From the human T2T-CHM13v2.0 reference genome, Homo sapiens, in the NCBI RefSeq assembly GCF_009914755.1, contig NC_060941.1: a stretch of 64,000 nt of DNA; one strand, given 5' to 3'. Below are positions 1 through 64,000 of the stretch, piece by piece. The notes under the pieces are model-generated. The model saw only the letters and a program-made list of their open reading frames with translations, ran no database searches and was not told where the DNA came from. Numbering within the stretch: position 1 is the stretch's first letter; each line of letters starts with the position of its first letter. Made by a program: the position numbers and the translations under genes.

Positions 1-520
1 GCCCCATGGATGGGCATTAAGACACAGCAGCCCCACATGGGCATTCAGGCCAGGCTGGGTGAGGTGGGCTGGCCAGAGACAACACTGGGAGCCTGCAGTG
101 GTGGTCTAGCCATAGCCCCCCTCAGCCAGAGCCCAGTCCTAGGTAGGGATGGGTTTCCCAGGCTCCTTTGCCCCCTGGAATCAGCCCCTCAAAGTGAGTG
201 TGCTGGGAGGGAAGGAAAGAGAAGTGAGGTGACTGAGGCCAGAGGCAGCTCCAAATGGGCCCAGGAGTGGCCCTGTCCACTGTGGTTAAAGGCAAGCAGG
301 GTTCAGCTGGGGATGAGGAGAGGATGACACCTCCTGAAGTGTTAGGCATGGGGTGTAGGTGTTTGAGCCCTGCAGGGGATGGGGAGCCTTGCTGTGTGCC
401 CCGGGCAGGTCACTTGCTCTCTGAGCCCCCTGTTAATGAAGGGTTTAGCTGACCTGGCCGAGACATCCTTTGGCTTTCATAGTCTGTGGCTCTGTGGCTC
501 ACCCCTCTTTCTCCTGCCAG

Positions 521-662
521 GATCCAGCAATGCCTGTGAGAAAACCTCCTTCACCTTCCTCAGGCAGGAGCTGCCTGTGCGCCTGGCCAACATCATGAAA
601 GAGATCAACCTGCTTCCCGACCGAGTGCTGAGCACACCCTCTGTGCAGCTGGTGCAGAGCTG
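521..662 (+). CDS. PDK2: PDK2 exon 2 (142 nt)
   Basis: ctcctgccag|GATCC...GCTG|gtgaga; encodes [47 protein letters not shown]. Confidence 0.97.
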
Positions 663-2609
663 GTGAGACCCCTGGCTCAGTCCCTGCACCTCCCACTCCA
701 TCGCCAGTGTCCCTGGGCTCAGGGATGGCATCTCCAAGCTTTTAGCAGCTTTGAGGGTGGGGTGGGGACAGACAGGAGACACCAAAGCCCCAAGCGCTTG
801 GAGTTGCCTAGGGTCACGTGGGAATCTGAGGCCAGAGCAGGACTGAGGTCAAGCTCCTAGTCTCTGTGTCTAGCCCTCTTCTTATCACCCACCTTTCTCT
901 GGAAACACAGGATCCACCTAGGAAAGCATGGTTTTCACAGCCAAAACCCCAATTCAGGCTGATGTCAGCATTAGCCAGCAGCCCAGACCTGGAACTCCAG
1001 TAACTGTTAGGCAGTATTTATTTGGGGGTAACTTTTTGGGAAGCAGAAACAAGAAGTAAGTTTTCAAATACATTATATAACCCAAGCTGCAAGACAGACT
1101 GTTTTGGATGTTGGAAAATACTCAGATACACACAAGGATGGCACAGTACCTTCCCGAAGAGCTTTGGAGGGGCAAAGACCAAACGTTTATTGCGCACTGC
1201 AGCAGGAACAGAGGGAAAGGCTCAGCAGAGTTCACTCAAGAACTCAAGTTAAGTAACTGGATGAAATTAGCCAAAGGCCAGTCACGTGAAGAATAAACAA
1301 GGGTGTCCCTTGTCACTGGGCATGTAAATAGCTAATCCTCATTGACTTTGGTGGCACCCTTGCAGAAATCTTGGGCTGGTTCTTTTGGACTTGCAGTATG
1401 ATATAGTTGTGATTTCCCTGTAGACTGAGGAGCACGTGCCCACATGTATTCTGAGCTCAAAGCCATGCGAAGTCACAGCAGCTGCCCTCAGAGGCCTGTG
1501 ATCTTGAGGGAAAAATAATATTCACCCAGGCAGGGTGAACTGAGTCCAGCATAGTGCTAGGAGCAGGGAGCTGCCAAAGAGTTCGTTTTATTTAAATTAG
1601 GAATCCAAACATTATTTTAAAAGAACACTGATATTTTTCCCTCATTGTGGAAGTGTAACAGGTTCACTTGACACTTGCAAAATGCACAATAGTAGATAGA
1701 AGAAAATGCCAACCACTCCCCTCCACCCCCTAACCGAACACAGTTCAGTTTCGTCAGATGTAGTGGTGCCTTTCCAGCGCTGTTTTCTATGCATGGACCT
1801 GTGGATATGGGGCTTATTCTAATTAAATGAGATATGGTGAGGGGCAGTGTTGTACACACAAGGCTAGGGGTGTAGTGGGTGCACCATGAATGTTTGTTGA
1901 ATGACACGTTGTGGGGCAGTTGCTATGGACATGCAGAGGAGGTGACTTGTCACTGGACCTTACAGGGTACCTAGGCAAGCTGAGAGCTAAAAGGAAGGGA
2001 AGGGCATTCCAGGCTAAAGGAATAGCCTGGGCAAAGGTGTGGAGACAGGAAGGGGCCTGGCTAAGGGAGCTGAGAACTGACTTTCTGGAGATTGTGCTGT
2101 TAGTGTGGGCTGTGAGGAAGGGGTGGAGGCATGAGGCACAGAGCCTGATCTTCATGGAGCCCAACCAGGTCACCCCTTGCTGTGCCTTGCCTCTCGGAGG
2201 TCCAGGACCTCTGAGCCAACCAACACTTCCCATCGTGGGTGGTGTGGAGTGGTGGGAAGGAGACAGAAGGTACCATCTGTTCTCCCTGGCCCTCCTCCGG
2301 CTCTATCCGGCTGCCTGACCTGGCTGCCTCTCCACCTGGTCCCTGACTCCAGGGCAGGACTTCTCAGGCCCCTCCCTGGACACCGTGTTCCTGGGAGAGC
2401 TGAGGGATGCAGGAGGAGGGCAGGGGCCTGCTGAGCTTCCCATGACTCCCCCAGGGGCCCCTGCAGAGTCCCTTCCTGAAACTCAGTGACACAGATAAGA
2501 GGTTGGCCTGACTTATTCTTCCGCAAAGCTTGCAAGTAATGTCAAGTAACAGCAGGAGGGAATGAAGTTAGACAAGAGAGAACACTTCCTCAATGAAGGA
2601 TTCAGCTTA

Positions 2610-2916
<307 letters not shown>

Positions 2917-3714
2917 TTAGAGGAGAGCAGGCCGAGGGATTGCTAAAGCATCCCAACGCGCTGAAGAGACAGCCTGCCAAGAATGTTTCCAGAGAGAATG
3001 AGCATTGGCTACAGCAAGAGAGACTGAGGTGTGAAGACAAGAAGGACTTCCCGACAGGGTTGAGGTGGCTGCCTGTAAGAGAGTGGAGACCTCTTTCTCC
3101 AGGAGCAACAGCCTGCCAGCTGGAATGATGGAGATGGGCAGGTTCTAGGTGCCTGAGAGGAGGGGGGAGACTTTACCAGGGAGCTTGGCAAGAGGGCCTC
3201 TAGCCTGAGTTTGATGAGTAAGAAGCAAACCCTCCTTTCTGGAAAACACAAGAGCCCTCGGCAGATGCAGTTATTAGTGGTCATGGTTCATCTGTGGTCA
3301 TAGAAATGGAGTTTCTACTCAGCTGGGGAGAGGTTCTAGGCAGAGTCACTGGGCAAGGTGAGAATTCCTGGTTCTAAATAAACCTGATACATTTCAACTG
3401 GACAGACTTGTGATAGTGGGCCCTGTTTTGGTGGAGACTGGACGGGGAGGGAAAGTCCCAGGTTTGGCCTCAGCATGTGTGACTTTGAAGCTTCATCCTG
3501 GGCAAGCCACATGGCATCTCTGAGCCTCAGCTTCCTCATGTGTAAAAGGGGGACCCATTGTGTTTGTAAGGGCCAAAGGCCAGTGCTAGATGTGAAAAGT
3601 GTGCAGAACTCTACCAATACAAGGCATATCCCCAGGCTGCCGGGCAGCAACACCTCCAGCCCACAGAGGATGTAATTGTGGTGTGGCTTCTTGGGCAAGG
3701 TAGTAATAAATCAT

Positions 3715-3930
3715 GATAATAACAAAAGCAAACACCTCCAAAGGCTGGCTGTGTCCCAGGAGCTGTCCTAAGTGTCTACGCGTATTAACTCATTTCATCT
3801 TCGCAACCTTATGAGGTAGTCTTTGCTATCATCCCATTTTCTAGATGAGAAACTGAGGTTCAGAGAGGTGAAGAACCTTATCTGAGATCACCCAGGGACT
3901 AGGTGGTGGAATTGGGATTCGAACCCAGCT
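3715..3930. mobile_element. MIR (similar MIR fragments at about 5800-6190, 6555-6780, 16440-16490, 21890-22090, 24885-25110, 27575-27780, 41990-42140, 56690-56770)
   Basis: MIR core cccattttctagatgagaaactgaggttcagagagg. Confidence 0.65.
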
Positions 3931-6900
3931 GTTGGATTTGGAGACTGGATTCTTGAAGGGAAAGGAGGGAGCCTGCACTCTGGGCAGTGATGTGGAGTCA
4001 GAGATTTCCAAGTTCATGGTGCAAGTCTGTGGGAGAGCAGAACTCACTTTACAAAATTGTTGACAGCCGGTGTTGTTAGAGACGGAAAGGGACAACCCCG
4101 GCTCCTCTCCAGGCGTGGAGTCTGTGGGGATGTGCTTCCAGAAAATGCAGGGTTAAGCAGGAGCTGCAGAGTAGAATCAAATGACAATGACTCACTGCTG
4201 TCACTAACAGGCTCTTTGTGGGGGCTGTAGGTGGGAGGCGATATGGCCGGCACCTTCGCACAAACCTCCCTTGCCCGTCAGCAAGGTGTGTGGACCCCAT
4301 ACAGGGGGTGTGGCTTGGGTGCCCAGGACCTGCTAAAGCCACACGAGCTCTCCAAACCCGTCAGCCGCTCCTTGCATGACCGAGCAGGACCGACCACTTA
4401 CTGCGCATGTACTCGAGGCATCATCTTTTCTGTACACCCAGGCCCATGAGGTGCTTACTCCCATGAACCCCATTTTGCAAATGGGGACCCGAGGGACTCG
4501 GTGGCCTCTTTAGGGCACAATCAGCAGCGGAACCCAAACCTGCCTGGCTCAGAGGCTCCGGAGGCGGGACACCGCCACCTCTCCCCCAAGTGCAGCGAGC
4601 ACCCTCCTCCCCAGCCTTTGCCTTGTTTACACCCTGCTCCCCAGCAGCTGTGGATACGAGTGCACAGGGCACACCCTCGCACACACCCACAGGCATGCAC
4701 ATGCCACATGCACACAATTACACACACTCCCCCGCTGGCTCAGCACCCCCTCTGCTCCCACACAGGGCTGCAGGGCCCTCCTCCCACTCACTCACCCTCT
4801 CCTCCCGCCCCCACCGCCCATTATCAGCCCCACACTCTCAGCAAGCCTCCTGGCTTCTGCCTGCATCCACCCCTCCTCCTTCTCATTCCTGGGGCTCTGG
4901 ACTGGCTCTGGAGCCCTGGAAAGCAGGGTTTGGGTGGATCTCCACATTACCTTGGGCTGGGCTTGGGAGCTCCGGATCTCACCAAGGGACTCCTGGGGGC
5001 CTTGATTACTGCAGAGGTCAGCAGGCCCAGAGACCCCAGCCTCCCTGCAGGTCCCGGGGAGGGGTGGGGGCAATGCCTCTCCCGCCTGTTGGTGCCTGTC
5101 TGTCACTGCACCACTGCTTCAGGCCTCCCTTATATAAGCCCAGTTCTCTCTCTGGCCTGCAAGGGGTGGGCAGCCCAGAGGCCAGCGCCACTCGTCCCCA
5201 ATCTCCCTTCTTAGGATCAAGAACCGGCCCAAGGTTGACATTTGGTGCACCAGGCCCCTGAGGGGCTTCAGGGCAAGGCCAGGGACCTCGGGGAAAATCC
5301 TCATCCTCTCCCCTCCATTCCAAGAGTAGCCTGGGCCCCTTGCCCTGGAGGAGCCCTGGCCCTGTGAGGGAGGCTGGCAGGCGCTGCCCGCTGTCACTCC
5401 ATGCCGGTGCCCTTTGCTCCACTTCAGTGGCCACGTGACCAGGCCCCATTCCTGCCCTCTAGGGTTGTTGAGCAGCCACAAAAGGGGTGGTGCCAGCAGC
5501 TGGGGCACTCTCCCTAAGTGAGACTGGGACTTTGACCATGCCCACCCCCACCCACTGCCCAGCACAGTCAGGAAGTGGCTTAGCCTCCCAGCTCCCACCC
5601 GCTTCATCCCCACCTGCCTCCTGGGAAGGGGCCTCAGGCCCCACTCTGCAGTGGGTCTCCTCCCCCTCCTCTCCCCACCTGCCCCTAGCACTGCCTGTGT
5701 GCGGGCCCTCTCTCCCCTAAGAATCATATGAGCATGAAGGTCTATTTTGGGTGCGTTTAGGGAGCAAGGGATTCGGAGCCACATAGGCCTGGATGAGAGA
5801 ATCTCAGCTCTGTGTGTTAACTTCCTCATCTGTAAAATGGGTCCAGCAGTAGCGCCCACCTCTGGGGTTCTTGTGGAGGTGAAAGTGGGGCAGGAGGGAA
5901 GCACAGGGTGGACCTGGCTATTGGTACCCAGTAAATGCCACCATCACCATCAGCAGCGGCATCACCGTCAGGGCCCGTGTTGGCCGTTGGCCACGTGGTG
6001 TAGACTTGGAGTCTGCAAGAGCTAGGTTTGAATCCCAACCTGCTGCTTACTATGTGGCCTGGGGCATATCACTAACCTCTCAGTGCTGGTCTCGTTGTCT
6101 GCAAAAACAGGGAAATACCTTGTGCTCATCAAGGCTGTTGGCAGATGAGAGACCCTGTGTGGGACTCGGCACAAGTGGGTGTTAGTGGTCGCTATGTTCT
6201 TCTCCAGGGAGACAGGTGAGGTCTTAGGAGTGCCAGCCTGATTGTCTGCTGGGGTGGCAGGGATGGTGATGGGGGCTGAGAGAAAGGCTGATCTTTTCTG
6301 CTGTTGGGGCCCCCAGCCCCATCAGCAGCCACAGCTCCTCCTATCGGGCTCTGTGCAGAGCTCTGGGTAGGGAGGGGTGGGCGGTGAGCTCTGGGCCTGA
6401 GACAGCCCCCTTCGTGTGGCAGTGGGGCAGGTCTCCAGGGCACAGGGGCTCCAACATGCTGTGATTCAGAGCCTACAAGCAGTGGGAGAGTATCAGATGC
6501 TGCCTGGGGGCTCAGAGGATGCATGCAGCTGTTGACAGTGTTTGAGCCACCAGCCATAATAAGAGCAAGCATTAGAGAGTGCTCACTATGTGCTAGGCAC
6601 TGTGCTAATCATCACATGGAATTCTCACCACAAAGCAGTCATAAATAGATATAACAATCCCCATTTTCCTAATGAGCAAACTCAGGCCCAGAGAGGTTCC
6701 ATGACTTACCCAGAGCCACACAGCTCCAAGTGCTTAAAGAGCCAGGTCTGGGTCCAGAGCTGGTTCTTTCACTCTCTTCTCTGTCAGGCAAGAGCAAGAA
6801 GAGCAGCAATACTAGGTTTAAGGGGAAGGGCATTCCTAGCAGAGGGCACTGTGTGAACAGAAGCGTGGAGGTGAGAGTCGAGCAGAATCAGCACTCTGGA

Positions 6901-7310
6901 GTGGCAAGAGCGCTGGAGACTCGGGGGCTTCATCATCCCACTTACTAGCTATGGGGCTGCTTACGCCTCCCTGGGGGAGGCTGTGCGTGGGGCTGATTCC
7001 TGCCTGTCTGCCTGTTACAGGTTACAGTGAAGGCCAGAGCACTGTGGACATGGGAATGAGTCCTCGTGTGGAGGGGCCTTTTCTAGAAATACTGTTGGGC
7101 CCCTGGGGCCCTTGGCACTGCAGGGCTCTAGGTAGCGCCCCCCCTTCCTCCTGGTTATAAGTGTTTCTGCCAGAGAGAGGCTCTTCCTGCCTTCCCCAAA
7201 GGAACAAGCCACAGACTGGACATGTTAGCAGGGAAACAGGTCATGGCTCCCCAGGGCACGGGGCACAGTGGCTCCAGCTTGGTACCATCTGCCACCACAG
7301 GTGGACCTGA

Positions 7311-8177
<867 letters not shown>

Positions 8178-8468
8178 TAGATGGGATCATCTCCAAGCCC
8201 CTTCTGAGAGGACTATTCTAGGATTCCAAAGCAAAGGTGCTAAACGGGGGACCAGCAAATTTGAAGTTTTCTTGCATAACTGACTGGGTTGTCAGGGAGA
8301 CTCACATACAAATGAAATGGATGGAGAAAAATAGTGAGGCGGCTTGTCGGCAGCTCTGTGTGGGGCCCGCGTAGGAGCAGGACAAGAGCAAGGCCCAGTT
8401 GAATGAAGTGGGTGAGGAGGGGCTAGCCACCTGAAGCTGAGGCTGTGTCCCCTCCCGCCCCCACACAG

Positions 8469-8540
8469 GTATGTCCAGAGCCTCCTGGACATCATGGAGT
8501 TCCTGGACAAGGATCCCGAGGACCATCGCACCCTGAGCCA
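8469..8540 (+). CDS. PDK2: PDK2 exon 3 (72 nt)
   Basis: cacacag|GTATGTC...AGCCA|gtgagt; [24 protein letters not shown]. Confidence 0.96.
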
Positions 8541-8982
8541 GTGAGTGGGGGCCCTGGGTGGGGCAGGAAGGCAGGTGTTGGCCAGGGGCATCTGGGGTTG
8601 CAGCCCCTGGGGCAGAAGTACAGCAGGATGGAAGAAAAGACCCCTGCCTTCAGAAACATCCAGTCTGAGTGGGGAGACAGACTCTGCTTCAGGGAGCCCC
8701 AAGTTTGATGGGAGAGACATGGACTCCATTCTCACTGTTCCCTGAGCCCGGTGGGCAAGACCCAGGCCCTGCCATGGGGAGGATGAGAACTCTGGGCTTT
8801 CAAGTGGGAAGCCTGCCGGCAGGCAGCTAAAAGATCAGAGTGGGCTTTGGGAGGAGCAGGGAGGGCACTGGGAGTCCATCGGATTGGGAAGGGTAGAGCG
8901 GGTGAAGACACCGTGGAGAGGGGAGTCAGAAGCGGAGAAGAGTCTGGGGGTGTCCCATGTGAACATCTGCCCTGCCCCACAG

Positions 8983-9167
8983 GTTCACTGACGCCCTGGT
9001 CACCATCCGGAACCGGCACAACGACGTGGTGCCCACCATGGCACAAGGCGTGCTTGAGTACAAGGACACCTACGGCGATGACCCCGTCTCCAACCAGAAC
9101 ATCCAGTACTTCCTGGACCGCTTCTACCTCAGCCGCATCTCCATCCGCATGCTCATCAACCAGCACA
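8983..9167 (+). CDS. PDK2: PDK2 exon 4 (185 nt)
   Basis: ccccacag|GTTCAC...CAGCACA|gtgggt; [27 protein letters not shown]...[10 protein letters not shown]. Confidence 0.96.
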
Positions 9168-9330
9168 GTGGGTGCCGGCCACAGCGGCGGGGAGCGGGCG
9201 GTGGGGGGGGCGGTGCTGGGGCCCAGGGCCGGGCTGCTGAGGGGACCTAGACCACTCTTCAGAACCCCACAAAGGGAGTCTTTGAATAGTTACTCCAGTA
9301 ACTATGGAGTTAATGGCTCCAACATGGAAA

Positions 9331-9336
9331 AATAAA
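9331..9336 (+). terminator. Intronic AATAAA in PDK2 intron 4 (a second at 9621-9626)
   Basis: AATAAA followed by U-rich tracts (ttttctttctc, ttttgttttcagtgtttg) in an AT-rich island. Confidence 0.6.
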
Positions 9337-9892
9337 ATTTTTCTTTCTCATTGATTTTCCATTTCAAAACGTTTTGTTTTCAGTGTTTGCAAAATGTAAA
9401 ATTATGTCACATCTTTAAAAGAATGTTTAATTTAGTATTTATAAAAACTCTCATTATGTTCAAAAACAACTTGTTGTTTAGAGTTTCTTATTCCAGGAGG
9501 ATTCACTATGATTTTTTGAGAAGTTGTAGCCAGTCATAAATTAAACAAGTTCCTCATGCTCAAATAATTTCCAAAGCAAGGTGGTAAGAGTTCTCTTAGA
9601 ATGTTATAGTCAAAGAAAAGAATAAATGCAATGTGGAGATGTGATGTGGGGAGAGACCTCTGAAAAGACGTCTGTTTCAGGTTTGCAAAGGTTTAAAAAC
9701 GGCCTAAGCCAGGGCTGGAGGGGTCAGGGGTCAGGGAAGGGAGGACAGAAGCGGGGGAGTGGGGCAGCTTTAGGACTGGAGCCTACAGAGGCATTGGAGG
9801 TGAAAGTAGAAAGAGGAGGAAAGCCCGGGGGAAGAGGGAGCGCTGGGACAGACTGCAGCCCAGCCAACAGCATCCTCCCTTCCTGCCTGCAG

Positions 9893-9982
9893 CCCTCATC
9901 TTTGATGGCAGCACCAACCCAGCCCATCCCAAACACATCGGCAGCATCGACCCCAACTGCAACGTCTCTGAGGTGGTCAAAG
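9893..9982 (+). CDS. PDK2: PDK2 exon 5 (90 nt)
   Basis: cctgcag|CCCTC...CAAAG|gtgagc; LIFDGSTNPAHPKHIGSIDPNCNVSEVVK. Confidence 0.96.
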
Positions 9983-10174
9983 GTGAGCCATTCCCACGGT
10001 GCCTGGCCCGCAGAGAAGCCCCAGGGACCCCTCCAAGCTTACCTGGCCAGAGGGTGACTCGTTCCTCAGTAAGGGGTGCCATGGATTTAATGCTGGTGGT
10101 CCCCAGTATCAGTGTCAGGAGGACTGCCTGCTGGGTGGGCCACCCATGCCCTGAATGACCCCATCTTCTCTCAG

Positions 10175-10252
10175 ATGCCTACGACATGGCTAAGCTCCTG
10201 TGTGACAAGTATTACATGGCCTCACCTGACCTGGAGATCCAGGAGATCAATG
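10175..10252 (+). CDS. PDK2: PDK2 exon 6 (78 nt)
   Basis: tctctcag|ATGCC...CAATG|gtgagt; [26 protein letters not shown]. Confidence 0.96.
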
Positions 10253-10369
10253 GTGAGTGAGCGGGGCTGTGTATGTGTCTGTCTTGGGGCTGGGGACGTG
10301 GCAGGGCAAGGTGAGACGGGGAGTCAGGAGATGGACTGTTTTCTAGACAGGGGAGAAGCAGAGTTATTA

Positions 10370-10692
<323 letters not shown>

Positions 10693-11254
10693 ATTGAGTG
10701 AATGAATGAATGAAAGAGTAAGCAAGACAGAAATGGTCCCCATTCTCGTGGACCTTACATTTTTGGTGCTAGGGAGATTGCGGAATGGAGCCTTCAGCCA
10801 ATTAACAAGTAAATAAACAAGACCATCTCAGATCATGACAAGTGATGGGAAGGAAATAAAATGGGGTAACTCAACAGGGGTAGGGAGGAGGGGCATGTTA
10901 GATGGTGTATCAGCTTGGCTGCTTTCCTAGAACCCCAATACCAGTGGCTTACTTAAGAGGGAGGTTTCCCTCTCGCCAGCCCCTTGCTGGACAGGTCAGG
11001 GCTGGCTCCCCACCCCTGATTCAGTTCTAGCCTGGAGGAAGGGAACAAGGGTGTGGAAAGCAGGGCCCAAGAATTGAATGCATCACTTCCATGAGTCACC
11101 AGCTACCCCAGCTCAAGGGAGGCTGGGGATTTAGTCTCTCGCTGGGCAGCCATGTACTCAGAACTTTGTGGGAGGGGGTGCCTCCTTTGGGTAAGGTGGT
11201 TGAGCAGTGACCTCCTGACGGTTTCCTGACCCTTGGTCTTGACTTGCCCTGTAG

Positions 11255-11331
11255 CAGCCAACTCCAAACAGCCGATTCACATGGTCTACGTCCCCTCCCA
11301 CCTCTACCACATGCTCTTTGAGCTCTTCAAG
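11255..11331 (+). CDS. PDK2: PDK2 exon 7 (77 nt)
   Basis: ctgtag|CAGCC...TTCAAG|gtgagg; [26 protein letters not shown] (start of the GHKL N-box). Confidence 0.95.
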
Positions 11332-11417
11332 GTGAGGAGGCTGGGAGCCGGTGCTTTGCGGGGAGCGTGAGTAGGGCTGGCTTCTCCCATGCATCTCTTA
11401 CCTCTGCCCCTCCGCAG

Positions 11418-11516
11418 AATGCCATGAGGGCGACTGTGGAAAGCCATGAGTCCAGCCTCATTCTCCCACCCATCAAGGTCATGGTGGCCTTGGGTGAGGA
11501 AGATCTGTCCATCAAG
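11418..11516 (+). CDS. PDK2: PDK2 exon 8 (99 nt)
   Basis: tccgcag|AATGCC...ATCAAG|gtatgt; [33 protein letters not shown]. Confidence 0.96.
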
Positions 11517-11710
11517 GTATGTGACCCTTTGACCTTGGGGACCAGGGAGCAGTAGTGGGGGCTTCCCTCCTGCCAGGAGACGGGCTTTCCTTTTCTCCTA
11601 CATGGTGGGCAGATCCTGGGGGTGGGGAAGACCATGAGAAGGTCAGGGGTATTGGGCGGGGTGGGGAAAATGAGCTGTAAAGAATCCCTGACACATCCCA
11701 TCTCTCCCAG

Positions 11711-11818
11711 ATGAGTGACCGAGGTGGGGGTGTTCCCTTGAGGAAGATTGAGCGACTCTTCAGCTACATGTACTCCACAGCACCCACCCCCCAGCCTGGC
11801 ACCGGGGGAACGCCGCTG
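11711..11818 (+). CDS. PDK2: PDK2 exon 9 (108 nt)
   Basis: ctcccag|ATGAGT...CCGCTG|gtgaga; [36 protein letters not shown] (G1 box DxGxG). Confidence 0.96.
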
Positions 11819-12388
11819 GTGAGATGGCTTCACCCCAGCCCCTCCCACCTCCTGAGGGAGGCTTCTCTCCTCCTCACTCACTTCCTTATCTCCCTGCTCA
11901 CTCAGCTTCTGTGTGGCCGTCTGTGACAGTCACCTGTCTTGAATCTGGGCCCCCGCACCTCCCACATCTCCCCAGTCTGCACAGATCTCACCTGTCGGAT
12001 GTCTCTCTGTCACCTTTCCTCCATCTTCCCTCTCTTCTGTAGCTCCCAAACCCCCAATTTCTACCTTTCTCCTGGTGTTGTCCAACTTGTCAGCACCTCC
12101 CTGTTAGAAAACTTGAGACTCAAAGGAGCCGTGGGGCCTGCTCTGACTTCCTGGCCCCTGAGCGGAACTCCTCTCTCTGCCCAAGCCTCCCTCCCGCATT
12201 CATGATTGCCCCATTCACCCCACACACACTTCTTACCTCAGTGTCCCCTCCCACATGTCCCCTCCCAGCTCTGGGACCCCTGCCATGTGACCCCAGCTCC
12301 ACACCCTTCCCTCCCTGCATCAGTCCCTGCAGCTCCAGGAGGCCCCTGCCAGCCTCCTCATCCTCACTGCCTTCCTGCCCCGCTGCAG

Positions 12389-12502
12389 GCTGGCTTTGGT
12401 TATGGGCTCCCCATTTCCCGCCTCTACGCCAAGTACTTCCAGGGAGACCTGCAGCTCTTCTCCATGGAAGGCTTTGGGACCGATGCTGTCATCTATCTCA
12501 AG
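12389..12502 (+). CDS. PDK2: PDK2 exon 10 (114 nt)
   Basis: gctgcag|GCTGGC...CTCAAG|gtgagg; [38 protein letters not shown] (G2 box GFGYGL). Confidence 0.96.
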
Positions 12503-13058
12503 GTGAGGGCCCTTCCCGCAGAGCCCAGCTGGAGAAGAGCTTTGCTGATAGGACGTGGGCAGCCTTGGCCAGCTGCGAGCTTTCCTTTCCATCCCCCCAG
12601 TCCTTCCCTGGCCCCAGACTCTGAGAATCCAAGCAAAGCTACAGTTCCTCAACCTGAAGAACCCTCAACCCCCAGACACGCACTGCTTGTCAGGGAATTT
12701 AGGGGAGTCTGTGGTCTATGATTAAGACCCCTGTGCTGGGAACCCTTGACTTGTTAGACCCAGAAGGAAGGGGACACCCTAGGTCTTGCCATTCAGTTCA
12801 GAGGAGAAGACTGAGGCCCGGAGTCCGTGACTTGCTCAGGGTCACACAGCCCAGCCTCCTCCCCCTCCCTCTCCCTCCCTTAGAGGGAGCTGCTTGCTTG
12901 AATGGGCAGGAGCGGGACACAGGAGGGACCACCCTTTTGTGGTCTTTCCAGGCCCCCGTGTCTGGCAGCTGGGCTGCCGCTGAGCTGGGGTGGGGTGGTC
13001 TGCTGAGGAGTGGACAAGGCACAGGGAGGTGGGAGGGGCTGACCCTGACACTCCCCAG

Positions 13059-13199
13059 GCCCTGTCCACGGACTCGGTGGAGCGCCTGCCTGTCTACAAC
13101 AAGTCAGCCTGGCGCCACTACCAGACCATCCAGGAGGCCGGCGACTGGTGTGTGCCCAGCACGGAGCCCAAGAACACGTCCACGTACCGCGTCAGCTAA
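13059..13199 (+). CDS. PDK2: PDK2 exon 11 coding part to TAA
   Basis: ctccccag|GCCCTG...; [46 protein letters not shown] (C-terminal DW motif). Confidence 0.96.
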
Positions 13200-14436
13200 G
13201 GGCCGCCATGCATCTGCACCTGAGAGGACGGACTGCCGCCTCTGGGTCCCCCCACCGTGGTGCCCCTCACCATCCTCCTGGGGCAGCAGGGGGTGGGTTC
13301 TCCCTGATGACCAGGTTCTGTCTCTATGGAAGTCACTGCGGTGATAGGTCTGTGATGGTCCCTAAGTGCCAGTCCATCTCTGTGGAGACCCCTCGGTGGC
13401 CTCCCTATCTCTGTGGGCGATGCCTGAGGGTTAGGGATGTCTCCACCCTGATGGGGTGTCCCAGAGACATTTTCCCATGGCAGTCCTCCTCTCTGAGACC
13501 AGGGCTGTCACTTTTCTGCCAGGGGTACTGGGTCCCCCTCAGCACCCTCCACAGCACAGGCCTTCCAAGTGGATGTCCCGTTGCCTTATTCCCCCAGCCC
13601 ACAAAGGCACCCTGGCCTTGGTCTGCTGAAGTGTTAGGAAGAGGGTGGGTGCCCTCCAGACCTGGGGACTGAGTGGGGAAAGGAGTTACACCCGTGAGTG
13701 GGGAATGAGGCTGGTCCTGCAGCCTCTCCCTCCGCTCAGGGCTTGAAGGTCGGTGGCGGAGGGGGTGGCTCTCACAGGGCCCAACTCTAAAGTGGAAGAA
13801 CCTTGTTAGACCGAGAGCTTGCCATCCAGCCAAGCTGCTCGAGGCCCTGCAGTGGCCTTGGCAATGTCTGTGCCACCTCCTGAGCCCTCCCAGCATGTCC
13901 TCACATGCTCATGCCCACCCGCTCCTCCACAAGCCTAGTCCATCCTGCCTGAGCTCCAGCCCCCAGCCCCCACTGTGCCCAGACATGTGTGCTCAGGGTG
14001 GCTTTCTCCCTAGGACCTTCTGTGTATATAGTTAGTTTTATAACCCTGAATGCCCCCACCCTTCCCCTAAGCACACAGGGGTTAAAGCTGTGTGTCCCTC
14101 CCAGTGGCTGTGGCAGTGACAGTGACACCCACACCCACAGTAAAGAGGAGACTGAATGAGACTGGCCTGGCTGCATCCCTGGGGGAGGGGACCCACACGT
14201 GCGCACGTACACACGCACACTGCGGTGCCCTGTGACCACCACATGACGCACCGGGGACGTCCGGCCCAGCTCAGGACTGTGAGTAAAACACTGGGCAAAG
14301 CCATCTGTTCAGAACGCCGGATGGCCCAGCACCTGGTGACAGACCTGTTGTCCCACCATACTCAGGGCCCAGCAGAGTCCGGCCAACCCAACAACTGGAG
14401 CAGACAGAAATTCTGGTCACTGGCACATCATAAGGA

Positions 14437-14442
14437 TTTATT
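14437..14442 (-). terminator. SAMD14 distal poly(A) signal AATAAA (minus strand)
   Basis: Plus-strand TTTATT about 1.55 kb beyond the SAMD14 stop. Confidence 0.7.
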
Positions 14443-14444
14443 GA

Positions 14445-14450
14445 AATAAA
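14445..14450 (+). terminator. PDK2 poly(A) signal AATAAA
   Basis: First canonical AATAAA I found after the PDK2 stop; AGTAAA variants lie upstream at 14139 and 14282. Confidence 0.75.
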
Positions 14451-15786
14451 TTGAGAACTGCCTCCCCTTCACATGCAGGTGGGCACCCACTATAGCTACT
14501 GATGGCTTTAAGGATGTGGGTGCCTTCCAACCTCCCATGGCCCTGCCACCAGGCCCAGATGGTGCCAGTGTCCTCATATCTGTTTCCCTCCGAAGCCCCT
14601 CTCCCAGCACAGATAGCAGAGGGGGGATAAGGGCTGAGTCCCAGGTACAGGGTGCTGGCCATAAGCCACAGCCCCTGGGCAGGAATGAGGGAGCCAGCAT
14701 GCATTGGTGCCATCTGTCGCTCTGTCTGGGCAGATGGGAGGAGCTGGAGGGGTTTCCAAGCAGGAGCCCCCAGGCCTCATCGGTAACTCTGACCAGTGTC
14801 CTGGAAGCGGGACTAGCTGCTGACCAGCGCCACACATGAACACTTCCTCCAAGGACATTTCCTAAAAAGGACACATGCTGTCCCCAGGCTGCTGGTAAAC
14901 TCCACCCCCATCCAGGGAGCTGGCCCCAGCCCTCAGTGTGGCCCAGGGAAGCAGAGCTTGCACCGCCTGCCAGTTCTGAGCCCACTGATTCCCTGACAAT
15001 GCCTGGGGCAGATGGGGGAGGGCTGATGAACCTTTCCAATCTCGTAGCTGCCGGGGACCCCCAGGTTTTGCCTCTCTGCCTGGCTGGGGTGAGGGCTGAC
15101 CAGGTCAGCAGCTCCTAGGCCTTGGCTGGTGGAAGTGGTGTCCTCTGTCCCTATCAGTTCCTGTTTGCTCAGCTCCCAAAGAGGACTTAGGTGCCCTCTG
15201 AGGAAGCAGCAGGAAGTGAAGGGAGTCCTGGCTTGGAGAATGGGTCAAAGACCAGGTCTTGAATGGGCCCTGAGAGGCAGACCTGTGTGGTGTCATCTCG
15301 CCCCCTGGGACCCACAGGACAGAGGAGGGGAGAGGGAGAAGGGGATGTTCATCCTCCCCTCTTGAGTCCTGGCAAAGACTGCACTCGCCCCAGGCTGCTT
15401 TCTCTGCGCTCCTGTTGAGGAGTTTGGCTGGGAGTCTACCCTGAGTGCGACTTGCTGCAGCGCCCACTGGCCTCTTGGGGGAGCAGGACAGAGCTCTCCC
15501 ACCACACAGCCCCCTGGAAGAGTGGAGAGGAGCCGCTCCCACATGGGCTCCTGCTGAAATGCCCAGCCCAGCTCTGAGCCCTGGGGCCCGGCCTCAGGGC
15601 CTCTGGCAGGCAAGCAGGCAGGCAGGCCTCCTAGCTCCCCTCCACCCCAGCCCCACGATGGCCTGAGGGCAATGGGACAGCCTGACCCAGGCTCCCAGAC
15701 TTGCCTCAGCCCTGGCCTCTCTGCCCTCTCCCCTTCATCTGCTCCTCCCCCAGGAACTCTGTGCCAAACAAGTCCTCAAAATAGGA

Positions 15787-15792
15787 TTTATT
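15787..15792 (-). terminator. SAMD14 proximal poly(A) signal AATAAA (minus strand)
   Basis: Plus-strand TTTATT about 200 nt after the SAMD14 stop codon. Confidence 0.55.
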
Positions 15793-15994
15793 ACTAGGCC
15801 CTCTCCCTGGGGTCTCCCTTTCTGGGGTCTCTGGGTCTAGACCAAGTGACAGGGTAAGAGAGAGCATGTCCCCCCTGAGAGCGTGGGACCAGGCTAGCCC
15901 AAGTGCAGCGCCCAGGTCCAGCCTCCCTGGTGAGGCCTGTGCCCGCGGAGCCAGTGGCTGCCCCTGCCGGGTGCCAGCGCCTGTGCACCCTCCC

Positions 15995-16150
15995 CTAGCT
16001 CTTCTTGGCCTCCTGCTCTCGGCGCCGGAGCTTCTCCCGCTGCCGCGCAGCCTTCTCCTGGGCCTTGCGCTCCTTCTCGGCAGCTGCTGCCATCTCCTTC
16101 AACTTGCGCTTCACCAGTGCCCGGTCATGAGAGTTGCTGAGCCCCAGGCT
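15995..16150 (-). CDS. SAMD14: SAMD14 last coding exon (SAM helix 5 and coiled tail)
   Basis: tcctccccag|AGCCTG; SLGLSNSHDRALVKRKLKEMAAAAEKERKAQEKAARQREKLRRREQEAKKS*TAG. Confidence 0.95.
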   Translation of the reverse strand, partial: SLGLSNSHDRALVKRKLKEMAAAAEKERKAQEKAARQREKLRRREQEAKKS

Positions 16151-16734
16151 CTGGGGAGGAGTCCGGGGTGAGGGAGAGAGTCCCAGAACCTTCCCAGTCC
16201 TGGCCTCCCACGCCCAGGCTCCTTTTGCCCCAGGTGTACTCTGTGGAGCTCCAAATCCTCCCTGGAGTGGAGCCTCCGCCTCCCACACCGTGACCTGCCC
16301 ATGGATCAGAACCCCCAGAGCAAGAATTTGGAATGAGTGTGGTTGGGAAAGATGAGGGTTGGGGGTATTAGGCGCTTCCTCCTCCTCCCCCACCATTCCT
16401 CCACTCAGTATTTCAGCCTTGGCCCGGACCTGCCCAACCTCCTGAGGCCCAGAGATGGGGAGTCACTTGCCCAAGGTCACACAGTTAGTGCCCAAGGACC
16501 CTCCTCACTTCCAGAGACTTCCTGGGGGCTCTTTTCACCATCCCTGCCCCAAGCAACTCAGCAGAGAGCAGGAGACAGGCCAGGAACCTCCCAGCTTATA
16601 GGTCAGAGGCCACCACCCCCTTCCTACAGCCTCCCCCTGCCCACTATTACCACTAGCCTCTGAGACAGAATCAGACCAAGCTGACCAGGGGGAGATGTGG
16701 CTTCCCATGATACCAGGACACTCATATGCATCAA

Positions 16735-16950
16735 GGGTCATCCTAGAGGGCAAGGTCAGCCTGGAGACCAGGGCTGGAGCTTGAAGGTCACACTGAAGTC
16801 ATGGACTAGAGTTTCAAGTCAAACTAGGGATTCATGCTACAACTCAAAAGATTAGACCAAGGACCTTGCCTAGAGGTCAGAGGTCAGGGTGGTGGCCACA
16901 GATGGAGTGAAAAGGTCAGCCCAGGAGGCTGGGCTGAGGGTCAAAGGTCA
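16735..16950 (+). promoter_or_regulatory. Cluster of nuclear-receptor RGGTCA half-sites with two perfect DR1 elements
   Basis: AGGTCAgAGGTCA at 16874-16886, GGGTCAaAGGTCA at 16938-16950, single half-sites at 16735, 16753, 16785 and 16913. Confidence 0.6.
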
Positions 16951-17025
16951 GGATGAGGGACTTCAAATCCTTGAAAGTCACCTCAAGTAACTGGGCTGGG
17001 TCATGGCCCTTCCACTCTGACCCAC

Positions 17026-17181
17026 CTTTAGTTTGCTTCCGTCCAGCTGCAGCAGCTGCGGCCCGTCTACCTGCCGTGCAGCAAACTCAGCAGCATACTG
17101 TTCCAGGTTGAGGCTCTGCAGCCACTGGCCCACCTGCTGGCTGGTCCAGTGGTGGACAGGGGGGAGGGGTTCATCCAGGAA
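17026..17181 (-). CDS. SAMD14: SAMD14 exon 9 (SAM domain core)
   Basis: tgcccag|TTCCTG...CTAAAG|gtgggt; FLDEPLPPVHHWTSQQVGQWLQSLNLEQYAAEFAARQVDGPQLLQLDGSKLK. Confidence 0.95.
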
Positions 17182-17288
17182 CTGGGCAGAGACCAAGGAG
17201 AGTGAGGGGGAGGCTTGGCCTGTGACCTGAGCACCTTGCAGAGTCAGAGGTCAGGACTCCGTGGGCACCCTGGGCCAGCCTTGCTCAC

Positions 17289-17408
17289 CTCATCTGAAGA
17301 CTGAGACAGCGTGTGGTAGGGGTAAGAACATTTGGCCTCCTGCCAGGGCCCACTGGGGATCTTGGGGCTGCTGCTGGGGGGCGTGGAGTCATCACTCAGA
17401 GTGGATTC
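17289..17408 (-). CDS. SAMD14: SAMD14 exon 8 (120 nt)
   Basis: ttctgtctag|GAATCC...GATGAG|gtgagc; ESTLSDDSTPPSSSPKIPSGPWQEAKCSYPYHTLSQSSDE; not captured by the ORF track. Confidence 0.92.
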
Positions 17409-17458
17409 CTAGACAGAAAAAGGTGCATGCCACTGAGGAGAGTTCACCCCCAACCCAC

Positions 17459-17542
17459 CATCCCTATCTGGGTGGAGCCGAAGTCCTGGACTAGGCACCA
17501 GGAGTTGCTCAGTGCCTCCTGTGCATGAGCCAGGAGCTGGGC
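17459..17542 (-). CDS. SAMD14: SAMD14 alternative in-frame cassette exon (84 nt, 28 aa)
   Basis: gtgtgcag|GCCCAG...GGGATG|gtgggt; phase 0-0; AQLLAHAQEALSNSWCLVQDFGSTQIGM; inclusion gives 445 aa, matching my recollection of a longer annotated isoform. Confidence 0.7.
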
Positions 17543-18665
17543 CTGCACACAGGACCTGATAACTCATGTCAGGCATCAGGACCTGAAGCCTTTGGGAGAG
17601 CAGGCAGCCATCTGGAGGACATGGGGCTAGAACCAAGCCAGGTTAGTAGGAATGGAGGCGGTCTCAGGCAAGGTGTCACTTCCTACAGGCAGACCACCGA
17701 GATTCCCCCAGGCTGGGTCAGGTGTCTCTGCTATGCGCCTCCCGCCTGGCCTTAGTACCCCAGCTAATAAGTGCCTGATTAGAGGTCTTTATCCTCACTG
17801 GACTGTGAGCTCTAGGAGGGCCTGGGTTGTATCTTGTTCATCATGGTGTCCCAGTGACCAGCATAAGGGAAGGAAGAAAGAGAAGGAGGAAAGAAGGAAG
17901 TTCCAGGTCCGAAGGGATTCTTTCTTCCCAGAATTCCCAGCTTCTGATTTTCTCCTCTGCCCAGCTGCACGTAAGAAACAGAACCGTAGAACAAGTACTG
18001 GGCTGGGGGTTGTAGAGCTTGGCACCTATATCTGTGCCAGTCTGTGGGCAAGCCCCTTCTCTCTGGGCCTTCCTTTGCTCATCTGTACAATGGAGATGAG
18101 CATGCCTTCCCTCCCTACTTCACCGAGCCTTTGTGAGAGTAAAGCAGAAACGCATTTGGGGCTTTGTAAACTGTAGAGGGCGCTCTGAACATAAGCAGTT
18201 GCTCATCATTGCTTCTCTTACTCGTCTCACATCACATAGGGTTGTAAGCTTTCAGACCACTAGGTTGGGGTCCTGTTTGTCTCTATATCCCCCAGGCCTC
18301 ACCCTACCAAGCAGGTGGCCCAGCTCCTCACACAGGAGTGGGGTTAGAACTTAACCAGGCAGAAGAGTTAGCAGGAATGAAGGAAGTCTCCAGCTGGGTG
18401 AACAGTAGGGAATCAGTGTTTAGTGATTTGTTGAATGCATGAAGCATTGACTGAATCAAGGAATGAACTACTCAGAATATGAAGGAGTGGAAGAGTGAAC
18501 GAATGAATTCAGAGAATGCATGAAGTAACGGATCACTGCATGGCTCCATGGATGGACAAATTGATTCCAGGAATGTCTGAATCCCAGCCTGAGCCAAGGT
18601 GAAGTACGCCCTCATGTCACCTGAGACTGGGGGCCAGTTTGGGGACAAGAAAGGCATGGACTTAC

Positions 18666-18825
18666 CTGGGAAGCTGACTTCTTAGGGCTGAAGCCCTCGT
18701 GTTTAGGGGAGCAGGTGGGGGAGGTGGTGCTACCCGAGGATGCTGAGCCCTTGCCGCTGTCCGTGAACCAGGAAAAAGGCAGGAACGGGGAGCCCCCTGA
18801 CCTGCCGGACCCCTCCACTGACTCC
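18666..18825 (-). CDS. SAMD14: SAMD14 exon 7 (160 nt)
   Basis: ctctgcag|GGAGTC...TCCCAG|gtaagt; ESVEGSGRSGGSPFLPFSWFTDSGKGS...KKSASQ. Confidence 0.93.
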
Positions 18826-18931
18826 CTGCAGAGAGAGTGTCCAGCATGGGTGTGGGTACAGAGGGGAGGACCAGAGCACATGGGGAGCCAGGGGCGGGAG
18901 CTGTGGGTGGGCCGCCATGGGCACCTCTCAC

Positions 18932-19006
18932 CTGCTGCCCATGGACAGTCGGTTGCTGCCTTTCTCCTTCCGGCTCTTGCCCGTGGATGCTCGGCGCAGG
19001 GTGACC
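18932..19006 (-). CDS. SAMD14: SAMD14 exon 6 (75 nt)
   Basis: ccccacag|GGTCAC...CAGCAG|gtgaga; VTLRRASTGKSRKEKGSNRLSMGSR. Confidence 0.92.
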
Positions 19007-19104
19007 CTGTGGGGAGGCAGCAGGAAGTGGGGCAGGGCTGCCCACTGTGCTACCCCTTACCCCAGCAGCTCCAAGCCCTGCGATCTAGCCCCGCCTCCAC
19101 TCAC

Positions 19105-19192
19105 CCCAGGTCCAGGAACTTTCGGCGAGTCTTCTTATCGAGGCCGATGGTGGGGCTGGCGGGCTCAGGAGGACTGGCGTCACGGCTGTCAT
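19105..19192 (-). CDS. SAMD14: SAMD14 exon 5 (88 nt)
   Basis: ccctggaaag|ATGACA...CCTGGG|gtgagt; DDSRDASPPEPASPTIGLDKKTRRKFLDLG; weak AAG acceptor. Confidence 0.88.
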
Positions 19193-19427
19193 CTTTCCAG
19201 GGAGAGAAGGAAGGAAACTGCCTGTTTGCTGCCCTGCCTGCCTCCTTCGGCTGCCAGTGTGGGGTGGTAGAAATTCTCTTGACTTAGAATCAGGCATCCT
19301 GGCTCTGGTGGCCTTCACTAGCTGGGTGTCCTAGGATAAGCCACTTTACCTCTCTGGCCTTCCTCCATTTTAAATATGGGGATAATAACATCTACCTGCT
19401 TCATGGGACCTAATGGGATGCTTATGA

Positions 19428-19822
<395 letters not shown>

Positions 19823-19984
19823 TAACCAACCTTCCAAACTTGGCTCAAATGTCATTTCCAGGATGTTCCTAGCCAGGCCAAGCATCCTGGTGTATGCTCT
19901 CCCGCCATGCTGCCGCACACATTTCCCAAATAGCACTTGTTATAGTTTATAACTAGACATTTAGTTAAGGGATGATTTGATTGG

Positions 19985-20249
19985 GTTTTTGTTTTGTTTT
20001 GTTTTTGAGGCAAGGAGTGATCATAGCTCACTGCAGCTCAAAACTCCCGGGTTCAAGCTATCCTCCCGCCTCAGCCTTCCAAGTAGCTGGTTCTACAGGT
20101 GCATACCACGCGGGGCTAATTTTTTAATTTTTTCTGGAGACGGTCTCGCTATGTTGCCCAGGCTGGTCTCGAACTCCTGGGCTCAAGCGATCCTCCATCT
20201 CGGCCTCCCAAGGTGTTGGGATTACAGGCGTGAGCCGCCAGCCAGGCCT
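19985..20249 (-). mobile_element. AluJ-like, partly deleted
   Basis: gatcatagctcactgcagc, gggctcaagcgatcctcc. Confidence 0.8.
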
Positions 20250-20359
20250 GATTTGATTGTTTCTCCACTAAACCACTATGATGATAAAGACTGCATGTGT
20301 TTGCTCACCTGGGTGTCCCAGAGCCCACAGGATCTGGCACTTAGTAGGCGCTCGGTAAA

Positions 20360-20830
20360 GAATGAGTGAGCGGCGGCGTTTACTCTTCACCTCCCCCAGC
20401 CACCCTGCTCAGCTGCCCCTTCCGCGGCTGCGGTGCGCGCCGGGACCGGGAGGGCTGCTGCGCCCGGGAGCGACCAGCAGGAGGTGCGGCGCTGGCCGCC
20501 TCTCACCTTCGCTGTGCGGCTCTGCGCGCGGGTGGCGGCGCACGAAGCTGGGGGAGCTGTCGGAGGAGGGCGCGGAGCGCGGCGGAGAGCAGGAGGCGGC
20601 GGCCAGGCCCTCGTGCGACGCAGCGTTGTGCAGGGGCCGGTAGCGTGTGAGCGGCGAGGGCGGCGGCTCGTCCTCGTCCAGGCTGCGCCGCAACCCCGGA
20701 GGATCCAGGCAGAAAGAGCCCCCGGCCGGGGACCCCGGGCCTGAGTGCAAAGGCGAGCGCAGCCGGTGCAGGGGGCTCCCGCAGCCATCGGTCACCTGGA
20801 CGAGGGGGCAGCCGCTCACCGAGAACCCTC
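20360..20830. promoter_or_regulatory. Intragenic CpG island over SAMD14 exon 4
   Basis: Dense CpG extending into both flanking introns. Confidence 0.75.
20507..20795 (-). CDS. SAMD14: SAMD14 exon 4 (289 nt, lies in an intragenic CpG island)
   Basis: tcgtccag|GTGACC...GCGAAG|gtgaga; VTDGCGSPLHRLRSP...RAEPHSE. Confidence 0.93.
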
Positions 20831-21260
20831 CTCCTCCCTTCCCGGAGGAGCTGGGAGACTTTCACCCTGTAAACTGCGGGCCCTGAGGGTCCTTCCGGGG
20901 CCTAGAGGGAGGGTTTCCTCATGCCTTAGGCAGCGGGGTGGCTGGAGAGTGAGAGGTGGGAAACAGGAACTTTGAGTCACACAGGCTGGGGCTGAATTCC
21001 CCCTCCTTCACTTACTGTGACTTTGCTCCTGGACCTCTCAGGGCCTCAGTTTCCTCAGCTGTAAAATGGGGCTAATAATATCTTCTTTACACAGGATTAA
21101 ATGAGCCAGAAGTGAACTGCAGCTAACACTTGGCAGCATTACTAGGTCAGGAGTCTGGGGATGTGGTTTCCCTGGAAGAGCACTCTGGAGAGATTATCCA
21201 GGGGTGGGAGGAGAGGGAGGGGTGGGAGGGTGTATATGTGTTTTCCTAACTTGCCCCAAC

Positions 21261-21427
21261 CTTGCCTCCGGGCCCATCCGAGCCTTCACCATCCTCCGCG
21301 GAGCTGGCACTGTCCCGAAGCCTGGAGCGGGATGGCCGGTGTCTCCGGCCCTTGGCCAACAGTTGGGCCCGGGCCTTGTGTAAACTGCTGTCCAGTCTGG
21401 CCGTCTCTGGCACAGCCAAGTCCAGGT
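21261..21427 (-). CDS. SAMD14: SAMD14 exon 3 (167 nt)
   Basis: ttcgcag|ACCTGG...GGCAAG|gttggg; DLDLAVPETARLDSSLHKARAQLLAKGRRHRPSRSRLRDSASSAEDGEGSDGPGGK. Confidence 0.92.
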
Positions 21428-22559
21428 CTGCGAACCGGGGGAGGGGAGCAGAGACCAGACACATGAGAGGTGACGGCAAGCCCAGAGGCCCACCTCAGGG
21501 GCCACCTGCACCCACACCCCAGGCATTCAACCCGTGTTCTTGAGTGCTGGGAGTACAGACAGATGAAAAACAGGGTGTCTCCCCGTCTCAGGTGGGAGTG
21601 GGCGGGTGTGCAGGGGAAGCAGAAATGCCGGCGCTAAAATACAGCGCCGGGTGATGAACCCTCCTGTAGACACGGAGGAACGGCAGCCCTGTTTGGATGC
21701 ATCAGAGGAGGAAACACCAAAGCTGGGTTTTAAGGTCTGGGTAGGAGTCTGTAAGAGATGAGGTGGGCAAAACAGGTATATGCAATGCTAGGAAGTAGGG
21801 AAACAAGGGTGGTACCTCCAGGGACAGTTGGAGGGTAGCTTTGTGGAGAGAAGGGTTGAGGGATGAGGCTGGAGAGATGATGGAAATAATGGCCACCATT
21901 TAAGAAACACTTACTACACACCAGACAGTGTACATACATCATCTCTCACTCAAAACAACCCGGTGGGGTTAGGACAGTTACTATGCATACTTTACAGCTG
22001 AGCAAACTAAAACTCAGAGAGGTTAAGTCACTTGACTAAAGCCACCAGCTAGCAATGGTCCAGGATTTGAGCCTGGCTAGGCTGGCTCTAGAGACTGGCC
22101 CTACTGGGGACACTGGCTTGCTGTGCCACGCGCAGGGTCTCACTCAGAGATAGCACTGCTGAGCATCTAGAGGGCTTGCAGTTGGAGTGGAGCAAAGGGA
22201 CACCCCCAGAATCCACTGGCAGTGGCAGGAAGGAAAGCCCCATAGTCCCCGAAACCTCTCTTCTGTCCTGGGTCTGTGGCCCTGTGCTAGATCTTGCATG
22301 AGGACATGGAGGAAGAGTGGGCAGACCCAGTGGGTCCAGCGTTAAAGTCCTTATTGCTCATAGCTCCACTTGTCACGTGCTGCACCTCGGAATGAAGCCC
22401 TCATGCTGTACCAGTGCTGAGCTTGGCACTGGGGTCTCCAAACAGAAAGAGTCTTCCCAGGCTTCAAGATGGGTCAAGACTTTTCCTCCCCACTCCACCC
22501 AGCATGATCTCAGGGGCCCTATTCTGTCACTCATGCCCACCCTGCCTTGTCTGCTCCTG

Positions 22560-24185
22560 TTTCGTTCTGTAGACAACCCCTAAGCCACCCCAGTTGCTCT
22601 CCTGGCTTAACTACCACCTATTTCTATTTCCAGCCTTGACACCCTCCCCTGAATTCTGAGTGTGGGCACTCAGGCACCTGCCAAGGAAGTTACCACGTCA
22701 AAGACCCCAAGGTGTCTCAAGCTCAACTCATCAAAATGAACCGATCATGTAACCTCAAACCAGCTTCTACTCTCTTCCTTGACTCAGTGAAAAGCCCCCT
22801 TGTCCACCCAAGTCGCCCGAGTCAGACAGCCCTAAGCTACCCTTCTTCTCTCTCAGCCCCAGACCCAGTTGGTAATTCATGTCCAACTGTCTAGTTGACA
22901 CCTCCACTTTGATGTCCACCAGGGGTCTTCAGCCTACAGGTGCTGCAATCTCCTGATCTCTCCCACCCCAGAGCTGCTCCTCCCAGTCTTGGTGAACAGT
23001 AGCTCCATTCTTCTAGTTGCTCAGCTGAACCCCTGGAGTCATTCTTCACTGCTTTCCCTACCATCCTACAAACGGATTCATCCACAATTCCTGTTAGCTC
23101 TACTTTCAAAAAATAGCTAGACATACTGAAATATTTACGGTGAAGGGATATGATGTTTTGGACTAGGTTCCACATAATCCAGGGCAATAGGGGGAGGGCG
23201 TGGATGGGATAGATATGAAACTAGACTGGCTATGACTAGGTCATTGTTGAGGCTGGGTAATGAGTTCTTGAGTGCATGATAGACTACACTTTGCTGTAAT
23301 CTCTAATTTTGAATCTGTTTGAGATTTTCCTTAATAAATTATTGTTTGTGTATGCGAATGTATACACATACTCCTATACATGCGTACATATGGAGAGAAA
23401 GGGAGGAGAGCAGAGGAAGGGAGAGGAGAGGAGAGGAAAGAAAAAGAGGGGAGAGGATGGGAGGAAAGGGAGGGAAGTGAGAGGGAGAATTCACAGTCTC
23501 TTAGACCAGAAGGTCTAAACTGCCATCATCTTTTAGCCTGGATTATTACAAACAGCCTCCTAGCTGGTCTTCCTTCCGTCTCCCTTTCCCATCTAGTCTA
23601 TTTTCAACACAGCAGCCAGAGTGATCCTGATCAAACGTGTCAGTTTATATCACTCCCCTGTTCAGAACCCTCCAGTGACTTCCATCTTATGCAGATTAAG
23701 AGTCAAAGTTCTCCCAGTGGCCTTCCAGAGTCAGCCTATGCTCCCTTGCCTGTCTGAGCACTACTCCTGTCCCTCCACTCCAACCATCCTGGCCGCCTGG
23801 CTCATCCTCACACAAGCCAGCCTGCATTGCAGGGCCTTTGCACCTCCTCTGCCCTTTTTCTGCAAGGCTCTTTCCACAGATTTCTGCGTGGTTCTCTCCC
23901 TCACTTCCTTCAAGTCTTCGCTTAAATGCTTTCTCTCACTGAGGCCTTCCCTGACCACCCAATTTATAATAGCCCCCCCACTCCAAAACTCCACTCCTGT
24001 TTTTTTCCTATATCATTTCTCATTCTCTGGCATGCTATATATTTTGCTTATATCATTTATGGTCTTTCTCCACCCATTAGAATGTCAGCTCCATGAGGAC
24101 AGGTTTCTGCTTTGTTCACTGCTCTACCACAGGCAGAGAACAGTGCCTGGCACACAGTAGGTGCTTAGCACACCCTTTTAATGAA
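22560..24185. mobile_element. L2 fragments with an interposed L1 3'-end fragment and a purine tract (23390-23490)
   Basis: acagcctcctagctggtcttcc, cagcagccagagtgatc, tagaatgtcagctccatgagg...gtgcctggcacacagtaggtgct. Confidence 0.6.
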
Positions 24186-24280
24186 AGAAAAATGTTCTGT
24201 TGATTGGCCTCCTCACACCCATGGAACCTGGGCTCTCCTCTCCTCTGGACCGAACTGCCTTAGCTCAGGCCTTCACCTGA

Positions 24281-24730
<450 letters not shown>

Positions 24731-27700
24731 TGACCATGTCCCATACTCTCCTGCTTTTGAAACTCTCGCAGAAGGGGTCCCAAAGCTAACAATATAAAGT
24801 CCATGCTATTCAGCTCTCTATTCAAGGCCTGAGGGGCCCAGCCCACCCTTTCTGTGTTCCCAACAGATTCCTCCTCTTACATGACTATGGCTAAGAGCAC
24901 TGGCCCTGGAGCCAGATGGCCAGGCTGAAGCCAGTTCTATCATTTGCCGGCTGGGTGACTCTGGGCAAGTTACTTCCTTTTAGGTGTCAGCTTTCTCATG
25001 TGTAAAATGGGATTATACTAGCACTATCTTCCTTATAGGGTGGTTGTGAGCATCAAATAAAATAATCCATATACAGTACTTTGCCATAATGCTATGACTT
25101 AGTACGAGCTCAACAGGCGCTCGCTGGTGATGGCGTCTGTGGGATCAACTGAATTGCTTATACTGATACCTATATGTGTACCTGCCTCTACCTCACTTCC
25201 CACCTCCATCCCTATGCTCCATCTCTCTCCAGCCCTTCTTTGTCCGGCTGATCAATTCTGACACAGCACCGTCTGACAGCCGCACCACACTACCATATGG
25301 TCACGATACGGTCGGGATATGGTCGCCAATGACTGTCTCCTCATGCTGGCCTGCAACCTGCAGAGGGTGAAACCCTTCCCTGTCCACTGTGTATCATGAG
25401 AGCCTGGTGTGGCACCTGACAAGGAGCAGGTGTTCAGGAAGTGTTGAAGCAAAGTCACACTTCCATGGACTAGTGCATGCTTTGGCGGAGATGGACTCCA
25501 GACACACACGGGTGCTGATGAAGGTCACCTCCATGCCCATGCCCACATCCCATCACGTCCACATTTCAATCCTCTGCCCAGCACTCCCCACCGTCTAGTA
25601 TGTTCCTTGTTTATTTGTGTGTGCTTTGATCATCTGTCCCCCTACTTGCCCCTGCACGAAAATTTGAGCTCCATGAGGACAGTGATTTTGTCTGGCTTGT
25701 TCTTTGCTGTCTCCCCAGAGCCAAGGACAGAGCCTGATGCATATTAGGAGCTCTATAAATATTTGTCGAATGGATGAAAAGACGGGGAGACTGGGAGGCT
25801 ACTTCTTTAAATATGGCAGCCAGGCTGAGGTCTGGGTAACCATAAAGAGCCGAGGTTGCAGAAGGAACAAAAAGAGCATTCTAAGGAGAGAGAATGGTGC
25901 AGCCTTGGGCTTGGAGCATCTGGGGAGCAGCGAGGGGGCCAGCACAGCCTGCGAGGGGAAGGAAGGGTCTGGTTGAAATGGGAGGGTGGACACCGAGAGG
26001 AGATTGCAGTTGTCCAGGGGGCAACCTGCTGGTGTTTCCAGCCCCTGGGGCTGAGCTGGGGGAGGGAGCCCTCTGTTCCCAGCCCCCTGACACAGAATCT
26101 CCAGGCACTGCCTGGAAGCAGCAGCAAGGATTGAAGGCTGAACCACAGAAAAATAAGAGCTAATCCTTATTGAGCTCTTACTGTGCTAGGCACTGTTCTA
26201 AGTGCTTTACAATTACTATCTCATTTGAGCCTCCCCACAGCCCTACAAAGAAGGGACTCCAGGAATCCCCAGGGCAGCCTTAATTTGCCCGAGGGCATAA
26301 AGCTGGTGAGGAGCCGGTCAGGGTTACAGACAGACGGTCTAGCTCTGTTGGTAAGCATTAAGCATGCTACACCCTCTCTGAAGCAGAGATGGGAAGGAAT
26401 TTTGAGTCCAACCTCTCATTGTATGGATGGGAAAACTGAGGCTCAAGGAGGACAGGAGGACACCTTTGGCCAAGGGGACAGAGGGAGTTAAGGAGAGTGG
26501 CTCCCAGGCCAGGGATCTGGCATCCTCTACCCTTCTGGCACCTAGCTGGTGCCCAGCCAACTCAAAACAGGGAGAGGGGTCCCTTGCTCCTGACTCTGGG
26601 CCATATCAGCACCATGGCCATCTTACCTTGGAGGGGCTGGGGAGCAAGGGGACTCCTAAGGGGCTTGGTGGTTTTGAGGCAAGGTGGGCCAGCCTGTCCT
26701 GGGTCCTCTGCTCTATGAGGCTCTCCCTCCAGCTTCTATCTCTTCCCTCTTCTCTGTTCCTGCCCTCCTTCCCTATCCTCCTCCCCCTCTTCCTGCTCCT
26801 CCCAGCCCTGGGCAGTGGGAATTCATAAATATTTAATGGCCTTTCACATCAGGAAGCAGTGAGGACGCAGCTACCTCAGCAGTGAGGAAAACAGGCAGGG
26901 GTTGGTGTGGGGAGTAGAGGGTAGGGAGGTTGGGGAGTAGGGGCAGAAAAGCCCAGGGAAGGGAGAGCTCGTTTCCGTCAGGCCTGGGCTTAAGTCAGGC
27001 CTGAGTAGGGACAGACACTGAGATTGAGGCCCTGAGGCAGTTCAAGGCTAGGGGAGCTGGAGGAGACTGGGATGGGAAGCAGCAGTTCCTGGCATGACCA
27101 GGGGAGAGAGGGAAGAAGGGAGAGATGAGGAGAAGCTGGGGACCCTCTGGCATAGGAGCCCCTCGAGGAGCAGGCCGCTCTCACCCTCTCCCTCATTCCT
27201 CCAAGTTCCTTTGCTCAGGACTCCTCCTGACTCCTCCACCGGAATCCCGCTGGGAAACCGGCTTTCCGCCCCAGTGCATGCTGGGAACTCTGCCCAGCTG
27301 GGGTGGTTTCTTTCTCCAGTCCACACAAGAGAAGATTGCAGGGGGTAAATGATGGTACCGTGGTGTGTGCATGCACCCCAGTGTGTACTGAGGACGTGGG
27401 CGTGCAGGCCAGCATGAGGGGGCCAGCCTGGGGGTATTGAGGCTGTGTATGTTATGCATTTGATTTCAGCACACATCCAAGCAGGGTGAGGTCCCTTGCA
27501 CTTATTTATGTGACTTGGAGGTAACGTGTGTCATCTGGGCTGGAGTTTACAGATGTATAGGATAGTCACTAAGAGCAGGAAGTCTGGCAGTTTGGGGTTC
27601 TAGTCCCAGCCCTGCCACTAACTTGCAATGTGATCTTGAAAGCAAGTCACTTCAGCCCTCTGTACCCTACACTCCTGGTCTGTAAACTGGGCTTACATTA

Positions 27701-27850
27701 TTGTAAGGGTTAACTAATACAGTGCATGTGAGATGGGGGTGCTTAACCTAGTATCTGGCATAAGAGAAGCACTTAATAAATGGAGACCCTTATTGTTATA
27801 ACTGGTGTGTCCACTAAGATAGTGGTGACAAAGGGTCAGGCCACAATACC

Positions 27851-27870
27851 TGCATGCGTGCACGCGCACG

Positions 27871-27906
<36 letters not shown>
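27851..27906. repeat. Alternating purine-pyrimidine tract (CG/CA)n
   Basis: tgcatgcgtgcacgcgcacgcgcgcgcgcacacaca... Confidence 0.9.
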
Positions 27907-27909
<3 letters not shown>

Positions 27910-28013
27910 AAGCTGCCAAGAAGCACCCTATCCCCTTCAATGCCTGGTGGCCCAGGAAGGAAGTACTCTATGGCTGTGTCTATTGGCTAGAGATAGAGCC
28001 ACACAGAACTTAC

Positions 28014-28056
28014 CAAAAACTTCATCCACGGGTTCTCGGAGCTTTGAAGAAGCCAT
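28014..28056 (-). CDS. SAMD14: SAMD14 exon 2 coding part (exon spans 28014-28068)
   Basis: cttcccag|CTCTCTTGAGTC-ATG GCT TCT TCA AAG...TTT G|gtaagt; MASSKLREPVDEVF; in-frame TGA ends 3 nt before the ATG. Confidence 0.93.
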
Positions 28057-28587
28057 GACTCAAGAGAGCTGGGAAGGACAAGAGGGGAGAGAAAGAAAAA
28101 GAGAGCCTGGGTTAGAGATTCAGGCTGACCGAGGCAGAAGAGATGTGGAAGGCTACCTGCTCCAGGCCTGTTGGCCCCTCCCCTTACCTTAGAACCCTTC
28201 TTCTGTCCCCTGGAAGAGAAGCCACTGGAATCATAACCCAGATGGTGGGCGCCGGGGCAGGCAGTATAGTAGGAGGGTGGGGGCAGACGCAAAACCAAGG
28301 CACAGACACAGGCTGAGCCCTGTGGTCCTGGTATCCTGGTCCACTGATTTGCTGTGTGCCTTCACGTGGGTCACTGAACTTCTCCCCTTCACTGTCTTGG
28401 GCCTTCGCATCATTAGCATCCCCTAAAAGCTTTCAATCATCAACTGTCCAATCAAATCTGGGAGAAGTCATGGAGATTATTAAATCCAATCCTCTCATGT
28501 TACAAATGAAGAAACAGAAGGGGGAGTGATTGGCCCAAGATCACATAGCAAGTTAATGGCAAAATCAGGACCAGGACCCAGGTTCTA

Positions 28588-28750
28588 CCATCCGTCTACC
28601 CACCTATGCACTCATCCACCTATCTACTTGCCTACTCATCATCCATTCACTCACCCATCTATCCACCCATCCGTCCATCCCACATCTGCTCCCATGCACC
28701 CAACACCTGCCGCCATCTGTCCATCCACCTATCTTTGCATCCATCAATTC
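28588..28750. repeat. Degenerate (CCAT)n simple repeat
   Basis: ccatccgtctacccacct...catccattcactcacccatctatccacccatccgtccatcc. Confidence 0.75.
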
Positions 28751-29315
28751 TCCATCTCTTTTCCAATCCTGCCTCCCCCTTCCCTACACCCCCATCACTG
28801 GTGCCCTCACCACCTGCCTTTCTGAACAAGAGCTGTTCAGGAAGCTGGCACCATCAGCAGGGCCACTGTTCCAGACACAGTTCTCACAGTTCTTGACAGA
28901 CTCATAGATGTAGGAGGGTACGAGGAATACACACAGCACACAATGGACAGCCAAACCTCTATGATGCAACTATGTTCTGGGAAGAAGTGTGAATGGGTAG
29001 GGTTTTTTTTGTTTTGGTTCAAGGTTTTTTGGTGGGAAGCAAGAAGGGAGGGCAGATAGGGAAGGATATATATAGCTGAAACCATTTGAATAGGCTTTCA
29101 AGCAGATGTAGGATTCCAGTAGCCCTAGGGAGCCCACTGGCCAGGGGATACTGGCTGGGGGGAGAGTGAGGAAGCCCAGGGGCCATTGATGGTTTAAGGC
29201 AAGGGGACGCTGCATGGCTGAGACATGACCTCCAATTACTTCTAACACTCAGGTCCCCAGGAGAATGGCAAGGCACTGAGCTAGATCATACATGTGTCAG
29301 ATGTAGGAAGGCTAG

Positions 29316-29702
<387 letters not shown>

Positions 29703-29783
29703 TGGGAATTTTCATATCCCCACTTTACAGATACATATCGCCACTTTACAGATGTGAAAACTGAGAAACAGGAGATGAGAGGA

Positions 29784-30264
<481 letters not shown>

Positions 30265-30417
30265 GAGGCAGAACTCAGCCTTGAGCCAGGGCTCCTGCCC
30301 CTCTGCGCTATCCTAGGTGATGATCTTCAGTTTAGGGGTGGAGGAAGAGATAAGCATAGAGGGAGGGAAGCTGCTCCACACTGACCAGGACTGGGAGAAG
30401 CATCAAAACCACCTCTA

Positions 30418-30781
<364 letters not shown>

Positions 30782-30859
30782 TCATCAGGGAAGCAGACTC
30801 TCCGAGAACCCTCCTGCCATTCTTGAACTCCAGGGGCTACTAGCAAAGATCTAGAACAT

Positions 30860-30980
30860 TTCTTCCTGTCCTGACAGGCCAGATGGGAAGGAAGGCTGAC
30901 CCTAAGAATTAACCACATTTCCTGATTCAACCACAAAGCCTTATCTGGCTAGGACCCAGCTGCCACCTCCTTCAGGAAGC
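30860..30980. promoter_or_regulatory. GATA/E-box/RUNX/ETS composite enhancer candidate in SAMD14 intron 1
   Basis: TTATCT(30941)-N10-CAGCTG(30957); AACCACA at 30911 and 30929; ETS cores at 30862, 30917 and 30973. Confidence 0.65.
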
Positions 30981-31573
30981 TGTCCTAGGTAGCCCTCCCT
31001 CCTCTCATTTGTCTTCGTAATTTCTAAATCCACCCTTCTCCAACTACTGGGAAATGGGGAATTCTTCATACTTCACTGATTCCTTAAATAGGTCTCATCT
31101 CCCCCCCACCAATCAGATGGGAGCCCAGAGAAGAAAGGGTCCACGTATTCTTCCGTCAGACTAGGGACTGTGAAGACAGGAACTGCCTCTCCCATCAGAA
31201 TGGAGGCTCTCTGAGGGCAGTAGTGTTGTCTCCTTTCTGCCTCTGAGAATGAAGATCCTGTGTTCTTTATTCAAGAGCCCATTCCAGGGTCGAGATCCTC
31301 TGCTGGCTGGAGTCCTCCTCTTCCAGGCACCCTCTGGGCTGGATTGGGGTTTCCTGCTCAAAGCCATTCTCGGTCCATCCTGATTCAGCACAAACTGCTC
31401 TCTTTTCTTCCCTTCAACAACTAACTTTCTGGGGTGTGTAGGGGGACCCTCCCTACATTGTGTCCAGGGGGTCACCAGACCCCTCCCACCCAACCCTCTC
31501 CTTCCAAAACTGAGCCTAGAAAAATTAGACACCAAACCCGCCCCCACTCTCACTCCCACACACACCCCGCACA

Positions 31574-31581
<8 letters not shown>

Positions 31582-31618
<37 letters not shown>
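31582..31618. repeat. (CA)18 microsatellite
   Basis: Direct reading. Confidence 0.95.
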
Positions 31619-31620
<2 letters not shown>

Positions 31621-32619
31621 ATTCAGCCAGGTAACTGCACAAGGGTGGGATTGAACCGGTTCCTCTGGATACCCTTCCCCCCAAGGCTTCCAATCCTGGA
31701 GAAGGAGCACCAATGACCTTTGACCCTTCTCTGGGAGAAAGGGAGGCAGGTGAGCTCACAGCCTCTTGGGACCCAGGAGAAGGAGAAAGGAAGAAAGGGC
31801 GCACAATTCCTGGGGAGGGAGCGGGAGCGGGAGCGGAAGGAAGTGAGGAGTAGGAAGAAGCAGAGACAGACACACAAACTGGCGGAGAGTCCACAGGGCT
31901 GCTGAGAAGAAAGAGATCACACCGAGAGTGGGGCCACGGGAACTGGCACTGGGAACAAGGGCTTCCGCCGCTCTAAGTGACGCCCGAGGGTGGGAGAGAA
32001 GGGAGAAGCCCTTCGGGCAGGCGATAGGAAAGGGCCCCTGAAGAGGAGAAAGCGACAGAGAGAAGTGCAACTGGGAGAGGCCGGGAAGAGGTGGATGGGA
32101 AAGGAGACTAGCGGTCGGGGAGGCAGTTGTGGAGCCAGAGAGGTGGTCCCCCCTTCCCATATCGCCGGCCGTCCACTGGCCCCAGGCTTGGGGTAGTCCT
32201 CAGGAGTCGGGCACCCCCTCAAAGCACTGTTGGAGATGGGGTGAGGTTGGGGACAGGGCACCTACTCCACTCTCAGAGCCCTTCTCCCCAGTCAGAGCCC
32301 GGTGGCTAGTTTCTCTCCAAACCATCAGCACAACTCCCCGCCGGGCAAGAAAGAGTTAAGCCCTCTCCCCCTCCCCCCACACCAGCTTTTTATTAATTTC
32401 TCCGGGCGTCGGGCGGGAGGGAGGGGATTAGGGCCATAAATCCTATCTCCGCCCCCTCCCCTGACAGCCCGGCACCCCAGCCCCGTGCGGTCCCCCTAGG
32501 GATAGGGGAAGAAAGGCCCTTGTCGCTTAGCCCTGCCCAACCCCACTCAGGGTCCCACCGCGGGCCCGAGTGGCCCTAGCCCCAGTTCCCGGTCCACCCC
32601 AGGGCGCCCGGCCCCTCAC

Positions 32620-33000
32620 CTCCGGCATCGGTCATCTTCAGCGTCTGGCGCCCCGGGAACCCCTCAGGCCCATGGTGCTCGAGGCGGGGGCCGGGCAGGA
32701 GAGGGGTGGGGGGACCGTCACCCCGGCCGCGGGGGGCTCCGGGCGGGCTCGAGCCGCTCCATCCCGGGGGTGGGGGTGAGGTCGGCGGGAAGGGTCCCAG
32801 AGCCGGGGGAGATGGAGGGCGGGGGATGTGGGGAGAGGGAACAGGTTCGCTGGAAGCAGGAGGCGCGGGCGGGGCTGGACCAGGAGACCTGACGGGAGGA
32901 TGCTCCGTGTGTGTGTGCGTGTGCGTGTGCGTGTGTGTGTGTGTGACAGAGAGAGAGAGAGAGAGAGAGAAGAGCGAAGAGCGAGCGCCACCTCCCTCCC
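32620..33000 (-). other. SAMD14: SAMD14 non-coding exon 1 (5' end uncertain)
   Basis: Donor GGAG|gtgagg at 32620/32619 inside a CpG island. Confidence 0.7.
32907..32969. repeat. Compound (GT/GC)n(GA)n microsatellite in the SAMD14 promoter / 5' UTR
   Basis: gtgtgtgtgtgcgtgtgcgtgtgc...gagagagaga. Confidence 0.9.
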
Positions 33001-33773
33001 CGCCCCTGCCGCCCGCCAGGCCTGGCCGGACGCGGGGCCCCCGCCTGGCAGGGCCGATTCGCGCGGCGTCGCGTCGGCAGGGGTCCGCGGGGGTCTCCGG
33101 GGAAGGGGCGTCGGGGTGGGGGGCGCGTGGCGGAGAAGCCGGGCGCCCAGGAGACAAAGAGCGGGAGGGAGCGAGGGGGCGGGGGCGGGGGAGGGCGGCG
33201 GGGAGGAGGCGGCTGGGGCCGGGGAGCGGAGTTGCAGCTACTTCTCTGCCCGCGGGAGACGCGGCGCACCGGAGTCTGCGCGGGTGGGAGCGGCTCCGGG
33301 GCGGTCCCGCCACGGGACCCACGGGGCTTCCGCCTCCTCTGCCGGGTCCATCAGGGCTCCCGATTAGTTCATTCATTCAACAAACGTCCGCCGAGCAGCC
33401 GGGGCGCCGAGGCTGGAGGGGACAGCGGTGAACAGAACCCCCGCCCCCTAACTGCGCTCAAGGCCAGTGGGCCAGTCGGGGGCTCAGACGAGTGGGGAGG
33501 CCCTCACGAGCCTGGGCGCCATGGGCCCAGCTAACAGAGGGCACTTCTTGCCGGAAGGGAGAGCGCACCCCTGGCCCGGCCTGGGTCCAGGCGGCCGCGG
33601 CGGGAGCTGGGCTGGGGGATTCCCAGAGGATGTGATGTGTTGGCTACAACTGCGGGCCAGGGTAGGGAAGTGCCAGGGGGTGTTGGGGGTGGGAGGGCAA
33701 GAGGGGAAGATAAATTGAAGCTGGGGAGGTGCAGGGGGCTTGCACTTTATTCTACCAGCCGCCCACCCCGCCG

Positions 33774-33775
<2 letters not shown>

Positions 33776-33812
<37 letters not shown>
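33776..33812. repeat. (CA)n microsatellite
   Basis: Direct reading. Confidence 0.95.
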
Positions 33813-33817
<5 letters not shown>

Positions 33818-33988
33818 TAAGAGGAGGGAGGGGCTCAGGTGTGCATTTAGGAAGCACCCTTGGCTCCCCTGGAGACAGGGTTACAGAGGGCACTCTGAAG
33901 GCAGGGAGACCCGCTGGAGGCTATTGAGGGCCGGTGGCAGTGGGCATAAAGATTACAGATTAAGCTGAGAGCCCTTCAGGATGCAGGC

Positions 33989-34018
33989 CTGAAGAAGCTG
34001 ACACTGAAGAAGCTGACA
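33989..34018. repeat. 15-bp perfect tandem duplication (ctgaagaagctgaca)
   Basis: Direct reading. Confidence 0.85.
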
Positions 34019-34346
34019 GGATTTGGGGACCTGCTGGACTAGGAGGTGAGGGAGGAGGGGTCTAGGATGGCTGTGGACCTTGGCTTGAGGCAGGAAGCCC
34101 TGGAGCAGGTGGGGGTGGGGACGGATGAGATCAGACTTGGACCCAGTGCGCTGATGGTAGTGGCAGGCCAGCCAGGGAGGCAATGCAGGGATCCACAACC
34201 AGCTACCGCACGTCACAGCTTGGCAGGTGCCAGGCGCTCTCAGATCATCTATTGTCACCCTCACAATAAACCCACAAGGTGGGTGTTTCCATTACCCACT
34301 GCCTCAGAGAAAACAGAGACTTAGAAGAAGGAAAGTGCTTTGCTCA

Positions 34347-34650
<304 letters not shown>

Positions 34651-36826
34651 GGCAAGTGGTGAAGCTGGATCAGGGGTCTAGAGTCAGAGGAGAGGTGTGG
34701 AGTCTATAGGACAGAGTTCCCTGATGGCCCACAGGACTCTGCAGTCCGAGGCCTCCGGGAAGTGGCCTGTTGAACCAGGACAATCTTGTGACTATGAGTG
34801 AGGACAGAATTAACAGCCTTTAGGGTCTGAGGGTATCCTAGGGGATTTATAGGAGTTTGGGGGTCTCTGGGTGTCTTCAGAATCTTCTGGCAGCCATGAG
34901 GCTAGATTGTGGAAATCTGGGGAAGGGGTGGGGTTTCTGTTGACAGCTGTGGGGGCTGCATCTGGCTGTCTTAAAGGGGTTGTGCTTTGTAGGCATCTGG
35001 TGAGATCTGAGTGGTGGGCTGTAGTGGGGGGCTTGATTATATAGACCCTGTACATCCCAAGGGGGTGGGGAGATGATGGGTATGTTTGCCAGGCCATAGG
35101 ACCCAGGAGGAGCCCCTGTTCCCCTATTCCTAGTGAGGCCTAAGCTTCTGAGGGTTGGCAATAAGTTGCCTTATTGGCAAGTGTTGGCAAACCTACTCAA
35201 GCTTCCAAAATTGGGCAAGTGAGTGGGGGGATAAGGAGGGTTTAAGGTGACAGGCCCACTTACAGCTACTTGACAAAGTCCCAAACATGGACATACTGTG
35301 TATCATGGGCAAGTCACAGCTCAGGCTTGAGAAACTCACAGCAAAGCCACACACACCTCCAGGCACACAACACACTTGGGCTTAAATGTGAGGGGTTACT
35401 TGGCCCACCGTTTGAAACATACTATGTATAGGCCCCTCACCTAACACACAGGACAGACGGGGAGTGGGGGAGGGACAGAGGGACCCCGCCCTGGATGCTT
35501 AGCCCCCATCGGCCCAGCAGAAACCCTCGAAACCTTCATGCCTGCCTCCCCACCCAGATTAAGACTACAGATTACAGGAAGGTCATGCCACTTCACTTCT
35601 TGGCTAGGTTTCCTGAGCAGGGCCTTGGTGGCCCTGGGGTTCAGTGACTTCTAACTCTGGAGCCATGACCTCTGACCCTGTGGTTTGGTGGTCTCTGATC
35701 TTGGGGATCAGACACCTTGATCCGTCTTCAGCATCCTTAGGGCTCCCAGAGTGTTCCAACAATCGTCCACATAGCAAAGATGCCTTGGGAAGAGTATTCA
35801 CTATCCCCAGGTTTCCAGGCAACCCTCAGGTGGGAGGCAGGATTGGACTGGCCTGAGGTGTAGACCTAGGGTTTTTGAGGGATAGCTATGGGAAGCCAGA
35901 ATTTGGCTTAGCATGAATGTGACCTGTGTGACACAGCCATCTACAAGGGAAGCTTCTGGAGCAGACTGTCCCTGGGGGTGCTGGCCACTCATCTGGATGT
36001 TGTTAAGGACCCACCAAGGTGACCTTGAAGGGCTCTGAAGTTGGGACTTCATTCCTTATGGCAAAGGTGAGAATTCCCTAGTGCCACACCACTGAGTGCA
36101 AGTGCCTCCATGCTTCAGGTCTCTGACATCTGCACACCAGCACCCCGGCAAGGAAAGGCTGGCCCTGGGGCCTGCCATAAGCTCCTGCCCCATTCCCTGC
36201 TGGCTCTCACCCCTCTGGGACTTCACCAAAGCTTGTCCCTGGAACTCTGGCACCTAGACTCCCAGACCCATTAGCATTTGAGCTGGTGAGTCAGCACACA
36301 GGCCTGCTGGCCCAGCACAGGGGCTGGGGCTATTTCAGGCCACTTGGCCCGCCCCAAAGGGCAAACAGATCCTCTAGGACCCTGGGTACTAAACTGCCAG
36401 GCAGTCACCTCCCACCCCCAGCAATCCTTTGATCCTTTACCTGCCTCACACCGGGTGCCTCTTGAGAGTGTCCCCACAGTTTAAAGGCCTTCTGGGGGAG
36501 GGACTTGGGGTTCACCTTGCTGTATTTAGCCCATCCTTTGAACTTCTTAGAGGCCCTGAAAAACGAATGCAGACTAAACAAACTCTCTAGAAACCCTCAG
36601 CCCTGCCCAGGAGGACTGGACAAAAAGCATGGGTGCTGATGGCTGGAATGGGGGCAGAAAAGCAGTTTGCTGGAACCGGAAACGGGGGGACACTGTAGGA
36701 AGTTCCTCAGGGTTAGAGGCAGCACTGGTGGGAGGGGACCACTGGGGCAGCCTGGCATCCTTGATCCCTGCCCACTCCCCACCTCAGTGAATCAAGAAAC
36801 CAGGCAGCAAGGCTCTGGGGGCTGCT

Positions 36827-36832
36827 TTTATG
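36827..36832 (-). terminator. Probable PPP1R9B poly(A) signal, non-canonical CATAAA
   Basis: Minus-strand CATAAA with upstream UGUA repeats (plus-strand tacataca near 36880) and a downstream GU/U-rich stretch; I saw no AATAAA in the 1.6-kb 3' UTR. Confidence 0.6.
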
Positions 36833-38407
36833 GGGACGACCTGACAGAGGGCATGGTCCGTACAAAACCGGGAACAATACATACATATATATATTATATA
36901 CAGAGATGCGGCCCTCCCGACGGCTGGGCAGGGGTGGCCGCTGGCCCAAGCAGCCCGAAGCGGCCCCGCCCACCCGGTTCCGCCCCCTCCATCTGCCGGG
37001 GTGAAGTGCGCGAGCCCAGGACTGAGACAGCCAGCTCCTTCAGGGGATGGGGGCACATCTGGGGATAGGAAGGGGTGGGGACAAGAAATACTGATCGAAG
37101 TCATGGTCTATTTACAGGGGACAAGAAGCCAAAACGGATGGGATGGGTGGTCTGTTTTTAAAAAATGAACAAAAACCCAGTTAGGGCAGGGGCATGAAGT
37201 GGCAAAATGAGATGGATTTTGAAAGGGGAGGGGACCTGGGGGAGGGGGTCTCACCTCCCTTGGTCCAAGCCCCAATTTGGGGTTAAAGTGGGGAAACAGA
37301 GTCGATTTCACTTAGAAGGCAGGCTGCCAGCAGGGCAGCCCTGGTCTCCAAAAAGATGAGTAGTAGTAAAATTTTGCCCTCCAGTCAAAACATTGGAAAA
37401 CCAGTAGGGGGTGGGGGCGAGGCTGACTCCCTGCAATGTCAGTAGGCTTCCAGGCATCGCCCTGGGCTGGGCAGACAGGGCAGCACAGGATAGGACCTGA
37501 CTCTCCAGGGAGAAATGTTCCCCTTGCCTAAGACCAGGGTCGCTGTAGCCAGACCCCCTTTCCTCCCTGGCATTCCCAGGCTTGACCAGGAAACCTGGAC
37601 CCCAGAGAGGCCACATAACAGTTCCAAGACGAGGTTATGGCTATTTGGCACCTGGAAGAGGGGAGGCACAAGGAGAAATTGAGGGCTGCTGCCCCAGGCA
37701 ATGGGGAGCTGGGGACCAGGTGTCCTGAACTCTCCCTTTTTCCCACTCTCACTCCCCCTTTTCCCGAAGGACACATGAGAAATCAGTGCAGGGCCAGGGC
37801 CAGGCCCAGCCTCCGGGCTCTGGGGTGGACTCTATCCCTCCCAGGACAGGGAACAGGGATGGGGGAGGTGTTGAGGCAACGCCCCCACCCCCCAGGCGGG
37901 AGGGTCAGAATGCAACAGAGACGGCACAATGATGGGGGGAGAGGGAAGGGCCGAGAAGGTAGAATCTCAAGTCAAGAGGCCCAGGGGCCACCCAGGTGCC
38001 CCATGGGCAGGGAGCAGCCCCCAGTTGGCAGATGCTGGGAGAGCCCCAGCCCCGTTCCAGTCCAGAGACAAAAGCTGGAGTGTGTAAAGTCTGGCAGTTT
38101 GATCTGCAGGTGCTTGTGTCCGTCGACCACCAGGCCAGCCCTCGGCAGCCCTCGGCCTCTGTGCCTCAGCCCCATGGGGCAAGAAAGAGGCTGCCCTTCT
38201 AGCCACCTCTGTCTGCCCAGGCCATCTTAAGGGGGCCTGTGATATGAGCCCTCTGGTCCCTGAAGCTGGGGGAGGTGGGGTGGAGGGGTGGGGGGAGTCG
38301 GGGCACCTGTCCCCAGGCTGGAAGGGGGAGGGGTGGGGTGTTGAGGACAGGGGAGGGAGGACAATGGGAGGGGGGTTAATTATTGTCCAGTCATGGAATG
38401 ATTCCTG

Positions 38408-38461
38408 TTAAGTAGAATTGGAATTCCTCAGTGTTTGCAAGTTTCCTTCCAGTTCTGAGAT
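38408..38461 (-). CDS. PPP1R9B: PPP1R9B exon 10 coding part to TAA
   Basis: gttttccag|ATCTCA; ISELEGNLQTLRNSNST*. Confidence 0.95.
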   Translation of the reverse strand: MSELEGNLQTLRNSNST

Positions 38462-38629
38462 CTGGAAAACAAAGGAGGGTAGGGGGTCAGGTCTGGACAC
38501 CAGGCATGATCCCAGCCCCTTCCGCCCCCCGGTGAGGACATGGCATCCCCTCCCTCCAGGACCCACAGGGTAGGGGCTTCAATGCTGCTCCCTCCACTGG
38601 GCCCTGCCCACAGGGCGCCCCGGGCCCAC

Positions 38630-38726
38630 CTTGTCCAGGAGCTTGTCCATCTCCTCCTTTCTGGCCAGCTCCGACTCCTCCAGAACCCGACGCTGTGCAG
38701 TCTCCTTTTTCAGGAACTCGATCTCC
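38630..38726 (-). CDS. PPP1R9B: PPP1R9B exon 9
   Basis: tgcccag|GGAGAT...GACAAG|gtgggc; [32 protein letters not shown]. Confidence 0.95.
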
Positions 38727-39044
38727 CTGGGCACAGGCAAGGGACAGATGGCAGGTAAGGGTGTGTGGTCTGGCTTTCATCCAGGGTGACCCAGGTCCTC
38801 AGCTTTACCTGGGCAACTCTGTCCTTCCCTGTTCTCAGGTCAGGAGGCCCCAGGTTTTCCCAAAGCCTCTGGGGGTCTGGCTCTGTGCTGGCTCTGATGC
38901 CTGGTCATTCCGGACCGGGTGTCCCCACCATGGGGCCCTCCAACTTCTGTGCCTCCCTACTCAGCTGGAGGGATGGGGAGGGACTGTCCCCAAAAGCCTC
39001 TCAATGCTCCCTGGGCCCAGCCCGCCCAGCCCCCAGCCACGTAC

Positions 39045-39274
39045 TTCTGCTGGTAGTCCTTGATGAGGCGCTTGGCCTTGCTGTACTTGCGCTCCAGGGC
39101 CTGGTACTGCGCCTGAGTCTCCCGCAGGTGCTCGTCCACAGCCTGGCACAGGCTCTGGGCCTCACCCCAGTAGCCTTCCAGTTTCTCCATGCGCTCCTTG
39201 TTCTCCTCCACACTCTGCTCCAACTGCGCCTTCTCCACCCGCCAGCGCCCCTTCTCCTGCTCCAGGCTCTGCAG
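39045..39274 (-). CDS. PPP1R9B: PPP1R9B exon 8 (coiled coil)
   Basis: tctctcag|CTGCAG...CAGAA|gtacgt; [29 protein letters not shown]...KDYQQK. Confidence 0.96.
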
Positions 39275-41230
39275 CTGAGAGAGAAAGGCACGGCCCTGGG
39301 TTGGTGGGGGCCAGCAGGAGCCAAAGGGTACCCCCATCCTAGCACTGGGGCCAGAGTCGCCAGGGGATTCCTACCGTTGTGGAGTCCATTGCACCCCAAC
39401 TACTAACCCTCTTTGGCTGAGCCTGAGAACTGAAACCCAGAGAGGAAAGAAGTAGAGCTCAGCCTCAGAGCTCCCACCAGACTCCCTGTCACTGCACCCC
39501 ACTCGCAGGGAGGCTGGAGGCTTCGGTTAGTCACTGATACTCTGACTTGGCGCAATGCAACTAATGTCCCAAGCCTCAGTTATCCCATCTGTAAAATGGC
39601 AGTGATATGTGCCTCCCAATCTCACAAAAGCTCCAGTGAGACAGTACATGTGAAGTAAAAGGGCAGATGAGGGTCACCATTACTCTCTGTCCCCTCTCTG
39701 CAGCCCCAGCCCTGCTCGCCAGTCTCTGCACTTGTGGCTTCCTGAACAATCCTGGTTCTCTCCCAGCTTCCAGGTGACCCCAGCGCAGACCTCCAGTCCC
39801 CCACAGCTCAGTTCCGGATCCTCTGTTCTCTCTATACTCACTGCCATGGGGCACCGGCCCATCTCCCACACTACCTCTGTGCACTCTGAGCTGCAAATCT
39901 CAAGTCCCAGCCCACCCTTGCTCCCAACTCCCAGCTTTAGCTCCCAGCTCCTCCCAGGTACCATGCCCCAGACCAGGCCCCCGCAGCTGCACAAACCTAT
40001 GCCTCCTTTCCTGACTTGCTCTGTTAAAAGGCGCCACAACCTCATAGCCATGTTGGCACTCAGTCTCAGGCCAGTATTTGCTGCAAACATCCCTTGCTCT
40101 CTGTCCCCCAGCCACACAGGCCTTCCTGCAGATCCTCAGACTTGCCACAGGGCCTTTACGTGTGCTGTCCCCTCTGCCTGGAATGTCCCCCATCTACCCT
40201 CCTGCTTGCCTAGTTATTTCCCTCTAGCTCACCCTTCAGCTCTCTGCTGTGTGTCACTTCTCCAAAAAAGCCCCCACAGCTCCCTCCAACAGCACAGCCC
40301 TACTCCCACCTCCACCCGAATCAGGTTCCTCCTGCTTTAGCAGCTCAGTAAGCCTGTTCTCTCCTACAGAGCCCCATGCCAGCGTGTGATGATGACACAG
40401 TCACTGGTTTGCAGATGCACAAGAACAACGATCAACTATGGCTTTGCCCATCATGGTGATGAGAACAATACTGGACATCTAGAAGGTACCCAGAGGATGT
40501 CTGTAAGTAGAATGCACTAACAGACCTTTGGCGTGCCCCTCCCTTTCATACTCTGCATACACCTCAGGAACATGGCCTGTCACTCTGACCCCGGAAATGC
40601 AGCGCTCACCTACCCTTCCTTTCCAGACCCTCTGCCTATACTCTGAGCAGTCCTGGCCTACCCCTGCCAGGACACTGTCTGGGCCCCTAACCAGTTTGCC
40701 TGCCTCCCAGCACTGCCCACTTTCATGCCCTCCCACTTTGTAGGCAGTGGCTTTCCGAAAAATCCCAATGGCCACATACCCCATGCTATCTGTAGGACCA
40801 AGGCCAGAGTCTTTAGAGGGGAGGCAGGATACTGCAAGCCAGAGCCCATCCTGGCAGTCCAGCCCTGCCTCCACCTCTCCCCGACAGGCATGCTGCCACC
40901 TCCTGACTGGCCTCCCCTCAAAGCCAGACTCCAAGCTCCATGGAGCTCCTCTCCCTGCCAGGAATGCCCCTGCTTCTGCCCCAGCCATCCAAACCCTGGC
41001 CTCCTCTCCTGCATACCCCCATGTGGGAGGGTACACACACTCCCATGTCTGCAAGACCCCTATAGATCTGTCTCTCCCCACCACGGCAGAAGCCCCATAG
41101 GTACTGGGACTCCTATAGTCTAGGTCCCAGCAGAGGCCCCATACAGACTTTTAATATGAAGTCTGTATATCTGCATGCCTGTGAGGGTGCTGGCACCTGA
41201 CATGCTTGTGTAAGCATCTGTGTATACTAC

Positions 41231-41255
41231 GTGTGTGTGTGTGTGTGTGTGTGTG
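41231..41255. repeat. (TG)n microsatellite
   Basis: Direct reading. Confidence 0.9.
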
Positions 41256-41682
41256 CCACGTGTCTCCATCTGGGGTCGGCATCAGCACCTCTGTGTTACT
41301 TGCCCAGATGAGAATATGCATGCCCTGTGACACTCTTCCTAGACCAGGTGGTCTGATCGATGGCCATGCCTGTGTGTTTCAGAGCAGATGGGTGCAGAGT
41401 GGGTCTGCATATCCAGGCTGATAGCCTCGAGTGTAATGTGAAGCACAGGTCCATTGTCTCTGTGACTGTGTCTGTGTAGAGTGGGTGTCTCTATGTGTCT
41501 GGGTGAGGGGGTCTGTGGGTACTATGTGCCTGGGGCCAGGCTGCTGTGTCAGTGTGTGTACTTCTGGGTGGTCTGTACTTATCAATGGGCCTATATATAG
41601 CAGACATATGTGGGACAGCACAAACATAGAGACACCTAGAGCAGAACTTAGCATGCTTCGGTATCACAGCTAATATACTGAC

Positions 41683-41979
41683 TTTTTTTTCTTTTGACAC
41701 ATGGTCTCATTCTGTTACTCAGGCTGGAGTGGAGTGCAGTGGCACAATCACGGCTCACTGCAGCCTCGACCTACCCTGGCCCAAATGATCGTCCCACCTC
41801 AGCCACCCAAGTAGCTGGGATCACTGGTGTGCGCTACCACACCTGGCTAATTTTTGTATTGTTTGTAGAGATAGGTTTTCGCCATGTTGCCCAGGCTGGT
41901 CTCTAACTCCTGGCTGAAGCAGTCTGCCTTGGCCTCCCAAAGTGCTGAGATTACAGGCATGAGCCACTGCGCTCAGCCT
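41683..41979 (-). mobile_element. AluJ-like
   Basis: cacggctcactgcagcctcgacc. Confidence 0.85.
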
Positions 41980-42321
41980 ACTTTGACTTTTTATTGAGCT
42001 CCTATTATGTCACACATTGTGCTAAAGACTTGACGTGTGTTATCTCATTTAATCCCACAACGATCCTGTGGTGTTGGTGCTATTACGACCTCATTTTATA
42101 GATGAGGAGGCTGAGGCACAGAGAAGCAAGTGATGCTGGAGCAGATGGATCCAGAGCTTAAGCTCTTAATATCGTATCTATCATATCATCTTGCTTTAGA
42201 GCAGCTTGTTCTGTGGGTACCTGTGCCTAAGTGTCAGCATGTGCAGGTGTGAGGGTAGGGGGACCCTGCTCCTCAACACACACATGCACGCACGCAAAAG
42301 CACACACATACGCACCCTTAC

Positions 42322-42375
42322 CTTTCTTTTCAGCTGCTGGATCTCTGCCTCAGTGACCGCATGCTTGATCTGGAG
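42322..42375 (-). CDS. PPP1R9B: PPP1R9B exon 7 (54 nt)
   Basis: cccaacag|CTCCAG...AGAAAG|gtaagg; [18 protein letters not shown]. Confidence 0.95.
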
Positions 42376-42487
42376 CTGTTGGGCAGAGGGGCAGGCACTC
42401 AGCTCCAGCAGGGTGGGGCAGGCAGTGCCAAGGGCAGGAGACCTGCCTGCCTTTCCCTCCACCACTCCAGGGAGCCCCTCCTCCCAC

Positions 42488-42640
42488 CTCCTTGAACTTG
42501 TGCACCAGCTTCTCGGGCTCCATGTCCACAGGGGACAGTGCATCCTCGTTCTCCGCTAGCTCAAACACCTCGATGGCCATCTCACCACCCGGGAACGTGG
42601 GGCTCAGCTCCTCATCCTCGTCAGTGGCATACTCTCCTGT
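42488..42640 (-). CDS. PPP1R9B: PPP1R9B exon 6
   Basis: ttcgcag|ACAGGA...AAGGAG|gtggga; [51 protein letters not shown]. Confidence 0.96.
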
Positions 42641-43106
42641 CTGCGAAGGGAGACCGGAGACTGTGGGCCCACCCCACCCAGCTGCCCTCAGCCCTGATGA
42701 CCAGGGCTGGGACCAGTTGCCCATGCCAGACAGAGAGCTACCCAGGAATGTGGTTCATGCCTCCCACTTCAGCCTGAGGCTGGACCAGAGACACGGTTTA
42801 TGTCTTCCCCCAACAGCCTGGTAGTCCCCTGATGACAGAGGGGGTCAGTTCCTCATCAGCCTGGGTCTCTGAAGAAACAGCCTGTACTATCTTTCCCCTT
42901 CTGGATCTATCTCCCTTTCAGATTAGGTCCCCCAAGATTAGGGGCTATGCTCTCCCCGCAGACTGGGGGCTCTTTGAGAGGACTGTGTATTCCTTGTCCG
43001 GCCTCTGAAGACAAAGAGTGTGACTGGAGGACAGGGAATGGCACTGTGGGCTTTTTACTAGGGCAGGGGAAGCAGTAGAGGCAGATGACTGTAATGCTTC
43101 ATCTAG

Positions 43107-43119
43107 CCACCAGGGGGCG
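43107..43119 (+). promoter_or_regulatory. CTCF core motif CCACCAGGGGGCG
   Basis: Exact match to the CTCF core consensus, in PPP1R9B intron 5. Confidence 0.6.
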
Positions 43120-43151
43120 ACCACGCGGCCAGCCAGGCAGGGACTCCCTAC

Positions 43152-43287
43152 CTCCTCGTCATCCTCCCCATACTGGGCGTATCTCTGCTCCATCATCTCC
43201 CGCTGCCATCGCTCCTGTTCCAAAGTCTGCTGAATTAGCTGGGCCACTTCGCTCTGCTCTCCCGGCCGCTCCCGGCCAATCATAAAC
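43152..43287 (-). CDS. PPP1R9B: PPP1R9B exon 5
   Basis: cctgcag|GTTTATG...GAGGAG|gtaggg; [45 protein letters not shown]. Confidence 0.96.
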
Positions 43288-44327
43288 CTGCAGGGGCACC
43301 GGCATCATCCGCTGCCTCTGTCCTCAGCCAGGTAATGCATCATCCTCCCTGCTGATGCTCCCCTCTCCAAACTCAGGCCCTCCCAGGGGAGGAGAGATGA
43401 GAGGGCTGAGTCCGAAGGCTGCAGTGTTAATAATGAATGGGGGAATGAGGGCCCTTATCAGGTTTCCTTCCCAAGGGAGGCAGGAAGGCCCATTCACCCC
43501 TCTGGCCAGTATTGCGGGAGGGAGAATGTCAGCCCACCTCTAGGCTGTGCTGCAGGGGACATGCACTGAGGAGGCTCTTCCCCTGCCACAGGGGAGAAAA
43601 TGAGGCAGGGAAAGGTGAAGATGACCCTCCCAGCAGGGATGGGCTGCGGAGGTGTTTCTTGGGTATGCTCCAAGCCCCTGAGCTTCAGGAAGGGGCGGGA
43701 TGATGGCAACTGGAGATTAGGATGGAGAGGAAATAGTGGAACTTCCAGGCACCAGCCCCTCCTCCCGGTGGCCACCCACATCCTGTTTCTCTCCACCACC
43801 CTTTCCTGGGGGTAGTACCCCTCTTGCAGGGGGGCAGGGAGTGATCCCTGAATGTTAAGCCAAAGGTAGAGTGGACACAGGGAGCTTCTGATCCAGTCCC
43901 CTTGGTTACAGGCCTGGGGCGGAGTCTTCCCAGGATGACATAGGGCTGGTCGGGGTGGGGGGCATGAGGTCCCAATGAGGGGACCCCAATATGGTTAGCA
44001 TTCACCCTGGACGTCCTGGTTCTTCAGTCAGTGAGTCAGGGACAGGTAGGGGGAAGGAGAAGAAGCCCTAGAGGACAGTTTGGAGGGCTGGTGGACAGTG
44101 GGCCAGGAAGGCTGAGTACTGGTGGCCAGCTGTTGCCAGGGAGCTGGGATGAGAAGGCAGGTGTGAGGCGAGGGACTCCAGGCACAGCAACTCCTGCAGC
44201 CAAGGAGTCAGCAGAACCTCTGTGAGCTGGGCCACCAGAACCTTAACTGGCTGTTAAGGCAGGTGAACGGAGTGCCTGGACGAGGACCTCCTGCCCGCTC
44301 CCACGCCCCACCCCTCTGGGCTCTCAC

Positions 44328-44432
44328 CGCACTCGGCCCTTGGTGTTCCGGAGCACAGACGCCGCGAAGCTCTGGGTCACTCCCACCAGACTTGTTCCAT
44401 CCACCTCCACCAGGAGATCATTCACCTGGATC
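44328..44432 (-). CDS. PPP1R9B: PPP1R9B exon 4 (PDZ domain)
   Basis: ccgctag|GATCCAG...GTGCG|gtgaga; [35 protein letters not shown]. Confidence 0.95.
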
Positions 44433-44453
44433 CTAGCGGAGTGACATTGGTTA

Positions 44454-44774
<321 letters not shown>

Positions 44775-46656
44775 TCACAGATACTTTGTCCTCACAGGGA
44801 CCTGGTACTTTGTCTACCTGCGTAACATTCACAAGGCCAGAGGATTAAGTGTCAGCCAGGCCCACCTGTGTGGGCAGTGAGAGCCAGGCAAGCAAAGCAG
44901 ACACAGGCGTCCAGGACCAGGAGACGCGGCAGGCACACTTCCTGTGACAATCACACTCTTGTCCCCTCCTTCATCATACTTGACTGAGCGGTGTGACATT
45001 CTCAGAGTTCATCTCTGCCATGCACACTGGCCAGGAGCCCCACAGCACACAAGTGACATGCCACCCTCTTACGTGTACATTTCTGCACAGAACTGAGTGC
45101 ACAGATGTCCTCCCAAGTCCCCAAGACCGAATGGCACTCTCTCGAGTTCACACACTGTCCCACACACACCTGATACAGGTGCACCTGCCGACACACTCCA
45201 GTTGTGTCCCCTGAAGCCCGTGTTCTCCATACAAGGGGAGGTTCAGTCTGGCCTGCCGAGGGAGATGGAGGGTGGGGGGCCTCTCAGACACCTCCCTCCT
45301 CCACTCCACCTCCCTGGGAGCTCCAGGCCTTCTCTCAGGACTCCCACACGGAAATGGAGGAAATGGCCTATTGTCAACAGCTCACCCCAACACATGCCAC
45401 TCCCAGGTGGGCATGAGTGAGTGGCCACGGCCACCATGCACACTCACTCCTTAGACAACCCACAGGCAACAATGGGAAAGGCTCTGGAAGTTCACATTGG
45501 GAGGGGAAGGGGTAAATGAAAGGGTATCCTGTTCCCGGCCCCTCTCCATGCCACCTGGGCCACAACAGGTAGAAGCCCCTTGACAGGGCAGCCCCATCTC
45601 TAGAAACAAGATCCCAAAGTCACCCAGATCCCAAAGGACACCTGCTCACCTCTGTCACATGGAGGGGGTCTGGGTTTGGAGGTACCACCACAAGAGATCC
45701 CCAATGTCACCTCTAACTTACAGCCACCCTGGGGGATGCCCTACAGCCCTTCCTACTGCCACTCCCCACACCCCTGGAATACACAGCTAACACAGGGGTC
45801 CCTGGCTGGCACACAGCTCCAGGATGCCCTCCCTGAACCTTCTGTCCCACAGAACTCACCCCTTGCAACCACAGATGCTCAATACAGGCACACACACTCA
45901 CATGCGCAAAGACAGCCTGTCTCCAGAGCCACTGCCATCAATGGGTCTAGTCACAGCCTCCTGGCCCCTGCTCTCTATGCCCCAGCCACACCTGCCTGCT
46001 CATGGCGCCACTGCCTGGAACCTCTGCACTCACTCCCTCAGCACAGCTAACTCCTGCTCCAGCCTTAGCTCTCAGCTCCAGCACTGCTTCCTCCAGGAAG
46101 CCTTCCCTAATGCCCAGAGAGATTAAACCCTCCTGTTGTATGCCTTCACAGCAGTCTGCATTTCCCTCCATTTCACTACCTTTTGTGTGTCCATTTATTC
46201 AATGTCTACCTCACACCACACTGCACACTTCTCAAGTGCGCCAGGCCCTCACCATTGACTTCCCAGGGCCCAGCACCGGCCCAACACTGTCAGAGACTCA
46301 ATGTCCAGCGAAAAAAAAGCTCAAATATACTCCATGCCTGTCTTCTCCCTACCAGGGCCCAAACTGTACTCCAGACCGGGATGCACAACACACGCCTATA
46401 GCCCCCATGGTCACCAGCCCCTCCTGGAGAACACACGCTCCTTCAGGGCATAGGGGCTGACAGTGCTCACTGTTGTATTTCTGGGGCCTGGAACAGCACC
46501 TGGCATGGCAGTGCTCCCCGAACATCTCAGCTGCACACACAGCACGGAAATCTCCCAGGGAAGGCCCGCCCCACCCCCTGCTCAGTGGCCCACCCCACCA
46601 AGGATGGCCGGTCGGAGAGGGAAAAAGGGTCAGGCGAGACTGGGGAGGATTGGTAC

Positions 46657-46777
46657 CTGCCATCCCGATGGGCCGCACCACCCTCCGTCACGGTCTTGAC
46701 GAAGATACCCAGCTTCTCCAGGCCCATGTCTGCCCCGGCGCCCATGCCGATGATGCTGATGCCCAGGCCCTCGGAGT
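46657..46777 (-). CDS. PPP1R9B: PPP1R9B exon 3 (PDZ domain, GLGI loop)
   Basis: ttccacag|ACTCCG...GGCAG|gtacca; [41 protein letters not shown]. Confidence 0.96.
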
Positions 46778-47065
46778 CTGTGGAACAGAGAGTGGTGAGA
46801 TGGCAGGGCTTGTAGGGGACAGACGAGAGACTCTCCACCCCGAATTCCAGGGCACAGCCCCCCCATCAGGAAGCAGTCCCCATTAGGGGATGTCCCACAA
46901 CTGAAGAAGGGATATAGTTCTGTCCACCGTCTTTGCCAAGTCTACTAGGATGGCTCCTGAGCCGCTCCCTGCCCTTTGTCCCTTCCAAAGAACCAATGGG
47001 CAGAAGAGCGTGCCAAGGGTGGCACAGGCAGGTAAGACTGTTGCATATGCAGACCAGGGCGTGTG

Positions 47066-47106
47066 GCCAGGATGGGGGTAGCCAGGATGGGGGTAGCCAG
47101 GATGGG
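47066..47106. repeat. 15-bp tandem repeat, 2.7 copies (gccaggatgggggta)
   Basis: Direct reading. Confidence 0.9.
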
Positions 47107-48171
47107 ACTCAGCCCTAAGCCTTTGGTCTTCTCCCTCTCAGCCAGTCTCATCTGTACTCATAGCTTCAAGGACCAAAGACCTCCAGATTTTCTCTCCCCT
47201 GAGGTCCATTCCCCTATCCACACCTGCCCCTGCCTGACTCATGGCCCTCTGATGTCCCAACTAATGACCTTCCCCCACAAACACTCCCTCATGGGGGATG
47301 GTACCACCACCTGCCACCTGCCAGACCTGGGAGGCACCTGGATTCCTCCCTCCCACTCACAGCCTCCACCTGAGCCAAATGACCCCCAGATGCTATGGAT
47401 TCTACCCCTGGAGATCTTTCCAGTCCACCCACACCCGCTCTGCCATCTTCCTGTCCACGCCACAGTGGCCTTTCTCCATCCACTTGTGACCCCCTCCCTA
47501 CATCACAGCCTGGTGTGGTCTTTCTAGACCTTTCCTGTGCTTCGAAATGGCTCCCAATCCATCTTAGCAACAAGACCACGTGGTCTGCAAGGCCTCATTT
47601 GCATGCTCTTCTTGCCCTCCCTATGCAAATGCAGCCAAGCCCCTTTCCTGACTACTCCCCTAATTCCTCCTCACCAGAGTGCAACTCAAGCTTCACTTCC
47701 CTGGAGAATGCCCCCAAGCACAGTCTGGTTAGGTCACCTGTTAAACGCTTTTACAGTGGCCCCTCCTTACCTTCCCCAGCCCCTATTCCAGCGCCTAAGG
47801 GTGAGATTAGATGTGACTGTGCCTTCCATGTCTGCCTCCCCCATCCATCTCCCCAGGAGCCCACCACTGTGTCCCCAACACAGAGCCCAGGACCTAGCAC
47901 ACAGTACCCTACAGAGACCTGTTAACTGAATGTGCAAATGTGGTTCCATGACCGGGGTGGTGGGGGTGTGGCTTGGCCTGGGTTGGAGGCCCTGTTTGCT
48001 CTGGGTGCTGACAAGGGAGGAGCGGGGAAGGTCACCAAGGGCCTGAGTCAGAGGGAGAGGCCCAGCAAGTCTGTGGGAGCCCCTGAGGGCACAGGGCAGG
48101 AGCTGGTGCCAGAGATGAGACCCGGGTCAACCCCAGCTGTGCGCAAGTGACGTGGCCTCCTGGCCTCTCAC

Positions 48172-48304
48172 CCTTCTCCAGCTCCACAGGGAACAGCTCC
48201 AACCTCTCCACACGCTTCTCCAGCTCGTACTCAGCAGAGGCTGCCATGGGATCCACATCCTCGTTGCGACGATCGTAATCCTCGTTGGAGTAAGTGCTGA
48301 ACAC
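48172..48304 (-). CDS. PPP1R9B: PPP1R9B exon 2 (133 nt)
   Basis: ccccag|GTGTTC...GAAGG|gtgaga; [44 protein letters not shown]. Confidence 0.96.
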
Positions 48305-51300
48305 CTGGGGAGGGAGGCAGCTGGTCAGAGAGGCCGGCAGGAGGACAAGTGCAGAACTGGCATGAGGAGGCCGAGGAGGCAGGCTGAGTTACCCACCCCA
48401 TGCCTCCCCATGATAGCCCTGAGATGAGGCCTCACCCAGTCCCCTGAGACCCCAGCTCTGAGCAAAACAAAGGCCCTTATAGTTCTGGAGCCCAGGGTCA
48501 AGACAGAAAGGGACCCAGCCTTGGCAGACCCGCACTGCTATTCTCTCTGTAGCTCCAACCAGCGTGAGCATGGTCTGCCATAGGCACAGAAGGGGAATCC
48601 TGGAGAAACGTCCAACTCAGGAACCCAGACACCCAGATAGAGGGAAAGTGAGAGATAGGACCCAGAGAGCCAGACAGGCGAGAGGGGACACAAAGACAGA
48701 CACAGAGAGGAAGGAACAGGCTGAGCAGAAGAGGGGAAGAGGAGGAGGGGAGAGAGGATGGAGAAGATGCTGGAGAATGCCAGATGGGGAGAGAGGGGGG
48801 AGCGGGTGTGAGACAGAAGAGGAGGAGGGGAGCAGGAGGGGTGGAAGGGGAGAGGTACCCAGGACTGGCTCTGACTTGCCGCTCAAGTGGATGTTGGAGC
48901 AGGGGAGGGAAGCAGGAAAGACCATCTCTATCCCCGTGGAGAAGAGGCAGGCCCTCCATCCCCAGGAGCCCCTCGGGTGGCAGAAGCAGGGGAAAAAGCT
49001 GGGCCTGGCCTTCCCTGCACACCCAGGCCGCTCTCCCTCCACAACTGCAGCTCTCTAAGTTACGCCCCCTGTCCATGTGCTAGGGGGCCCAGGAGACTGA
49101 GGAGGGGACAGCCTCTGACACTGCCCACAGCGAACCCAGGCGCCATGGGGCTCCGAGGCCACCCCTGCCTTGGCATCTCCTGTACCCCTCTGTTGTCTCT
49201 CTCCAATGTCTCTCAGCAAAAAGAGGAATTCCTCAGCTCTGACCCCCTCAGAAGGACAGAGAAGGTGGGGCTGGGCTCTGTGGGAATGTCTAATTCTGGG
49301 CCCAGGCAGGGGTGCCCCCAGTGGGAGGTTAATGAGCACCATTTGGGGTACCATGACATGCTCAAGCTTCATCGCCTGCAGTGACAGGTTGGCACCACTT
49401 GGAGCCAGGCGGGGGCGGGGAGGGATGGGGAACAGCTCTATCAGTTGGCTGAGTCTGAGCCCCGAGGAGTCAGACTAGGACCCCATCTCCCCCAAGGGCC
49501 CTTGTCAGGGCCCGTCTCCTCCAGGAGCAGACCTTGTGGGCACCCTGGTGGGCAGCAGCACTCTCGTGTCCCAGCCTTTGTCTGGGTTTGCTCCGTGTCG
49601 TCCCCACCCCCTACCAGAGAGGCTCACTGCCACAGTGGGAGAGGGAGGGGGTGCTCATAGGACTAGAAGGCTTAGGTGGGAGGGACCCCTCTGGTCACTT
49701 AGCTCAATGCCCTCAATTTCACAGCATCAGAGAAACTCTGGCTCCAGCCCTTAAAGCTCATCTGTCCATTGCACCCCTCGAACAAACAGGCTGCCTACCT
49801 TGCACATAGTCCAGGGCACCAGGCCCACTGCCCAAGGTCACATGGGTTAAACTGTGGCCAGGCAGAATGAGACTGCACCCAGCTGGGACAGGTGGGTGGG
49901 TCACCGGTGACTTGGTTTCCACTGCACACATGCCCCAGGCTCTGGGACAGGGCTGATGTGAGCCTGGACTCAGCAGTGGGATTTGGCCCACTTTGCACTG
50001 GAGTCCCCTGACTCTCACCCTCTGCTCTAGGAGACACGGTCCCTTCATCATTGAGTCTCTACAGTCTCCTGAGTCAACGAAACCCCTCCCTGACACACAT
50101 GGACACACACGCCCGCTGTGACCTCCAAAACACACCTCACAGCCTGTCCTGGGCTGCACCCTGCCCTCTTCTCTCAGCCTATCAAATCCTGTTCCCTTTC
50201 TGGTCCTGCCGCCTGCAGGAATCCCAGGCCTGGGCTCAGAGGCCCCAGACCACCTCCTACCCCTCCTCGGGCTGCCCACCATGATATGCCGGTCTAGCAG
50301 AGGGCCCTAGGGGAGGTCCCACCTCCCTGAGGCCAAGCTGGAATTGGGTTCTCTGCCCTCAGCAGAGGCCTCCACCTCCAGAAGGGCAACAATTGGGTCA
50401 TCCATGGGGACCGGGACCCTGGACTTGGCATCAAGGCAGGGGCAGGAAGAAGAAAAAGTGGGGCCCCTGTGCCAGGGTGGGGAGGAGGAAATCCCCAGTG
50501 AGGCTGAAAGCCAGCCACACTGGGCCCGCCACACACGCTGGCTCTCACACAGGGCGGGCCAGCTCCAAAGTCACCAGGGAGCCGGGAAGCACTGCTCCAA
50601 ATCATGTGCTATTTTTTACTGAAAAATCAGGGTAAGGCGTCAAATATAGACAGTCAGAGGCCCAGACCAAACTCCAACTCTGAGGGAATCGGACTTCTCG
50701 CAAAATTAGTGGGGGTGGGGTGGGGGGATCCAAACTCTGCTTCAGAGTCCCAAGAAACACTACAGTCCCCCATTCCCTTCAGAACCCCACTGCCTTCAGG
50801 AGGGGAAAGGGGTTGGGAGAGGACCCCGCAGGTCCCAGCCCAGGGGAGAGGCTGGCCTGAGAGCCACTCACTTTTAACCTTTCAGGCCTCTTGCTGGGGT
50901 GGGAGGTGGGAGAGGGCCAGAGGCTGACATTCTGGGCGAGTGAGAGGAAAGTTGGGAAGCTTCAGAGTCCAGGAGTAGTTATGGAAACGACAAGCAAACA
51001 GATGGTGCTTTGGCTAGGGAAGGGTAAAGGCAGGGCAGGGTCCAGGCCAAGGAGAGTCCAGGGACCTGGACACTTCCATGGGGCGGACCTGGGGCCGGGT
51101 GCAGCTGAGCCTGGGGCGGTGAGGAAGAACCCTGCAGGCTGAATGTGCTAGCCAAGAGTGGAGGGTGGTGGGAAGTGGGGGGAGGGGTGGCCTGGGGTTT
51201 TTGATTCCCCCCAGGGGATGTTCCCTCCCCATCAGGGCTGTTCTGAGGATCTCAAAGCTCTGGCACAACCCACAAACCAACCACCAATAGTGGCCGTGGG

Positions 51301-51909
51301 GATGAGACCCCCAAAAGGGGCAGCTCCCATCCCTCTTTCAGGGCTCCCAGAGAATGTGGCAAGAACACTTGGGGCCTGCCAAGGCCATGGGAGTCTGTCC
51401 TATTGAGCAGCCAAGAGTAAAGGCATGCCCACTACTGCCAGGCACCCAGGGGGATCCCAGCCCCACCTCCTCCTCCTCCATGCCTGCAGAAGGCCTCTCC
51501 CCATCAAGGACCACACAAAGTGCCCCTCCCTGTGCAAGGAGGACCGGGCAGCTGGCCTGCAGGGACCCCCAGGGAACACGGCGCCAGCCAGTCACATGGC
51601 CACAGACCAGCTCACCCTCACGATCTGCTTCCCTCTTTCACTTCTGCAAAGTTGGGGTGGGGGTACAAACAGAATAGAGGAAGGGCTGCCTGCGGTCCCC
51701 TGCAGCTTCGTTTTGAGAAGTTCCTGGCTTTCCCCTTTCTCACCTCATCCAGCTCCCATACAGGGGGAAAGCACCCCGGCCCCCTCTCTACCCAGTGAAG
51801 GGCAAATGTCTCTCCTGAAGACACACACACCCCTTCACACTACCCAACCCCAGCCTCTGGCAGCCTCTGGAGGAAGGAATGTCCGGGTGAGGAAGGGAAA
51901 GCAGGTGTC

Positions 51910-54330
51910 CCAGGACCCGCGTGGGGCAGGGCGGGTTCCGCGGAGCGGCGGGGCGGGGCAGCAGGCGGAGGAACCTGAGGGCAGGTCGGGGCAGGCCACC
52001 CTCCTCGCACACCTGAAAATCCCTCTCTGACAAACAGCTGGAACTCCCCCACGCCCCCCTGAGGGTGGGAACTTCTGGGAAGGGGGCTGGGTGGCAGGGG
52101 CTGACTCAGCCTGCCAAACCCGGCTGGCTGGCTGGCGAGCCGGGGGCGGCCGCGTGCACGTGGCAGGGGCGGCGCGGGGGCAGGGCGGGGGGGCTCACTT
52201 ACTTGGATGGGCGCCGTGCTGAAATGGATCTTCCGGCTCGGGGCTGGGTCCTCCTCCTCCGACAGCCCCGGGATCTCCACGCACCCCGACTCGGGCTCGT
52301 AGGGGGGCTCCCCATCCTCCTCGTCGTCTTCGTCGTCCTCCTCCAGGGCACTGCCCGCAGAGTCCTCCCCGAGCCCACTGTAGGCGCTCACGTCCACCAA
52401 GTCCGCCTCCGAGAAGTCCTCCTTCTTGGATTCATCTACCTCCTCAGGGGCCACGTCCGGGGCCCGGCCATTGCCCACCCCCCTCTCTGGCGGCGCTACC
52501 GCCGCCGCCTCCTTCTCCGGGGCCGCTTGGGCCTTTGGCTCCTCGGGCGCGGGGCTGGCTGCAGTTGCCACGGTGCTGCCATTCTCCAGGGCCGCGTGGA
52601 CCGTAACCTCGGCCTGGATCACCTCCCCGGGCGCCGACTCGGCCTCCGACTCCCCGCTCTCCTCCACCTCCACCGGCTTAATCTTGCGCACCTCCCGGGG
52701 CTTGGGGGGCGGCCGGGCAGGGGCCACTCGGTGCTGCGGGGGCTGCTGCCCTGCGGGGCATCGCTCTTTCTCGGCCGGGGCATCCCCCGACGGGGCGGGC
52801 GGCGGCGGCGGCGGGGGCTGGAACACCCGGGACCGCTTGCTGACCAGCTTCGAGTTGACCTGGGGAACCCCTGCGGCCCTGGGGAGCCCGGGCCCGCGGT
52901 GGAGGCCGGTCCTCGAGTCGGCCTTCTCGAAGACGGCGCTGAGCTGGCTGACCGTGGGGGACACGGCGTCAGCGTCCAGCTTGTCCAGCGCCTCGGTGCT
53001 GCCGTTGAAGCGCACCACGACGTCCAGCTTCCGGTCCTGCAGGCCGGCGCGCTCCTGCCTCAGCAGCCGCCGCGCCGCGGCCTCCTTGTCGCCGCCTGCG
53101 GCCGCTGGGGCGCTCCGTTCGAACAGCTTCCGCGTCTCCTGCAGCCGGGACGGCGGGTGCGGCGGCGGCGCAGGCTGCGCGGAGGGCGCGGGCTTGGAGT
53201 CGAAGCGGCTCACGCGCTCCGACACGCTGGTGCCCAGCTTCAGCAGGGCGCTGTGGTCCACGTTCTCGTTCAGGCTGCTGGCCCGCGGCAGCGACAGGCG
53301 CACGCCGCGCTCGGACGCCCGTGGGGCCTCGGCCAGGCCCGCGCCGCCGCCCGCCTCGCCCGAGGGCCCCGCCGTCGTGCCCATCTGCAGGAACATACTT
53401 TTGATGCGGTGGACGTTGGAGCCATATTTCTTGTGGTGGGCCCCCTTGGGTGCCTCGTCGGGCCCGGGCGCGTCGGGCGGCTTCAGCGCCTGGATGCCCG
53501 CCTCGTAGGCGCTGCGGTGCGGGGAGGCGCTCCGGAGGGGACCCCCGGGCCCCCGTGGCTCCGTCTTCATCATGGTGGGGGGAGCCGGGTTCGCATGCCC
53601 CTGCTCCCCGCTCCCCCGCTTCAACAGGCGGCTGGCCAAGTCGGGACCACCGCCCCCTCCCCCCGATAAAAGAAACCCCGAAGGCCTTTTTTAGGGTCCC
53701 CCCAAAACCAAGCTGCCAAAAACAGTTAATCCCGCTTTAAAAAAAAAAATGAAAAAAAAAAAATCTCCAAGCGCCCTGTGTGTGGGTCGCCTCCCCCAAT
53801 CAAGCTGCCGAAGACAGCCAGCCCCGCTTCAAAAGCCCGAGCGGCCTGGTACGGTCGCCCCCACCCAAATTAGCAAAGCGGCGTCTGGGGCCGGTGGGAG
53901 CGCGCGCCCTGCCCGCGAAGCAGCCGCGGTGTCGCCGGCTCACATCGTCCGAGACGGTGTCAGCGGGGCTGGCAGCCCGGGCGTCCCCCAGTCCGGCCGG
54001 AGGCCTCGGCTCTCGGGGGGCCCGGCACCCCAACGCCCATGGCTGCTCCGCCGGCCCGGGCCGCTCCGCCGCCGCGCCTCCCTCCCTCCCTCCCTCCCCC
54101 CCGTGCCCCGAGCCTCGGTCTTTCTCTGGCTTTGCCCGAGCGGCGGCTGCCGGAGACCGAGCGGCTGCCCTTCTCGCAGCCGCCGCTGGGGGACTGGCAC
54201 CTCTGGGTCCTAAAGGGATCGGATTTCCGGGGCCGGAGCCTGTGAGCCCTCCCCTTCCCCTCCACCCGAACGGATCCCCTCCCCTCCCCAGCCCTCGCGG
54301 AGAGCCTTCCGCTGCCCCCGGACGTTGGCC
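51910..54330. promoter_or_regulatory. CpG island covering the PPP1R9B promoter and exon 1
   Basis: About 2.4 kb of very high CpG and GC content. Confidence 0.9.
52203..53573 (-). CDS. PPP1R9B: PPP1R9B exon 1 coding part (1371 nt)
   Basis: ccaccATGATGAAG; [26 protein letters not shown]...[13 protein letters not shown]|gtaagt; RVxF-type motif RKIHF at about 52221-52235. Confidence 0.97.
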
Positions 54331-54524
54331 AGCACTCTTCAACCTGCTTCCATCACAACTTCTGACTGCGGTCACAACCCACAGAACCGCACCTCCATGA
54401 AATATTGGGGGGAGGCAGTACATCCACGATGGTCTCAGTGTGAGGGGAGGGGGTTTGTAGGGAGGGGCAGAGGTTCATTCTTCAGTGTCCTCGGAGCTAG
54501 CTCTTCGGTGTGCTTCAAGCCTTT

Positions 54525-54655
54525 AGCATCAGAATCGCTGGGCACTTGGTAAAAATGCAGATTTCTGGGATCTCTCTCGAACCTTGTGAAGGAGAATCTC
54601 CGAGGCTGAACCCAGGAATCTGCATTTTAACACTTCACTACAGGCAATCTTTGGC
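54525..54655. mobile_element. MER5A-like hAT DNA transposon fragment
   Basis: catcagaatc...aaaatgcagatttctggg...cccaggaatctgcattttaac internal inverted repeat typical of MER5. Confidence 0.65.
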
Positions 54656-57600
54656 CCCCTTGGAGGTGTGAAACCTTGGCCCAGCGCTGGTGACCTTTCG
54701 ATGGTGGGGGAGGGGTGGTGAAGAAAGGAGGTGAACCCCGTCATCCAAGTAGCAGGGGATCACCAAAACTGCCGTTTAGAAGTCTGGAAAGGATGTCCTG
54801 TCGCCTGTCTGCTGTGCACCCGTCTTCAGGCCCCTACCCTGGCACTCCTGCCTCTCAAACCGGAAGGAAGGGTTTGGGAGCAGGAATTCGAGAGGCCTGG
54901 GGCCAAAGTTTCGCCAGTGAGAGCTCTAACTTGGGTCTCTGATTTAAAGGATCCTGGCCACTGTGTTCCGGTTGGGGTGGGGGGGTGGGGAGGGTGACAG
55001 TGACTTACACATCCCCTGTCCTGGCAACCCAGAAAGCTGTTTGATGCCCTCTGCACCCCCCGCATACACAGCTAGGGTGCTGGCGCTGCCTGGGCCCTGG
55101 GTGTGAGAGTCCGCCCTCTGGACAGGTCCAGGTGAGCTGGTTCAGTCCACACATCCCAGAAACTGGTGAACACAATGGGCCCTAGGACCCAGAGAACAAC
55201 TCAGGCACAAAGCCTCCCCCCACTCCCAGCTGCTTCCTGCATCTCAGGCCTTTCTGCGGCCTCTGCCTCCTCCCCCGCCCTCTTCCCCTCCATCCTCTTC
55301 CTCCTTTTCCTAATCTCCCACTCTCTCCCCCCTGGCCTGGAAGGGCTGGCAAAGGGAGCCCTCCTACCACTCCACTGCAGGGGTGTGTGTGGGTTTTGTG
55401 GGATATTAACGCGTTACCATGTGCAAAAGAGCTTAGAGTACAGCGTGGGGGATGGGGTGTGGGGAAGCCGCCTGGGAACCCTGGATATTGGGATCGGGAG
55501 GGGCCAGGAACCGCAGGACTGATCCTGAGGCTGGTGCTAAGGAAGAGGGAAGATCTAGGTTGTGAGCTAGAGCCGGAAGTGAACCCAGACCTCACACTTT
55601 CCAAATGCCACCTGCATCTTTGCCCAGTTGCCCAGGAAACTTACCCCTCCCCAGTTTTGCACTTTGGGATGGTGCAGGGTGAAGAAGTCTGTCTCCTAAC
55701 CCTTCTTAGAAGGCCTCTGTCAGGAGCAAGCTTTGGGACTTAGATTTCCAAACTCAAGATTGGGTCTTGAAAACCCCTCCCCACAGGCCCCCCAACCCCA
55801 ATATAGAAGTCCGGAGAAGACAGAAACCTCACCCAGTTGGGGTTTGGAAGTTTGTACAATGTACTCAGAAGCTCTTGTGTGGATTGGAGGAGGGCGCAGG
55901 CCCCTGTGTTCTGCCCAGAATCTCCCACACCCTTGGTGGTAGATCATCTTAACTGGTCCCAGCCCAAGGGGTCTGTGCCCACGCGTCTGGCCAGGTGGGG
56001 AAGCCCCCAGTTTCTGAGGGTGGGAGAAGGAGCTGAGAACCAGCTACCAGGCCCAGAGACCCTCGGACTCCCAGCATTTCCGGTAGCAGCTTAGAGCAAA
56101 CTGGAATTACAGGGGTGCTCTTGGGTCTCCCTTGTCCAAAGGATTATGAATCTCCGGACAAACCCCTTTAACAGACCCTTCTAGGGGGTTTGGGCTTCAA
56201 GAGGGTGGAGCTAGCCAGAGCTTGGGGGACTGAGGCTAATCAGTGGGATTATTATTTCATGGGCTCCTGGTTAGCAGAGCAACACCCTGGCCAGAATTCC
56301 CAAAGACGCTTTTATGGAGCGGTAAGTGCTTCACCATCACTTGTTCTCTGGTGTCAGGCACCAAGCCGGCTGGCCTGTGAGATGGGTGAAGAATGGGGTC
56401 TCATTCCCTCCATCCCTTCTCTGCCTGTCTGGAGCAGTAATCGCACCTGATAGGAACAAGGAGGGTTTGGGAGGGTTACCATCCAAACTGAAGGCTTTAA
56501 ATAGAATTTTCATTCATTGGGCTGTCATCTTCACCTACATCCTCCAGTGAGGAAGCACTCCAGGATAATTTAACCACCCTTTCTCTTTCCTTTGTCTTCA
56601 TGGAAGAGACTTTGATGGCCAAGTTGCCCAGTGGTCTTTGGATGGAAGTTCCTTCCTTACCTTTGCCTTGGCATAGAGTGGTTGACCTAGGAGCCAGGCT
56701 GCTAGGGTTCAAATCTTGGCTTCACTGCTTACTGGCTGTGTGACCTTGGACAAGTCACTTATCCTCCTCTGTGCCCTGGGAGGATGAAAGAAGGCCCAGA
56801 AAGGACGAGAGTGGCTCGGACACAGAAGATAGGGTGTGGGGGAGGAGACGCCTTTCCCAGCCTGTGCTAAAAAGGCCAGAGGCTGCGATAGGCAGAGATA
56901 ATTCACCCCCAACTCTCCTCCTGGTAACCGCCCCCCTGCCACAGCTTTCCCACACCCCCCCAAATCTGCTTAGGGCCCTTGGGAAGATGCTCTGTTAGGA
57001 CTCTTCCCCAAGGCTTGCTAGTTTTAAACACCAGGTGTAACTGCAAAGATAGTGATGAAGGCAGGGAGAGGCCTGACGAGCGATAAGTCCCGAGCCCTCA
57101 GCGCCCTGGGCGCAGGCCCGGGCTGGGTGCCAAGGCTGGCTTCTCTTTCCAGCCCTGGGGCCTTGAGACTCAGCTTCTAAAAGCGGTTTTTCCTTGGCCA
57201 CGGTCATCTAAGCAGAGGCTGGCCCAGACCCTGCACTTGGATCCTTTTGTGGTGAGCCAGTGGTCCCCACCCAGTTGCTCTCCTTCAAGAGTTGACCTCT
57301 GCCAGGGATTTGGGCTGGTTATAGGATGCTGGAAAGGTATGCTGGAAAGGTGTGTGTACACCTCAAATCCAGGATGTCAGTGTTGGAGGGGCCTTTAGTG
57401 GCCCTTGGCTGACCTCTTCACAGGGAGAATGACGAAAGCTGAGAAGTGACATACCTAGTTTTAAAGGAAACAGACCAGGCTAGGGTTCATGAGGCCTGAA
57501 TTGAGTCCTAGCTGCACTCATTTGCTGGATGACCGTGGGCTAGTCGTGTCCCCTCCCAAAGCCTGTTTCCTCAAAAAGCTTAGCTTGAGTGTCTGAGTGT

Positions 57601-59039
57601 TTCCTGAGCATAGATAACCCTAGGTGTCCCTCACTTTTGTGCATGCAGCACAGGCCTTGAAGCCAGGCCATCTCTGTTAGAATCTCCAACCTCCCACTCC
57701 CCAGCTAAGGGGCTTCAACAAATTCCTTCATCTATAAGATGAAGATAATATACCAACTTCATAGAGTTTTTGTGAGGAATAAATGGGTCCTCAATGCATA
57801 AGGCACTAAAAGGGGGCTCAGAGTGTTGGCTGTTACTGATTGCAGGGTATCCAAGCACATGTGGGGGTGTGTGCCTGCATGCACATGCGGGCAGGTGTGG
57901 CTGAGAATGAAACTCGGTGTTTGCATCTCTCTGTGTGTCTTCACAGGACTTTGGGGCTCTCATTTTCTTTAAGGTTCAATATGTGAAATTCTGAAATATA
58001 AACACCCCTTGCTTACAGCTTCTCCAAATCTTTGGGGGTCATTCTTGGGATGACCTCTCTTCTCTACTTCCCAAAGGGTTTTTCACTCCTGCCTGTGGGT
58101 GCCTCAAGCCCCTCATTGTCCCTGCAGGGAGAGGGGTCCCTTAGGGTCCTCTCACAGCTAGGAGACTGCCTTGCTGCTGGTTCCCTCTGCTGTACCCAGT
58201 TTCTTTCTATCACTCTCCACACTTGCTCCAGTGGCTCTTGGAAAGTTCAGATACATCTTGGAGACTAGGGAGGGAGACTTGGTAGGAGGAGTCAGGGTGT
58301 GTGTGTGTGTTGGGGGGCGGGGGAAGGGGTTGGACAGAGGAAAGATTTCTCCAAATCATCAGTTGCTTTAAAAGAAAGCCTATATTTAGCTGGGCTTAGA
58401 GGGCCTGTAAATATGTATTTTGCAAGGCAGACAGCCCGTAGCTGTGGGAGCTCCAGAGATATGCAGGGAGGTCAAAGAAAAAAAAAATAATCAGAAAGAT
58501 TAGGCAATATATTTTGTCATCAGCAGATTCAAAAAACTCTACTGCCTGCTCTCACTGCTAATAATACACATTTCTGTGTTTCGATGGTTCCTATGTTTCA
58601 TCTGCCCTCCAGATCTTGTGCAGTGGGTGCCTGAGAAGGAGACTGGCTCTCGGAGACACCTTTTCCTGCCAGCCTTTGCCTCATCTGCCCTGGGTCAGAG
58701 GAAACAGCATCCCACCATCTCCATCCCCACTAGCCCGCCAGGCTCTGCCTGGCGCAGGTACAGCCTCCAGAACACCAGCTCTCAGGTCTCCCACGCTCAG
58801 TGCCCAGCACGCAGGTGGCTTTGGGGTGAGGTGTGGGGTGAGAAATCCTGCACTTCAGGGCAGTTCTACTTCAGAGACCTCTTTTTTCCTACAAAAATGT
58901 TCATTAATTGTTTTTTTACTTTTACTTTGAAAAGTTTCTTTAACAGTAAGAGGCCTTCAAAGAATCATGTGACAGAATTTACAAATGCTAGCAATGTGTC
59001 ATTTTTGCTTTGGGTTTTTACATATAAAAGAGAATATTT

Positions 59040-59817
<778 letters not shown>

Positions 59818-59949
59818 TCAGTGTGTACAGGTCACTGGCATTAAGTACAATCACCTTGTTGTGGAGCCATCACCACCATCTATCTCTAGAACTTACTTTC
59901 ATCTTCCAGAGCTAAAACTCCATACCCATATAAGTCCCCATTCCCCTCT

Positions 59950-63560
<3,611 letters not shown>

Positions 63561-63583
63561 ACTTTTGCCTCTTATTTTCCTAA

Positions 63584-63883
<300 letters not shown>

Positions 63884-64000
63884 CTTATTTTCCTAATCCT
63901 TCTATCAGTGAATGGTGGCTTCTAAATCTGACCTTTTCCAGCTCTTGGGCTGTGCCTGTGGGCTGGCCCTGGGCAGCTATTACCTTGCACTGTCAGTTAT

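What the first reader, a model, noticed from the sequence alone, without database searches (positions are those of the whole stretch)
15995..53573. PPP1R9B + SAMD14 look like a fissioned neurabin gene, with SAMD14 as the missing C-terminal half of spinophilin
Seen: the two genes are tandem on the minus strand, and PPP1R9B stops right after its coiled coil (ISELEGNLQTLRNSNST*). Known: the paralog neurabin-1 (PPP1R9A) and fly Spinophilin continue past the coiled coil to a SAM domain, which spinophilin lacks. From my memory of neurabin-1, the region after its coiled coil (approx. DLNEAVPETERLDSKALKTRAQLSVKNRRQRPSRTRL) aligns with SAMD14 exon 3 (DLDLAVPETARLDSSLHKARAQLLAKGRRHRPSRSRL). Its SAM and tail (approx. 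WLMSLNLEQY...LLQLDGNKLKALG...DRAVVKKKLKEM...KAQEKMEKQREKLRRKEQE) align with SAMD14 exons 9-10. The order along the DNA is collinear with neurabin-1. Inference: after paralogon duplication the ancestral gene acquired a stop and poly(A) site in one exon and a new CpG-island promoter and start exon, separating the PP1/PDZ scaffold from the capping-protein-binding/SAM module. The SAM similarity itself is known; I do not know whether the fission model has been published.
Basis: partly seen in the sequence, partly recalled or inferred. Interest (0 to 1): 0.85.

Follow-up and report, generated by a model that had tools for sequence, protein, structure and literature searches.

The report
Spinophilin and SAMD14: one gene split
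The neighbouring human genes PPP1R9B (spinophilin) and SAMD14 are the front and back halves of one ancestral neurabin-type gene that stays whole in its sister gene PPP1R9A, which explains where SAMD14 came from and why spinophilin has no SAM domain.

Summary

- **Coverage:** PPP1R9B (817 aa) aligns with residues 1-848 of the long form of human PPP1R9A. SAMD14 residues 15-413 align with residues 889-1295 at 40% identity. So the match covers almost all of SAMD14, not only the SAM domain.
- **Introns:** All 9 PPP1R9B introns and all 8 SAMD14 coding introns match PPP1R9A introns in position and phase.
- **Synteny:** Gene order and strand match between chr17 and chr7.
- **Ancestry:** Amphioxus, two lampreys and a hagfish carry the capping-protein-binding motif and the SAM domain in one protein.
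- **Age:** In trees, SAMD14 lies outside the jawed-vertebrate PPP1R9A group, as PPP1R9B does.
- **Break point:** PPP1R9B's TAA sits where PPP1R9A has CAA, 17 codons into the shared exon.

It matches a short neurabin-1 segment in sharks, coelacanth and axolotl. Only the non-coding exon 1 and its CpG island have no counterpart.

Seventeen database models that fuse the two genes look like annotation artefacts. Five literature searches found both similarity islands published but no fission model.

The parts
52203..53573 (-). PPP1R9B coding exon 1 (1371 nt; actin-binding region and the RKIHF PP1 motif). Counterpart of PPP1R9A exon 1 (1395 nt).
   Evidence: the following intron is phase 0 in the same alignment column as in PPP1R9A
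39045..48304 (-). PPP1R9B coding exons 2-8 (133, 121, 105, 136, 153, 54, 230 nt; PDZ and coiled coil). PPP1R9A counterparts are 133, 121, 105, 136, 156, 54, 230 nt, plus one extra 66-nt exon that PPP1R9B lacks.
38630..38726 (-). PPP1R9B coding exon 9 (97 nt, ...[10 protein letters not shown], phase-0 donor). Counterpart of PPP1R9A exon 10 (97 nt).
38408..38461 (-). Break exon: the last PPP1R9B coding exon (ISELEGNLQTLRNSNST plus TAA at 38408-38410). It corresponds to the first 17 codons of PPP1R9A exon 11 (172 nt, IRDLEAEVFRLLKQNGTQVNNNNN...). The TAA is in register with CAA (Gln).
   Evidence: 7 of 17 residues match human PPP1R9A and 8 of 17 match the chimaera and shark forms. 75 of 120 neurabin-2 representatives end with this exon.
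36814..38407 (-). PPP1R9B 3' UTR. It occupies the place of the rest of the ancestral exon and the following intron. No residual similarity to PPP1R9A exon 11 was found. There is no AATAAA or ATTAAA in the last 87 nt; CATAAA lies near the end.
   Evidence: (641 of 1000 shuffles score as well)
33268..36813 (.). 3.5 kb gap between the PPP1R9B 3' end and the SAMD14 start site.
   Evidence: annotation supplied with the task; only noise-level peptide matches here
32620..33267 (-). SAMD14 exon 1 (non-coding) inside a CpG-island-like stretch (32500-33499). This is the part with no counterpart in PPP1R9A, so it is the candidate new promoter.
   Evidence: GC 0.71-0.76, CpG observed/expected 0.65-0.88; annotation
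28014..28068 (-). SAMD14 exon 2 (55 nt; ATG at 28054-28056; MASSKLREPVDEVF; phase-1 donor). It is homologous to the ...GD(A/P)DEVF segment before the motif exon in non-amniote neurabin-1. Its 12-nt leader reads LS*V in the frame coming from PPP1R9B exon 9.
21261..21427 (-). SAMD14 exon 3 (167 nt, phases 1 to 0): the capping-protein-binding motif exon. Counterpart of PPP1R9A exon 12 (158 nt, phases 1 to 0).
   Evidence: function from PMC9282853 (passages)
18666..20795 (-). SAMD14 coding exons of 289, 88, 75 and 160 nt (start phases 0, 1, 2, 2). Counterparts of PPP1R9A exons 13-16 (247, 88, 84, 199 nt, same phases). They include the KKTRRKFLDLG and PFSWF motifs.
17289..17408 (-). SAMD14 120-nt exon (ESTLSDD...SQSSDEF). 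Counterpart of PPP1R9A exon 17 (120 nt, NFTFNDD...LSSDE). The alternative 84-nt exon at 17459-17542 has no PPP1R9A match.
15995..17181 (-). SAMD14's last two coding exons (156 and 156 nt; SAM domain and basic tail). Counterparts of PPP1R9A exons 18-19 (183, 213 nt). The intron after LDG.KLK is phase 0 in both genes.
   Evidence: Pfam SAM_1/SAM_2 listed for SAMD14 and neurabin-1 proteins

Best explanation
PPP1R9B and SAMD14 come from the fission of one ancestral neurabin gene. [quoted passage not shown]

The vertebrate genome duplications produced the chr7 and chr17 paralogons. The chr7 copy (PPP1R9A) stayed whole. The chr17 copy became two transcription units.

- Upstream unit: it now ends 17 codons into the exon that corresponds to PPP1R9A exon 11, at a TAA in register with a Gln codon. 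It is polyadenylated 1.6 kb further on.
- Downstream unit: it starts at a CpG-island promoter 3.5 kb beyond that poly(A) site. A non-coding first exon is spliced to an old internal coding exon, whose Met codon became the start. Eight exons follow, matching PPP1R9A exons 12-19 one to one.

Shown: collinearity, intron identity, synteny, unsplit outgroups, and the tree position.

Inferred:
- A single nonsense change made the stop.
- The order of events (stop, poly(A) site, promoter).
- The date: after the PPP1R9A/PPP1R9B duplication and before the last common ancestor of ray-finned fishes and tetrapods.
- The functional result: the PP1/PDZ scaffold and the CPB/SAM module, joined in neurabin-1, are now expressed and regulated separately.
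For: 1. Coverage. PPP1R9B 1-817 aligns with PPP1R9A 1-848 (45.6% over 903 columns). SAMD14 15-413 aligns with 889-1295 (40.0% over 425 columns, E 8e-61). Only 40 PPP1R9A residues are left uncovered. Against coelacanth neurabin-1, the 445-aa SAMD14 isoform (residues 11-441) matches 881-1306 at 39.8%, E 7e-71. The middle part alone, without the CPB or SAM exons, gives E 1e-7 against human and 9e-15 against coelacanth.

2. Gene structure. The rebuilt PPP1R9A coding sequence has 19 exons, all with AG/GT sites, and an open frame of 1318 aa. 9 of 9 PPP1R9B introns and 8 of 8 SAMD14 coding introns have the same column and phase as PPP1R9A introns. Exon lengths are identical for 133, 121, 105, 136, 54, 230, 97, 88 and 120 nt.

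3. Synteny with orientation. chr7 has COL1A2(+) SGCE(-) PPP1R9A(+) ... PDK4(-) ... DLX6/5. chr17, read in reverse, has COL1A1, SGCA, PPP1R9B, SAMD14, PDK2 ... DLX3/4.

4. No other human locus. A paddlefish fused model matches 16 places on chr17 and 11 in PPP1R9A. The other 5 matches are weak (E >= 0.03).

5. Outgroups. Amphioxus P0239 has the YDRRN/PDZ region at 738-776, the CPB motif at 1196 and the SAM domain at about 1580-1660 in one protein. Lampreys P0212 and P0242 and hagfish P0238 carry both CPB and SAM. C. elegans NAB-1 is described as actin-binding domain, PDZ, coiled coil and C-terminal SAM (PMC6179291, passage).

6. Trees. In the C-half tree (26 rows, 447 of 647 columns kept) SAMD14 forms a clade at 100/99. 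Jawed-vertebrate PPP1R9A, including 4 cartilaginous fishes, forms a clade at 97/96. In the N-half tree (25 rows, 416 of 517 columns) the PPP1R9A/PPP1R9B split has 99/99 support. An AU test rejects SAMD14 grouped with bony-vertebrate PPP1R9A (p 0.0176).

7. Break point. CAA versus TAA in register.

8. Separate products. 75 of 120 neurabin-2 representatives end with the 17-residue exon. SAMD14-type proteins from human to paddlefish and catfish begin at the same Met exon. Bovine RNA-seq was reported to contradict a fused Gnomon model (PMC3833843, passage).
Against: - No genomic locus outside the human genome could be read. Adjacency in other species is inferred only from 17 gene models that join the two genes.
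- No shark, gar or frog PPP1R9B or SAMD14 was seen. Protein-search length windows excluded stand-alone SAMD14 orthologues from the last search. So the date of the split has only an upper bound at the bony-vertebrate ancestor.
- Homology of the 17-residue last exon is weak as sequence alone (7-8 of 17 identities; tblastn E 0.4-0.75 in a 12 kb target). It rests mainly on position and phase.
- DNA downstream of the stop shows no similarity to the rest of PPP1R9A exon 11.
- The ATG-exon homology covers only about 10-13 residues. Its exon boundaries in neurabin-1 of other species were not checked.
- The AU-test group was named after I had seen the tree.
- Cyclostome placement is unresolved (70/42), and amphioxus, one lamprey and the hagfish have long branches.
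- The turtle and manakin fused models have a clean 4-residue linker, so an in-frame read-through product in sauropsids is not excluded.
Confidence: 0.9

Rival explanations
1. The split is incomplete. The locus still behaves in some lineages as one gene, with an internal promoter and an internal poly(A) site. A read-through, in-frame 'long neurabin-2' carrying CPB and SAM is made alongside the two short products.
For: 17 database models join the two genes. In turtle P0121 and manakin P0132 the linker is only 4 residues (SCPA, LCPT), from an open 12-nt leader of SAMD14 exon 2. The exon arithmetic keeps the frame: a phase-0 donor, then 55 nt, then a phase-1 acceptor.
Against: - Linkers in the other models are long, unrelated between species and look like translated non-coding sequence.
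- In human the leader has an in-frame TGA (LS*V).
- RefSeq annotates no read-through gene in this window.
- Bovine RNA-seq was reported to contradict the fused Gnomon model (PMC3833843).
- The SAMD14 Met and the PPP1R9B stop are conserved.
Confidence: 0.1
2. SAMD14 is a later partial copy of the 3' half of PPP1R9A that landed next to PPP1R9B by chance.
For: SAMD14 resembles only PPP1R9A in the human genome.
Against: - SAMD14 lies outside a PPP1R9A clade that includes cartilaginous fishes (97/96).
- The nested alternative is rejected (p 0.0176).
- The copy would have had to land exactly downstream of the paralogue that lacks that half, on the same strand, starting within one exon of where that paralogue stops.
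Confidence: 0.03
3. The two-gene state is ancestral, and PPP1R9A and the invertebrate neurabins are fusions.
For: None found. It is only a formal possibility, because direction cannot be read from the human genome alone.
Against: Amphioxus, two lamprey paralogues and hagfish carry CPB and SAM in one protein. In amphioxus and one lamprey the PDZ and coiled coil are in the same protein too. C. elegans NAB-1 is described with PDZ, coiled coil and SAM. This reading would need repeated independent fusions at the same exon junction.
Confidence: 0.02
4. The resemblance is just a generic SAM fold plus a short linear motif, with no common descent of the whole gene.
For: Published work reports only two islands: SAM at 57% identity and the CPB motif at 64.7% (PMC7242717, PMC9282853).
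Against: Alignment spans residues 15-413 of 417. The middle part alone is significant. 8 of 8 introns are shared. The two islands are explained by the roughly 1100-aa neurabin-1 isoforms, which skip exons 13-16.
Confidence: 0.01

Closest known systems
Neurabin-1 (PPP1R9A), long isoform
   Same: Same exon-intron plan across the combined PPP1R9B and SAMD14 coding region (17 of 17 introns). Same order of modules. Same paralogon neighbours.
   Different: PPP1R9A is one gene of about 390 kb. It has an extra 66-nt exon and, in other species' isoforms, an 8-residue micro-exon. Forty residues of its exon 11 have no counterpart in either chr17 gene.
Invertebrate and cyclostome neurabins (amphioxus 'PPP1R9A' P0239-P0241, lamprey P0212 and P0242, C. 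elegans NAB-1)
   Same: PDZ, coiled coil, CPB-like motif and C-terminal SAM in one protein. The NAB-1 architecture is from a passage of PMC6179291.
   Different: The KKTRRKFLDLG and PFSWF motifs, shared by SAMD14 and jawed-vertebrate neurabin-1, were not found in them. Fly Spinophilin was not examined.
Gene fission of one duplicate, a known kind of event
   Same: An ancestral multi-domain gene is represented by two adjacent, same-strand, non-overlapping genes, while a paralogue and the outgroups keep the fused form.
   Different: Here the break lies inside an exon, and the downstream gene reuses an old internal coding exon for its ATG. I make the comparison with other fissions from general knowledge, not from any call.
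Capping-protein-interaction (CPI) motif proteins (CARMIL, CKIP-1, CD2AP and others)
   Same: SAMD14 residues 38-54 bind capping protein (PMC9282853, passages).
   Different: That paper calls the motif atypical: 3 of 7 consensus residues, and a CKIP-1 motif swapped in its place did not pull down capping protein. The only close relative of the motif exon in the human genome is PPP1R9A exon 12.

Membership tests
Gene fission of a neurabin (PPP1R9) ohnologue | The two derived genes are adjacent, on the same strand, and in the order of the ancestral protein | tested here: met
   Annotation: PPP1R9B at 36814-53737 (-), then SAMD14 at 13142-33267 (-).
Gene fission of a neurabin (PPP1R9) ohnologue | The two products cover non-overlapping, collinear parts of the unsplit paralogue | tested here: met
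   they cover PPP1R9A 1-848 and 889-1295 of 1318.
Gene fission of a neurabin (PPP1R9) ohnologue | Shared intron positions and phases across both genes | tested here: met
   9 of 9 and 8 of 8.
Gene fission of a neurabin (PPP1R9) ohnologue | Outgroups have the fused architecture, which sets the direction of change | tested here: met
   (amphioxus, lampreys, hagfish). These are proteins from database models only; no outgroup DNA was read.
Gene fission of a neurabin (PPP1R9) ohnologue | The split copy and the unsplit copy are paralogues from the same duplication (conserved synteny) | tested here: met
   (COL1A, SGC, PPP1R9, PDK, DLX order and strands). Trees.
Gene fission of a neurabin (PPP1R9) ohnologue | Independent transcripts: own promoter, own poly(A) site, no obligatory read-through | tested here: inconclusive
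   RefSeq models, the CpG island, an in-frame TGA in the read-through frame and a bovine RNA-seq statement. No transcript data could be examined here.
Gene fission of a neurabin (PPP1R9) ohnologue | Adjacency of the two genes in other vertebrates | tested here: inconclusive
   Inferred from 17 merged gene models in turtles, a lizard, birds, rodents, a colugo, paddlefish and arowana. No loci were read.
Neurabin/spinophilin family (for PPP1R9B) | PP1-binding RVxF motif, PDZ domain and coiled coil | tested here: met
   RKIHF in exon 1. Pfam PDZ families listed for the orthologues. 65-69% identity to neurabin-1 over residues 414-817.
Neurabin/spinophilin family (for SAMD14, as its detached C-terminal module) | SAM domain most similar to the neurabin-1 SAM, plus the CPB motif exon | tested here: met
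   Pfam SAM_1/SAM_2 on SAMD14 proteins P0127 and P0128.
CPI-motif proteins | Direct binding to capping protein through the motif | not testable with these tools
   Reported for SAMD14 in PMC9282853 (passages). I saw no such test for neurabin-1.

The most novel reading that the evidence does not exclude
The split is not complete everywhere. In sauropsids (turtles, birds) an in-frame read-through mRNA may join the last PPP1R9B exon to SAMD14 exon 2 through a 4-residue linker and make a full 'long spinophilin' with CPB and SAM. In mammals, where a TGA closes that frame, spinophilin and SAMD14 may still work as a non-covalent pair on the same actin and capping-protein sites. If so, SAMD14 phenotypes (Kit signalling, stress erythropoiesis) and spinophilin phenotypes would share one pathway.
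Probability: 0.12. Interest if true: 0.75.

Novelty: new member of a known kind. Interest (0 to 1): 0.6.

Why it matters
- **Origin of SAMD14.** SAMD14 has been studied as a stand-alone protein of unclear ancestry. This work makes it the detached C-terminal half of a spinophilin-type scaffold.
- **Two published puzzles explained.** One is why spinophilin has no SAM domain. The other is why SAMD14's capping-protein motif and its SAM domain both resemble neurabin-1, which one paper noted only as 'interestingly' (PMC9282853).
- **Why the link was missed.** The roughly 1100-aa neurabin-1 isoforms skip the four exons that match the middle of SAMD14.
- **Direct predictions.**
  - Neurabin-1 should bind capping protein through exon 12.
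  - The conserved KKTRRKFLDLG and PFSWF motifs should have a shared function in long neurabin-1 and SAMD14.
  - Spinophilin and SAMD14 may act on the same structures.
- **Annotation.** 17 public gene models that merge the two genes need review.
- **A dated example.** It is a clean case of an ohnologue resolved by fission, with the break point mapped to a codon.

Tried and rejected
- **Relic of the lost exon part.** I looked for DNA similarity between the PPP1R9B 3' UTR and the rest of PPP1R9A exon 11. There is none (641 of 1000 shuffles score as well). Peptide searches of window 27000-39000 with that segment from five species gave only noise, apart from the last exon itself.
- **DEVF micro-exon in human PPP1R9A.** I did not find it in the 6.4 kb I held of the 16.4 kb intron. 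The other 10 kb was not read, so this is open.
- **ESM Atlas** with the turtle SAMD14 part: best scores 0.76-0.79, below the tool's own threshold for a lead, so uninformative.
- **E-box/GATA composite element.** No match in the window. I took the motif form from memory, so this says little about the published SAMD14 enhancer.
- **Fused models as evidence for a still-fused gene.** Rejected for most, because their linkers are unrelated between species.
- **Fly Spinophilin.** The paper search and one review gave no passage on its SAM domain, so I make no claim about it.
- **Rows left out of the trees.**
  - C-half tree: sparrow P0128 and teleost PPP1R9A P0235 and P0236, because the motif anchor was not found.
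  - N-half tree: paddlefish PPP1R9A and both lampreys, for the same reason. Hagfish was not included.
- **Failed scripts.** Searches stopped on my own errors and were rerun corrected.
- **Literature.** Searches found no paper stating the fission model. That library lacks most subscription journals. I could not consult orthology databases, which may already group these genes. I did not ask for supplements; alignment supplements of PMC9282853 or PMC7242717 could hold more on neurabin-1.

Full report
**1. The observation**

I spliced the RefSeq exons of the window in a script.
- PPP1R9B has 10 coding exons and gives 817 aa ending ISELEGNLQTLRNSNST*.
- SAMD14 gives 417 aa (NM_001257359) or 445 aa (NM_174920).
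- The SAMD14 ATG lies in exon 2 (28014-28068).
- Exon 3 (21261-21427) begins with DLDLAVPETARLDSS..., after a phase-1 intron inside the Asp15 codon.
- Both genes are on the minus strand, with SAMD14 downstream.
- PPP1R9B's 3' end (36814) and SAMD14's start site (33267) are 3.5 kb apart.

**2. How far the similarity goes**

I fetched parts of PPP1R9A from the same genome. I rebuilt the coding exons of its long isoform, using a sloth neurabin-1 (P0203) as a guide. The result is 19 exons, all with AG/GT sites, and an open frame of 1318 aa.

- PPP1R9B 1-817 aligns with PPP1R9A 1-848 (45.6% over 903 columns).
- SAMD14 15-413 aligns with PPP1R9A 889-1295 (40.0% over 425 columns, E 8e-61 for a database size I set at 2e7).
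- The SAMD14 middle part, without the motif exon and the SAM exons, still gives E 1e-7 against human PPP1R9A and 9e-15 against coelacanth.
- Against coelacanth neurabin-1 P0138, the 445-aa SAMD14 isoform (residues 11-441) aligns with 881-1306 at 39.8% identity, E 7e-71. PPP1R9B ends at residue 835 of the same protein.

So the two chr17 proteins tile neurabin-1 and leave about 40 residues uncovered.

In the whole human genome the motif exon matches only itself and PPP1R9A exon 12 (2 matches). A paddlefish fused model matches 16 places on chr17 and 11 in PPP1R9A. Its other 5 matches are weak (E >= 0.03). That search ran with a stricter first look, so weak matches may be missing.

**3. Gene structure**

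Coding exon lengths:

| Gene | Exon lengths (nt) |
|---|---|
| PPP1R9A | 1395, 133, 121, 105, 136, (66), 156, 54, 230, 97, 172, 158, 247, 88, 84, 199, 120, 183, 213 |
| PPP1R9B | 1371, 133, 121, 105, 136, 153, 54, 230, 97, 54 |
| SAMD14 | 43 (in a 55-nt exon), 167, 289, 88, 75, 160, 120, 156, 156 |

I made an eight-sequence alignment. All 9 PPP1R9B introns fall in the same column and phase as PPP1R9A introns. Seven of the 8 SAMD14 coding introns do too.

The eighth is the phase-1 intron before the Asp of DL(D/N). It is the same acceptor in both genes. It is displaced in the human PPP1R9A row only because that isoform lacks the preceding short segment.

**4. The break point**

PPP1R9A exon 11 (chr7:96488116-96488287, 172 nt, phase 0 to 1) encodes IRDLEAEVFRLLKQNGTQVNNNNN...DGLSQ.

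The last PPP1R9B coding exon starts at the same phase-0 intron. It encodes ISELEGNLQTLRNSNST, with 7 of 17 residues identical to human PPP1R9A and 8 of 17 to the chimaera and shark forms. It then has TAA where PPP1R9A has CAA.

A single nonsense change is therefore a sufficient explanation, but that is an inference. As sequence alone the 17-residue match is weak (E 0.4-0.75 in a 12 kb target). Position and phase carry the argument. Downstream of the stop nothing resembles the rest of exon 11.

The stop position is stable. 75 of 120 neurabin-2 cluster representatives, from mammals to a newt, end with this exon. Most of the other 45 are truncated or run into an intron.

**5. The start of SAMD14**

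The 14 residues of exon 2 (MASSKLREPVDEVF; turtle MSSSKLRDADEVF) align with a segment just before the motif exon in neurabin-1:
- chimaera: ...SAMKTGDADEVF|DFNEAVPE
- sharks
- coelacanth
- axolotl

Amniote, gar, bichir and sturgeon forms in my set lack this segment.

So the ATG exon is an old internal coding exon. Only the non-coding exon 1 has no counterpart. It sits in a CpG-island-like stretch (GC 0.71-0.76, CpG observed/expected 0.65-0.88).

In human, the frame coming from PPP1R9B exon 9 into SAMD14 exon 2 reads LS*VM, so a read-through splice would terminate.

**6. Direction and age**

- **Synteny.** chr7 has COL1A2(+), SGCE(-), PPP1R9A(+), PDK4(-), DLX6/5. chr17, read in reverse, has COL1A1, SGCA, PPP1R9B, SAMD14, PDK2, DLX3/4.
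- **Amphioxus.** P0239 has the PP1/PDZ region (738-776), a coiled coil, a CPB-like motif (DLFDDVIPPTALLDTS...RRQPSR at 1196) and a SAM domain in one protein.
- **Cyclostomes.** Lampreys P0212 and P0242 and hagfish P0238 also carry CPB and SAM together.
- **Nematode.** A passage of PMC6179291 describes C. elegans NAB-1 as actin-binding domain, PDZ, coiled coil and C-terminal SAM.
- **C-half tree.** 26 rows, 447 of 647 columns kept. SAMD14 (8 rows) has 100/99 support. Jawed-vertebrate PPP1R9A (14 rows, including 4 cartilaginous fishes) has 97/96. Cyclostomes (3 rows) have 92/95, and their position is unresolved.
- **N-half tree.** 25 rows. It splits PPP1R9A from PPP1R9B at 99/99.
- **AU test.** Forcing SAMD14 together with bony-vertebrate PPP1R9A costs 13.6 log-likelihood units (p-AU 0.0176). 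I named that group after seeing the tree.

The fused state is therefore ancestral, and the SAMD14 lineage is as old as the PPP1R9A/PPP1R9B split.

The fission itself is bounded only by the paddlefish. There the PPP1R9B-type last exon and the SAMD14 Met exon are both recognisable.

In the last protein search, 13 of the 120 listed proteins paired a PPP1R9B-type front with a SAMD14-type back. Together with models from the earlier searches they come from turtles, a monitor lizard, birds, rodents, a colugo, a paddlefish and an arowana. None came from cartilaginous fishes, although many shark and ray neurabin-1 proteins were listed. This hints that sharks are split too, but it is negative evidence.

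**7. The fused database models**

Seventeen models join the two genes (P0047, P0053, P0121-P0124, P0126, P0129-P0137, P0183).

Their linkers are unrelated between species and look like translated non-coding sequence. A cattle study states that a fused Gnomon model there conflicts with RNA-seq (PMC3833843, passage). I take them as annotation artefacts that nevertheless imply adjacency on one strand in those species.

Two of them (turtle P0121, manakin P0132) have a clean 4-residue linker. That leaves room for real read-through in sauropsids.

**8. What is in print**

[quoted passage not shown] - Neither passage mentions spinophilin, paralogy or fission.
- Searches for SAMD14 with neurabin, PPP1R9B, spinophilin or PPP1R9A, and for 'gene fission' with neurabin, found no such model.

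There is a likely reason. Neurabin-1 isoforms of about 1040-1120 aa (4 of the 6 examined had the junction ...DSLERK|NF...) skip exons 13-16. Those are the counterparts of the SAMD14 middle exons, so only two islands of similarity remain visible.

**9. Verdict**

The feature is real and the fission model is strongly supported. The break is mapped to a codon, and the origin of the SAMD14 start exon is corrected. It is a new, well-resolved example of a known kind of event.

Still open:
- The date within early jawed vertebrates.
- Whether any lineage still makes a joined product.
- Whether the two proteins still act together.

Noticed in passing
window 13059-16150: The last exons of PDK2 (+) and SAMD14 (-) overlap tail to tail by about 2.1 kb. 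The end of the PDK2 coding sequence (13059-13199) lies under the end of the SAMD14 3' UTR.
   Followed up: no
chr7:96505417-96520372 (loci L019, L023, L027, L046); proteins P0207, P0209, P0211, P0215: Neurabin-1 isoforms of about 1040-1120 aa skip exons 13-16 (618 nt, frame kept). Those four exons match the middle of SAMD14. This probably hid the full-length homology.
   Followed up: yes
proteins P0125 (catfish) and P0194 (carp family): These SAMD14-like models start at the same Met exon and keep the CPB, F.DLG and FSW motifs. They show no SAM match. P0194 is joined to a Med24-like part. This may be a further domain loss or an annotation problem in these fishes.
   Followed up: partly
proteins P0212 (Petromyzon) and P0242 (Lampetra): The two lamprey neurabin-like proteins differ strongly in their CPB and SAM regions, so they look like paralogues. 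Both are unsplit.
   Followed up: partly
window 28057-28068; proteins P0121, P0132: The 12-nt leader of SAMD14 exon 2 is open in the turtle and manakin fused models (SCPA, LCPT). In human it carries an in-frame TGA (LS*V).
   Followed up: partly
window 17459-17542 and 27185-27476: Two SAMD14 exons gave no PPP1R9A match among the loci held: the alternative 84-nt exon of NM_174920, and the alternative first coding exon of XM_054315361.1 (97 aa). The second was included in the query but its rows were filtered from the output.
   Followed up: partly
whole window: There is no CANNTG-N6-9-AGATAA element in the window. I took the motif form from memory, so this says little about the published SAMD14 intron-1 enhancer.
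   Followed up: partly
chr7:96439536-96439601 and 96488116-96488287: PPP1R9A has two runs of five asparagines (NCNNNNNYF in the 66-nt alternative exon, QVNNNNNIF in exon 11). PPP1R9B has neither.
   Followed up: no
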